A stretch of 64,000 nucleotides of DNA from Stegostoma tigrinum (Eukaryota): positions 16,273,286-16,337,285 of the forward strand of contig NC_081364.1 of assembly GCF_030684315.1 (NCBI RefSeq), written 5' to 3'. The notes under the pieces are model-generated. The model was not told where the DNA came from. It worked only from the letters and a program-made list of their open reading frames with translations, and did not search any database. Both the position numbers and the translations under genes were made by a program. Positions 1 to 64,000 of this stretch are shown here, one piece after another (the first letter of the stretch is position 1; every line of letters starts with the position of its first letter).

Positions 1-156
1 CTTCTCCTCTATCCATCTTCTATCCGCCTCCCCCTCTCTCCCTATTTATTTCAGAACCCCCTTCCCCTCCCCCATTTCTGAAGAAGTCAGCTTTCCTGCT
101 CCTCTGATGCTGCTTGGCCTGCTGTGTTCATCTAGCTTCACACCTTGTTATCTCTG
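1..156 (+). mobile_element. PLE family B 3' terminus (hammerhead stem deleted)
   Basis: Similar to 8830-9004; ctgaagaa joined directly to gtcagc. Confidence 0.75.
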
Positions 157-849
157 GTATCAAATAATCCTCATTTTGTTTCACTTGATTCTGAATTATA
201 CTTGACTAAGTTAGAAAGCTCAGAATATTTTCTACATTTTAATACCAAGTATTGCACAAACAAAAACAGAAATTTCAGGAGAAGCTCTGCTGCTTTAGGT
301 CCAGTGACCTTCCATCAGAACGGATTGTATTGCATGTATACGATATAAGCAGTGGTTCTTTGCTTTCAGAACAACAATCCTCATCATGTTAATGTAGTTT
401 TTTTTCTATTTCTATTACTTGAATTAGCCATTGCCGTTTGAATAAGAGTCTAAATTTATTTTCCTGCTGTTGACACAAACTTATTGGGAGCTGAGATTGT
501 GCTAATTGTTTCAAATGGTATTCATATCCTGTCAAAGAGAGACCTTGGATGCCACGCCAAATTACCAAAGCGGCACACTACATCATACAGTCCTTAGAAA
601 TTCTTTCTTTTTCTCAGGCTCCAGATCTGAACTATGTCATTGCAGGGAGAGGGTAGAATATAAATCAGGATTGTATGGTCAGAAAAATAGAAAATTATAG
701 TAGAAAGAAAAATCAGATTTGACGTTGCCTTGGGCATCTCTGGATTAACCTTAACAGGCACAACCAGGTAGTATTTGTAAAGTAGAGGAAGGTCCATCTG
801 CTATAGTGAAGCAAGTTCAGAGAGAGGAATATACAGAGGCAAAGGTGAA

Positions 850-1064
850 AACAAAAATAGAAATTGCTGGTCAGACTCGGCAGGTCTACCAGCATCTGTT
901 GGGATAAAGCAGAGTTAACATTTCAATTGCAGTGACTCTTCATGACGATGCCAGAATCCAAATGTTACTCTGCTTATTCCCCATAGGTGCTGCCGAACCA
1001 GCTGAGTTCTGCCAGAAATTTCTGATTTTGTTTCAGATCTCCAGCATCTGCAGTTCTTTGTTTT
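850..1064. mobile_element. Palindromic mini-PLE, family C (old)
   Basis: Degenerate inverted arms plus tail; flanking direct repeat gtgaaaaca. Confidence 0.65.
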
Positions 1065-1354
1065 ATAAAAGTGAAAACAGATTGTTTGATTTGAGTGTTG
1101 AGGTAAAGTAATAGACAAAAGAAGTGACAACACTGAAATTAATGTAGAGAATGAAAAGAATACCAAGATACCTTGGAGTGTCCAGTGAAGGAAGTATATC
1201 CAAGATCAGCTTGGATGTTCAAGTTGTCCTGTGACTCAGGTTTCTGATTCTTTTAATGTTCTATTAAGAGAATTGAAATGGCACAGCAGACACAAAACAA
1301 GGTTGATTCAAAACTCACTGCATGTGGATATTATAGACTAGTGTAATATATATG

Positions 1355-1697
1355 AGGGAGGCAATGGCCTAGTAGTGTTATTGTTGGACTTTTAATCTAG
1401 ATACCCAGGTAATGTTCTGGGGACAAGGGTTCGAATCACATCACAACAGATGGTGGAATTTGAATAAGAAAAGTTTGGAATCAAGAGCCTCATGATGACC
1501 ATGAATCAATTGTTGAAAAGCCCATCTGGTTCACTAGCATCCTTTAGAGAAGGAAACTGCCATCCTTATTTGGTCTGATATAGATGTGACTCCAGACCCA
1601 CAGCAATGTGGTTGGCAATTAACTGCGCTCTGGGCAATTATGGATGAGCAATAAATTTTGGCCTAGTCAGCAACAACTCCATCCTGCAAAAGAATTT
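1355..1697 (+). mobile_element. tRNA-head SINE sharing head and tail with the CR1-group LINE at 61134
   Basis: A-box TGGCCTAGTAG (1365), B-box GGTTCGAATC (1428), and a tail similar to 34250-34315. Confidence 0.75.
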
Positions 1698-1799
1698 ATA
1701 ATACTGCACCAAAAAAGGTGCACAGTTTTCCCTTTTGAGTTTTGATTTTAGTTGTAAAATTTAAAGGATATTGTTGTCTTTAAATATCAACATATGAGT

Positions 1800-2420
1800 T
1801 ACTTGAGCTGTCAGCCAGCCATAACTTAATTGTTAGGATTCTTGCATAAGAGTCTGAGTGTGGGTTCAAGTCTCACCTCAGCAACACAAGCACAAAAGCC
1901 TTGGCTGATTGCAACAGATACTGTACTGTCAGATAGGTCATGCTTCAAGAACAAATTCAGTTAACGTTTCAGGGCCAGTGACCCTGCATCAGAACCTGAG
2001 GAAGAGCCACTTGACCCAAAACATTAACTCTGACTTTTTCTTCACAGATGCTGCCAGACCTGCTGAGCTTTTCTGACAACTTCTGTTTTGCTTCCTGATT
2101 TACAGCATCCACAGTTCTTTTGGTTTTTATTTAGGTCATGCTTCAGATGAAATGTGAAACTGAGGTCCCATGTTCTCTGTAAGATAACTGTAGAAAGTAC
2201 AAAGTTTTTAGTCCTGGTATCCCAGCTAATAATTATCCAATCAACATGACCAAAACAAATTATTTGGTCAAGATCATATTGCTTGTAGGAGATTGCTGTG
2301 TGCAAACTGACAGTAATGTTTCCTACATTACAACAGTGACTATCGTTCAAAAGTACTTCATCAGCTGTAAAGCACTTTGAGATGCCTTGAGTTTATGAAA
2401 GAGGAAAATAAATGCTAGTT
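1800..2420 (+). mobile_element. DeuSINE (SacSINE1-like) interrupted by a family C mini-PLE at about 1949-2131
   Basis: Similar to the copy at 36830-37210; Deu-domain-like and tail motifs. The inner insertion has a 14-bp TSD taggtcatgcttca. Confidence 0.65.
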
Positions 2421-2554
2421 TTCCTTCAGTCATATTTTTCTTTAGATGTCACAACATCCACGTTAATCTATCCATAACAGCATTTAAAAAGCCCGAATCT
2501 GGATTTCTTGTTGGAGCAGGGGATGTACATTGGATGAGAGAATGCGTGAAACGT

Positions 2555-2733
2555 CAAAACAGGCCACTGGGCTCATCAAACCCACACCAACCTTCTGAAG
2601 AGCATCCCATCAGACCCACATCCCTACACTATCCCTGTCATTCTTCATTTCCCATGGTTAATCCACCTAACCTGCACATCCCTGGACACGGTGGGTAATT
2701 TAGAATGGCCAATCCATCTAACCTGTGCATTTT
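2555..2733 (-). mobile_element. HE1-like (V-SINE) fragment
   Basis: Reverse complement of gatgtgcaggttaggtggatt..ccat..aaatt, twice. Confidence 0.6.
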
Positions 2734-2734
2734 T

Positions 2735-3520
2735 TTTCTATTGATTTTGTGTGATGTGGGTGTCTCTGACTGGCAGCATTTCTTGCCCATTCCCTTGAGA
2801 AGCTGGTGGTGAGCTGCCTTCTTGAACCGCCGCATTCCTCCTGCTGTAAGTTGACCACAGTGCTATTAGGGAGGAAATTCCAGGATTTTGTCTCAGCGAC
2901 AGTGAAGGAATGGCGATATATTTCCAAGTCAGGATAGTGAGTGACTTAGGAGGGAACTTCGAGTTGGTGGCGTTCCCATATATCTGCTGCCCTTGTCCTT
3001 CTAGATGGAAGTGGTTGTGGGTTTGGAAGGTGCTGTCTGAGGATCTTTGGTGAATTTTTGCAGTGCATCTTGTAGATAGTACACAGTGCGGCTACTGAGC
3101 GCTAGTGGTGGAGGGAGTGAATGCTTGTGGGTGTAGTGTCAATCAATTGGGCTGCTTTGTCCTGGGTGGTGTCAAGTTTCTTGAATGTTGTTGGGGCCGC
3201 ACTCATCCAGGCAAGTGGGGAATATTCCATCACACTCCTGCCTTTTGCCTTGTAGTTGGTGGACAGGCTTTGAGGAGTCAGGAGGTGAGTTACTCGCTGC
3301 AGTATTCCCAGCTTCTGGCCTGCTGTTGTAGCCACTCTATTAATGTGGTGAGTCTAGTTGAGGTTCTGGTCAATAGTAACTCGGAGGATGCTGATAGTGC
3401 GGGATTCAATGATGGTAACACCATTGAATGTCACAGGGTGGTAGTTAGGTTGTCTCTTGTTGGTGATGGTCATAGCTGGCATTTGTGTGGCGTGAATGTC
3501 ATCAGCCATTTGCCAGCCTA
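2735..3520 (-). mobile_element. CR1-group LINE (family 2), 3' portion
   Basis: RT C-terminal remnants (AGQKLGILQRV, VMEYSPLAW); matches 63420-63860 and the tail at 34015-34320. Confidence 0.8.
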
Positions 3521-3571
3521 ATCTTTGGATTGATGTAGATTTAGGTGTAAATAAGTAATATGTACATTTTA

Positions 3572-3789
3572 AGATAATAAAATGTGAGGCTGGATGAACA
3601 CAGCAGGCCAAGCAGCATCTCAGGAGCACAAAAGCTGACGTTTCGGGCCTAGACCCTTCATCAGAGAGGGTCTAGGCCCGAAACGTCAGCTTTTGTGCTC
3701 CTGAGATGCTGCTTGGCCTGCTGTGTTCATCCAGCCTCACATTTTATTATCCTGGAATCTCCAGCATCTGCAGTTCCCATTATCTCTGA
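3572..3789. mobile_element. Palindromic mini-PLE, family A
   Basis: About 85-bp perfect inverted arms plus a 40-nt tail; 16-bp TSD taatatgtacatttta. Confidence 0.9.
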
Positions 3790-5887
3790 TAATATGTACA
3801 TTTTAGTTTGTTTTATCAAATAAGAGTTTTTTTGCATAAGGAGAGGTGCATTTGTTTCATTAAACCAGCTCCAGCTTTTAAATTAAACTTAAAAGAGTAT
3901 AAATGTCTGCATATATTCAATTAGATTGTACAGTTATTTTCCATTTCTTGGGTTTTTATTTCATTTTAGCCACAGCAGCAATGAAGCAGAAGAACGTGAC
4001 AATCACAGCATGGCCAGATTGGAAATGTATGAGTATTGAGAGATTTCTAATTGCTACAAATCATTGGTTCTCTCGGGCTTGCCATTCATTCAAGTAACAG
4101 CTCTGATTTGTTATACCTTTGCTAACAGTACATTGCAAATGCATACTTATGAACTTTACCTAAGCATTGAATAGAGTATTAAATGATTCTACAGATAAAA
4201 TGTCACTGGCTCGAAAAAGTATGATATCAATATAACACCAATTAAACGAGTAAATTAATGGTTATCTCAAAATCATACTGTGAAAAAATATTTTATTTGT
4301 ACCCTTTTGAATACCTGATGTAATTATTTTAATCCATGCACCTCAGAAATGAAAATGTTCTCTACTTTAGGAGTAAACATTGTGAAGTATCCAAACACAT
4401 CAGTGACCATAGCCATCCTAAGCTCAAGTATCACACTGTTTCCCGCCACTCCCCCACCTCCCACCATCACCATCTTGTCAAGCTCGATCAACAAAACATT
4501 TTTAAGACATCTTACCATTGTACCTCAAGCACTGCTGTTATTAGACTGTTGAGACCCAGACTTTGGTTTCAAATGTGCAATCATGATCAACTTCTGAATG
4601 ACATAAATCATTTCCTCCCACACTTTAAAAGCATGGCTGAGCAGGGATAATGTTCAAGTGTACATATTATAGCAGGGAATTGAAACTAGGCCAGTCGATT
4701 GAAGGGCTTGATCCATGACTCTTTCTTCGAACAGGTGACCTATACTCAATTCCCTGTTGCAGCATATGTTTTTGTAGATTACTGATTAATTAGATTATAG
4801 GTAAAGATAAAAGGACAATTTTAGTGGGCAAGAGTTTTTTTTGTATGGCCTCTGATGCACCAACACTTGTATTCAGTTAAGAGCCTCTCACCGTTTGGAT
4901 TGGAAATACATTCAAACATGCTGTTGAAGAGAAATACACTTCACCATCATTTTATGGTAATAACATGCTCAAAATAGATGTCCAGCAAGAGTCCACTTGT
5001 GTTTGCCTCATACCTAAAAATATTTCGGTATAATTTGAAACCTTTAATATATACACTTATTCATTCATTATGGTCTAAGTGTATTAAATGATGAGAGTTA
5101 GAGCAATCACATACCCTTGGGCAAAACAGCTTGCATGGTGTTGCTAGAGGTTTTTATACTGAATATCATCATTTTATTTTATCACGATCTAACAACTGCT
5201 GCTAGGGAAAAACAACCTAACTATCCAGCTGTCTTTCCAGAAAAAGAGCGACCAAATATTTACTGTGGAATGATTTACTGTAGAATGTATCACAAGGCAT
5301 AATATTCCAGCCTGCAATGTAAGTTCTTTTCCATATTTACTTCAATTTATAGTTTTCTCCTGTGTGTGTCTTTTTTCTCATATGCCATCCCATCATAAAT
5401 AGGATGGCAAATGATGCACTCCTAGACAACTGTCAGCAGTGCTGTGTAACTGGAAAACACACAAAAACCAAACCAGAACCACTTTTCCCTCAATATTCTC
5501 CCACACCTTCTGGGAAATTGCCTCACCTCAAGTGCATTTTTCATCTTTTAAATTTCCCAGCCAAGGTCATGAATGCAATATATGCAGATTTACACAATAA
5601 ACCTGCATCTACCCACTCAATGATATAGTGTACTTGACACACCTGTGTATTAGGTCACTGGGAAATATGTGAGAGCTACTCTCTGGGCTTGTCCTGCTGA
5701 TTTTGCTTCTCTCCTTCCCTCCGTAAGAAGGGAGTTTGAAACACCAAACCGCACTTCCTCCAGACAGTTTTTCAATCCTGCTCACCACAGTGTGCTACTA
5801 TTATCATTATTCATTTTAAACTTTAAACTGGGTGAAATTTAAAGTAAAGTAAAATTATTTATTCACTAATGAATATAAATATAGATT

Positions 5888-6090
5888 TGCTCAGTTGGCT
5901 AGGTGACTAGCGTGTGGTGCAGAATAAAGCCAATAGCATAGGTTTAATTCCCATATTGGATGTATCAATTCATGGAGGCTGGCCTTTTACCTCAACCCAT
6001 GCTTGTAGAGGGGTTACCTTCAAGCTATGCGCAACTGTTTCTCTCTCTCTCTAATGGAGGAAGATGCTAAATGTCCCTTGTGAATAATAG
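5888..6090 (+). mobile_element. Degenerate tRNA-derived SINE
   Basis: gctcagttggctagg A-box-like and ggtttaattcc B-box-like motifs. Confidence 0.45.
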
Positions 6091-6946
6091 CTCCTTCCTT
6101 CCACAAGTGAATTCTTTTGATTTCTTCTCTCTTTCTTTCACCTTTAAATAGTTTAGCTGCAGGGTAGCTGATAATCTCCCACCCACTGCTTTTGCCCGCA
6201 CCCAATCCAAAAGGTACCAGGTTTGTTAGTAGATGCATGCTGGTAACAGCTGCCAACCTGAGAGGTAGTAGGGAGTGACAAGTAACCTTCCTGTCTGATG
6301 TTGAAAGATATTGGAGAGGGTTCCTTCCTCCAAACACTACCCAACAACCCTTACTAGACATGCATGAATATTGGTTGATGAGCTAGGATCAGATTTGGTT
6401 AATGCTCCTACAAGTATAACATAGAACATAGAACAGTACAGCATGGTACAGGCCCATCAGCCCACAATGTTGTGCCAACCTGTTATCCTACTAAGATCAA
6501 ACTACCCTGCATACCCTATGTTTTACTATTCTCCTTGTGCTTATCCAAGAGTTGCTTAAAAGTCTCTAAAGTATCTGACTCCACTACTACTGCCAGCAGC
6601 GCATCCCACGCACCCACCATTCTCTGTGTGAAGAACCTACTTTTGACATCTCCCCTGTACCTTCCTCCAATCACCTTAAAATTATGCCCCCTCTTAATAG
6701 TCATTTCTGCCCTGGGAAAATGTCTCTGGCTATCCACTCTATCTATGCTTCTCGTCATCTTGTACACCTCTATCAAGTCACCTCTCATCCTTCTTCGCTC
6801 CAATGAAAAAAGCCCTAGCTCCCTCAACCTTTCCTCATAAGACCTGCCTTCCAGCCCAGGCAGCATCCTGGTAGGGTAGGTCAGTCCTTAGTAAGGGGCT
6901 CACCTTTGTCCCCCTACAACCACACATCAACGAATACCAGTCACGG

Positions 6947-8956
6947 TTGGACATAGAGCAGTTTTTCCGCCGTCTTCGCCTCCATGCCTACTTCTTCAAC
7001 CGGGAACCTAACCCTCCCTCCACTGACCCCTTTACCCGCTTCCAACACAAGTCCTCCCCCTGGACACCACCCCCAGGCCTCCTAGCCTCCCTCGACCTCT
7101 TCATTTCCAACTGCCGTCGAGACATTAACCGCCTCAACCTCTCCACCCCTCTCACCCACTCCAACCTCTCCCCCGCAGAACGGGCAGCCCTCCGCTCCCT
7201 CCGCTCCAACCCCAACCTCACCATCAAACCCGCAGACAAGGGTGGCGCAGTGGTAGTATGGCGCACTGACCTCTACATCGCCGAGGCCAGACGCCAACTC
7301 TCCGACACCACCTCCTACCGCCCCCTCGATCATGACCCCACGCCCGAGCACCAAACCATCATCTCCAACACCATTCACGACCTCATCACCTCAGGGGACC
7401 TCCCACCCACAGCCTCCAACCTCATTGTTCCCCAACCCCGCACGGCCCGCTTCTATCTCCTTTCCAAAATCCACAAACCTGCCTGCCCTGGTCGACCCAT
7501 CGTCTCAGCCTGCTCCTGCCCCACCGAACTCATCTCCACCTATCTGGACTCCATTTTCTCCCCTTTGGTCCAGGAACTCCCCACCTACGTCCGTGACACC
7601 ACCCACGCCCTCCACCTCCTCCAGGACTTCCAATTCCCTGGCCCCCAACACCTCATCTTCACCATGGACGTCCAGTCCCTATACACCTGCATTCCGCATG
7701 CAGATGGCCTCAAGGCCCTCCGCTTCTTCCTATCCCGCAGGCCCGACCAGTCCCCGTCCACCGACACTCTCATCCGCCTAGCTGAACTCGTCCTCACCCT
7801 CAACAACTTCTCTTTTGACTCCTCCCACTTCCTACAGACTAAGGGGGTGGCCATGGGCACCCGCATGGGCCCCAGCTATGCCTGCCTCTTTGTAGGTTAT
7901 GTGGAACAGTCCCTCTTCCGCACCTACACAGGCCCCAAACCCCACCTCTTCCTCCGGTACATTGATGACTGTATCGGCGCCGCCTCTTGCTCCCCAGAGG
8001 AGCTCGAACAGTTCATCCACTTCACCAACACCTTCCACCCCAACCTTCAGTTCACCTGGGCCATCTCCAGCACATCCCTCACCTTCCTGGACCTCTCAGT
8101 CTCCATCTCAGGCAACCAGCTTGTAACTGATGTCCATTTCAAGCCCACCGACTCCCACATCTACCTAGAATACACCTCCTCCCACCCACCCTCCTGCAAA
8201 AATTCCACCCCCTATTCCCAATTCCTCCGCCTCCGCCGCATCTGCTCCCATGATAAGACATTCCACTCCCGCACATCCCAGATGTCCAAGTTCTTCAAGG
8301 ACCGCAACTTTCCCCCCACAGTGATCGAGAACGCCCTTGACCGCGTCTCCCGTATTTCCCGCAACACATCCCTCACACCCCGCCCCCGCCACAACCGCCC
8401 TAAGAGGATCCCCCTCGTTCTCACACACCACCCTACCAACCTCCGGGTACAACGCATCATCCTCCGACACTTTTGCCATTTACAATCCGACCCCAATACC
8501 CAAGACATTTTTCCATCCCCACCCCTGTCTGCTTTCCGGAGAGACCACTCTCTCCGTGACTTCCCCTACAGCATCCCTAAACCAGCCCAGTTCGTCCCCT
8601 CCCCCCACTTCACCACACAACCAGCCCAGCTCTTCCCCCCCACCCACTGCATCCCAAAACCAGTCCAACCTGTCTCTGCCTCCCTAACCGGTTCTTCCTC
8701 CCACCCATCCCTTCCTCCCACCCCAAGCCGCACCCCCATCTACCTACTAACCTCATCCCACCTCCTTGACCTGTCCGTCTTCCCTGGACTGACCTATCCC
8801 CTCTCTACCTCCCCACCTATACTCTCTCCACCTATCTTCTTTACTCTCCATCTTCGGTTCGCCTCCCCCTCTCTCCCTATTTATTCCAGTTCCCTCTCCC
8901 CATCCCCCTCTCTGATGAAGGGTCTAGGCCTGAAACGTCAGCTTTTGTGCTCCTGA
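6947..8956 (+). CDS. PLE reverse transcriptase ORF (669 aa; C-terminus frameshifted by an internal deletion near 8560)
   Basis: Motifs KPADKGGAVVVW, GRPIVS, TMDVQSLYT, QTKGVAMG, RYIDD, FLDL. The frame is open upstream to about 6880. Confidence 0.85.
   Translation: MDIEQFFRRLRLHAYFFNREPNPPSTDPFTRFQHKSSPWTPPPGLLASLDLFISNCRRDINRLNLSTPLTHSNLSPAERAALRSLRSNPNLTIKPADKGGAVVVWRTDLYIAEARRQLSDTTSYRPLDHDPTPEHQTIISNTIHDLITSGDLPPTASNLIVPQPRTARFYLLSKIHKPACPGRPIVSACSCPTELISTYLDSIFSPLVQELPTYVRDTTHALHLLQDFQFPGPQHLIFTMDVQSLYTCIPHADGLKALRFFLSRRPDQSPSTDTLIRLAELVLTLNNFSFDSSHFLQTKGVAMGTRMGPSYACLFVGYVEQSLFRTYTGPKPHLFLRYIDDCIGAASCSPEELEQFIHFTNTFHPNLQFTWAISSTSLTFLDLSVSISGNQLVTDVHFKPTDSHIYLEYTSSHPPSCKNSTPYSQFLRLRRICSHDKTFHSRTSQMSKFFKDRNFPPTVIENALDRVSRISRNTSLTPRPRHNRPKRIPLVLTHHPTNLRVQRIILRHFCHLQSDPNTQDIFPSPPLSAFRRDHSLRDFPYSIPKPAQFVPSPHFTTQPAQLFPPTHCIPKPVQPVSASLTGSSSHPSLPPTPSRTPIYLLTSSHLLDLSVFPGLTYPLSTSPPILSPPIFFTLHLRFASPSLPIYSSSLSPSPSLMKGLGLKRQLLCS
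8561..8670 (+). repeat. About 39-bp tandem repeat x3 inside the PLE (also at 56180-56290)
   Basis: Repeating aaccagcccag..cccc..cccac unit; encodes NQPSSSPPPTAxx in the intact frame. Confidence 0.75.
8912..8942 (+). ncRNA. Minimal hammerhead ribozyme motif in the PLE terminus
   Basis: CTGATGA-A-GGGTCTAGGCCT-GAAAC-GTC-AG. Minimal hammerheads are established features of PLE termini. Activity is untested. Confidence 0.65.
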
Positions 8957-9676
8957 GATGCTGCTTGGCCTGCTGTGTTCATCCAGCCTCACATTTTATT
9001 ATCTCAGCATCCTGGTAAATCTCCTCTGCACCCTCTCTAAGTTTTTCACATCTTTCCTACAATGAAGTGACCAGAACTGAACACAATATTCCAAGTGTGA
9101 TCTAGCCAGAATGTTACAGAGCTACAGCTTAACCTCAGGGCTCTTGCATTCAAATCTCCTGCCATAAAGATTACTTGTGTACATTACTGTATCAGAGGAT
9201 GAGTTTTACCCACAAAGTTGTATTCCAGCAAACAATTAATCCATTCAGGAGATGAAGACCAGAAGAAAAATGGAGGATATGAAGAAAAAGGTCCTTTTAT
9301 CACCTTATTTTGAATTTTGAGGTACCACATAGTGGAGAAAACCTGCTGCAAACATTATCTTGAGAGTTGGAAGTGGATAAAGTGAAAAAGTGAGTTTAAA
9401 ACCTGACACAACATCTGTTACATTAGAAAATCCATATTAGTTTTAACATTATCTATGATATTGATACAACTATAGATGGAGAGGTGCTCAATTACTCCAC
9501 TTATTTTAGCTAAATTATAAACACACTCTGCTTGAACTGGAAGAAGGCATGATGTTGACATAACATGGAGCTGCACCATGACAAAAGCACCCACATGATT
9601 TTTCAGGGTCTCCCAACATGAAATCTGCCTGCCTCTTACTTTGCACGCATAAATAATTTAACTCACAAATTTGCTT

Positions 9677-10100
9677 TGATTTGATTTGATTTATTGTAGG
9701 CATATGTATCTTGATACAGTGAAAAGCTTTGTTTTGCAAGCAGTACTGGCAGATCATAACAAATAAAGTCATTGAGATCAAAGGGTGCTTAGAAGAGTGA
9801 GCCATACAGTTAACACTGCACAGGAGGTGCACAAAGCAAGATCGACATTGTTTAAAATTAGACAGTCCATTCATTAGTCTAACAATGGCAAGGCAGTAGG
9901 ATGTTCTTGAACCTGCTTGTGTGTGTCTGTGTGTGTGTGTGTGTTCAAGCTTCTGTATCTTCTGCCTGATGGAGGAGGTTGGAGGAGAACATTATTGGGT
10001 TGGGAGGGGTCTTTGATGATGTTGGCAGTCTTTCCATGACAACAAAAAGTGTAAGTAGAGTCCACGGATGGGAGGTTGGTTTCCATGATGGTCTGACTTG
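9677..10100 (-). mobile_element. Rex1/Babar-like LINE 3' end containing a (TG)n microsatellite
   Basis: (atcaa)n tail; homologous to 23700-24110. Confidence 0.7.
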
Positions 10101-13100
10101 TCGTAACAGTGGTAAAATTCCTGAAGTTACGATTTAAGGCTTGGGAGGAAAATCAGGACAATTTTCCATGAAATCAAATATCTGATTTTTTCATTCTGAT
10201 CTGATTTTCCCACCTTTCCTACTATTACTCATGTTACACCAAGGAAAGAAACATTGTACCCTTTGTATTTACTTCTATATCATTGCCAGACTGCAGTTTG
10301 TTTTCATTCTAGGGATGCAGAATAAACAAAAACCCCTACAAATTTAAATATTGTTACTTCATTACAAAGTGTTCACATTTGTCCTCCCTTAGGGAAAATG
10401 TCATTCACTGTAGTAATACAGTAATCATGCCGTGTCCCAGTTCCATTTAAAATGTTGCTGCATATTGACCCACTAATGATTGATTCTTGCCAACTAAGAA
10501 ACAATACAGCAGCAAATGCTTTCAATAATTTTCTAAGAACTTGCATTTCTGAAGACACCTGCAGAGTTCAATATTAATGTATGGCGATAAAATTCTGTGT
10601 TCTTATGTCAGTATGAAATCCTCTTGTCGTAAACTAACTATGATGAAAAACTGCTTATAATGAATTTTGACATAACAATACTTCCATATAATGATCTCAG
10701 GCATTGTAACATGTTGTAATTAAATGAATAACACTTACCATTGCACAAGAATGCAATAATTATTTTTTCCTTTTAATGAAAACTCTACATTCGACTTTTC
10801 AAGTGTGTGACCCATTACTGTTGAATCTGTCTAATCAGAAACATTCCCTGTAGGTTTAAATATTTACTTGCATGTTATAAATGCATCAATTTTAATTCGA
10901 ATCTTAGACCTGGTTTGAGGTATCACAATTTCTTTTGAGATATGATGTCAGTCTCATGTGTCCAAATACATGTTTCTGCCTTAGATCAGGAAACATTTTA
11001 GTGTGTTTGATATGTTATAATGATGCTTACTTCCTGCAATTTGAATTTTGCATGATTCATTTTTCTTTGTTTCATATTTTTAGAGATCTATTTTGATAGA
11101 TATGATTCCTTTATTTTCAAATATGGGCTATTGCTTTTTGACCTGAATCTGCTTCCTAGCCTGCCTGAGTGAATTCTAAAGGAAGTTTTTTGAATCAAGT
11201 AAAACAAAAATGGTGCTTGGTGCAGAGCATAGCACAGATAATTATTCAGACACGATGTTATGATAAAGCTCTTCTAACAGTGAAAATATTTACAATAAAA
11301 CCACATTCTTGTCAACACCCATTTATAATGAAACCCAATTAAAATGGAACTATCTTACAATGAATCACTACAATGAAACTTGCTTTGAAACATCCAATAA
11401 TGATTGCCTCCTTTTACAGAAAACCATATATAACAAAATACTGTTAAAATGGAATGATCTTTCAACAAACATGCTAAAATTGAAGCATCCTCATAAAAAA
11501 AAGAAGAAACAGTTACAGTGAAACAATTTTGTCTCCAACACCATAAAGGTTATTACACTGCTTTGAATAGAGGAATCAAAATGGAAATGGACACCATCAA
11601 ATTATTTTCTTGATTTTTTTTTCAGAATTATCCAGCTGGGCACAGAAACCATAATGCAAAATGTAGTTACAAATATAAAATAGCTTCAGTGAATAAGGCA
11701 TTGAGGTGCTGCATCAAACAAAGCAGGTACATTTTGGAGTTAAGCTGTTCAAATTTAGCACTGCAAATAGTATGCAATACATTTCCCCTCCTGCATTTAA
11801 TGTACTTTTCCTTCATTCAAATTTAGTAATCATGAATCTGTATAAAATAAAAGCCCAGTCATTTATAAAATGAAGGGTAGGTGTCACCTTACTATGAAAG
11901 CAAACATTTTACTCACCAACAGTACAGAGTAAGTATATTCTTGTCAGGCTCAAATGTGAAGAATCCCATCTTCTCCAAATATTGAAGTTAAATTTAGAAA
12001 TATACCACAACTAAATCAAGGGAAACTTGGTTGACTTCTAATGGAGTGTGTTTTAAGTGAAGATTTCACTATGACAGCAACACTTAATACAATGTAATAA
12101 CTCAAGGTCTTCACAGGAGCATTATGGGGAAAAATTTGATACGTGAGACAATCTGACAGTGGATAGTGATAAAAATGGATGGAATATTGCGGAAAATCAG
12201 TGGGTTTGAACATGGGATTTATTTGTAAAAAGCACTGATAATTCACCTGATCTCACAATTTCAAAATTAGTAAATATTTAAATGCTTCTTCTTGCCTGGA
12301 GGAGGCCCAGAACAAGTGGCATAACTGCAAGCTTAGCTGGTGATGAGGGTCCTTTGTGCTCCCTTGATCTCATTGGAGGTATACCTCCAGTGTCATGCCT
12401 CCCTTTACCCTTCTGTCCTTATCTTTCAAGATGCCCCTCCTCCTCCCCGTTCACTGAATCCTGTCACCCTCCTTGCTAAAGCCTGCCAGTCAGGGCCAGT
12501 CAATTTCACAGATCTACCTTTGGTGCAATCTCCATTAGCTTTTCTTCTTTAGGAACAGGTTGTAGATCCAGAAGCTGCAACCATTCAGGCCTGGTGCTTA
12601 GGTTGACTGTCAGCTTTCCTAGGCGGGATTTTCCTTCCAGATCGGGCAGAGGTTTCGCCTCAGGGCCTCACAGAGTGGGTACAGCTACTTCTGCTCCCTC
12701 CAAAAGCTGGATTAGAACTCCTTGTCTCCACTCATATCGCATGTGACATCCTCACAGAATGGATGCAGCCAATGTACCATAACGTTAACCCTTCGGAACT
12801 ATTACATTTTACAGCATGTGTAGCTTGAAAACATCATTTTACAGAAAGGATGTGGCCTTCCATACCTTGAATCTTTACGTTTGAAGGCACATAATGTCAG
12901 TTCCAAAGTCTCAGGCAACACAGCAATAGTTGTTCCTTCTTGAGAACAAAATGTATCAAGGTAACAGTCAAAAAATTCTGATCTAAATCATCAGCTTTTG
13001 TTCAAGGGTTAATAATATCCACCAAACCAAGAGAATGTGTAATTTCCACATTTTCTGCTTCACCTTCTTGTTAAATTTGCTGAATTCTCCTTCATTCAGG

Positions 13101-13689
13101 CACTAATAGTGTAGGTTAGATGGGCTTGAGATCGGTATGACAGGTCGGCACAACATCGAGGGCCAAAGGGCCTGTACTGTGCTGTAATGTTCTATGTTCT
13201 ATGTTCTACTAATCTCTTTGATTTACTTCTAAGTGATGATCTTACATTGCAGAATTGCTGAAAATGACTGAACCTGATAGAGTGAGCTTATTGGGCACCT
13301 TCTGCCGAGCAATCTTCATTTATGTCACCTCCTTGCACCACAATGCCATTGTTTCATCAAAGGATGTCAGAAAGGGGGAATGACCCCTTAACTAGCACGG
13401 ACATGCTGTCACTTCAATATATACGTCACTTTTTTCACATCTGGTAAGTCTTTGACTGACCGTATTTGTGAGATCTTCTCAGGATTTTGTCCTATGCTTC
13501 CTCAACTTTGACATGGGATTCTTCAAATTCTTCTGAGAAAAACCTCACCTGCTCTGGTGTCTCCACTGCTGACTTTTAGAATGAGCTTAGAATGGATTCT
13601 TCTGTTCATCATGTGAATTCAGGTCAGACTTAAAGATTTTTAATATAGTATTTATTAACAAGTTAAAAATGATGGCCATACAGCTCTCT

Positions 13690-14240
13690 GCTTTGGACTG
13701 TATTGGTTCTAATTTTCTCAGTTTGGGTCCCCCAACATAAGGAAGAATATACATTCTCCAGAGGGCATGAGATAGACATTCATTAATCTAATTTCTGGGG
13801 TGATGTGTATCCTATGATGAGGGATTGAGAAAAATGGGCCTGTATCATCTGGACTTTCGAAGAATAAGGGGTGATCACTTTGAAACAAAATATTTTTAAA
13901 GGGCTTAGAGAAGGTAGATACAGAGAAGACATCTCTCATGGCTTTAGAGCTTAGAATCAGGGGATACCATCTTGAAATAAGAGAAAAGATCTTTAGGACT
14001 GAAATGAGAAGGAATTGGTTCTCTCAGAGAATAGTGAACATTTGGAATTCTTTACTGCAATGAGTTGCAGAAGATCTATCATTGAATATATTAGAGATAA
14101 AAATTGATAGATTTCTAAATCCCATCAAAGGATAGAGGGATAGCACAGGAAAACGTGTTGGTGTAGATGATCAGCCAGGAGGTGGAATGGTGGCGCAAGC
14201 ATGAAGGGCTGAATGGCCTATTCCTCTCCTATGTTTCTAT
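13690..14240 (+). mobile_element. Degenerate CR1 3' part
   Basis: QFGSP..RK and G*SL remnants followed by a CR1-type 3' UTR. Confidence 0.7.
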
Positions 14241-14630
14241 GTGCTGTATTCTACATGACTAGTGATGTCACAGTTCCATCACAGTCAGCATACCACACAG
14301 GCTCAGCTGCATGTTCTTTAAATTCTATATCTACAGCGTGGCTCAAAAAATGTGGAAAAAGGAAGGAGATGGAAAAGCTTGTTAATATCATATGGCTTAG
14401 TGACAAAGAAATCCTTCAGTTCCTTGCAATTGCTATTGGAGGTAAGGTTGGAGGAGATAGGAGACAGAAATTTCATAAGACAGTTTGGAAGAAAGAAAAG
14501 TAATTGAATTTAATGTTATATACCAGTACAATCCTGGAATAATGAGAAGCTTTAGGATACATCCAGATCTGGAGGTGAATGATTAAGTCAGTTGCCCACT
14601 TTACCTTTTCAAGGCTATGTCTGTAGTAAT

Positions 14631-16210
14631 TGTAACGAGGTTGGCCAGATGAACCTCATAAAATATGAGTTCTATGATTGGGGGTGTTAATCTGGTCCAA
14701 TCAGGGAGTCCTGGCTGACAGATAAGAACAGGCATGTCAGACGTTCTATTTACTCAGAGAACTGGCTCTGAGGGACCTGGATCAGTGGTTAAGTACTCTC
14801 CATGTGTAAATAAAGATTGACTGAGTGATGTGACTCCAGCCTCTTTGGTGTTATTTCAGTGATGGTGAGAGAAAAGCACCTGTACAAATTATAAGCATTC
14901 CTTGCAAAAAGTTGTCATTATTTGGATAGCTTGAGTCATTCGACCCTGCCATCAAAGACTGGGTCCAGTGTGCGGAAAGAATGAGTTACTTTTTCGGGCA
15001 AATAACATTGGGTAAACAATTAGGAATTCTCCTGACACTTGTGAACTTCTAGATTTTTCAGTTATTATGAGTCTGACTTTCCTTGAGGCTCCTGGAACCA
15101 AAACCTTTCAAGAATTGACAGATTTAATTAAGGAATATTATGACCCCAAGCCTTCTCTAATTCTGAGTTGCTATTAGTTTTACCAGTACCAATATGAGAA
15201 CCAGAAGAATCCATAATGGGATTTTTGATGAAAATGACTGCCAGAGGCATGTAACTTTGGTTTAATTCTTAATGAGATGCTGAGAGACTGTTTGGTGTGT
15301 GGGATTAATCATGCAACCATGCAAAAGTGCCTACTAGCTGAAGTCCAACTCGACTTCATACAGGCACTACAACTGGGTTTATAATTGGAAAATGTGGGAA
15401 GTAGAGCATGAGTTGTTAGGTATTCTATGGGAGTGGACCCCCTCGCCTGAGCTTGCAGAACACGACTTGAATGAAAACAATTGCATAGCCACACGCAGGG
15501 CATATCCTGAACAGAGGAACTCCAGACCAGCCTGCAGCAAAACCCCAAAACAAAACTGTGCATTGGCCAAAAGGTTAAAATTTCTTTAGGATCTGGCTGG
15601 TAAGCCATTGTAGTTGCTGCCCATATGCACACTCGAGACTACAAAATTATCCCAATAAACCTAATGTGAGTGAGGGAACTCATAGGCCAGTATCTAGTTG
15701 AATGGACATCATGGAAATTTCACCTTCATCTGGTTTGCATTGACTTTTTAAAAAGAGTCATGCTTGAAAGTGAAACCCGAAAGAACTGCGGATGCTATAA
15801 ATCAGAAAAAAAAACAAAGTTACTGGAAAAGCACAGCAGGTTTGGCAGCATCTGTGAAGGCAAAAACGGAGTTAACGTTTCAGGTGTGGTGACCCTTCCT
15901 CAGCCTTGAAAATAGTTGTGCAGGCAAGCTTTGGCAATCAGGGAAGTGAAGAAACAGATATTACCCTTTAAGATGTTGACAGACTTTGATCCCAGGCAAG
16001 ATCAGGTATTGACATGTAATGCCTCCCCATAACGGTATCGGTATTAGTTCGCAGGTGGCCCAATGGAGAGGAATGTGCAATAGCATATGCATCGAGAGTT
16101 TTAGCTAATGCAGCGTGTAAATGTGCCTGGAAAGAGAAGGACTACTTGGAAGTCACATTTGGAATCAGGGAGTTCCACCAATATCTTTACAAATGTAATT
16201 TTGTAATAAT
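14631..16210 (+). mobile_element. Degenerate Gypsy (Mag-like) LTR element: 5' LTR 14631-14858, gag, RNase H fragment
   Basis: TG..CA LTR containing AATAAA. gag remnants FDPAIKDWVQCAERMSYFF and LNEMLRDCLVCGIN; RNase H remnant AIAYASRVL. Interrupted by a family C PLE end at about 15775-15903. Confidence 0.75.
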
Positions 16211-16211
16211 A

Positions 16212-16440
16212 ATTTTTTCACACAGAGGGTGGTGCATGTATGGTATCAGCTGCCAGAGAAAGTAGTGGAGGCTAGTACAATCACAACATTTAGAAGGTGT
16301 CTGGTTGGGTACATGAAAAGGAAGGGTTTGGAGGGATATTAGCTAAATGCTGGCAAATGGGGCTCAATTAATTTAGGATATCTTGTCGACATGGACGAGT
16401 TGGACCAAAATGTCTGTTTTCGTGCAACTCAATGATTCTC
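16212..16440 (+). mobile_element. CR1 3' end
   Basis: FFTQRVV..W..LP motif and 3' UTR. Confidence 0.7.
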
Positions 16441-17900
16441 TCTGAGGATAAAAGATGTTTATATGATAATTTGTAGGCAATGGGGAAAAGGAAGGGAATT
16501 GGAACTATATGATTTTTTTCTTGCAGGGAGAAAGATGGTCTGAATGAATCCCTCTGTTGTTACCATTCTACAATTTTAAGAAAGATGGGAAGCTGCTGTT
16601 GGGCAAATCAGCAGCTGCAGAAATGTAGTAAATGGAGGGCCAGAAGGTAGATAGTCAGGATTTTGATTGAATGTTAAAAGCATTTGAAACTGATAGTTGT
16701 GAGGATTGGATGTGGACAGGTATGGCCATTTTGAAGTCATGTAAGCGGATGTCCACTTTACAGGCACTAATAAGGTATGGTGATAGAAGGAAACCTCCCA
16801 GGCAGGAACAGAGCAGGTAGTACCTCGGTGACCTAGATCAGGCAAAAAGGTGCCTCTGAAATCCAAAGATGATTGGGAGAAAGAAACATGTAAATGATGG
16901 AGAGAAGTCACCTACACATGGAGCAGGATGATCTTGAACATGTGAGTAGAGGTCTCAGAAATACAGGAAAGACAATGCAGGAAAATAAAACTTTCAGTCA
17001 TGAAGCATCATGGATGTTCCGAGCAAAGGCAAGCTTCGAGCAAATAGTTTCTCCTATTGTCTTTGCATCAGTTTTAGAAATAAGAAAAATTATAGATAAC
17101 TCCAAAATGTCAACTTACTCATGGAAAAGTAACAAAATACACACTCAGCATGTGTTCATGAAACAGAGAAATAGAAATGTTTGCAAAAGAAGAGAAAGCC
17201 AAGATAAAGCTGTGGAGGATATTAAAGCTATTTACACTGATTAATGTCAACTGCTGTTGTTTAGTCCTACTTGTAAATGATCATATGTTTATGGTTATAA
17301 TTACTGCCTTGTAACCACTCCTGGATACCCATTAGCTGCACTGAATGTGAAATGAGCTTATGAAAACATTCTACTCATTATGTTCGTCACATATTTATGT
17401 ACTTGCTTCACTTCAAAGTGTTCCAATACTATCTAGATGGTATTTTCATATATCAGCAGGAAACAGTGCTAGAATATTTAATTTTTCCTAAAGGAAAATT
17501 ATTTTCTGTCTTGGGTAAGATAAAGGACAAAGGAGAGGGATTTTTGAGTGACATCAACCTGTTTCGGTCCCCATGTTTGATGCAATCCCATTTCTTTCCC
17601 TAATTACTTATCTTTCCTGAAATGTTATGACCTGTTGCGGCTCTATTCCACCCTTATTATCCCTTCTTTTCCTGTGGCAGATTTTTTTTGAAGATCGCTA
17701 TTTATTTGCAGCTCTGAAATTTAACATTTATGAATGTTACCAGGTATAATATGAACTTGGTTGAATTATTTACTCCCTATTTACCAGGTACCCAACAGCT
17801 TTAAAAATATTTTGGCAGCATTAGTTGGAGGAGATAAATTGTTTTAGAATAACATGACAAATCTGCATCAATTTTTGAGAAATACATCTGTCAAATTTAT

Positions 17901-18107
17901 AGATAATAAAATGTGAGGCTGGATGAACACAGCAGGCCCAGCAGCATCTCAGGAGCACAAAAGCTGACGTTTCGGGCCTAGACCCTTCATCAAGGCCCGA
18001 AACGTCAGCTTTTGTGCTCCTGAGATGCTGCTGGGCCTGCTGTGTTCATCCAGCCTCACATTTTATTATCTTGGATTCTCCAGCATCTGCAGTTCCCATT
18101 ATCACTG
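17901..18107. mobile_element. Palindromic mini-PLE, family A
   Basis: Inverted arms that share a private variant (ggcccagcagc); TSD caaatttata. Confidence 0.9.
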
Positions 18108-18129
18108 CCAAATTTATATTTTTGTTCTG

Positions 18130-21100
18130 GACTAATCCCACTAGCTAAGACCCAGCACACCCAGTCTAGGTTTCTTGGAACATGCAATTTCTGATTAAAA
18201 ATGTGAGCAAGAAATCTGCCGTTTTGTGACTAGTGAAGTAGGTGATGATAGCTAGAGGGTGACCTCTCTGCTCGTTTGCAATCTATTATGGTGCAAATCC
18301 CTTAATCACCACTTGGGGCCTCTACTGTCTATATTTGGTCAGTTTGGCACCACATCATATAAATAAAGAGTGGTCAGTACTTCAACGCAACATAGCATTG
18401 TGTTTTAGGAAAAAAACAGGTCAGGAAATACTTGTGGAAGAGAAACAACATTAATGACTGAAATTGTTTGTGGTCTTTGCGGTTGGGCCGATAGGTGGGA
18501 GGGTTGGCAACTGCCTGGGAAGGCATCGGGGGTCTGTAGAATGTCTTCTAGCTGCCATGCCATGTTGCCAGTGGCAGGAATGTTGGTGCCCACTGTGAGA
18601 CCAATTGAACAACTCAAGTAGCCTCCCACTAAAGGGGAGAATGCCCTGTGAAACCTCCCACTCAGCTTCAGGAAGCCCACCATTATGGGCAATTCATGAC
18701 CCATGGAGAGACCCATAAGTGGCAGAAGAAGTGAATGCACCTTTGCCAAGTTTTGTGGATGACCCAGAAATAGGTGGGAAGGAAGTGGTGAGGATGAAAC
18801 AGAATCTTTACAAAATGGAACTGGGATATAGTCTCCAACAATCCCAGTTATCAACACGTTGACCTTCATTGCACTGTTTGGAGGAAAAACAAAATTCTCT
18901 TCAAGAAGAGAGTGTGTTGCCCCTGTATCTCTTAGAAAAATTATAGGCATGGCTTCTTCTTTTGAAGAGAAAGGGGTTAACAGCCTTTTGCAAAAACATA
19001 TCTCTCATCTACCTCAATACTACTGCCTTCAAAAGAATTGCTCCAAGCCACTCACCATCCTGATTCGGAAATATATCGCCCTCCCTTCACTGTCCCTGGT
19101 TCAAAATCCTAAAATCCCGTCTGAAATGGCATTGTGGGTCAGCCCACAGCAGGTTCAAGAAGGCAGCTCACCACCATCTTCTCAAGGACAACATGGGATG
19201 GGCAATAAATGCTGGCCAGCCAGCGATACCCACATCCTATGAATGAATTTTTACAAAAGTACTTTCTCTGTACTCACAGCACTGTCTGCCTCTGGCCTAT
19301 TATTGCAGCTAAAACTACAATGCCATCTCCGATAGGTCAGTGTGTTTTCTCCTCAATATGAATAAATATGTTTCACCTTTTTAGAATGAAAACACTTCAG
19401 CTTCTAATTTCCATCTCCACTCTCACTACTTTCCCCTTTGACCTAAGGGGGAGACTTTCAGACATTCCCAGCTATACAGCTATTTACCGTGGCTACTTTC
19501 TTTCCTGTCACTCTCCCATTTTCTATCCTTTTGAATTTAAAATGATTAGCTCATAATCATCGGCCATTATTACTGCCTGTCTAGCAATTGCTGCAATCTT
19601 TTAGTTCTTAATGCAAGTTCTTATTATGGAAGGTCATGTGTTTTGCAATTCTTTTGAGAGAATTATCTCACTGAAAGCTTCATAGGTGGTTTCATCCTCT
19701 GAAGCTCACATCCATCTGTTAAAATGACTGTACTTAACCCTTTCAAATTCAATATAGGTTTGTCCAGGCTGTGTCCTTATATTCTAAAATCTTTGTCTAT
19801 ATGCCTCAGGCACTAAAATGTATGCAGGCAATGTAATTTTCTTTATTGCATCATAATCCCGGGAACCTTCTCTGATAGTGAAGCATTAATTTCCTCTGCC
19901 TTACCTGTCAACTTAATTTGTATGAGTGATGTTCAGTTCTCTTTTGTCCAATTCATTTGTCCAGCTACTTTCTGGTGTCATGAATAATGCGTGCACATCC
20001 TTTTCTTCAAGTTTTGGTGGACCCTATGTAAACTTTGCATATTTCCTTACTGGAATTCAAATCATGACTCAGATTCTCCCCATTAGGGACGAAATCAATA
20101 TCTGATGTCTCCTATTCCAATAGCATGATTTTAACTTAAACTCACATACCATCACTTTCTGAGATAGTAGGAGCTGCAGATGCTGAGGAATCTGACATAA
20201 CAAGGTGTAGAGCTGGATGATCACAGCAGGCCAATCATGATCAATTTTTTTTGCTTTTTCTGAAGAAGGCCCGAAATGTCAGCCTTCATGTTCCTCTGAT
20301 GCTGCTTAGCCTGCCGTGATCAACCAGCTCTATACCTTGTTATCTCTGCCTTCACTTTCTCTTCTGTTTCCATTTCTAATTCTAGTTTTGTCCATTTCCT
20401 TGTCTTCTTCATTCTTTCTCATTTCTTAAACTTTTTTTTGCTTTCTCTGCCCTTTTCGTCCATTTGGAATTACATCTCAAGCTATTTAATTCCCTCCTCA
20501 TGTTCAAGCTCCTTTAACTGTAACCAATTGTCACTCGATTCTGATGTTTCAGTATCCCGTGTACCTGTCCACTCTTTTATTTCCAATAAATCCATGTGCT
20601 GTGCCAAGCTGGTACCTCAATTATTTCTGCCTTCCTTGCTTTACCAGCTCCTGTTTACTTGCCAAGTCGATCAACTTATCGAAGAAGAAATTCTCCTACC
20701 TGCAGGAAATTCTTTGCCATTTCTTAAATGCAATACAGACCTGGTGTTTTCCTTCACCTGTATTATTTATAATACCACTGCCAAATCCTTGCTATCTCTA
20801 TTTTATATCTATCTTAGATGAGCCTCCAAATGTTGTTATGTCTTACTGGGATAGCATGCTGGCAATGGAATCCTGACATACATGGTGTTGGCACAGTAAT
20901 TAAAAATATGTAGAATTCCCCAATTTACCTTATTTTCAGACTCAGGTTAACAGAAAGCACAGACCAGATTTCTGTATTTAATAAGAATGACTATTTATTA
21001 CAGTAGACTCTAGATAAGCAATTATGACCCATCTAGTAGTTAAAACTCTAATTCCTTTATAAACTCCCCTTACTCACACAAAAAAATGGTTGTCATGGAC

Positions 21101-21500
21101 AGAGGGAAAACTGTGAAATCCGTTCAGCGGTCTCCGTTCATAGGCTCTTATCAGATGGTTCTTGTGCTGATCAGAATGCTGCTTCGCATTCTTCCTTCAT
21201 CAGATATATTCATTAGTGTTAAGAGGCTCAGGATGGCTGATTTACAATTAGAGGTAAAGATAAACTGCTCTTCTTCAGGTTTACAGAGTCTTTTTTTAAT
21301 TGCCGAAACAGAGAGAAGTCCTGAGCTGTTGGAGATCTGATAGCATCTCCCTATTTTGCTACAGACCATCTGGGAACCAATCACATGGTCGTTGGTAAGT
21401 AGACGACTTTGATGACTGGTACTCGTCCACATATTAATCCGTTACATGTCACTGGGTGAATCTCTATTTGTGCATATCTTTGGCTCCAGCTCATCTGCAT
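18130..21500 (-). mobile_element. Degenerate Gypsy element (Gmr1-like, SCAN-related gag) with nested insertions
   Basis: Protease LRDTGATHSLL; gag KLTGKAEE..ASLS and LVPEAYRQRF; PBS-like TGGAGGCTC after ..CA near 20830; putative LTR about 20831-21500. Nested LINE tail at 19030-19250. Confidence 0.7.
20161..20347. mobile_element. Palindromic mini-PLE, family B
   Basis: Inverted arms plus tail; flanking direct repeat tcactttct. Confidence 0.75.
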
Positions 21501-23392
21501 GTTACACTTGAACTATGACTTTAACCAACAGCTATGCAAAAGGTGCGTACAATGAATATCATGTTGATTGTTTTTTAAAACATGCAGGAATCTTTCAGAA
21601 AACACTAGAAGATCTTCAGGCAAGATTTTCAATGAGGAGCAGTTGGAAAATTATTTGTTTTTCCAGTAATCAGCACATAATCCACAGATCTTTTTGATCT
21701 TTTGATTTTTCACTTCTAAGAAATTATATGATAATACTTCTTCAACACAGAAATTTCCAAATAGTTCCAGTATTTCAAATAGTCCAGAAAAATATATTCC
21801 TAGGAGTTTGAGACCAGAAGACCAAACAAAGATTTTCTGCTTGACAGGAGCATCAGATTTTGAGTAGGAGCATGCAGAGGCAGGAATCAAGATGCAATAT
21901 CCAGGGTCCAGGGAGACTCTGTGCTTTAGCCAGGAGTTGTGCCACTGTGCCTGTGTTGTGTTAGAGCCAAAAACACTGTTTTGGACAGTCCCTCAATACT
22001 TCAGGGGCAGATCAGTGTGCCTGGAATGGGTGCAAAGTTGCTATCCTGAAGTTAGAGGTGGAGTGGCTGAGCACGAGTTGGTGGTGGTCTCACTATCTTT
22101 GAGCGGGTCTCAGGCGAGGACTAAAACCAGAGCTCACAAATTCTATCCTCTGGCTGTGATAGCAGGTATATAACATAGAGGGTGCTTCAATATGGAAACA
22201 CTGTTTCACCAACTCTTGCATAAATTACGGATATAGCTCATGGACACCACTGTTAAAGAAGTAATGAGAGGGTCCTCTCCAGAAGGTGGCATGTAACTGC
22301 TCTCACATGGAGGCAGAGAAAGCCTCCAGACCTGCTAGGACACTGGCCTGTCACGAGTTGTCCACCTGCAGAGCCTGAAGTAGCCACCTCTGTATGTGGG
22401 GAAATTGGACACTGACTTGAAGATTTCAGCCTGCCTCTGTTCATTACATATAAAATTGTTTTAAGAAATCTAATTACCTACGCACCACATTCCCACCCCA
22501 CTCCCACTGATCTCCCACCACCACCCGCAGCAGCAGTTTTGGATCCCATCCATTTCTATGTCCACCCTTTACCCAATTCATCCCAAAATTCAGCCCATAT
22601 TACAGGAAACTCTGTTACATATTCCAATTCAGGCTGCATCAAATTTGTGATGCGGCAGTGTTTGGTGCTGTAGTTATTTGGACCAAACTGTTGAATTCAT
22701 GACTAAAGAGTGGAGCTAGAATCAAAATTTGTAACTCGCCATGGTTTTGAGAAACCCTGATTTGCCCTTGTTATGAGGTTATCAGTAACCGACTGCACTG
22801 TCCCCTTATAAAGGGATCTCTCCTATGGATCCAGCATAGGAAGAGTTAACATGCACCTCCCTTTAATTCCCATGTCAGTTTCAATCATGGCACCAACTTT
22901 CACTGTATCTGTTATTTCACTCTGCTCTCCTGTCCCCACACTTCACCATCTCCCTCCTCTTGCCCTCCAAAACAGATGGTAAAGACCAGCCCTTGGTGAG
23001 GAAGGGGATGATGATTCAGTGATTAAATAGGAAATGTGCCAGCAAAAGAATTAAGTCAATGTTATTGTCACCATTAGCAGAATACATGAGAGCCACTTCA
23101 TGCCAGTAAGCTAAGCAATAGCCTGTTCTCTCAACTGGTGCAATATCTTTTATTTAAAAGTCAGAGAAATACATTAAGATAACAAGAAAATTGAAAAGAA
23201 AACCGAGTTGCACATTTCTGTTTAAAATATAAAGAAGTAGGACATGCATGAGAAACAAGACAAACAACAAGGGTGGGAACTAGAAGAAAGAAGGAGACAA
23301 TGACAGACAAGAGAAAGGGAAATGCTGAAAGATTACAAAAGACAAGCTAGGAATTCTTTGTGAATCCCCTCAAGTAATACTAAATAAATAGG

Positions 23393-23702
23393 GGTAGGTG
23401 GTGGTGGAGTAGTAGAAATGTCAGTGGACTAGTATTTCAGAACACAAAGCTAATGATCTGGGAACATGGGTTCAAATGGCACCGTGGCAGATGGTGAAAT
23501 TTGAATGAAAACTTCTGCAATTAAAAGCCAGTCCAATGGTGACCACTTAACCACTGTTGATTGTTGTAAAAGCCCTTATGGTTCACTAACATCCTTTAGA
23601 GAAAAAAGGTCTATCATCCTGACCTGGTCCGACCTCAGGTGAATCCTGGCTCACAGCAATGTGGTCACCTCTCAAATGGCCAAGACAGCTAGCTACTCAG
23701 TT
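23393..23702 (+). mobile_element. tRNA-head SINE / LINE 5' region copy
   Basis: Homologous to 1355-1630 and 61134-61425. Confidence 0.65.
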
Positions 23703-24492
23703 GATTGATTCATTGTAATGTGTACCTAAGTACAGTGAAAAGCTTTGTTTGTGAGCAGTACAGGCAGATCATAGTAAACAAGGACATACAGATCATAAGG
23801 TGAAAAAAAAACTTGGATAGAGTGAGGTATACAGGTTACACCGCACAGGACATGTGCGAAGCAAGATCAACATTATTTGAAGTTAGAGAATCCATTCATC
23901 AATCTAATCATCGTAGGGATGAAGCTGTTCTTGAACCTGCTGGTGCATGTGTCTAAACTTCTGTATCTTCCGCCTGTTGGAAGAGGTTGTAGGAGAGCAT
24001 TACCGGGATGGGAGGGGTGTTTGATGATGTTGGCAGCCTTTCCATGGTAGTGAGAGGTGTAAATGGATCTCATGGATGGGAAGTTGGCTTCCTGATGGTC
24101 TGGGCTGTGCACCTTCTGTAGTTTCTTACGTTCCTGAGCAGAGCAGTTGCTGTATCAGGCCATTATGCTCTCTGAGTTTGGTGAGGGACCTTTAGGACAT
24201 GCCAAATTTCCTGAGCCACCTTAAGAAGAAGAGGTGTTGTCATGCCTTCTTGACTGTAGTATTTATGTGTGACGTCCAGGACAGGTTGTTAGTTATCATC
24301 ACTCCTCGGAAATAGATGCTGTCAATCCTCTCAATCTCCGTTCCGTTGATGTAGATGGGGGAGTGTTCTCCTCCTTTCTTTCTGAAGTCAATGATCAGTT
24401 CTTTAGTTTCACTAACATTGAGAGAGAGGGTCGTTACCATTGCATCACGTCACCAAGCCCTGTATTTCCTTTCTGTATTCTGAATCATCATT

Positions 24493-25648
24493 AAAAACTG
24501 AAAGAACTGCAGATGCTATAAATCAGCAACAAAAACAGAAGTTTCTGGAAAAGCTCAGCAGGTCTGGCAGCATCTGTGGAGAAAGAATCAGAGTTAATAG
24601 TTCAGGTCCGGTGATTCTTCCTCAGAACTGAGGTTCTGGGGAAGCATCACTGGACACAAAACGTTAACTCTGATATTTTTCTCCACAGATGCTGTCATAA
24701 GACCATAAAACATTGGAGTGGAAGTAAGGCCATTCGGCCCATCAAGTCCACTCCGCCATTTAAATCATGGCTGATGGGCATGTCAACACCACTTCCTTGC
24801 ACTCTCCCCGTAGCCCTTGCTTCCTTCTGAGATCAAGAATTTGTCGATCTCTGCCTTGAAGGCATCCAACGTCCCAGCCGCCACTGCACTCCGTGGCAAT
24901 GAATTCCACAAGCCCACCACTCTCTGGCTGAAGAAATGTCATCTCATTTCAGTTTTAAATTTACCCCCTCTAATTTTAAGACTGTGCCCACGGGTCCTAG
25001 TCTCCCCACCTAACAGAAACAACTTCCTAGCGTCCACCCCTTCTAAACCATACATTATTTTGTAAGTTTCTATTAGATCTCCCCTCAACCTTCTAAACTC
25101 TAATGAGTACAATCCCAGGATCCTTAGCCGTTCATCATACGTTAAACCTACCATTCCAGGGATCATCCGTGTGAATCTCCGCTGGACACGCTCCAGGACT
25201 AGTATGTCCTTCCTGAGGTGTGGGGCCCAAAATTGGACACAGTATTCTAAATGGGGCCTAACTAGAGCTTTATAAAGCCTCACAAGCACATCGCTGCTTT
25301 TATATTCCAAACCTCTTGAGATAAATGACAACATTACATTCGCTTTCTTAATTACGGACTCTGCCTGCAAGTTAACCTTTCGAGAATCCTGGACCAACAC
25401 TCCCAGATCCCTTTGTATTTCTGATTTGTGAATTTTCTCACCATTTAGAAAATAGTCTATGCCTGTATTCTTTTTTCCAAAGTGCAAAACCTCACATTTA
25501 CTCACATTGAAATTCATCAGCCATTTCCTGGACCACTCTCCTAAACTGTCTAAATCTTTCTGCTGCTTCCCCACCTCCTCAATACTACCTGCCTGTCCAC
25601 CTATCTACGTATCATCCAGACCCATTAAACTTTTCCAGCAACTTCTGC
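24493..25648. mobile_element. Palindromic mini-PLE, family C (24493-24694 and 25617-25648), split by a CR1
   Basis: The arm cacagatgctg|ccagacc is interrupted; TSD atcatcatt. Confidence 0.75.
24695..25616 (-). mobile_element. Young CR1 3' part (RT C-terminal ORF 24939-25574)
   Basis: [31 protein letters not shown]; (ttatgg)n-like tail. Confidence 0.9.
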
Positions 25649-26234
25649 ATCATCATTGCTTGATATCCGTCCTGCCACGGTGGTGTTATCAGCAAACCTG
25701 TAGATGGCGTTCATTTGGAATTTGCAGCACAGTCATGGTTGTACAGGGAGTACAGTAGGGGGCTGAGAATGCATCTTTGCAGGGAGCTCCAGTGATATTG
25801 TGGAGGAGATGTCTATCTTCACAGATTGTGGCCTATGAGTCAGAAAGCTGAAGCTCCAGTTGCAGAGGGCAGAGCTGAGACCAAGGTCCAGGGCAATGAA
25901 TAGCAACATTGCCACATTCCATACAAGAATAAACAAAATGAAATTTGATATTAAGTGGTGACTTGTTTGATAAAGAGTAATGAATATTCATAATTTTTCA
26001 TGTTCCTCTTTTACACTTTCTAGATTCTTGCATATTCAATCTCTTCCACTCTCTGCTCCGTTACTATTTAATGCAGCATAAATGACAGATACAAAAGCAA
26101 AAACTGTTGGAAACAGTCTGTGGAGAGAGAACAGTGTTAATGGGTGGAATTTTCTGATCTCACTTTGACCTTTTAAAAGGGCACGTGAGGGGAAGCTAAT
26201 TGGGCAAGATGCCAAATTTCAGTTTAGGAAAATA

Positions 26235-27270
26235 GGACATAGGAACAGGAGAAGGCCATTCATTCCACAAGCCTGCTCTATCATTCAATGGCTGATCTGT
26301 GACCAAACTCCTGCCTTGGGCCCATACCCTTGCTTAATAAAAAAATTGTCAATCCCAGATTTCAATTTGACAATTGAATTAGCATTGGCAGCCATTTCAG
26401 CAAGAGAGTTCCAAGTGTACACTACTCTTTGTTTGTATAAGTGCTTTCTAACATCTCTCCTGAATGCCCTAGGTCTAACTCTCAGACTATGTTACCTGAT
26501 TCTACAATCTTCAACCAGTGGAAATAGGTTATCTATATCTAACTTTTCTTAAAATCTGCTAATCCTGATATCTTGATTAGATCACTCCTTAGATTTCTGA
26601 ATTCTAGAGAACAAAGGCCTAATTTGTCTCATCTCTTCTCATAACTTAACCCCTGAAGTCCACGTGTCATCCTTGTAAATCTGTGTTGAGCTTCCTCTAG
26701 GGCCAATACATCCTACCTAAGGTGTGGTGTCCAGATCTGCTCACAGTGGGGTCTAAGTAGTGTTGTATAACTGCAGCATAACATTTGCTTCCCACACTCC
26801 AGCCCTTTAGATATGATAGCCAGCAATTCTATTAACCTTCCTATTTTCTACAGCTATTTGTGGCATTTTAAAGAGTTTAGCACCTGAATCCCCAAATGTC
26901 ATTCAGTGTTCACTGTACTTAACTTCATGTCTTCTCAAAAACGCCCTGATCTATCCTTTCTTAACCCGAAATGGTTAATAGAATTGCTGGCTATCATATC
27001 TAAAGGGCTGGAGTGTGGGAAGCAAATGTTATGCTGCAGTTATACAACCTTATACCTTACAATTGCTTATTAAAAAAATCCATTTTCCACAGCTTAGCCC
27101 ATTCACCTAATATTTTAATATCCAGCAGCAATTTTGTCAACAGTACTGTCAACAATGCTGCCCAATTTTGTCTCATCAGCAAATTTGGGCATTTCAATGT
27201 TTATGACGTTATTCAAGTCAATAATGAATATTGTGAATAATTAAGGACCCAACACAGAATGCTGCAGGAC
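26235..27270 (-). mobile_element. Degenerate CR1 containing a perfect internal inverted duplication
   Basis: CR1 RT C-terminal remnants and 3' UTR. Confidence 0.7.
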
Positions 27271-27358
27271 TTTCCTGGCAATGGGTTAAAGTTTTGCCGT
27301 AAAGCTCTCAGAATATTTCAGGCAGGTTGGCTTTCTCAACCATCACGGTCAAAAACCT

Positions 27359-27491
27359 CAGAGATAATGGGAACTGCAGATGCTGGAGAATTCCAAGATA
27401 ATAAAATGTGAGGCTGGATGAACACAGCAGGCCAAGCAGCATCTCAGGAGCACAAAAGCTGACGTTTCGGGCCTAGACCCTTCATCAGAGA
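27359..27491 (-). mobile_element. Single-arm mini-PLE, family A (hammerhead through tail)
   Basis: Begins just upstream of CTGATGA; TSD gtcaaaaacct. Confidence 0.88.
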
Positions 27492-28764
27492 CAAAGTCAA
27501 AAACCTGTTTTGCAACCATCAGCATGTCATGAATGCTCATTAACAGCCCAGCCTGCTGGAATTACATTCGTGGACACAATTTTGTTAGCCAAAATTGGGA
27601 AACTCGTGCTCACAAAACTATAGAGTGAGTACCCGTAAACGTAGAATTGTTCCTCCATGGTCTGGTGAGTACAAATGTCTTCATGGATCTTTCGTAACCA
27701 GGGTATTACTTTGCTCAAATGTGTACAGCTTTGGGGGTGAAGCCTTTCCATGTTGATCAGCTCATGATACATCTCAGTCATATGCAGTTTTGCTTGTAGT
27801 TGGTGAACACTTACAGTAGCGGTGAAGACTGACCAAGTCAACAACTCTGCCCAAGCAAGACAGCCACACTAATTGCTGTCGGCTAACATGACCAGGACAG
27901 GCAAGCAAGAATGAACTCAAAAGGGGGCCCAGAAGGGAACGCAATCTTTTGTGACTGTGTTCTTGTTCCACCTACTCCTTTGATGAACTAGCAGATTTGT
28001 AGATTTTGTAAAAGGAAAAATTTCCGAGTCATGCAAGAAAAACAGGAAATGCTTGAAATCGAATACGATGTCAATCAACGCCTGAGGGAGAAAGATAGGC
28101 AACATGTTTGTGACATAAGTCCTTCATCAGAACCTCGTATTTCAATTAATGTAAAAACAGAACTTGAATGGATGAATAAGTATTACAAAAACAAAAACAG
28201 CATGCAAAATGCAGCAGCAGAAAAGAGACGACATTGTTTCTGGAACTGCTAATTTAGGAGTAGATGAAATTTAAGCTTGAAATTGATCTTGGGCAACAAT
28301 GTTATGTCACAACTTGCCAATTCTCTTTTTCATTGAAGTTAACAAAAAATACACTTCAGTTGTTCTTTCTTTTTTTCTTCAAGCCACAGCAAACAGCATA
28401 TTGGGCAGAATATGAATTATTCAAAGTGTGACTCCTGCACACAAGTACTCTTATGTTGTGTACATAAGTGTATGCATATGTATATGAAATTGATGAGTAA
28501 CGTAAACAATAGAGTGACCAATAAAACAGTAAGCAGATACAGGATACTAAAAACACCATGATTAATAGAAATCTAACAAATATTTGATCACTTGATATAT
28601 GAGCGCTATGTAATTTCAATTTGCCAGAGGGAAGGAACACAATGCAGCAGTGCACAGCAGTTTCTAGGCCTGCACAATGCAGTGCCAGGATATGGGCTTT
28701 AACCCATAATTGTGCTCCTAGTGCAGATTCCACGCTGCAAGGCATCAATAAATCGCTCACCCTT

Positions 28765-28770
28765 TTTATT
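28765..28770 (-). terminator. Candidate polyadenylation signal AATAAA of the SARG-family gene
   Basis: First canonical AATAAA I find on the minus strand downstream of the stop at 29347. Confidence 0.4.
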
Positions 28771-28890
28771 TAAATTTAGAGACTGATGCTCAGAGTCCTA
28801 TTTCCATCCAAAAGATAGAGGATCAACACCATGTCCTTGTTAAATGTGCTATGGCAGAAAAAGAGAAATGTATTTATAGAAGAGATTGTG

Positions 28891-29132
28891 ATCAGAGATA
28901 TTGGGAACTGCAGATGCTGGAGAATCCAAGATAACAAAGTGTGAAGCTGGATGAACACAGCAGGCCAAGCAGCATCTAAGGAGCACAAAAGCTGACACTC
29001 TCTCCCTATTTATATCAGAACCCTCTCCCCATCCCCCTCTCTGATGAAGGGTCCAGGCCAAAAACGTCAGCTTTTGTGCTCCTGAGATGCTGCTTGGCCT
29101 GCTGTGTTCATCCAGCTTCACACTTTGTTATC
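28891..29132. mobile_element. Palindromic mini-PLE (family A-like) in the predicted 3' UTR
   Basis: About 68-bp inverted arms (28930-28997 / 29066-29132) plus tail. Confidence 0.85.
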
Positions 29133-29346
29133 CTGTATTTACAAAAGGCTGCTTCATTAACAAATTTTCCTGAGTATACTGGAAGGCTGCATACTTGACA
29201 CATTTTACTGGCCTTATTGAGGGCAGGGAACCTTACTGAGAATGCCAATCAGCAACTAACTGACCAGTGACTGCACAAGTCGAGAAATTTTAGAAAAATA
29301 ACATATGAACTAGTCCTCTAATCCTGCAGATTTCTGTGACAATTTT

Positions 29347-29999
29347 TCAAGATCCCAAGTTTAGCAGACCCAGCTTTTTCAAAGCTTCTCTATGGTCTGT
29401 TTCTTTTGGTGATTGCAAAGATTTTAACTGTTGAGTTCCTTCTGTTGCAAAAGGTTGAGAGGATGAGGAGTTGTTGCTGTTAGAAAAGCCTCCAGCAAAT
29501 TTCACAAGTCCTAGTCTTTGAAGAGCATCTTGCCTTGCTGCCTTTTGCTCAGGCCTTCCAAGCAATCGGAGGGAATCGGACTGAGCAGCCAAACCCTCCA
29601 TCTGACCACTTGGTTTCTTCTGGCCAGACCCACTAAGCCGGGCTAGAACCTGGGCTCGGAGCTCCTGCACACTAACCCCTGACCTCAAAATGGTGTCAAA
29701 CTTTTTAGCATGAGCAGGAAGCAAAGTAAGTGTTCTGGATGAACTTTGTTCATCAGTTGAAGTCTCTCTGGACTGGTCTGAGGGCTTGGTTTCCAATGCT
29801 ATTATCGTTTCGCATCCTTGATGTTTCATTGATTCCTTCCTTTGCTTGCTCTCTTTGAATGTTGTTGCTTGGTTTGGTGTTGTATCACCCACAGGAATTG
29901 ACTCTGTATCTTTGTCACTGATCACTTGAGCAGGCGAGCTACTGCTGATTGTATCCACATTTCCAATAATTCCAATACTGTCACAGGTAGCCGCACCAT
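29347..29999 (-). CDS. SARG/PROSER2-family gene, last coding exon
   Basis: Acceptor atttttAG|AT is phase 1, compatible with the upstream donor. Open to TGA at 29347. Contains RQDALQRLGL and C-terminal HREALKKLGLL, the family R-x-EAL-x-KLGL motif. Spliced CDS 75+205+653=933 nt = 310 aa + stop. Confidence 0.88.
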
Positions 30000-32640
30000 C
30001 TAAAAATATTAAAAGTTCACATATCAATGCTACCTCAAATATACAAAGAATATTGAGATAATGATCCTCACCATTACTATCATGTGCAATGCTGTCCGTA
30101 TCTAGTGAACGGAAGAGGTCATTTATCTCGAAATTATGAGAGTACAGTAATGAACATAATGAACTACTTTGAAAATTCAGATAAATCTAAGCCTAAATAT
30201 TGTACCGCATTGTCTTCTCCCAACTAGTGGTTCATTTTCTTTAAATTAAAATGTGTACTGAAACTCAGTGTGTCTCTGATGAAGTTTAATTATTCTCACG
30301 TGCACATATGTAGGAAAAGGAGAGCCTTTTCGCCATGCATTGGAAAAGAAATGGAAGGCAATTACATTTAGAGCACATTTTCAAGCTTTTGTTTTATGGT
30401 GGAAAATGGCATGGATTTCTGTTCACAGTGGTAGGGAAAGGCAATGTGCTTTCACATTGATGAAGAAGTAGAGCACAGAACATTTCAAAGAAGGCCACAT
30501 CCTAGCAACTATGACTGACAAGTACTAGACCAACAGCGATAGAGGCCTGCAACAGGTCATCTAACTGCCATAAAGGACAGGGAATGTTCATTCACATGCC
30601 ACGTCCTGGTAAAGGTCAAACAGAGATAACCACACTATTCATCAATCAGTAATCCTCATGGAATTAGCTCAAGATTTAAATATCAGCACAATTTTCTATG
30701 GCTGTTTACCGACTATCCTTCTTCAGTAGACATGTGCATTTATGACCTATCCTCAATTTAAATCCTCACTTTCTAATATTCTTTTTATATTTCTAATTTT
30801 ACATCCTAACCTTCAGTTAAATTGAAAGAAAGAAAGGCACAAAATCCTTGACTGCAGTGTTATACTGTTTGTAAGTGGCCCGTTGTAATTAGTTCTTCAT
30901 TCTGAGGCCAAGGTTACAATACAGTTGGCTAGGGAACAATCTCAGTTAGGGAACACTACACGGTGAGGGCAGGGTCTAATGAGTCTAACAGGATTACCAA
31001 AAGCGAGAGTTAAACAAGTGCACTTAACGTAAACTCAAAGTCTGTGTGAACGTCAGTTGCATTTGATTTGCAGCTGAAGCAGATTTAATTGTCTGCGTTA
31101 TCCTTGGAAGATTGGGAAAATATGGGGTGGTAAGCCGTCCATCATCCTATTTTATCTAAATAGGACCAGATGGAAATGGTTTCAAAAGATGTTGAATATG
31201 TAATGAAAGCCTTAGTTTCTGTATATGCCTGTGGTCATGTATTGCATATGGCATAGCACCTGTCTTACCTGCCACAGTCAACCATTGCAGGCACATTAGG
31301 AAATATGTGTCAGAAACAATCTGTGGTAGGGAGTGCAAGGAAGTTGAAGTGTATCTGGCAACATTGGCAGAAAGAATGCTGATTAATAACATGATGCATA
31401 GTGACTCACAAACTGCAGTTCCATGTTAAGGTAATGCCTGTGTCAGGCAGAAGTCAATTCTCAGCAACTTACAAGATATAAATGTTCTATGACTACAATC
31501 CGTTTTTAACTCCTAACTGGAAACAGCAGCATGGCTAATGAAGTTGTTCCTTCGTGGGAACATTTTTCAGGTATCAATCTTAAATTATTGATCAAATTTG
31601 GTTTAATGCAGATAATCTAAGGACTCAGTCGTATATATCTGCAGCTATAAAGCTACATGAACTCTGCAGTAATTTCAAATCCTTGCCCTTCGCATGTTCC
31701 AACTTCCTAAATTTTGGACTTGGCAAAATGATTTCCCTAACCTTGAGGCTTCCTTCCCAAAAGTCAATCTGGGGACAATATTATATTGATTAGAGAATTT
31801 CTCTTTAGAAAGAGCCTGGATGATAAATTTGTTGCCTAACACCAGATATTAGGAGAATGAAGATATTATAGAGACTTCAGGTTTTGCAGGTGCTTTTTCT
31901 TGGAATAAATTCAACTTTTGACCAAAATGAAACTGTTGGCCAGAGGCTGCTCATACATAAAGACAATGGCTGTGATCTGAAGTTACCTAAGCCCTAGCTG
32001 CTGGCTCGAACTGTTTTGAGCTGGTTCAGTTCTGAAGGTTAAAAGAAGGGGGAAATCCTTATTTAGTGGAAACTATTAAGGCAATCCCAAAGGTGCCCTT
32101 GGAGTGAACTTATAGTGGAAAGAGACTGCCCTCAGATGGACTGAGAACCAACAGGAACAAGACACCACAGTTCGGGAAGTTAAGGAAAAGGGATAAAATT
32201 GAAGGATTTTGGCGTGCCATTAGTGAAAACTCCAGAGAACAACCTTCATGAAGTCACAGACCCCACACTTGCAAGTGTGGTGGGGACCCCAAGACCTGGG
32301 AGAAAACTGTTTTGTCAGCATGAGTTTCTTTTGTTCGGTATTAGCTTTTATATTTGTTGACTGTTCCAGGAATGTCAAGCTTAGTGGGTGTGTGCTAGGA
32401 TTTTAGCCTTGCATGAATTGCATGCCTACTGTTAACCTTTTCCTAACCAAACAGTGCGAATTATATCAGAGATAATGGGAACTGCAGATGCTGGAGAATT
32501 CCAAGATTTTGTCTGTTTTAACTAAACTAACAAAGGTAGTAGTTGGTTGATGCAGACTTGACTCTCGTCCTGTTTGAACCAAGCCAATAACTGTTATCAA
32601 GGGAGATAACTGGGCAACAAAACCGAACCATAATCATTCT

Positions 32641-32740
32641 AGACAACAAGGTGTGGAGCTGGATGAACACAGCAGGCCAAGCAGCATCTTAGGAGCAGGA
32701 AAGCTCAGGCCTAGACTGTTCATCAAAAAATTATCTCTCC
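32641..32740 (-). mobile_element. Mini-PLE fragment (family B-like)
   Basis: 13-bp TSD ccataatcattct. Confidence 0.75.
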
Positions 32741-32788
32741 CCCATAATCATTCTGTTGGCTGTGATTCACTGTACAATGAGAACCCAC

Positions 32789-32993
32789 CTGCGCTCGCTG
32801 TATCTTTGGTTTGTCGACTGCTGCACACCATTCCTAGAAACTCATAAAAACCATCACTGATAACGCCATCCCCCTTTGTCAGCCCCTCCTCATCATCTTG
32901 CTCCAAATCCACATCTAATGAGTCAATGGTTTCAATCAAATAACTGAGGCATTCTTTTTCCTCTTGTGACAAATGGCGTAAGAATTCATCTTC
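32789..32993 (-). CDS. SARG/PROSER2-family gene, second coding exon (EDEFLRHLSQEEKECLSYLIETIDSLDVDLEQDDEE...)
   Basis: Acceptor tttgtctgtAG|GAA and donor GCAG|GTGGGT (phase 1). LSQEEKECLSYLIETIDSLD matches the N-terminal motif of C1orf116/SARG (LSTEEKECLLFLEETIGSLD) and PROSER2 (LTHEEKDVLLFFEETIDSLD) as I recall them. Confidence 0.88.
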
Positions 32994-33452
32994 CTACAGA
33001 CAAAATGGAACAGAACACATAATTCAGTCAGCTTCTAGTCTGTTTGTAATACCTTAGAAAGCAAAACAACTGTGACCTTTTCCAAGGGGTCAAAGTCTAG
33101 ATGCATATACTAGGATTAACAGACAGAGGACATGTTAGTCTATTCATCTTTATACCCATCCTTACTCAGAGAAGCCTGGTAGTAGGTTTCCTTAAACCAC
33201 AGCAGTCAGTGGAATGATGTTTGTGCTCCAATAATGTTAAGGTGGAAGCTTTCAGGATCTTGACCCCATTGTGATGAAGGAATGAGGATATATTTCAAAG
33301 TCAGTACACATATATGACATGAAGGGGATCTCAGGAGTTTCTATGCATCTGGTGAGCTTCAGCTTTCAGGTAGTTACAGTATATTGTAAGATCTGAGTGT
33401 TTTGTTAGATTTATCCTCTCTGCTGGGAAGGTGTAAATGAAGTTAATTAGTT

Positions 33453-33640
33453 CAGTGATAATGGGAACTGCAGATGCTGGAGATTCCAAGATAATAAAAT
33501 GTGAGGCTGGATGAACACAGCAGGCCAAGCAGCATCTCAGGGGCACAAATGATGAAGGGTCTAGGCCCGAAACGTCAGCTTTTGTGCTCCTGAGATGCTG
33601 CTTGGCCTGCTGTGTTCATCCAGCCTCACATTTTATTATC
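33453..33640. mobile_element. Palindromic mini-PLE, family A (intronic)
   Basis: Inverted arms; TSD ttaattagttcagt overlapping the tail end. Confidence 0.9.
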
Positions 33641-34014
33641 TTAATTAGTTCAGTAATGGCTGCATGTTGAGTATCCATGTTGTGAATTCTCCTTCATGCA
33701 ACACATAACATTGGTGGAGGATTAAAGTTTAGTGATGTTTTTGCACACACTGTACAGGATTTCTGCATTTTTAAAAATAGTAAACCACTTTGGTGGTGTG
33801 GGGAATTTAAAGGCTATATTTATGAAGTAGTCTGCATTATGTAATATGATTATGCCTCGTAAAGCCAAGTATTAATCAAAATCTTGATTACAGCATACAC
33901 TTGCTGTTACAATACTTACTCCTGCATTACTATTTTTGTCACATGTAGCTCAATCCCATATCACTTTTTTTATGTGTTTGTAACATCTGCTTCTATATTA
34001 CACTAATAGATATC

Positions 34015-34320
34015 CTCAGATAGCACTTTTCAAACCCACAACCACTTCCATCTAGAAGGGTAAAGGCAGCAGATACATGGGAACACCACCATCTCCAAGT
34101 TCCCCTCCAAGCCACTCGCCATCCTGACTTGGCCTAACTTCACTGTCGATGAGTCAATATCCTAGAATTCCCTCCCTAATAGCATTGTGGGTCAACCTAG
34201 AGCAGGAGGGCTGCAGCAGTTCAAGAAGGCAGCTCACCACCACCTTCTCAAGGGCAACTAGAGATGGGCAAGAAATGCTGGCCAGCCAGCGATGCCCACA
34301 TCCCACAATTGAATAGAAAA
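34015..34320 (+). mobile_element. CR1-group family 2 LINE 3' tail
   Basis: Reverse complement of 2735-3050. Confidence 0.75.
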
Positions 34321-35224
34321 CAAAATGTCATTATGATTTCAGTCCCTTCAACATTAGCTGGTGCCACTGTGCCCCATTTAAGAAAATTCAGCACAAGAAA
34401 CAGATTGCTATCATCCACCCCAAATCTTGTCACAATTAATGCTGCACGGCCCCTGCACTACCTACATAATCATTCCGCACTTGCACTAAAAATAAGAGCT
34501 CTGCCACCCACTTTCATCTCCTGTAAAACCAGTTTCTCTCTCATTCCAGGAGAAAGGCCAAAATCATACCTTCAACACACACCCCTTCCCACACACCCCT
34601 CAAGCCATCACCATCTTTCAATATATTCATGGCTGATCTTTTGCCTTAATTCCATCCAACTCATGGACTATCCCAGGCTGCTTGGATACTTGCAGCATCC
34701 CTGCCTTGCATTGCCTTGCCTTTTTGTGCTTTTCCCCCTCAGTCAGAGGTCCAAGGCTCATATTACTTCTGTCTCATCTTGCCATTTAATGCAGGCACAA
34801 AGGCAGGAAGCCTTTCATTGTTGACAGCAGGCCTCTGTTAAGTGAAGAAAGAGCCTTCAGTCAAGGGGTCCCAAGCCTGTGATACCAGTCAAGAGCCTTG
34901 AGCACAGAATTTCAGCCACTCAGTGTGGTCAGCGTCAGAAGGTTCTCCACAGAAAAAGGTGAAGAGCAGAATATCAAGCAGGCACTATTTTCAATCATCT
35001 TTCTCTTGTAATGAGAGAGAAACACGTTTTATGGGAGATGAAAGTGGGTGGTAGAGCTGTTATTTTTGGTGCAAGTGGGGAATGATTGAGTAGGTAGTGC
35101 AGGGGGCGCGCAGCATTAATGGTGACAAGATTTGGGGTGGGTGACATCAAGTGTGGGAAGATGTTGCAGGCAATGAGAGTGCGAACCTTGGAAGATTGGC
35201 AAAGTAGCAGAGACAAAATGATGA

Positions 35225-35815
35225 TTGTTATCATTGGTCATCAGACCTTTGAGTATAGGAGTTGGAATGTCATGTGGAGGTTATACAGGCCACTTCTGGA
35301 GTATTGTGTGTGGTCTGGTCGCCCTGTTATAGGAAGGGTATTATTAAACTGGAGAGGGTTCAGAAAAGATTTACAATGATATTGCGGCAATGAAGGGTTT
35401 GAAATTTAAAAATAAACTGGATAGGCTGGGACTTTTTTCATAGGCGCATTGCGGATTGAAGGATGACCTTATTGATGTTTATAAAATCATGGGGTCCATA
35501 GATAAAGCGAATGGGGGAGTTCAAAGCTAGGAGTCATATTGTTAAAATGAGAAGAAAAACATTTAAAAAGAAAATGAGGGTTGCTTTTTTACATAGACAG
35601 CAGTTTGTGCGTGAAATGAACATCCAGAGAAATTGGTGGATACAGGTATTGTTACAACGTTGAAAAGACATTTGGATAAGTTCATAAATAGGAACGGTTT
35701 GGAGAAATATGGGCTGAGCACAGGCAGGTGGGACTAGTTTAATTTGGAAACATGGTTGGGTTGACTGATTGGACTGAAATATCTGTTTCTGTGCTGTATG
35801 AATCTATGACTCTAT
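35225..35815 (+). mobile_element. Degenerate CR1 3' part
   Basis: LYRPLLEYCVWS remnant and ctatga tail. Confidence 0.75.
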
Positions 35816-36829
35816 GAGCCAGAGATATTGGAGAGTAATGGTGCCACTTACACTTGTGGAGTGGAGAAGGCCCTTCTCCACACAGCACTGTGCATTGCTC
35901 CAAATGGCAGAGATTGCTTTATCCTAGGTGGCAACCTCAGCCCATGTTGGTATAGTCTCCACTGTTTGACCTGAGGAAAAAAGAAGTCCTGTCTTTGTAC
36001 CATGCCATCCAATAGGATCTTCGGGTTAATGGCCACAACGCAAGGTAATCAGTTGCCCTTTCTGCCATGCCTGGAACAAACATCAAGAACAATGCAGGGC
36101 AGATCTGGACTGACAGTGCTTATCCAGGTGCACAAGAGGCTTTTAAAGATTGTGCAGGCACAAGGGATGCCTGTCAAATCTGGGATATTTACTGAATGAT
36201 GAGTTGTTGTAGAATGGGTTTGTTGTAAGAAGGGCGCTGGAAAGGGATGTGAGGAATGCCTTTGGAGTAAGCTAGGTAGTTAATGAGGCCTATTTTGTAA
36301 GGTACTGTGAGAAGACTTGCTAAGCTTTATGATGGGAATCCTTCCAAAAAATTTGAGGCAACTCAAATGTACTCAAAAAAGCTCCTAAGATGCAGAGATA
36401 GCAAGAACTGCAGATGCTGGAGTCAGAGATAACACAGCATGTAGCTGGAAGAACACAACAGGCCAGGCAGCATCAGAGGAGCAGGAAAACTGACATTTCT
36501 TCAGAAATGGGCCTAAAGTGCAGCCTGTAGTTCTTTCTCCTATTTCTACCGGATTCCTTTTCCCACCTGACCTGAGATTTTTCAATTGGCTTAATTATTC
36601 TTTTTGATTTTATCTGCAATAGCAGCAGTCCTCACACTTGCGTTTCCAAAGTTCTAATATACTCAACTGTGCCTTTAGGCCTTTTGCTGCTCAACTGCAC
36701 CATTGCCTGTCTTCCTCCTCAATTGTTTGTGCCATTTCTCTTTCTTTAGTTAGTCAGCAAATATGCAACTCACACCTCCACTTCCCTTCACGTGAAAGCT
36801 CCAAATCTCACAAAAATGAATACCGATAG

Positions 36830-37212
36830 CTCTATGGCAGTGCTGGAATTCTTGCTTCAAATGTTTGTGGTTCAAGTCCCACTCCAGAAACTTGTACAGA
36901 AAATCTAGGCTGACACCTCTGTACTGACGAGGCGCTGCACTGTTGGAGATGCAATCTATTAAATTAGACATTAACTCAAAGTATCGCCCACTCTCTTAAG
37001 TGAACACGAAATGTCCCATGTCACTATGCTGTCCCTGCTGTACTGATCAATGTCTATTCCTGAACCAACATTACTAAAAACCTGTTTATCAGGTCACTTA
37101 TCTAATGCCTGTTTATGGAACCTTGCTGTGTACAAAAGAAGAACCGCATTTCCTACATTACAACTTCAATACTTCATGGCTGTGAAGAATTCTAGAAAAT
37201 CCTGAATTTATG
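36830..37212 (+). mobile_element. DeuSINE (SacSINE1-like)
   Basis: tRNA-like B-box ggttcaagtccc, ctgcactgttggagatgc core, tttcctacattacaac tail. Confidence 0.65.
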
Positions 37213-39089
37213 CATTACACTAATACAATGCTTCATTTCTTCTTGATTGTCTATATTGAAAACTGATACCAATCGTCACCACAAAACATAAACTCTCACC
37301 TCCAGAACTGTAACCTTCACTTCCCATTGTTATTTCCAGAAAGATTCCCCTGCCCCATATGTTCACCATCCCTTTGCTCTCTAGACCTCCCACTACATGA
37401 TTAACTCTCACCCAATTTCTTCTTCACAGAGGAAATCTTGCTTTGGCTCAATCTCTAATTTTCAATCTCTAACTCTCATAATATTCTCATCCTGTGATAA
37501 GCAAACCAGAACAAAGCTACCTATTCACAGTTTTACCCAAAAGCTTAATTCCCTCTTGTACCCAGTCTGACTTAAATATCATTTGTTTTTATTCCTGCAA
37601 CTCACACACCCAGAATTTTCCTTTATATTTTTAAGGAATGTAAAAAAAGTCACATCTCTCTCTTTTTATATTGCTGTCTTATCATCAATTCCCAAAACAT
37701 TTGAAATGCATACCACTTATTACATCAGTCACTGCCAGAAGCAGCTGGCAGCAAACTGGCTACACTGGAAAACAGCTACATTTTATTAAATAGTCCATCT
37801 TCAGAGACTCTACTCATTGTCCTGTTTGATAGCTGTTAAGCATTTCCAAAAATGAAAATATTAAAGAAAAAGTCTGCATCTTTCGGTATCCAGAGCAATG
37901 CCACCTTTGAATTATTTTCATTTTGCACACATCTGATGCATTTAAATGGACAATAAATGAGTAGTCTGTGTGGCGCCTCATGGTTGCTATAAATCTGTGT
38001 GCACAGACCTTATAAGGAATCCCTTATATTTCCATGAAAACTCATAGAAAAACTGGGCACTCCTTGCAACATGGGGTGTGATGTGTGATGTGCCTGTCGA
38101 GGGTCCTTATACTCCATCTGAATGATGCCTTTCATTAACCTGGGAAATTCTGGTATGGGCAACGATGGTGGGCATAATTCAAACTTACCATGGGAATTGT
38201 ATTTTAGCCCTTCTGAGCCATATCCTGGTGTCAACATTATTGTCCAGTTATGAGAACTACAACAATTTATATTGATATAGTGTCACTGGCATCAGAAATG
38301 GCTGCAGGAGCTCCACCAGAAGATTACAAAACAAAATTTGACACTGATCAACAGTGGATTCTGTTGTTCGTGAAGATGTCCTGCCTTCCATCCCAGCCAG
38401 AAGCTGTTGACAACCCTGTTTCGTCTGGCAGTGGGACTTGGTGTGACATATTGCGCATCAGCCAAGTAAGGGGTCACCACTGTTAATAAGATGCCATCCA
38501 ATTTGGAAAGCGGTCCGACTCCTAATGTTGCTGTCACAATCGGGGGTCAACAGCTCAGGAGTGCCACTGCGGCGTTGAGCTGGGGGGCTCATGGGCTGGG
38601 GCTTCAATTACAAGGAGAGAGTGCCTCAATGACTGAGTGCCCTCAAAGATAGGTAAGATAGGTTGATGAATGCCAGGGCCAACCAGGCAAGACATGACAG
38701 TTGCTGGGAATGCTGGGTCACTGAATAATAATGGTGTTGCCATAACAGCAGCTTATATCAACAGGGAGCCACCACCACCCCACCCCCCCCCTCCACCGCC
38801 GCCTTGGACAATGAAGTGTTTTTAAAGATGGCCCCCATCCACCACCTTCAAAACCCACTGGTATGTCATCAGATCTAAGTTAGTCACCTTACCACATTGT
38901 AGCAGACTCCTTAGCCATGAACACAATTTCCCTGGAGGTGGGAAGTAGCTCTTAATTGGCCAATTGGCAATTAAGCTGCCAATCTGCCCATCACTGGTAA
39001 AATGGCATGCATTTGGGAAGCCATTGGGCACCATTATCAATGTCATCCAACATAGCCACCAGCCCGAAAATCCCAACCATTAGATCAGA

Positions 39090-39620
39090 CAATCTAAAGC
39101 TGGGGTAAATCATAGATTTTATAGAACGCATTCAATGAGTAAAGGGTTGTGGAAAGGCAGTGAGGTATTGGGAGGGAGCTCCAGACCTTAGGGCCTGAAC
39201 AACAGAAGGCATGCCCAACAATACTATGGGTGCATGGAAATGCTCCAGAGATGAGATTTAGAGAAGCACAGATGCTTGGGCTGTTATGAGACTGGAGGGG
39301 ATTACAGAGAGGGCGGGATGAGGAAATGAAGGAACTTGAGAACAAGGGTGAGATTTTTAAAATTGATAAACTGTTTAACCAGGAGCTAAAGCAGGTCAGT
39401 GGGCACAGGGATGAAAGCTGAACGGGACTTTTTTTGCAGGTGGGAACACAGTCGGTAGAATTCTAGGTAACCACTAGCTTACGGTAGGTAGAGCAAGGGA
39501 AGGCAGGCAGGAGCAGAAATTGTTAAGCCTAGAGGTAACACAGCCCTGAATAAGATTTCAACAGCAGGCGAGCTGAGATAAGAGCAGTGCTACAGAGCTG
39601 GAAAATAGGCAGCCTTAGTG
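39090..39620 (-). mobile_element. L2-like LINE 3' fragment
   Basis: GHAFCCSGPKVWSSLP, an L2 ORF2 C-terminal motif. Related pieces at 41600-41830 and 53300-53740. Confidence 0.55.
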
Positions 39621-39696
39621 GTACATATCATGCAGATATGTGACAATTTTAGTCATTTTATGGTTCCGGAAATACAAACTGTTTTAATTCGGTTAT

Positions 39697-39916
39697 AGAT
39701 AATGGGAACTGCAGATGCTGGAGATTTCAAGATAATAAAATGTGAGGCTGGATGAACACAGCAGGCCAAGCAGCATCTCAGGAGCACAAAAGCTGACGTT
39801 TCGGGCCTAGACCCTTCATCAGAGATGATGAAGGGTCTAGGCCCGAAACGTCAGCTTTTGTGCTCCTGAGATGCTGCTTGGCCTGCTGTGTTCATCCAGC
39901 CTCACATTTTATTATC
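39697..39916. mobile_element. Palindromic mini-PLE, family A (intronic)
   Basis: About 90-bp perfect arms with hammerhead cores at the centre; 14-bp TSD ttaattcggttata. Confidence 0.92.
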
Positions 39917-40796
39917 TTAATTCGGTTATACCTTCTTTCTCTTTCCTCTGACACATTTTGAGAATATTTGTTTCAACATGAGGGATTATAACGCATTCGT
40001 GGAAGAAATGGTTGAGATGACTTACTGAGTTTGACAGTGTGAAAGACCCCTGTTGTGTTCCACTACACAGATGCACAGAAATGCAGTGAGATGTAAGGAA
40101 TATTTTCTTGTGATCAGAGAAGTTGGTCAGACAAGCAGGGAGTAAATGTACAATGACTTAGGACAAATTTCTTCTGTGCATTGTTATTGGCAGCATCTAT
40201 ATGCAGCATTGTTTAAGTGTTGCAATGCCTATCCAATTCCAACAATTCAAATCAAATTGATCAACACATCATCAGTCATGCCTCAAAATGACCAATTATA
40301 TTTATGTTGCAATGAAACTGTGAGATTTATATCAATGCATTTTAATATAGTTTGTGGCAAGTTTGGGGTCTTGAAATTCTACCTCCAATTTACTGGTTTT
40401 GTCTGTGTACTTGAAGTTAACAATTGGCTTTTTAAACTACAATACCCATAATTCTAACGATGGTTTCTAGGGAACTATCCAAAGGAATGAATGGGAGAAT
40501 TTTCCCTTTCAGTCTGTGCTGGGAAGGTGTTTGAGAGGGAAGCATGGATCAAGCTACAAAGTGCTGAGAAGTTTTTTGGTGGGGTAACATGTGCTAAGCA
40601 GTGTTTTTATGAAAAGGATTTTATAGGAATGGAATTATTTTTGAATAAGAAGTTATTATTAATCCCTGGCCAGTGTGTTGGGTTACAGTAGGAGATAAAG
40701 AAATGAAGTTAAGTTTTTAAAGTATTTTAAACAAAAAAAAAGTTGTGTTAAAGACAATATAGCACTGGGAGGAAACTGAGTAAAGAGCATAACAAT

Positions 40797-40945
40797 GATA
40801 AAAACCAAAAGAACTGTGGATTCTGTAAATCAGGAACAAAAACAAAGTTGTTGCAAAAGTGGGAGGTGGACAAGGGAGGAGAGTGGAATATGTGCCTGGT
40901 GGTGGCATCTTGCTGGAGGTAGTGGAAATGGTGTCTGATTATCAA
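40797..40945 (-). mobile_element. Family C PLE tail fused to a Neptune ORF remnant
   Basis: IIRHHFHYLQQDATTRHIFHSPPLS resembles IILRHFCHLQSDPNTQDIFPSPPLS in the 6947 ORF. Confidence 0.7.
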
Positions 40946-42189
40946 AATAATAATAATTTTGAAAAGTGATATCTACTATTCCAGAGGAGGGGCTGAAATT
41001 TTAATTACTTGCAGCCAATCAAAATTTTGATTTGATTTGATTATTGTCACATGTACTAAGATCCAATGAAAAGAATTGTTTTGCATGATATCCAGACAAA
41101 TCAAACTTTAAATAAATAAGTATATCAGGCTAATAGAATAGAACGCAGAATAAGGTTTTACAGCTACAGAGAAGGTGCAGAGACAGATTGATACTATTAT
41201 ATGAAAAGTCCATTAACCTCTCTCTCTCGGACATAAGCTGGACTGGGTCTCATTAGATATACTAGATGTTCTTAGAATCACAACAGTGTTTGTAAACTGT
41301 ACCAGCGTGGACTGATTCTGATCCAAAGCTGTTCTTGTTTAATCTATAGAGTGTGCTTGGTTTATTTCTACTGGGTCTTCAAAAATCTTTGAATCTTTGT
41401 TCAAAGGGAACAGTGTGATTTTTTTCTGGTTATTAATTAATATTTGTTCTATTTTATTGTTAAAATGAGGACTACAACATTGCTTGCTTATGTTTCAGTA
41501 AAAGATCATTTTGGTAACAAAATGTCTTAACAATTAAGATTGATCCAGAAAGGTTCCTGATTTGTTTGGTACTAACGTGAAATAATCATTAGCCCTCGAC
41601 AACTGGGGCCACTAGATTATCATAATGTATCATCTTTAGTGGAAAACAATCCCAAAATGCTTCATAGAGGGTGAATGAAAAACAACAGTAGGCCTCGTGA
41701 AATGCCACGTCAAAGAAGTGGATTTTAAGGAGGATCTTAGAGGGAGAGAGCTTAGGGAAGGAATTTGAAAGCATGGACCCTGGGCAGCTGAAAGGATAGT
41801 TGCAAATCTTGGGTCAAAGTATGGGGAAATACAAAAAGACTAAATTTGCTCAGATTCCAAAGCTATGGATGAACTATTCATTTGAGTGGCTTATTCTGAT
41901 TTACTGTGACAGGAAGAACCAACATTAAATGATCAAATACAGTTAATTTTTGACTTTTTAAATTAGGCAACACAAAAACAAAACAATGGTTATCTTATGA
42001 TATGAAAGAGCACAAAAATCTTAATATATCACTTTGTCTTTACAATGTGATCACTTGTTATTCTATATGCTGTATGCTGTACTACCTAATAATTGCAGAT
42101 GCCTGTAGCACAGCTGTAATAAGGACACTACTTGTGCAATTAGGGCTGAGCCTTGGGACAAAGCTGCTGAGCCAAGTGATGTTTTGCAC

Positions 42190-43420
42190 GTTTTATGGAT
42201 AGTCCTTATAGATTAGATCAGAAAGAAATAACAGTCTGTAGAAGCAGGGAGCCAAAGAAAGGAAGTGATTGTGGGTGGATACCTTCAACTAGAGTATATA
42301 ATTGAAAGATATCTAGAGGTCTTATTGGTGTGTGCACTTTATAGACTATGAGAGGGCATTTTATAAAGTGTTCCATCAAAAAATAAATGCTTGCTTAAAC
42401 AAAATAGAAATTGACAAAAATGATAAAAGAAAACTAATTTGGAATCTATATTGTAATCAATATGCAGTAATGAAACTTGATAGCAGCTTGCCAGACAACT
42501 CCTCAATCAAAAAAGCTATTCGATACGGATGTGTTATGTCCCAAAAAACTATTTGACCTGCACCCTGAAGCTACCTGCAGGGACACAGAAGATCTACAAG
42601 GTCACAACATCAGTGAGTTAAAGCAACATGTGAGATATAGATTGCACTCCAACTCAGAAGAGGAACTTCAGGAAATTACATAAAACTAAACACAAGTCAA
42701 TGGTGACAAGCAGAGAGCTAATGAAAAGTGAAGTAAATGGAAAAGTTCTGGAACATGTGAAAAATTTTTCTATCTTGGGCACATTGATACGGATGATGGG
42801 AGATATCATTGTAAGATCTGAAGGAGAATTTAGATAGCTAAGAGTAATTTTGAAGGAATTAAAGACAAGTTAACGTCAAAATATTGAACTTGAATCTTAG
42901 AAAAGGAATACTAAGATGCTGTGTCTTGACATTTGTGTTATATACAAACATGGGAAAACAAAGAGACTAGTGATATGTTGATTGCGTTCACAAGAACGCA
43001 ATATTTAGGAGCAGGAGTAGACCACGAAGATCATAGCTGATTGCAGTTCTAACTCTTCTTTTCTGTTATTACCCCATAACTGTTTAGATGTGGACACATA
43101 GAAGGTTCTGCACATTCTAGGCAGACAGAAAAACTCATGAGGAACTGCTATAAATGACTGGATAAAAAAAGAAAATGCATGCATAACATCAATGAGGGAA
43201 AGATACAATATTTTGTTCATATCATGGGAGCAAACGGTAGAAAGGCAATTATTGGAAGGAAAGATGATGGAAAATCTAGTAGAGGGAAGCACTGAAGAAA
43301 TGGATAGCAGATAAAGTGACTGCACACAGTTGATTTACATGGAATATGTAAGGGTGGTATGGGAAAGACAAGGTGGCAATTCAGAAAAACCAGTGTTCTA
43401 GGAGGAAGATGACATCAACA
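42190..43420 (+). mobile_element. Degenerate RTE-clade LINE
   Basis: FIDYERAFYKV, NLYCNQ.A, IKKAIRYGCVMS, F.YLG..DG remnants. Confidence 0.7.
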
Positions 43421-44249
43421 AATGAGTTAGGTCAGAATACTTACCCCAGATATAGAGTGACATTATTGGTAGAAACAGATGGAGGCAGAATCATTTTTTA
43501 GATGAGCTGAAAGCCTTAATGAAACGTATGCTTGTGAGTTTGCAGCAGATCAGCACCCTTTGTTGTGGAACATGAGTATCTTTCAGTGCACAACAGGTGT
43601 GCAACCTGAACTTACTTTGAAATAATGATCCTGTCTTAAAATAATTTTATATGCATCAGGGATAATGAGAAAAGAAAGAAATTTCCACAGCTCACAGTAA
43701 GTTACTCTACAAGATTAATGGAAAGCTTCTGCAGTGGATTAAAAACTGGCTGCATGCCCTTAAAAAGGATGTTATGTTAGTGTTATGGATGTATTTAGAG
43801 ATCAATTCTCTGCTGTGTCCTGTTTAGGCTAATGCTCTTAATGATCCAAATACACATGTTGGAAAACTGCTATGTCAGTTTGCAGATGATCAGAAGTTTT
43901 GTGCAAGTAGTAGAACTGTGGAAAACATAAACAATAATAAACAGATCTTGAAATGTACTGGGAAGTTGAATATCTCTTGAGCAAATTGTGTTTAGTTATA
44001 GCCATTCAGTATTACACATGTGGGCAGGACCAATGCTAAGCACACATCCACCTTTAGAAGGAGCAAACTGGAGCCTGTGTTGAAAGAAATAAATCTTGGT
44101 GTTGTAATTCACAATGCTCTAAGTATTCAGCATTGACACAGAGAAGCGATAACTAAAGCAAAAGCCAAAAAGCAGGCACAGAATATCCGTTACAAAATGC
44201 AACATGCCAACTTGTCCTTGTACAAGACCTTTGTTCAGCCCATTTCAAA

Positions 44250-46240
44250 CAGTGGAACAGATGTTCACCATAGAGGTGGGAAACTCAAGTTGGGAAATCT
44301 CCTGACTTCATATGGAAGTCAATACTCCATGTACGACTTTTACACTCGGGTGGCAGGCACATGACTGAATCCTTCTATGCATTCATATTGGGCTCAGCTG
44401 TAATAATAACCCTTTGGAAGTGTTAACAATGAAGTCTATTAAAGCTACAGGAACAAAAAGTCATGTGTTTCCCAAGCTACACCCAATACCTGTCAATCAA
44501 TGCACTCCACCAGTTCCTTTCCTTATTCCAACCAGCAGCCATAATTTGTTTCTTTTTAATGTTTAATGGGCAGTTGCAGCATTGTGGAATGATGAGCTAC
44601 ACAGGCACAAACAGTGCCCAGCTATGACAGAATAACCCTACAACTATAAAACTGTAGGTGACTCCCAGAATATGTGTAGAAGTAGGGTGCAGTTTCAGTG
44701 CATCAAAAAGCCAAATGCTTACTCATACAAAAATGTTAATGCGATGGAATCAAAACCAGTGGAAAAAGATACTCTCGGTATACTTAGGGAAAATTGATGA
44801 TTCAAATGACTCGAGTTTGACAGATGTCATTTATGTCAATGAACATCTCATTGATTTTAAGCTTGATAAAGGGGTGGGTGTCACTGTCCTGTCAGATCAA
44901 GTACCTGGCTGTAGAATCAGAAGTTACAGCCTACAGTGATGAGGTGGCATGCTTCATCTGGAATAATTCTGAAGAGTAAAGATATGCTATAAGTAGCACT
45001 ACAACATAAAGAGCACAACAGGATTGAAACTTTATACATAAAAAATAATCAGTACTTCTCACTTTTAAGCCTGTATGTATGTTTTGTCCTCAACATCCTG
45101 AATGTAGCAGAAGGAGTTCAACTAGGAGAATGAGTCCAAGAAAAAAATACTGTCATCCAACTAATAAAATGGTAACTGATAGAAGATTCCATTGGCTTCC
45201 TAGACTCATGGCAGAGTCCAAAGACAGAAAAGGATCTATTGAGATTACCTATGTTGGCAACAACAGAGTTGGTTCATACTGTCATGAGGGAGGACATCTG
45301 TGGCTTTAGAGGAGTGATGGAAATGTTTTCCGTTCCTAAATAACCTACAGTTGACAAAACTCAGCAAAGTTTGGCAAAAGAAGCTAATACTGAGAATAAG
45401 AATAAATGGTAGAAACCATTTGAGCTTGTTGAGGAATCACAAACAGAAATTGTTCAGACAGCAAAACAGTCTACTGAATAAATGAATGCAGGAGATTTGA
45501 TGGATGTCAGCTGATGAGAAGACAGAAGTTCAAAAGCAACATTTCAATCTTTTATCTTCTGCTGAAGTATTATCAGTACCAGTGACAGATAACGTTAAAT
45601 AAGCAGCAATCTTCTTCTACCTCAGCAGAGGCTGCAAAAAGTTAATTTATTAAGAAGCCACCACAGAGGGCAAAAGAAGATATCCAATCCATTTAACACA
45701 TTGAAGTAAAGTAATTACATATTCAACACAGATCTATCAGCTAATTTAGTGTAAGAATTTTCTTGAACAAAATAGAGATAAGCTGCATGTATTTCTGTGG
45801 AGGCCTGATCAAAATCCACAGATTCCTTCAAAATGAAAAATTTGCCTGATTTGAAAATCAACGATACAATGGGGAAGGAAGTATTTATTTCAACAGAGCA
45901 GATGTCTTCCATGATAGACATTCGTGAAATTTAAGATCTTCCAGATGATGTTTTGGGGCAAATAGCTGAATTAGCACGGAAGGGTTCTTTGCACAGGGTA
46001 GTCAGAAGTTTGTAGTCTTCCATACAAGTTAATAAACCAGCCATTGGGTTTAACAGGAATAATATCCTTCATAAAGGTAATCCAAGAGATAAAAGTTCCT
46101 CTCATGGAGAAATTATTTACAGGGGATCAGAATCAAGGTCAATAGTCCTCAACCCAAAGATCCATCAATCTTCCAAATCAGAAGTGAATGCATTCAGGAT
46201 GAACTGTGTAATCTCCAGACCACCTGAATATATGAAGTCA
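44250..46240 (+). mobile_element. Highly degenerate Gypsy (Mag-like) internal region
   Basis: Protease-like IYVNEHLIDFKLDKGVGVTVLS; scattered pol-like remnants. Confidence 0.5.
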
Positions 46241-46259
46241 GAGCTGGGTTAGAAGGTAA

Positions 46260-47325
46260 TAGAACATAAAACATAGAACAATACAGCGCAGAACAGGCCC
46301 TTTGGCCTTCGACGTTGTGCCGACCTGTGAACTAATCTAAGCCCCTCCCCCTACACTATCCCATCATCATCCATATGCTTATCCAAGGACTGTTTAATCT
46401 ATCACCCCTCAATGTGTAGCTACGCCCCCTCGTACAAGCTGATGTCATCATCCTCGGAAGAAGACTCTCACTGTCCACCCTATTTAATCCTCTGATCATC
46501 TTGTATGTCTCTATTAAATCCCTTCTTAGCCTTCTTCTCTCCAATGAAAACAGACCCAAGTCCCTCAGCCTTTCTTCATAAGGCCTTTGCTCCAGACCAA
46601 GCAACATCCTGGTAAATCTCCTCTGCACCTTTTCCAATGTTTCCACATCCTTCCTGTAATGGGGCGACCAGAACTGCATGCAATATTCCAAGTGAGGCCG
46701 CACTAGTGTTTTGTACGGTTGCAGCATGACATCACGGCTCCAGATCTCAATCCCTCTACCAATAAAACCTAACACACCGTAAGCCTTCTTAACAGCACTA
46801 TAAAGATACTATCAACCTGGGTGGCAACTTTCAGGGATCTATGTACATGGACACTAAGATCCCTCTGCACATCCACACTACCAAGAATCTTTCCATTGAC
46901 CCAGTATTCTGCCTTCCTATTATTCCTCCCAAAGTGAATCACCTCATATTTATCTGCATTGAACTCCATTTGCCACCTTTCGGCCCAATTCTGCAGTTTA
47001 TCCAAGTCTCCCTGCAACCTGCAACATTCTTCCACACTGTACACCACTCCACCAACCTTAGTGTCATCTGCAAATTTTCTAACCCATCCACTTACGCCTG
47101 TGTCCAAATCATTTATAAAAATGACAAATAGCAGTCGTCCCAAAACAGATCCTGGAGGCACACCACTAGTGACCTGACTCCAGGCTGAATATTTTCCATC
47201 AACCACTGCTCGTTGCCTTCTTACAGAAAGCCAGTTTCTAATCCAAACAGCTAAATCTCCCTCAATCCCATGCCTCCGCATTTTCTCCAATAGCCTACCA
47301 TGTGGAACCTTATCAAATGGCTTCT
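46260..47325 (-). mobile_element. CR1 LINE RT region and 3' end
   Basis: FDKVPHGRLL, SGVPPGSVLG, KFADDTK, LVRPHLEYCMQFWSP; ttctatg tail. Confidence 0.92.
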
Positions 47326-47550
47326 TCCCAGCCATTATTAGACTGATGAGTGGACTCTCTCGCCTCAAATAACTCTGATCTTGCTAATGTTGATCTCGCC
47401 TAGTGTACACCCTGTGCAATGTAACCTGTATGCCTCTGTCTAAGTCTTTTTGTTTTGTACATCCTTGCTTACTATGATTTGCCTGCACTGCTCATAAACA
47501 AAGTTTATCACTGTACTTCTGTACACATGACAATAAATCTATCAATCAAT
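47326..47550 (+). mobile_element. Rex1/Babar-like 3' tail
   Basis: Reverse complement of about 23703-23915; (atca)n end. Confidence 0.65.
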
Positions 47551-49269
47551 ATCTTGATTGGGTCAGATGCATCCTTCAGTCTTGCTCTTGATAGTCTGAG
47601 TAATTCTGTCTATTTAAGCAATGTAGCTTGTACCTATTGCTACCATGGAATCAACTACATCTTACTGTTCAGGCATGTATTTCTTTTTGGTATGACTCAT
47701 CAACAAATAGTTCATTCTCTACTACTGTTCATCAAGCAGGGTCTTCAACCTAGTATAGAAAGGAGGATTGAGTGGGATTTGTCTACCCCAACCATTAGAT
47801 GTTTGTGGTTGCTTATTCACCACATACCTTAAGAATGGCATGTGTAGTGAGTACTGGATCACTGTGTCTTCCGAAGTTAGTTGATTCAGTCCTTGGCTGA
47901 GGCAGAGATTGAACCATACTAAAGATACTAAAAAGTGCCAATTAATCAGACTCAGGAGTGACTGTGGTCTCTTGGATTAGTTTTGATTACTTAGTGTGAT
48001 CAAAGAAAAGTGTTCCATAATTGTCCTCCAAACTTGGCTTTTCTCTTCTAGAAGACTACATGATGGGCCTCTTGAAACTGTACTCAGAACAAAGAACTGT
48101 CCAGGATATGCTAAGTGATCTGCTGGTCTTTCCTTATTTGGTAAATTTTATTTTACGTGTTCACACTATTATTGTTTTAAATGACACCATCTGGTTAATT
48201 CTGTACAACAGGGTTATTAATTGCAGTTCTATTTTTATTTTGTCCCTTGATTTTTACTCCTTTACTTGTTGGCATTTTTTTAGTTTTACCTCCCCCACAA
48301 TCCATTCCCAAACCAAACCTGTGGGGAGGTAATCTATTTACAAAGAACACATGTGCCTTTATTAGAAGTGCCTATCAACCACATGTTAACTCTATGGTTT
48401 CTGCAGAGTTATCATGAATGTTTTTCATTTAAATACATCATTACAGAAGTGGAACATGTATATTTTCAATATTTGATCAAGGGCCAATATGAGAAAAGCA
48501 TACAATTGGCATGCTCACGCTGTACCCTGATCACCCGAAGGTTATATATATGGTGTTGTGATGCAGTTTCTTTGATCTGTGTTGCATCATCTAACCTTGG
48601 CCACAGCAACAGTTTGGGCATCAAGTTCCTTGGTTTCTTATCTTTGGAATGTTTGTGGGTGGGGTTGATGGATAAAAATCAGCCAGTTAATTCAACAACT
48701 CTTGTTGGAAAATGTACTCATATTTCTCCAAAAATACATATATATATAAATATGTATCTCAAGGAAAATGTGCCAAAATAACCCAAAAATAAGTAGAACA
48801 AAAAAAAATTACAAAGCTAAGTTACTAAGGAATATAAAAATAGTCAAGCTGCATACAGAGTCTTTAGTAACAAAAAGTAGGGAATCGATATGGCTGCTAA
48901 GGGATACCTATGATAAATTAACAAGTAATGACCGCAAATGGCAGGCTTAGTAAGTAATTACCTTTCCTCAATACCAACAGGATGGACACAAATTAAGAAG
49001 GGATCAAAAATGCTGTTTGGTACTGGTCATGTTTCCAGTTGATCCCAGAAGGAAATATGGCCTGAAAGATTGGATGTTGTATTTTCTTAAATTTAATGTG
49101 GTGGTCTTTCACTGAAACATGAGCATAAAGGTCTAGTGATTTGGTTTCAACAATAAAAACAAAAATAATATTTTAAAAATTAAATAAAATGAACCAAGCT
49201 ACCTACAAATCATATTGTCTGAAATATTTTAAAAAAACACACCAATACAAAATGCAATCTATTCTCCAA

Positions 49270-49458
49270 CACAAAGTGTAGAGGGGGATGAACACAGCAG
49301 GCCAAGCAGCATCATAGGAGCAGAAAAGCTGACGTTGCGGGCCTAGACCCTTCAAATGTCAGCTCTTCTGCTCCTAAAATGCTGCTTGGCCTGCTGTGTT
49401 CAGCCAGCTCCACACTTTGTTCTCTCAGATTCTCCAGAATCTGCAGTTCCTATTGTTT
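49270..49458. mobile_element. Palindromic mini-PLE, family B
   Basis: Inverted arms plus tail; TSD ctattctccRacac. Confidence 0.8.
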
Positions 49459-50695
49459 CTATTCTCCGACACCTTCACTTTACTGTTCATCAAAAACCAG
49501 AGACATTCTCCTTCCCTGTCCAAAATGTAGGTTTCTCTTAGCTGCTCCTCAGTTGAGCTAGAACGCCTACACATCTGAGAGTTTGGGCTTTCTCAGTCCT
49601 TGAATAACTTGCAGAGTACTAACTAAGCAACCCTGGTTTGAAATTTTCACAAACCACATGCTCACTCTCACTGTTACTGAGGTAACTCAGTCCCTTAACC
49701 AGTGTGAACAATCACCTTTTCTATGTAAGGTCATATTTTTTCTGACCTGATTTAAGCTCGCTTTCTTCATGTCAAAAATTTAATAGAGAAAGGAATTCTG
49801 CCACAGGAATGGGGCACAGCTAAATTGATTCCTATAAATGAAAAGATCAAACAAGTCCAGGAAACAAAAGACTTAACAAGAGACTTTATATTGGCTGAAG
49901 AAAAAAATAATGGAATCCTTACTCAAGGATGTAACAGAACAACATCTAAGGACCAAATTTCTAATAAGGGCATATCAGCACAGATTCTAAAAGGAAAGGC
50001 CATGCTTGACTAACAAAGAACATAGAACAGTATAGCACAGGAACAGGCCCTTCAACACACCATGTCTGTGCTGTAGCTTATTGAATTGTTTTAAAAATGC
50101 CTGTAGGGTAGGTAAAGAAAATGCAGGAAACATAATATATTTGGACTTATAAAAAACCTTTGATAAGGTATCATAAAGTAGGCTCATAAGGTCAGACCAC
50201 AAGGAATCAGAATACCAGTAGCAGAATGGATAGAATATTGCCTGTAAAAAGAGTACAGAAATTAGGGATGAAATGCAGTTACAATTATTTTGCAGATGGT
50301 GGCAAATAGGATCGCAAGACGAATAATGTCTGAACTACTATTGCTCACAGCTTACATAAATTGTTGGACTCTGGAATCAGCATTACAGTTGCAAATCTTG
50401 CAACTTACACAAAATTTGAAGGTTGGGGGTTCAGTTAATACAAAGTAAAACTAAAATAAAATGCAAGAAAACACCAATAAACTTGTAATATGGGTGTATG
50501 ATTAGTAAATGAACTTTATGTAGCTAGGTATGAGGGTATATAATTTAGTAGGAAGAATAAGCAACAAACGTGCTTCTTGGAAAATAAGCCCTGAAATGAG
50601 GTCGAACAACTGCAGGATCTGGAATCAACTTACAGGTCATTCAAAATAGAACCATATTTAATGAGATCAGAACAAAAAAAAGCTCTGGATGCATT

Positions 50696-50908
50696 GACAT
50701 AACAACGTGTAGATCTGGATGAAAACAGCAGGCCAAGCAGCATCAGGGGAACAGGAAAGCTGATGTTTTGGGTCTAGACCCTTCTTCAAAAAATCTGGCT
50801 TTTTGAAACATCAGTTTTCCTGCTCCTCTGATGCTGCTTGGCCTGCTGTGTTCATCCAGCTCCACACCTTGTTATCTCAGATTCTCCAGCATCCGCAGTT
50901 CCTCCAAT
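50696..50908. mobile_element. Palindromic mini-PLE, family B, inside an old CR1 (about 50100-51020)
   Basis: 13-bp TSD ctctggatgcatt. Confidence 0.82.
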
Positions 50909-51237
50909 CTCTGGATGCATTTCTGTGTTGATACATTTAAAATGTTGAGAAATTCTATTAGTTTTGTACAAAACAATACACAGACTACACTTGGCATAAT
51001 GGGGCAGTTCTGTCCTTGATACTGGGCTAGTTTTTTAAAAAATGGATTCAAATTTCATCACCTGCCATGATGGACTTAAATCCATGTCCCCAGAACATTT
51101 GGTATTACATGTCCAGTGACATTACTACTAAGCCACCGATTCCCTTTGAAAACAGAGTTAGATAAAAAGGGGCAGGACGAGGTTCACATAGACCGTAAGT
51201 GTGGGCAAATGTTCAGTTCTTATGCTGTATTTTCTAA

Positions 51238-51398
51238 GCTGGGATTTGCTGCCTGCCAATGTAGTTAACTCAGCCACTTTAGGGCATTTAAACAGTCCTT
51301 GGATAAGCATATGGATAATGATGGGGATTAGTTCACAGCTCGGCGCAACATCGAGGGCCGAAGGGCCTGCTCTGCGCTGTATTGTTCTATGTTCTATG
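51238..51398 (+). mobile_element. CR1 3' end (same subfamily as 46260)
   Basis: Shared aacagtccttggataagcatatgga and (ttctatg)n tail. A similar tail lies at 13110-13208. Confidence 0.8.
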
Positions 51399-51819
51399 TT
51401 ACAGGAGCCACCTATGTGGTAGAAAAGGCTTCCAAAATCATTTATGCCCTGCCCCATCTGACCAGATGTAATTTAGCAATTATGCCCATTATAGCTGGGA
51501 CCATAGGCTTGAAATAAAAACTGTTTGAAATGTTACAGTGTAATTTTGGTCAACCACAAAACACTAGCTCATATATATAGAGATTAATTAAAAACTAGTC
51601 AAATCTAAAACTTACCCAACTCATTCGACAAAGTAAGATATAAGTTGAATTTCTTTGAAGGTTTATGTGTCCTGAGATACAAGCAACAAAAGTACCTTTT
51701 GGTATTTTAAGATATTGGACTTTTCTTAAAGAAAACTCTCACTATAATTTCATTTTGCGTTTAATTGTGCAGAGTTTGTTTAAATGAAACCAATCAAAGG
51801 CTTTCTTAGTCTTCCTAAA

Positions 51820-52087
51820 CAAAACACAAACAAAGACAGAACTTGCCGGAAAAGCTCAGCAGGTCTGGCAGCAACTGTGGAGAGAAATCAGAGTTAATGT
51901 CTCAGATTCAGTGACCATTTCTCAGAATTGCAAGCTCATTTAGCCTCCGATTCTTACAAAGGGTCACTGGACCCAAATCACCAACTCGGATTTCTCTCCA
52001 CAGATGCTGCCAGACCTGCTGAGCTTTTCCAGCAATTTCTGCTTTAGTTTCTGATTTCCAGCAATTTGCACTCCTTTCGGGTTTTAT
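51820..52087. mobile_element. Palindromic mini-PLE, family C, about 35 bp from the first coding-exon donor
   Basis: Inverted arms plus tail; TSD ttagtcttcc. Confidence 0.8.
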
Positions 52088-52121
52088 TTAGTCTTCCCAA
52101 AGAATAGCTGATTTGATTTAC

Positions 52122-52196
52122 CTTGCTCAATGTAGTTGCCTCTTCTTCAGCGTTAGTTCTTCCACTTGCTTGAACAAGACTAACTTTTGGATCCAT
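52122..52196 (-). CDS. SARG/PROSER2-family gene, first coding exon (MDPKVSLVQASGRTNAEEEATTLSK); whole exon 52231-52122
   Basis: Acceptor cttttacAG before 52231, in-frame upstream TAA, ATG at 52196, 25 codons, phase-0 donor AAG|GTAAAT matching the phase-0 acceptor of the next exon. Assigned from splice signals and phase, not from homology. Confidence 0.7.
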
Positions 52197-52614
52197 AGGT
52201 GTATCCTTACTCGATAAGATAATGGTTTAAACTGTAAAAGCCAATTCTATCAAACACTTTTCAGAAGACTTTTTCTTCCAAACCTTAGAGGAGGAAACAA
52301 ACAAGATCACAAATGAAATATATTTCACTGAAATATATTCCCAGCTTTAGGATCCAGAATCATCATCAAACAATTAAATTCAGAAAAAAGTGGAAACAGA
52401 TCCAAGGTAAGGCTCCCTACATTTGGTCTTTCTCAACTTTATCTCAACTTTAATGCATAGAACCAGAGGTCTGCAGCAACAGCAAGGATGTTCAGAACAT
52501 TATATGAGCCCCAGCTTTATGCTGGAGCAATCAAAGACAAAAATACACTGCTTTGCATTGTCCATAGATCTGTACATTTTTAAACTTCAAACATTTAGCC
52601 GTTTTTCCCTCAAC

Positions 52615-53277
52615 AGGTAATTAAAAAGGCAAATGGGATTTTGTCTAGAGGGTTGGAGTTTAAAACAGGGAGGCTATGCTGCAGCTGTATAGGGTCCTGG
52701 TGAGGCCACACCTGGAATACTGTGTGCAGTTTTGGTCTCCTTACTTGAGGAGAGATATACAAGCACTGGAGCGGACGCAGAGGAGATTCAATTGGTTGAT
52801 TCCAGAGTTGAGAGGGTTGGATTATGAGGAGAGGCTAAGTAGGCTGGGATTATACTCATTGGAATTCAGAAGAATGAGAGGAGATCTTATAGAAGCATAT
52901 AAGATTATGAAGAGAATAGATAAGGTGGAGGGTGGGAGGTTGTTTCCACTAGCAGGTGAAACTAGGACTAGGTGGCATAGCCTCAAAATAAAGGGAAGCA
53001 GATGTAGGACTGAGGTCAGGAGGAACTTCTTCACCCAAAGGGTTGTGAATCTATGGAATTTCCTGCCCAGTGAAGCAGTTGAAGCTACTTCGCTTAATGT
53101 TTTTAAGGCAAGGCAAGATAAATTTTTGAATAGTAAAGGAATTAAGAGTTACGGTGAGTGGGTGGGTAAGTGGAGCTGAGTCTCAAAAAGATCAGCCATG
53201 ATCTTATTACATGGCAGGGCAGGCTTGAGGCAGATGACCTACTCCTGCTCCCAGATCTTATGTTCTTATGTTCTTAT
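52615..53277 (+). mobile_element. CR1 3' part (ORF 52676-53179)
   Basis: [30 protein letters not shown]; (ttatgttc)n tail. Confidence 0.9.
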
Positions 53278-53464
53278 TAACTACAATAACCACTTGTATT
53301 TATAGAGTATCTTTAATGTAATAAACCATCCCAAGGCATTTCACAGTATTGATATTGTTTCCATTGAGTAAAACAAAGATACGACAGAACAGCTCGGTCA
53401 AAGTGGCCAATTTTAAGACTTGTCGTAAAGGAATAGTCTGAGATGGAAAGTTGCAGGGCTTTAG

Positions 53465-53590
53465 GGAGATAGCAAGAACTGCAGATGCTGGAGTTAGAGA
53501 TAACACAGTGTGGAGTTGGAAGAACCCAGTAGGCCAGCCAGCATCAGAGGAGTGGAAAGGTGACGTTTCAGGTCAGGACCCTTCTTTAGC
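53465..53590 (-). mobile_element. Single-arm mini-PLE, family B (similar copy at 36392-36505)
   Basis: Tail through hammerhead; flanking repeat ggctttagggag. Confidence 0.72.
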
Positions 53591-54732
53591 ATTTAGGCTT
53601 TAGGGAGTATGTTTCAAGTTTAGTGCTAAGGCTGCTGGAGACATGGCTGCCATTGGTGGGGCAATGAAAACTGGAGGTGCACCAGAGACCAGAATTAGAG
53701 GATGCAGAGATCTCGGAGGCTTGTTTGTAAGGCTGGAGGACATCAGACGTATTTTCTGTGGCAATGTTTCAACTAATCTCTCCAGAAAAGAATTTCTCCA
53801 GACCACTCTCCTCACCCCGTATCCACACAGTCATTATATGAGACAGCTATTACTTTCCAGAATGGAGTTTTACTCAGGCCTGTGAATTTTATGCAGCTGG
53901 CATACTTTACAATGGAAATCACAGATTCATCAAGCAGCAAGGAATGAAGTGGTACAAGGATCAGGACAGAAAAGAACTGGGATAGTTCAGTGGGAACCCA
54001 ATCTACAGACCAAAGTTACAATTCAAGCTGGAAGGATTAAACATATTAATTGCACCCTACCTCTTGTTGGATAAGGGAGGTTTGACAGTGTGGAGTTCAT
54101 TCTACTTCCCAATATCTTTGCCAGACACCTACACAAGCCACATGCTGCCAAGCTGCCTTCAGTGGCTGTGAATAAGCTCTCCAACTGCTATCGGGATGTA
54201 CCATGTAAATATACATAATTTACTTGTGTTGGGGTGGCTTGTAAACCGTGAGTTTGATGGTGGAGTTGGGGTACTTTTTTTTGCTGGAAAGATTGTAATG
54301 TTTCTGCCAAATTGTTTTAAGGGACTCTACAAATTAAGGAGTAAGTTAATTAGGAATTGCCCTGATCACCTCTTCAAGCTTCGAGTTATAAAATATCTTG
54401 GCTAGTTTAGTTATTCAGCAGAAAATGTGACAGATTCTGTCTATAATTGGGAATAGAGGGATGAACGTTTTAAGGAGAGAGATAAAATGTTAGAACCCAG
54501 TGGCTCTCCGGAAAGGAACTGGAATATCTACCTGCAAGGGACCAAAGAAGCTTCAAAGAGTGAACATGTGCTATTAACAGAACTTTAATCTTGTGGGAGT
54601 TGTCTCAGGCTGTGAACATGATGGCAAAAGAGACAGCAGTCTGGACAAAAAAAAATCTCATTTTGTACTTGCAAGTTTTTAAAAATTTCCATTTTTCACA
54701 CAGAATAAGGGGTGAAAAGTGAGCTTCAACAC

Positions 54733-54735
<3 letters not shown>

Positions 54736-54764
<29 letters not shown>
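54736..54764. repeat. (TG)n microsatellite
   Basis: About 14 TG units, seen directly. Confidence 0.95.
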
Positions 54765-54768
<4 letters not shown>

Positions 54769-54799
54769 ATGTGCGTGATTGGCCCAATAAATTTGGGTT

Positions 54800-54910
54800 A
54801 GGAACAAAATCAGAAGTTGCTGGAAAAGCTCAGCAAGTCTGGCAGCATCTGTGAAGAAAAAGGTCAGAGTTTACGCTTCGGGTCCGATGACCCTTCCTCA
54901 GAACTGATGG
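54800..54910 (-). mobile_element. Single-arm mini-PLE, family C
   Basis: Minus strand reads agttCTGAGGAAGGGTCATCGGACCCGAAGCGTAAACT, a hammerhead-like motif. Confidence 0.75.
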
Positions 54911-55059
54911 TACCCCAGCATGCTAGAAGGGAGCAGGCCAGTCAAAATAAATTAGGACAAAGGAATTTTAGTCAACCTGCAAAGCCATGAATCTTGATAT
55001 CAACTTCCAACACGGCCTAATGAAGCCCATCATTAACAATAAGATGGGAATTTGATTCT

Positions 55060-55645
55060 ACAATGAACCTGCAGTGATCACTCTTACTGATACTGTCATG
55101 GACAGCTGCATCTGTGACAAGTAAGTAGTTGAAGACAGGTCAAATACATTTTCCCCCTCTTATTAGTTCCTACAGCACTGACCACAGACACAGTCTAGCA
55201 GATTTGCCCTTTGGACTTGGGCAGAATCTCAGAATCGTTACAGTGCATAAAGAGGCTGTAAAACCCATTGTTCCCTCACTGTTTCTCCACATGAGCATCA
55301 CGGTTTAAATTAGTCAGTTGTAACGCTCCTGAACCATGCTAGGCAATGAACATTTAAGCCTTCCATCCATAGTGCACTCTGAGCTTTTTCCACCCTGAGG
55401 ACTTTTTCCAACACGTGTTCAGGATGGAAGAGTACTGATTCATCAGCCAATTGAAGCGATGGTTGGTAGGTGGTAATCAGCAGGCTGGTTCCTTCTCCAT
55501 GAGATTTCATCGCGTTCAATGTCAACGCTGAGGACTCCCAACGCAACTCCCTCCCTCCCATGTATCACTGAGTCACCACCTCTGGTGTGTCTATCCTGGC
55601 AGAGGGATAAAACATATCCAATAGTGGTGATGGCAGTGACTGTCA
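55060..55645 (-). mobile_element. CR1-group family 2 LINE endonuclease fragment
   Basis: GYVLSLCQDRHTRGG; homologous to 61660-62100. Confidence 0.65.
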
Positions 55646-55805
55646 ATCAATAAAAGCTGAGGGTGGCTAATAACCTCACAAGGTCAGTATTACGACAACA
55701 GATCCCAGAGCCAATACTGCTCAGTGAAGGTTACACTTTGTGACTTAATTGGAACTTCCTCTGATTTCATCACAATGTTTTTTAAACTGAACATAATTGA
55801 AATGT

Positions 55806-56857
55806 ATCAGAGATAATGGGAACTGCAGATGCTGGAGATTCCAAGATAATAAAATGTGAGGCTGGATGAACACAGCAGGCCAAGCAGCATCTCAGGAGCA
55901 CAAAAGCTGACGTTTCGGGCCTAGACCCTTCATCAGAGAGGGGGATGGGGGGAGGGAACTGGAATAAATAGGGAGAGAGGGGGAGGCGGACCGAAGATGG
56001 AGAGTAAAGAAGATAGGTGGAGAGGGTGTAGGTGGGGAGGTAGGGAGGGGATAGGTCAGTCCAGGGAAGACGGACAGGTCAAGGAGGTGGGATGAGGTTA
56101 GTAGGTAGCTGGGGGTGCGGCTTGGGGTGGGAGGAAGGGATGGGTGAGAGGAAGAACCGGTTAGGGAGGCAGAGACAGGTTGGACTGGTTTTGGGATGCA
56201 GTGGGTGGGGGGGAAGAGCTGGGCTGGTTGTGTGGTGCAGTGGGGGGAGGGGATGAACTGGGCTGGTTTAGGGGTGCAGTAGGGGAAGGGGAGATTTTGA
56301 AGCTGGTGAAGTCCACATTGATACCATATGGCTGCAGGGTTCCCAGGCGGAATATGAGTTGCTGTTCCTGCAACCTTCGGGTGGCATCATTGTGGCAGTG
56401 CAGGAGGCCCATGATGGACATGTCATCAAGAGAATGGGAGGGGGAGTGGAAATGGTTTGCGACTGGGAGGTGCAGTTGTTTGTTGCGAACTGAGCGGAGG
56501 TGTTCTGCAAAGCGGTCCCCAAGCCTCCGCTTGGTTTCCCCAATGTAGAGGAAGCCGCACCGGGTACAGTGGATGCAGTATACCACATTGGCAGATGTGC
56601 AGGTGAACCTCTGCTTAATGTGGAATGTCATCTTGGGGCCTGGGATGGGGGTGAGGGAGGAGGTGTGGGGACAAGTGTAGCATTTCCTGCGGTTGCAGGG
56701 GAAGGTGCCGGGTGTGGTGGGGTTGGAGGGCAGTGTGGAGCGAAAAAGGGAGTCACGGAGAGAGTGGTCTCTCCGGAAAGCAGACAGGGGAGGGGATGGT
56801 GGGGTCGGATTGTAAATGGCGGAAGTGTCGGAGGATAATGCGTTGTATCCGGAGGTT
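55806..56857 (-). mobile_element. Neptune PLE family A, 3' part with GIY-YIG endonuclease and full tail
   Basis: CNRRKCYTC Cys linker followed by FTCTSANVVYCIHC..C..LYIGETKRRLGDRFAEH (GIY-YIG). The 3' region is near-identical to 8560-9004. Confidence 0.92.
55906..55936 (-). ncRNA. Minimal hammerhead ribozyme motif (CTGATGAAGGGTCTAGGCCCGAAACGTCAG), sense to the host pre-mRNA
   Basis: Intact core boxes, GGGT/GCCC stem II and palindromic ACGT in place of stem III. Confidence 0.7.
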
Positions 56858-57836
56858 GTTCTGCTTTAGAAGTGGGTGTCTGAAGATTTGAACACTATGA
56901 GTAGTGAGATATGCAGCTGGGAATCCGCCTTTATCTGCATTATGAAAAGGAGGATGACAAGGACACATTGCAGTGTTGGACTGGTAAACGAGTGTGAGAC
57001 AATGTCAAAGATTGTTGCAGACAACTGCAATGATGCATTTGTATCTATTCTACAGAAATTATTTGACCTTGCAACTACACTTAAATTTCATGATATTTCA
57101 AAGATTCACTTTCTTGACGAATCTCTCTTTCCTTAATATTTCTATTGTCGTCCTCACTTTAATTATCCTCTCAAATGTAGGTTCCATCTCTTTAACATTA
57201 AACATCTATCACCAAGAAACTGGGATTTCTATTCTCTGAGGCTTCTCATTCTATTACACGCAAGTTCTAAAAAGGTATTACTTCTGCTCCCTAAACTCTC
57301 ATGATTGAAATCTGAATTCATCACACCTGGTACTCATCCTTTCTCAAATCTCAAAACTATGCAATGTATCTATTTTTGCTTTCAGTACAGATTCTAGCAT
57401 CTGCAGCAATTTGCTCCGGCAATATATCACCTTCTGTCAACTCTTTCTCCAGTGATCGAGGTAATTTTTAAACTCCAGCCTTGCCATCAGTTTTCTATAG
57501 TTGTATTACCCTCGCCTCCTTATGTTTTTGAAGTTTGGTAGTTTTCCTTCACTGTGGCTTTATCTTTTTGAGAACTGATCTCCGAACAAAGCTAGATAGT
57601 ATTTACTGAATACAAGACTAACAAAAGCAAACTAATAAATGGTGAAGAGAGAGAGAACTTACTGTATCATCCACTGATGAGATTGTGAATCCTCCCTGCT
57701 TTTGGAGTAACATGATGTGTAACAACATGCTAGTGTATCCAGAGATGGCCTGAATTCCCCGTTTTTGTTTGAAAACCCGTTCTTTACAAAAGCAAGTGGA
57801 ATGTACTGTTTAACAAGCTCCTGAAAGACTTCTTAC

Positions 57837-58330
57837 CTGTCTGCTTACTGCCGTATGTCGGTCGTACTGCAATCCAATCCTCAAGAAACACTGTTTTGTC
57901 CTTGTTGTGCGATCCCTGGACTTGAAGCCAGACGTTCAAACATCAGTAAACAAAGGAGACAGAGAAAGAGAGAGATAGAGGGACTTTTGCAAAGCTCGCA
58001 CTTCCCACACACAACCCAAATTCAAGTCCTCTTCTTGTGTTGTTGCGCAGCGTTGTCAGTCGCTTGGGATATTGGCAACAACAGGTTGCCTCACGCAAAT
58101 TTAACTTTTGAACTCCGCTCCCGTGATAGGTCACATTATAATTTGAAAACCACGACTCCACTTCCAAAGCAAAAATATTCCAAGTGCATAGTCAGACGCA
58201 CCTGATCAACAAGCAGGCTCTCGAATGGCAAAGTTTTGTTGGAATCGATCCGTCGATGCGTTTGGCTTGGTGCCAAGTCCCACAATGTTTCAGTCACGGC
58301 GCTTCAGTAGGTAAATGCTCGCTGATTGCT
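57837..58330 (-). other. Putative non-coding first exon (5' UTR) of the SARG-family gene
   Basis: Strong donor CAG|GTAAGA at 57837/57836 within a unique, CpG-enriched stretch. The 5' end is estimated from the TATA-like box. Confidence 0.55.
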
Positions 58331-58860
58331 GCGTAATCTGGACTAAAGGAAAATTAGATTATATAAAAGTAGTAATCGATTTAGGTTCATTCGCAATTCG
58401 CAACTGGGCCAAACGCTTTCCGGTCTGTGCCTGGCTGATTGATTTTTTAACCAGGATTTTGTTGCGCCTATTGGATCTGAGGAATGGAAGATTTATCACG
58501 ATTCCGGCTTGTGTTTACAGTACAGCTGCTGACTGGATGTTGTGTGGGTGTGTATGTGTGGGGACGGGGGGAACCGGGAGAGGAAGAGAGGAAAGAGATA
58601 ATGAAAGGGTATTCCTCGTGAAAACAGAACCGTGATTGAGCTGCGATGACTTTCGCAGTCAATGGCAGGGAATCCTGCAGCGAATAATTCACCTTCTCAC
58701 TCCCCAAAGCCTGTCCACCAACTTTAAGTCAGGAATGTGATGGAATGCGGCCCACATGCAGCTCCAATTACACTCGGGAAACTGGACACCACCCAAAATA
58801 AAGCAGCTCAGTACCTCACCGCCAATCCACCACCTTTAAAATTCAGCCCCTTCGCCACGG
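58330..58860 (-). promoter_or_regulatory. Putative promoter / CpG-enriched region
   Basis: CpG density is visibly higher than in the rest of the window (about 57850-58860). Minus-strand TATATAAT at about 58359-58366 and CCAAT at about 58470-58474. Confidence 0.45.
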
Positions 58861-58864
58861 ACGT

Positions 58865-59080
58865 GCAGTGCCCTCAGAGACGTTAGTGAACCAGATGGGG
58901 TTTTCTTTTACAATTGTCAATGGTTTAATGATCATCATTAGGCTTTTCATTCCAGATTTTTATTGAATTCAAATTCTATCATCTGTCATGATGAGATTTG
59001 AACCCAGGTCCCTGCAACATTATTTGAGTCTCTGGGTTAACAGTCTAGTGGTTATATTATTAGGCCAATGCTTCCCCAGA
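58865..59080 (-). mobile_element. tRNA-head SINE copy (shorter copy at about 51045-51145)
   Basis: Reverse complement of the 1355 head (tggcctaata..gggttcaaatc). Confidence 0.7.
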
Positions 59081-59399
59081 CTAGCAATGAGTTAATAAAT
59101 GCTGGCTGCTCAGTGATACCCACTCCTCAGGCATGAATACATTTTTAAAAAAAGGGACCAGAGTCCTGTTTAATGAAAGAAACTATTGGATAAACATTAA
59201 CTTTTGTGCACTTGATTTTAGCCCTTTGGATCATCAGCGAGAGAAGATGGCCGTTGGAATGACAATGGATGGAGGTGGTGTAAGGCCAAAAAGGCACGGC
59301 AGCAAAAATATAAACGTCATTGCTCCTGTGAAATTCTAGGATGTCCAATGTCTAGGATAAATTTTCATGTTTCTGTGTTAAGTAGATTGCAGGGTACTT

Positions 59400-60010
59400 G
59401 CACCTTAACTGTTTTGTGAAGTGGTTCAGACACCTCTCAGTTGTGTAAAACTGTTACAGAGAGGTTGAAGAATAATAAAAGTAATGGATCATCTGGCATC
59501 GATGTCAGGTCCAGAAATGATGAAGCCACTGCTTTTCCGGCAGCATCTTTCTGACAACCATCTGGAGACTTGTATCAAATTGGGAGAGCTGCCTGACAGA
59601 CTAGTCAAGCAATTGCCGAATCAAAATCAACCATTACTGCTAAGTGTCAGTGGACAGACCACCAGTGGTGGCAGAACACTGATATCCATTGGCTTGGGAG
59701 TGGCCTTGAGCATCCCCAAAATTGACTGTGGACCCCATGAAGTATCATAGCGTCAGGTCAGATGTGAACAAAGAAATCTCACCAATCACCTTCCCTCCAT
59801 TGATGCATCAGCATTTTGCCATACTATTCATGATACCAAAAAAAACAGTGAGGGCAGCAAGGGAACAGAGTGGAATCTGGTTTGGGAAGGATGTTTAAAG
59901 ATCCTTCACCAAGGATAGCATCTCAACTGACCAAGTTGACCAACTCCTAAAGACTAGGCATATGGTTGATGATAAAATAATAAACGAGAGGGAAAAAAGC
60001 CTACATGACC
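59400..60010 (+). mobile_element. Degenerate 5' fragment of the family 2 LINE
   Basis: KLGELPDRLVKQ; homologous to 61400-62000. Confidence 0.6.
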
Positions 60011-61133
60011 TTAGGCTCATTGGTAAATTTGTCACTGATGCATCTGTCCGAATCAGTATTAGTAGGTGATTCAACTGCACAGTCCTTTTGGAGTCAAAGG
60101 CCCAACTCACTTATTCTTTATGCAAATCACTTTGGCTGTCATCTCAGCTTCAGACTTCAGTTCTGATACTATTTTTTCTCTAGTCCTTGGTTCTAGTCCT
60201 TGCTCAGTGGTTAGTGACCATTAATTTTCTTTTTCTCTGGTTCTCACTTATACTTTCATCCTCTGCATTTACTCATATATACCATATTTTTCTGTCTCTC
60301 TGCCATTATCTCCTCTTGTCAATCTACATCTCCCCCTTAAACTGCCTTTTTAGCTTACAATGTTACTCTGGAATAACAGTTCATCCTGTGACTGGTACTG
60401 CTTCTTTCTCTCCGTGTAGAAATGCTATCCTCTGTTAACAACGTCATTACAAAACCTGATTTTCCAGAGAAAGAGAACTGGTGCAAATAATACATTAATG
60501 CAAAGCTGCAACAAACCCTGCGGGTCCACAACCTTTCAGAAACAAGTGGATCCAATTTAAATAAACTCACAGCAGCCATAAAGAAACTCAATTATTCACA
60601 CAAAGGCAAGGACTAATCAGCAAACAGTTGCGTGCAATGTCAAATAGAATGGATCAATGTGTATTTGTTTTATTTAACTGGGCAGAAAGGAGGGGAAAGG
60701 AATTCAGAGAAATAAAGCCATAAATTCACATGTAGACAAGAAAAGGCATAGAGGCAGTGATAGAGACAAGGGCAGAAAGAATTCAAAGCCAATAGGAAAA
60801 AAGAACTATATAAAATGAGACACAGGCATACAAGGAAATGAAAAGGAGATGGTTAGAGATTTAAAAAAAGACAGGGAGCGGAACGCCAATGGGAATAAAT
60901 AAAACACCCTGCTGTGGTAACATTCAGAATTAAAGGGCTACTCTAGTAAACCCAGTGTAAACTTTCTGAAGCCGAGCAGAAAATAAAGAGAGAAGGCCAA
61001 ATAAATGGCTTTTAAATATTTTTAGTTTTGTTACCACCTAGTATTTAAAGTTACCACTACATATCACTGTCAAGATCATTGATAATTTGTATGGCCTGAT
61101 GCCATGGGCCACTTAAGCAACAACAAAGTCAAA

Positions 61134-63870
61134 GGGGAGGCAATGGCCTTGTGGTATTATAGCTAGACTATTAATCCAGGAAACTCAGCTCATGCTCTGG
61201 GGACCTGGTTTCAAATTATGGAATTTGAATTCAATTTTTTAAAATCTGGAATTAGAAATTTAGTGATGACAGTTAAACCACTGCCAATTGTTGGAAAAAC
61301 CCATCTGACTCATTAATGCCCTTTAAGAAATGAAATCTGCCATCCTCATCTGGTCTGGCCCACATGTAACTCCAGATCTACCCTCAACTGCCCCTCTGAA
61401 TGATCTAGCAAGCCACTCAGTTGTATCAATTGCTATGAAGTATCAACAAAGAAATGAAACTGGACAGACCACCTGTTATCAAACTAGACACAGGAAATGA
61501 CAACAGCAAAAGTAGCCCTGTTGGCCCTGAAAAGTCCTCATCCCTAACATCTGAGGGCTAGTGTCAAAATTTGGAGAGCTGTCTCACAGACTAGTCAAGC
61601 AACAGTCTAACATAATCATACTCGCGGCATCATAACTCACAGCCAATGTTCCAGACACCAGCATCACCATCTCTGGGTATGTCCTATTTCATTGGCAGGA
61701 CAGACCCAGCAGAGGTGGTGGTACAATAATATACAGTTGGAAGGGAGTTGTCCTGGACCTTCTGAAGTCTCATGACATCAAGTTACATGTGGGCAAAGAA
61801 AGCTCCACATACCATCCTTCCTCAGTTGTTTCTCCATGTTGAACAATACTTGGGACAAAGCACTGAGGGTGGCAAGAGCAGAATATATAATCTGGGTGGG
61901 GTCTTAAATGTCCACTACCAAGATTGGCTTGGCAGCTGCATGATTGATTGAGTTGGTTGGGTCCTAAAGGACATAGCTGCTAGACTCGTTCTGTGGCACG
62001 TGGTGAGGGAAACAACAAGAGAGAAAACCATACTTGACCCCATCCTTACAAATTGGCAGATACATCTTTCCATGAAATTATCGGTAAGAGTGACCACCAC
62101 ACAGTCCTCATAGACTCAAAGTCCCACCTTCACATTGGGAGTACCATCCATTGTGTTGTGTGGCACTGTCCTCATGCTAAATGGGACAGACTTCGATCGC
62201 AGCTAACAACTCAAAACAGAGTATCCATGGGGTACTGTGGGCCATCAACAGCAACAGAATTGTACTCCAGCACAATCTACAACTGTGGCCTGGCATATCC
62301 CTATTCTATAACTACCGTCAAGCCAAGGGGTCAGCCCTGGTTCAATTGAGTTTGCAGGAGGGCATGTCTGGAGTAGCACCAGCCATACATAAAACTGTGT
62401 GATAGAGCTAAGCTTTCAGAACCAACAGATCTGATCTAAGCCCTGCAATCCTGCCACATCCAGTCATGAATGGTGGTGGACAATTAAACAACTCACTGGA
62501 GGAATAAGCTTCACAAATATCCCTATCCTCAATGATGGAAGATCCAAACACATCAGTGCAAAAGATAAAGCAGAAGCATTCACGACAACCTTCAGGCAAA
62601 AGTTCCAAGTGCATGATCCATCTTGGTCTCCTCCAGTGGCCCATAACATCATAGATTCCAATCTTCAGCCAACTCGATTCACTACAGATGATATCAAGGA
62701 ATGGTGGAGGCAATGTATACTGCAAAGGTTATGGGTCCTGACAACATTCTGGCATTACTATTGAAGATTCCAGAATTTTCTGCACTCATTGCCACTGGCA
62801 TCTACCCAACAAGGTGGAAAATTGCTGAGGTACGGCCTGCTTTTTTAAGCAATCCAACCCAGCCGATTATTGCCTCCGTCAGTAATTGGCAAATGATGGA
62901 AGATGTTGTCAACAGTGCTACCAACAGAACATGCTCAGTAATAACTTGCTCAGTCATGCCCAGTTTAGGATCTGCCAGGGCCACTCAGCTCCTGACCTCA
63001 TTACAGCCTTGGTTCAAACATGGACAAATGAGTTGAATTCCAGAGGTGAGGTGAGACTGATAGCCCTTGACATCAAGGCTGCATTCAACAGAGGATGGCA
63101 GCAAGAAGCCTGAGCAAAACTGGAGTCAATGAGAATTGGGGGCAAAGTCTCCACTGTTTGGAATCATACCTGACACAAGATGGTCATCGTTATTGGAGGT
63201 CAGTCATCTCAGCTCCAGGGTCTCTCTGCAGGAGTTCATCAGGGTAGATCAAGCACCTTCAAGCCCAAGCACCTTCAGCTCCTTCATTAAATGACCTTCT
63301 CTCCATCATAAGGTCAGAAGAGGGGATGTTTGTCAAAGATAGCACAATGTTCAGCACCATTCGTGACTCATCAGATACTGAGGCAGTCCAAATTCAAATG
63401 GAACAAGATCTAGGCATTATCCAGGCTTGGGCTGGCAAGTGATAAGTAATTTTCACAACATACAGCTGCCAGGCAATGACTGTCACCAATAAGAGACAAT
63501 CTAACCACCAGTCCTTGATACAGAATTGTGTTACCATACTGGATCCACCACTGTCAACATCCTGGAGGTTACATTGACCACAAACTCAACTGGACTCACT
63601 ACATGAACCTAATGACTACAAGAGCAGGTCAGAGGATAGGAATCCTGTAACAAGTAACTCACCTCCTGACTCTCCAAAGCCTGTCCACCATCTACAAGGC
63701 ACAAGTCAGGAGTTTGATGGATTGCTCCTCGCTCACGAGGATGGGTGCAGCTCCAATACATTCAAGAAGCTTGATACCATCCAAGACAAAGCAGCCTATT
63801 TGACTGGCACCACATCCACAAATATCCAATCCCTTCACCACCGTCACTTTGTTGCAGCAGTATGTACAAT
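61134..63870 (+). mobile_element. Near full-length degenerate CR1-group LINE (family 2) with a tRNA-like 5' head; APE + RT pseudo-ORF
   Basis: Head TGGCCTTGTGG..ggtttcaaat; remnants NI*GLVSKFGELSHRLVKQ, IGKSDHHTV, GPDNI, WKIAEV, ALDIKAAFNR, SAGVHQG. Confidence 0.8.
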
Positions 63871-63877
63871 CAACAAT

Positions 63878-64000
63878 ATAATAAAATGTGAGGCTGGATG
63901 AACACAGCAGGCCAAGCAGCATCTCAGGAGCACAAAAGCTGACGTTTCGGGCCTAGACCCTTCATCAGATCATCTCTGATGAAGGGTCTAGGCCCGAAAC
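63878..64000. mobile_element. Palindromic mini-PLE, family A (runs off the window end)
   Basis: Arm, centre (atcagatcatctctgatg) and the start of the inverted arm, with hammerhead cores on both strands. Confidence 0.88.

Follow-up and report, generated by a model that had tools for sequence, protein, structure and literature searches.

The window analysed here, a stretch of 64,000 nucleotides, holds a set of short palindromic units whose two arms meet at or near a hammerhead ribozyme motif, and it raises the questions of what these units are, how their arms come to be inverted and what sets their length. A sequence-only reading had placed near-identical family A units at six sites and a single arm at a seventh, and all seven are real (Table 1); a hammerhead 30-mer matches the window 10 times at three or fewer mismatches, against no match in 100 shuffles. 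Element positions are counted from the tail end (position 1), which puts the 30-mer at 101–130, and a long 5′-truncated copy provides the ruler, position p being the coordinate minus 55806; the hammerhead topology applied to it is that of Cervera and de la Pena (2014). The second arm of the pair at 63878 (locus L250) was completed from sequence past the window. When mapped on the ruler copy, the arms bear out the description of the units as head-to-head copies of the 3′ terminus of a Penelope-like element (PLE), and they are 97–100% identical to the 3′ end of this RT element. Most units have a TSD of their own (9–16 bp at the window loci, imperfect at 28891), and in all six window pairs at least one arm breaks in or beside the 30-mer. 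The two arms of a window pair are never equivalent, in that one carries a tail of ∼37 nt and the other begins at 35–44. Long copies, with arms of up to >2 kb, have the same layout of inverted copy, ∼37-nt tail and TSD. The units are 5′-truncated inverted insertions of a young PLE.

Table 1. Coordinates of PLE-derived features in the window.
Feature	Coordinates	Strand	Element positions	Remarks
Pair 3571–3790, tail-less arm	3571..3670	(-)	37-136	Whole hammerhead core
Pair 3571–3790, tail-bearing arm	3667..3790	(+)	123-1	Overlaps left arm by 4 nt
Pair 3571–3790, TSD	3556-3570 and from 3790			15-16 bp
Long tail-less family A copy	6879..9004	(+)	2616-945 and 482-38	Internal deletion
Short pair	17901..18107		Tail-less arm 38-129, tail arm 116-6	TSD 9-10 bp (12 with one mismatch)
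Older-family short palindrome	20158..20345 (approximate)			Decayed
Single tail arm	27358..27491	(-)	1-133	TSD 11 bp
Pair, slightly older variant	28891..29135		Tail arm 1-105, tail-less arm 173-39	TSD imperfect (8 exact)
Short pair	33452..33642		Tail arm 1-98, tail-less arm 129-37	TSD 14 bp, overlaps element end
Short pair	39697..39918		Tail arm 5-133, tail-less arm 129-37	TSD 14 bp
Older-family short palindrome	49262..49460 (approximate)			
Older-family short palindrome	50690..50913 (approximate)			
Long 5′-truncated family A copy (ruler)	55807..56858	(-)	1-1069	3′ UTR and GIY-YIG region
∼37-nt tail in ruler copy	55807..55843	(-)		Between two inferred RT start sites; basis includes Frangieh 2024
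Minimal hammerhead motif in ruler copy	55907..55936	(-)		C3 = 55936 (position 130); predicted cut 55909/55908 (103/102)
Breakpoint hotspot in ruler copy	55938..55942	(-)	132-136	Mode 55940 (position 134); inferred RNA 5′ end or transcription start
Short pair crossing window end	63878..64000		Tail-less arm 40-131, 3-nt spacer, tail arm 133-2 beyond window	TSD 14 bp

The parent element was recovered at loci L006, L066, L068 and L069 as a single ORF with RT and C-terminal GIY-YIG motifs (DKG, RYIDD and VVY..YIGET). A Pfam scan of this ORF returned RVT_1 at an E value of 1.5e-4, under its curated cut-off, and no GIY-YIG match. The RT-EN linker, CNRRKCYTC, has the CX2-5CxxC pattern of Neptune elements, a motif that excerpts of PMC8557442 describe as common to Neptune and Nematis. 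Partial-tandem pLTRs are present at loci L071 and L072, and 45 pairs of a tail-bearing and a tail-less arm were found among 92 tail-anchored arms, a small sample taken within the initial 12 Mb of a single contig. The hammerhead motif lies on the sense strand of the ORF, and its core has the features listed for the PLE minimal type in excerpts of PMC4209133 (CUGANGA, GAAA..UH, an extra base between 9 and 10.1, G10.1-C11.1 and a palindromic 15.2-16.2). With 2 bp and a pairing probability of 0.0, helix I of family A is shorter than the 4–5 bp expected of the PLE type; it is likewise 2 bp in the D. virilis Penelope hammerhead, according to the same excerpts, and 4 bp by eye in the older family C. 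An Rfam scan of the window gave no hammerhead match at E ≤ 1; its 13 matches all fall under the gathering score, and 12 of them are to microRNA families. We also considered and rejected a MITE or fold-back DNA transposon, given that the ends are unlike (only one bears a tail), that the TSD is variable (13–18 bp in 37 of the 45 pairs) and that the arms match an RT element.

The lengths of the two arms are coupled. Were the stops independent, 22 of the 45 pairs would be expected to combine a short arm with a long one; only one does so, the others being both short (23) or both long (21), and within the long pairs the arm ends lie within 15 nt of each other in 8 of 21 cases (0.66 expected). Private variants common to both arms, one of which occurs in the pair at 17901..18107, are 11–13 times more frequent than in re-paired controls; variants shared in this way could stem from gene conversion between the arms. 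The junctions are blunt, show 1–4 nt of microhomology or contain a few added bases. Coupled lengths and shared variants would also be accounted for if one cDNA, or an antisense template (Arkhipova et al., 2013), folded back and primed itself, and the resulting perfect palindrome later lost part of its center; a 1–4 nt overlap at 22 of 45 junctions agrees with this, and excerpts of PMC3846280 interpret junction palindromes in this manner. We nevertheless judge such self-priming improbable, and the simple fold-back proposed from the sequence alone is not supported by the same comparison: in 18 of 45 pairs it is the arm without the tail that extends further, by as much as 1,248 nt, and several joins are blunt and loop-free (132/132, 134/134, 262/261, 672/673 and 1047/1047). 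Furthermore, self-priming does not itself explain the limit at position 134 (see below), and the fixed start of the second arm at 35–44 corresponds to the second RT start site observed in vitro (PMC11167929).

The ends of 20 of the 92 tail-anchored arms fall in the 10-nt interval 128–137, where 2.2 are expected (p 5e-13), and the peak was replicated with 23 of 63 arms from 380 kb of random DNA together with the window. By-eye tallies place the single-base mode at position 134, 18-fold above background. The main peak (133–135) sits at the 5′ edge of the hammerhead, its mode 4 nt upstream of C3 and ∼30 nt from the cut site. The breakpoints show not the smooth length decay that had been named as the outcome adverse to a role of the ribozyme but a sharp peak at the hammerhead. 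Arms of two older families, which differ in upstream sequence, end 0–6 nt upstream of C3 in 15 of 24 and 15 of 17 cases. This pile-up of inner ends on one base before the ribozyme probably marks an RNA start. The peak adjoins both the hammerhead hairpin and a pyrimidine tract upstream of it, as it would if RT stalled at either feature while copying a long RNA; the near absence of mixed pairs described above makes this very unlikely, as does family C, which has no C-rich tract and yet has the same end offset. Second passes through the region, moreover, stop in only 1 of 20 cases (p 0.035 and 8e-5), the other 19 reading through, and position 134 is therefore not an intrinsic RT stop. A splice-site origin of the 134 end was rejected, as no AG precedes 134 in families A or B, and so was a splice AG at 153–154, which has two arm ends nearby (150 and 151) and no common upstream exon.

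We consider it likely that the ∼130-nt class derives from RNAs with a fixed 5′ end at position 134, 4 nt upstream of C3. The most likely identity of this end, at about even odds, is the start site of an internal Pol II promoter. The −4 base is, in families B and C, the A of an initiator-like motif of the YYANWYY form (CCATTTC and TCAGTTC), and in family A a C of the TCT type; the interval at +28 to +32 from 134 is a poor match to the DPE consensus. Family B stubs, as we call the short insertions, end at −3, followed by T. An extra C follows 134 in 55 of 79 cases and 133 in 22 of 62; it is not seen at arm ends of family C, and it is ambiguous in that partner arms also start with C, often CT. 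At locus L257 a non-templated G lies 5′ of 134 in both arms, and a tally of added bases (cap-G) on single arms gave 16 of 27 against 3 of 16 (p 0.013), with a TSD call at 9 of 26 134-end loci and templated and added bases unseparated. Of 16 copies with a long body behind an upstream repeat, six have a repeat of ≤137 nt and one has a repeat that ends at 128–137, and a start at 134 is thus not the main source of full-length copies. An internal promoter is known from D. virilis Penelope (PMC2377424), in which the hammerhead lies ∼120 nt downstream of the start and an intron intervenes (PMC2377424 and excerpts of PMC4209133), an arrangement that counts against a start at 134. In runs X5 and X6, whose kind is unrecorded and whose contigs cannot show RNA ends, the largest of the listed piles of loose ends is at 55937 (position 131), with 365 and 257 contigs; the two may share organism or sample and were not counted as independent.

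A fixed end at 134 would also result if the RNA were doubly primed but had been trimmed by 5′→3′ decay that was blocked either by the hammerhead hairpin or by the footprint of a bound PLE protein. The 30-mer is predicted to fold as a CUGAUG:CGUCAG hairpin with its foot at position 130 (−11.4 kcal/mol), the −1 to −4 bases of family C form the 5′ strand of helix I, the boundary tracks the core in three families, and units of the head-to-tail arrays described below show templates trimmed at both ends in many places (5′ 130–300, 3′ 36–274 nt past the tail). We regard decay to a barrier as unlikely on account of the weakness of the hairpin, which is not predicted in family C, the initiator-like motifs that families B and C have at the −4 base, and the extra C after 134. 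Position 134 is 4 nt from the predicted hairpin foot, a distance that decay to a barrier fits equally, and this is the form in which the earlier idea that the ribozyme hairpin sets the length would hold.

A second, minor single-base peak lies at the predicted cut site. Position 102 is 2.5-fold above background and sevenfold below the mode; it has 32 rows in 86.8 Mb, and its two neighbors have 17 each, in 114.6 and 116.8 Mb (p 2e-4; p 0.03 without microhomology rows); a first, smaller tally had no cut-site peak (3 vs 1.3, p 0.14), and the larger genome-wide listing had one. In vivo cleavage by the hammerhead may have left this peak as its trace in the genome. The proposal that a ribozyme-defined RNA sets the insert length stands in part: there is a sharp peak at the hammerhead and a small extra one on the predicted cut site, but the main peak is at 133–135. 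With the main peak placed at the motif's 5′ edge, the entire core is retained in most stubs, and self-cleavage cannot have made the 5′ end of their RNA.

The stronger form of the proposal holds that the main PLE product is a non-autonomous, retrozyme-like element, propagated by way of a hairpin transcript or a short RNA cleaved by the ribozyme; this form is now largely refuted and highly improbable. The exact coincidence of the minor peak with the cut site speaks for it, as does the very high copy number, estimated genome-wide at about 320,000 young family A insertions (226,000–439,000), ∼67,000 of which are short pairs (95% range 29,000–133,000). Palindromes are nonetheless only ∼21–25% of insertions rather than most of the PLE output: in a random DNA sample they account for 8 of 38 insertions, all short insertions for 23 of 38, and short arms make up ∼21% of family bases. 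Junction coordinates are distinct in 32 of 34 short pairs, mirror-image cases occur with the tail on either side, and the palindromes differ from retrozymes in having 0–1 sense cores per strand and no recurring defined unit. Their RNA would be a ∼92-bp duplex in which helix II has a probability of 0, and post-tail sequence is present at just 1 of 23 short-pair loci; the main peak, sevenfold higher per base, lies ∼30 nt from the cut site.

The genome does contain a separate 329-bp head-to-tail family (71 exact junction matches, ∼39 loci), whose arrays L251–L255 have at least two same-sense hammerheads in head-to-tail order and which, judged by sequence, is a real retrozyme-like family. Back-splicing as the origin of the 329-bp unit was rejected, there being no AG acceptor at 217. 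A dimeric hammerhead forced on two units lies 17.6 kcal/mol above the MFE, which gives no support for an easy active fold.

Our preferred reading, to which as a whole we assign a probability of roughly 0.5, is that the normal PLE reaction gives rise to the stubs as abortive products that nevertheless become integrated. The endonuclease would nick both target strands ∼14 bp apart, a spacing taken from the observed TSD and an activity taken from the Anolis element, and both target 3′ ends would prime cDNA on what we infer to be a single RNA molecule, one at the tail end (position ∼1–6) and the other ∼37 nt further in (position ∼38). Both cDNAs would run to the RNA 5′ end and be joined bluntly, by 1–4 nt of microhomology or with a few added bases, so that the head-to-head pair would be made anew at each insertion. 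In the stubs, RT would begin at the start-site copy nearest the cap and run off after 97 and 134 nt, in the manner of strong-stop DNA, and for a minority of templates the 5′ end would be the hammerhead cut site. The Anolis PLE, when assayed in vitro, nicks both strands and extends them, initiates RT at two internal sites on either side of the tail, yields a shorter product when the RNA 5′ end is shorter, and requires 172 nt of the ORF while hammerhead mutations are without effect (PMC11167929). The stubs are probably dead ends. More tentatively, and with somewhat less than even odds, we suggest that RT acts as a dimer, primed from each target strand at the two tail sites, and copies a capped 5′ leader whose start in several shark PLE families precedes the hammerhead by 4 nt, with ∼10^5 cDNA pairs integrated. 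The genome would also record cleavage in vivo as a single-base peak and show retrozyme-type head-to-tail families that arise from the pLTR-ORF junction. If this is true, an assembly suffices to infer the start site, the rate of cleavage and how inverted pLTRs originate.

The formation of inverted pLTRs and tail and the role of the hammerhead are open questions in PMC11167929 and in excerpts of PMC3846280 and PMC8557442. A known class produces these elements as an ordinary by-product. Family A has enough copies for mechanism to be read from junctions: the coupled arms connect the inverted architecture with the pair of RT start sites known from the in vitro work, and a start site is predicted with single-base precision from the 134 peak. 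The stubs are also prone to mis-annotation as MITEs or microRNA hairpins, and dsRNA is likely to arise from ∼10^5 perfect hairpins.

Two reactions outside the PLEs resemble the one proposed. In L1 twin priming, two target 3′ ends prime one RNA and the products are joined by microhomology, but those cDNAs cover different parts of the RNA, whereas the arms of a stub overlap almost wholly. Retroviral strong-stop DNA resembles a stub arm in being a short cDNA initiated close to the 5′ end of the RNA; the PLE stub model differs in having no tRNA primer or RNase H. Within the PLEs, the inverted pLTR insertions of EN+ elements in excerpts of PMC3846280 (Arkhipova et al., 2013) and PMC8557442 (Craig et al., 2021) show the same head-to-head 5′-truncated copies, 30–40 bp tail at one end, TSD and junction overlap or palindrome. 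In the shark, insertions without an ORF form a highly abundant size class that prefers one particular end base, and those excerpts describe no such peak. The Schistosoma opposite-strand minimal hammerhead pairs 100–700 bp apart and dispersed single minimal hammerheads in excerpts of PMC4209133 are likewise truncated PLE ends, single or inverted, but breakpoints are not mapped in those excerpts, and helix I is only 2 bp in the shark family A. Poseidon of Anolis (PAc) likewise has two RT starts bounding the tail, a product length set by the RNA 5′ end and a dispensable hammerhead cleavage; it belongs to a different PLE clade. PMC11167929 (Frangieh et al., 2024) found no RNA-seq ends at its cut site and offers in its main text no explanation of inverted pairs or of a class of short insertions. 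Non-LTR retrozymes are also small, non-coding, hammerhead-bearing and PLE-derived, with a TSD of >4 bp (Cervera and de la Pena, 2020, PMC7229834; Li et al., 2026, bioRxiv 10.64898/2026.07.22.740005), and are defined in the same two sources by a head-to-tail arrangement with at least two same-sense hammerheads, which the palindromes lack and the 329-bp arrays possess.

Positions are counted from the end of the tail (position 1) towards the 5′ end of the element; in the ruler copy, a long family A copy, position p corresponds to window 55806+p, and B n denotes n bases of element body past the end of the tail. The 30-mer of the minimal hammerhead occupies positions 101–130, with C3 at 130 and the predicted cut between 103 and 102. 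The genome (3.2 Gb, 835 contigs; the window is G000:C13:16273286-16337285) contains 17,283 matches to the exact 45-mer spanning the tail junction of this young Penelope-like element (PLE). The ORF of longer family A copies encodes RT motifs, a CX4CxxC linker and a GIY-YIG domain, and the hammerhead is located in the 3′ UTR on the sense strand of this ORF. Units of ~3.6 kb occur at two loci, L071 with an upstream partial repeat and L072 with an inverted arm.

All seven short units described in the sequence-only reading are present in the window with their layout, and the hammerhead 30-mer has 10 matches there versus 0 in 100 shuffles. The paired units are indeed head-to-head; their two copies are not equivalent, one arm starting from position 1–6 and the other from about 35–44. 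Inverted pairs exist at every length (e.g., 1047/1047 and 1176/1184). In 38 random stretches of 10 kb (18 + 20), family A insertions counted at ≥92% identity numbered 38, comprising 15 long copies, 15 short singles and only 8 short pairs, and a hairpin product is thus not most of the PLE output, as had been proposed. Extrapolation to the genome gives, with wide limits, ~320,000 insertions and ~67,000 short pairs. Short arms make up 4,130 of the 20,029 family A bases in the random DNA and the window.

The earlier reading had set a peak at the hammerhead against a smooth decay of arm lengths, and the decay is not smooth. An anchored set was drawn from the first 90 of 100 listed tail-junction 45-mer matches, giving 92 arm rows (one locus entered from both arms; 4 rows censored). 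The stop rate per base among these was 0.0036 at positions 57–127, 0.033 at 128–137 and 0.0011 at 138–400; 20 arms ended at 128–137 against 2.2 expected (p 5e-13), and 51 extended beyond 137. Random DNA and the window agree, with 23 of 63 arms stopping at 128–137 (rate 0.074 versus 0.001 further on). For single-base mapping, patterns were counted genome-wide and the first 100 listed rows per position, all on contig C1, were tallied by eye, keeping only rows that truly leave the element and dropping point variants of longer copies. True ends numbered 62, 79 and 67 at positions 133, 134 and 135 (6,088, 7,697 and 4,816 total matches), and 17, 32 and 17 at 101, 102 and 103 (2,334, 4,172 and 2,419). 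In this tally of listed rows, position 134 stands per Mb at 18 times background and 7 times position 102, which itself exceeds its neighbours 2.5-fold (p 2e-4; p 0.03 without rows explained by microhomology). The proposed clustering at the ribozyme therefore stands as a peak, with the main arm end 4 nt upstream of C3 and only a minor one on the predicted cut site.

The two arms of a pair stop together. Among 45 pairs of a tail and a tail-less arm, both arms were ≤140 in 23, both were longer in 21, and 1 was mixed, where independent stops would give 22 mixed; in 8 of the 21 long pairs the arm lengths agree to within 15 nt (0.66 expected). In 59 pairs, the rate at which the two arms have a minor allele in common is 0.003 per site, 11–13 times that of re-paired controls and above every permutation; gene conversion between arms may be an alternative source of this sharing. 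Second passes, following a tail-to-body junction, were read by eye in 39 arms, and 1 of the 20 at risk stopped at 128–137 (p 0.035 and 8e-5). Tandem arrays reuse the identical upstream coordinate each round, in both arms. Coupled lengths, shared alleles, read-through second passes and reused coordinates make the stop look like a property of the template molecule, with the arm end probably set by the end of the template RNA and not by an RT pause.

The tail arm is the longer in 13 of the 45 pairs and the tail-less arm in 18, with 14 within 3 nt; at the junction, the gap is between −4 and +14 in 44, and the TSD is 13–18 bp in 37. Simple fold-back is not supported: barring later deletion at the centre, a tail-less cDNA cannot template a tail arm, nor a shorter arm a longer one, and blunt x/x joins offer no loop for folding. 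In vitro, according to Frangieh et al. 2024 (PMC11167929), a PLE reaction nicks and extends both strands from two internal start sites that bound the tail, the RNA 5′ end determines product length, 172 nt of the ORF are required, and hammerhead mutations have no effect. If, as we infer by analogy, this reaction applies to the clade of family A too, two primers, one per nicked target strand, would copy family A RNA from two sites bounding the tail. Self-priming on an antisense template, by which Arkhipova et al. 2013 (PMC3846280) explain junction palindromes, is kept as a rival.

We favor an RNA with a fixed 5′ end at 134 (probability about 0.7); for position 134 being a transcription start site, we put the odds at roughly even. 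In favor of a start site, the older PLE families B and C, whose upstream sequences are different, end 0–6 nt before C3 in 15/24 arms (B) and in 15/17 or 24/27 (C, with loci L029 or L172 as reference). The −4 base in both is the A of a YYANWYY initiator motif, and in family A the C of a TCT-type one. The base after the end is C in 55 of 79 rows at 134 versus 22 of 62 at 133 (first 100 listed rows each); a copied cap would leave such an added C, as in L1, although the extra base is ambiguous and is absent from family C. At locus L257, both arms show an extra G on the 5′ side of 134. The upstream repeat is ≤137 in only 6 of 16 long-bodied copies, which speaks against a start site, and while the promoter of D. 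virilis Penelope is internal and includes an initiator (PMC2377424), its start lies ~120 nt upstream of its hammerhead. RNA decay halting near a hairpin fits an end at 134 too, the foot of the predicted CUGAUG:CGUCAG hairpin being 4 nt from that position. In family C the core of the hammerhead is preceded by an AG 2 nt upstream, and in D. virilis the intron ends at helix I.

Features in the window and at loci elsewhere in the genome
Feature	Location	Remarks
Ruler copy	55807..56858 (-)	Long family A copy
8-nt direct repeat	55932-55939; 55806-55813	Hammerhead 5′ edge and tail end, 126 nt apart; contigs show joints jumping back 123-133 nt between the copies
Contig joint, runs X5/X6	55908 to 55806	Cut-site position 102 back to tail end, one base between
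3′ splice-site-like sequence with pyrimidine tract	55959-55968	23 nt upstream of hammerhead core; family B too
Tail inserted alone	32466-32507	42 bp
Family C ends	15773-15903, 24494-24631, 54800-54907, 51826-52063, 1955-2129	Related hammerhead (4-bp helix I), same short single/paired layout
Rfam microRNA-precursor matches	3620-3704, 33512-33606, 39785-39859, 49283-49409, 50727-50847	Weak, reflecting hairpins only; risk of false miRNA annotation
Other repeat families	34405-35150, 3191-3374/63573-63756, 19153-19248/34219-34314, 9935-10084/23943-24092	Inverted pair separated by 442 nt / scattered copies 76-89% alike
L257	G000:C1:124823900-124825100	Two neighbouring insertions with the same target duplication; junction B73-G-134 in both outer arms
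L251	G000:C1:104860500-104863200	329-bp units
In-frame 27-bp tandem repeats (TADADGTPP)	L068:859-1022	PLE ORF, upstream of RT; repeat number varies among copies

The suggestion that the palindromes are a retrozyme-like product is not upheld. Short-pair junction coordinates are distinct in 32 of 34, junctions such as 123/136, 128/131 and 130/134 are found with the tail on either side, and the palindromic RNA is predicted to fold into a ~92-bp duplex (−184.5 kcal/mol) in which helix II has a probability of 0; it holds no more than one sense core. Head-to-tail arrays do exist in the genome, as units [m..1]+B[1..n] of 166–363 bp within two-armed insertions. Exact matches to the 217/B113 junction number 71 and fall at about 39 loci (counted by eye) on 24 contigs; its 329-bp unit, 217..1 + B1–113 with one hammerhead per unit (e.g., L251 and L154), is a retrozyme-type non-autonomous family derived from the family A PLE. 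Further arrays (L252–L258, L169, L179, L163, L164) run to 2–7 rounds of 166–363 bp, each within a two-armed insertion whose arms share one junction, and several 3′ ends lie at B110–119. The pattern resembles the outcome of rolling-circle copying or of repeated jumps from end to end. B1–15 is present anywhere in only 1 of 23 short-pair loci, and post-tail sequence in every array unit seen, which fits a view that stubs without post-tail sequence cannot be copied again.

The sharply defined short class is the new part, and we found no earlier description of it in literature outside subscription journals; with it, the priming of PLEs, their start site and the activity of the hammerhead can be tested at single-base resolution. 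The architecture itself is already known for PLEs: the family A pair has the layout described in PMC3846280 and PMC8557442, in which an inverted pLTR is accompanied by a TSD and optionally by a 31-bp tail, and minimal hammerhead pairs on opposite strands are noted for Schistosoma in PMC4209133. Retrozymes, as presented in PMC7229834 and Li et al. 2026 (bioRxiv 10.64898/2026.07.22.740005), are hammerhead repeats arranged head-to-tail, whereas the family A palindromes are head-to-head.
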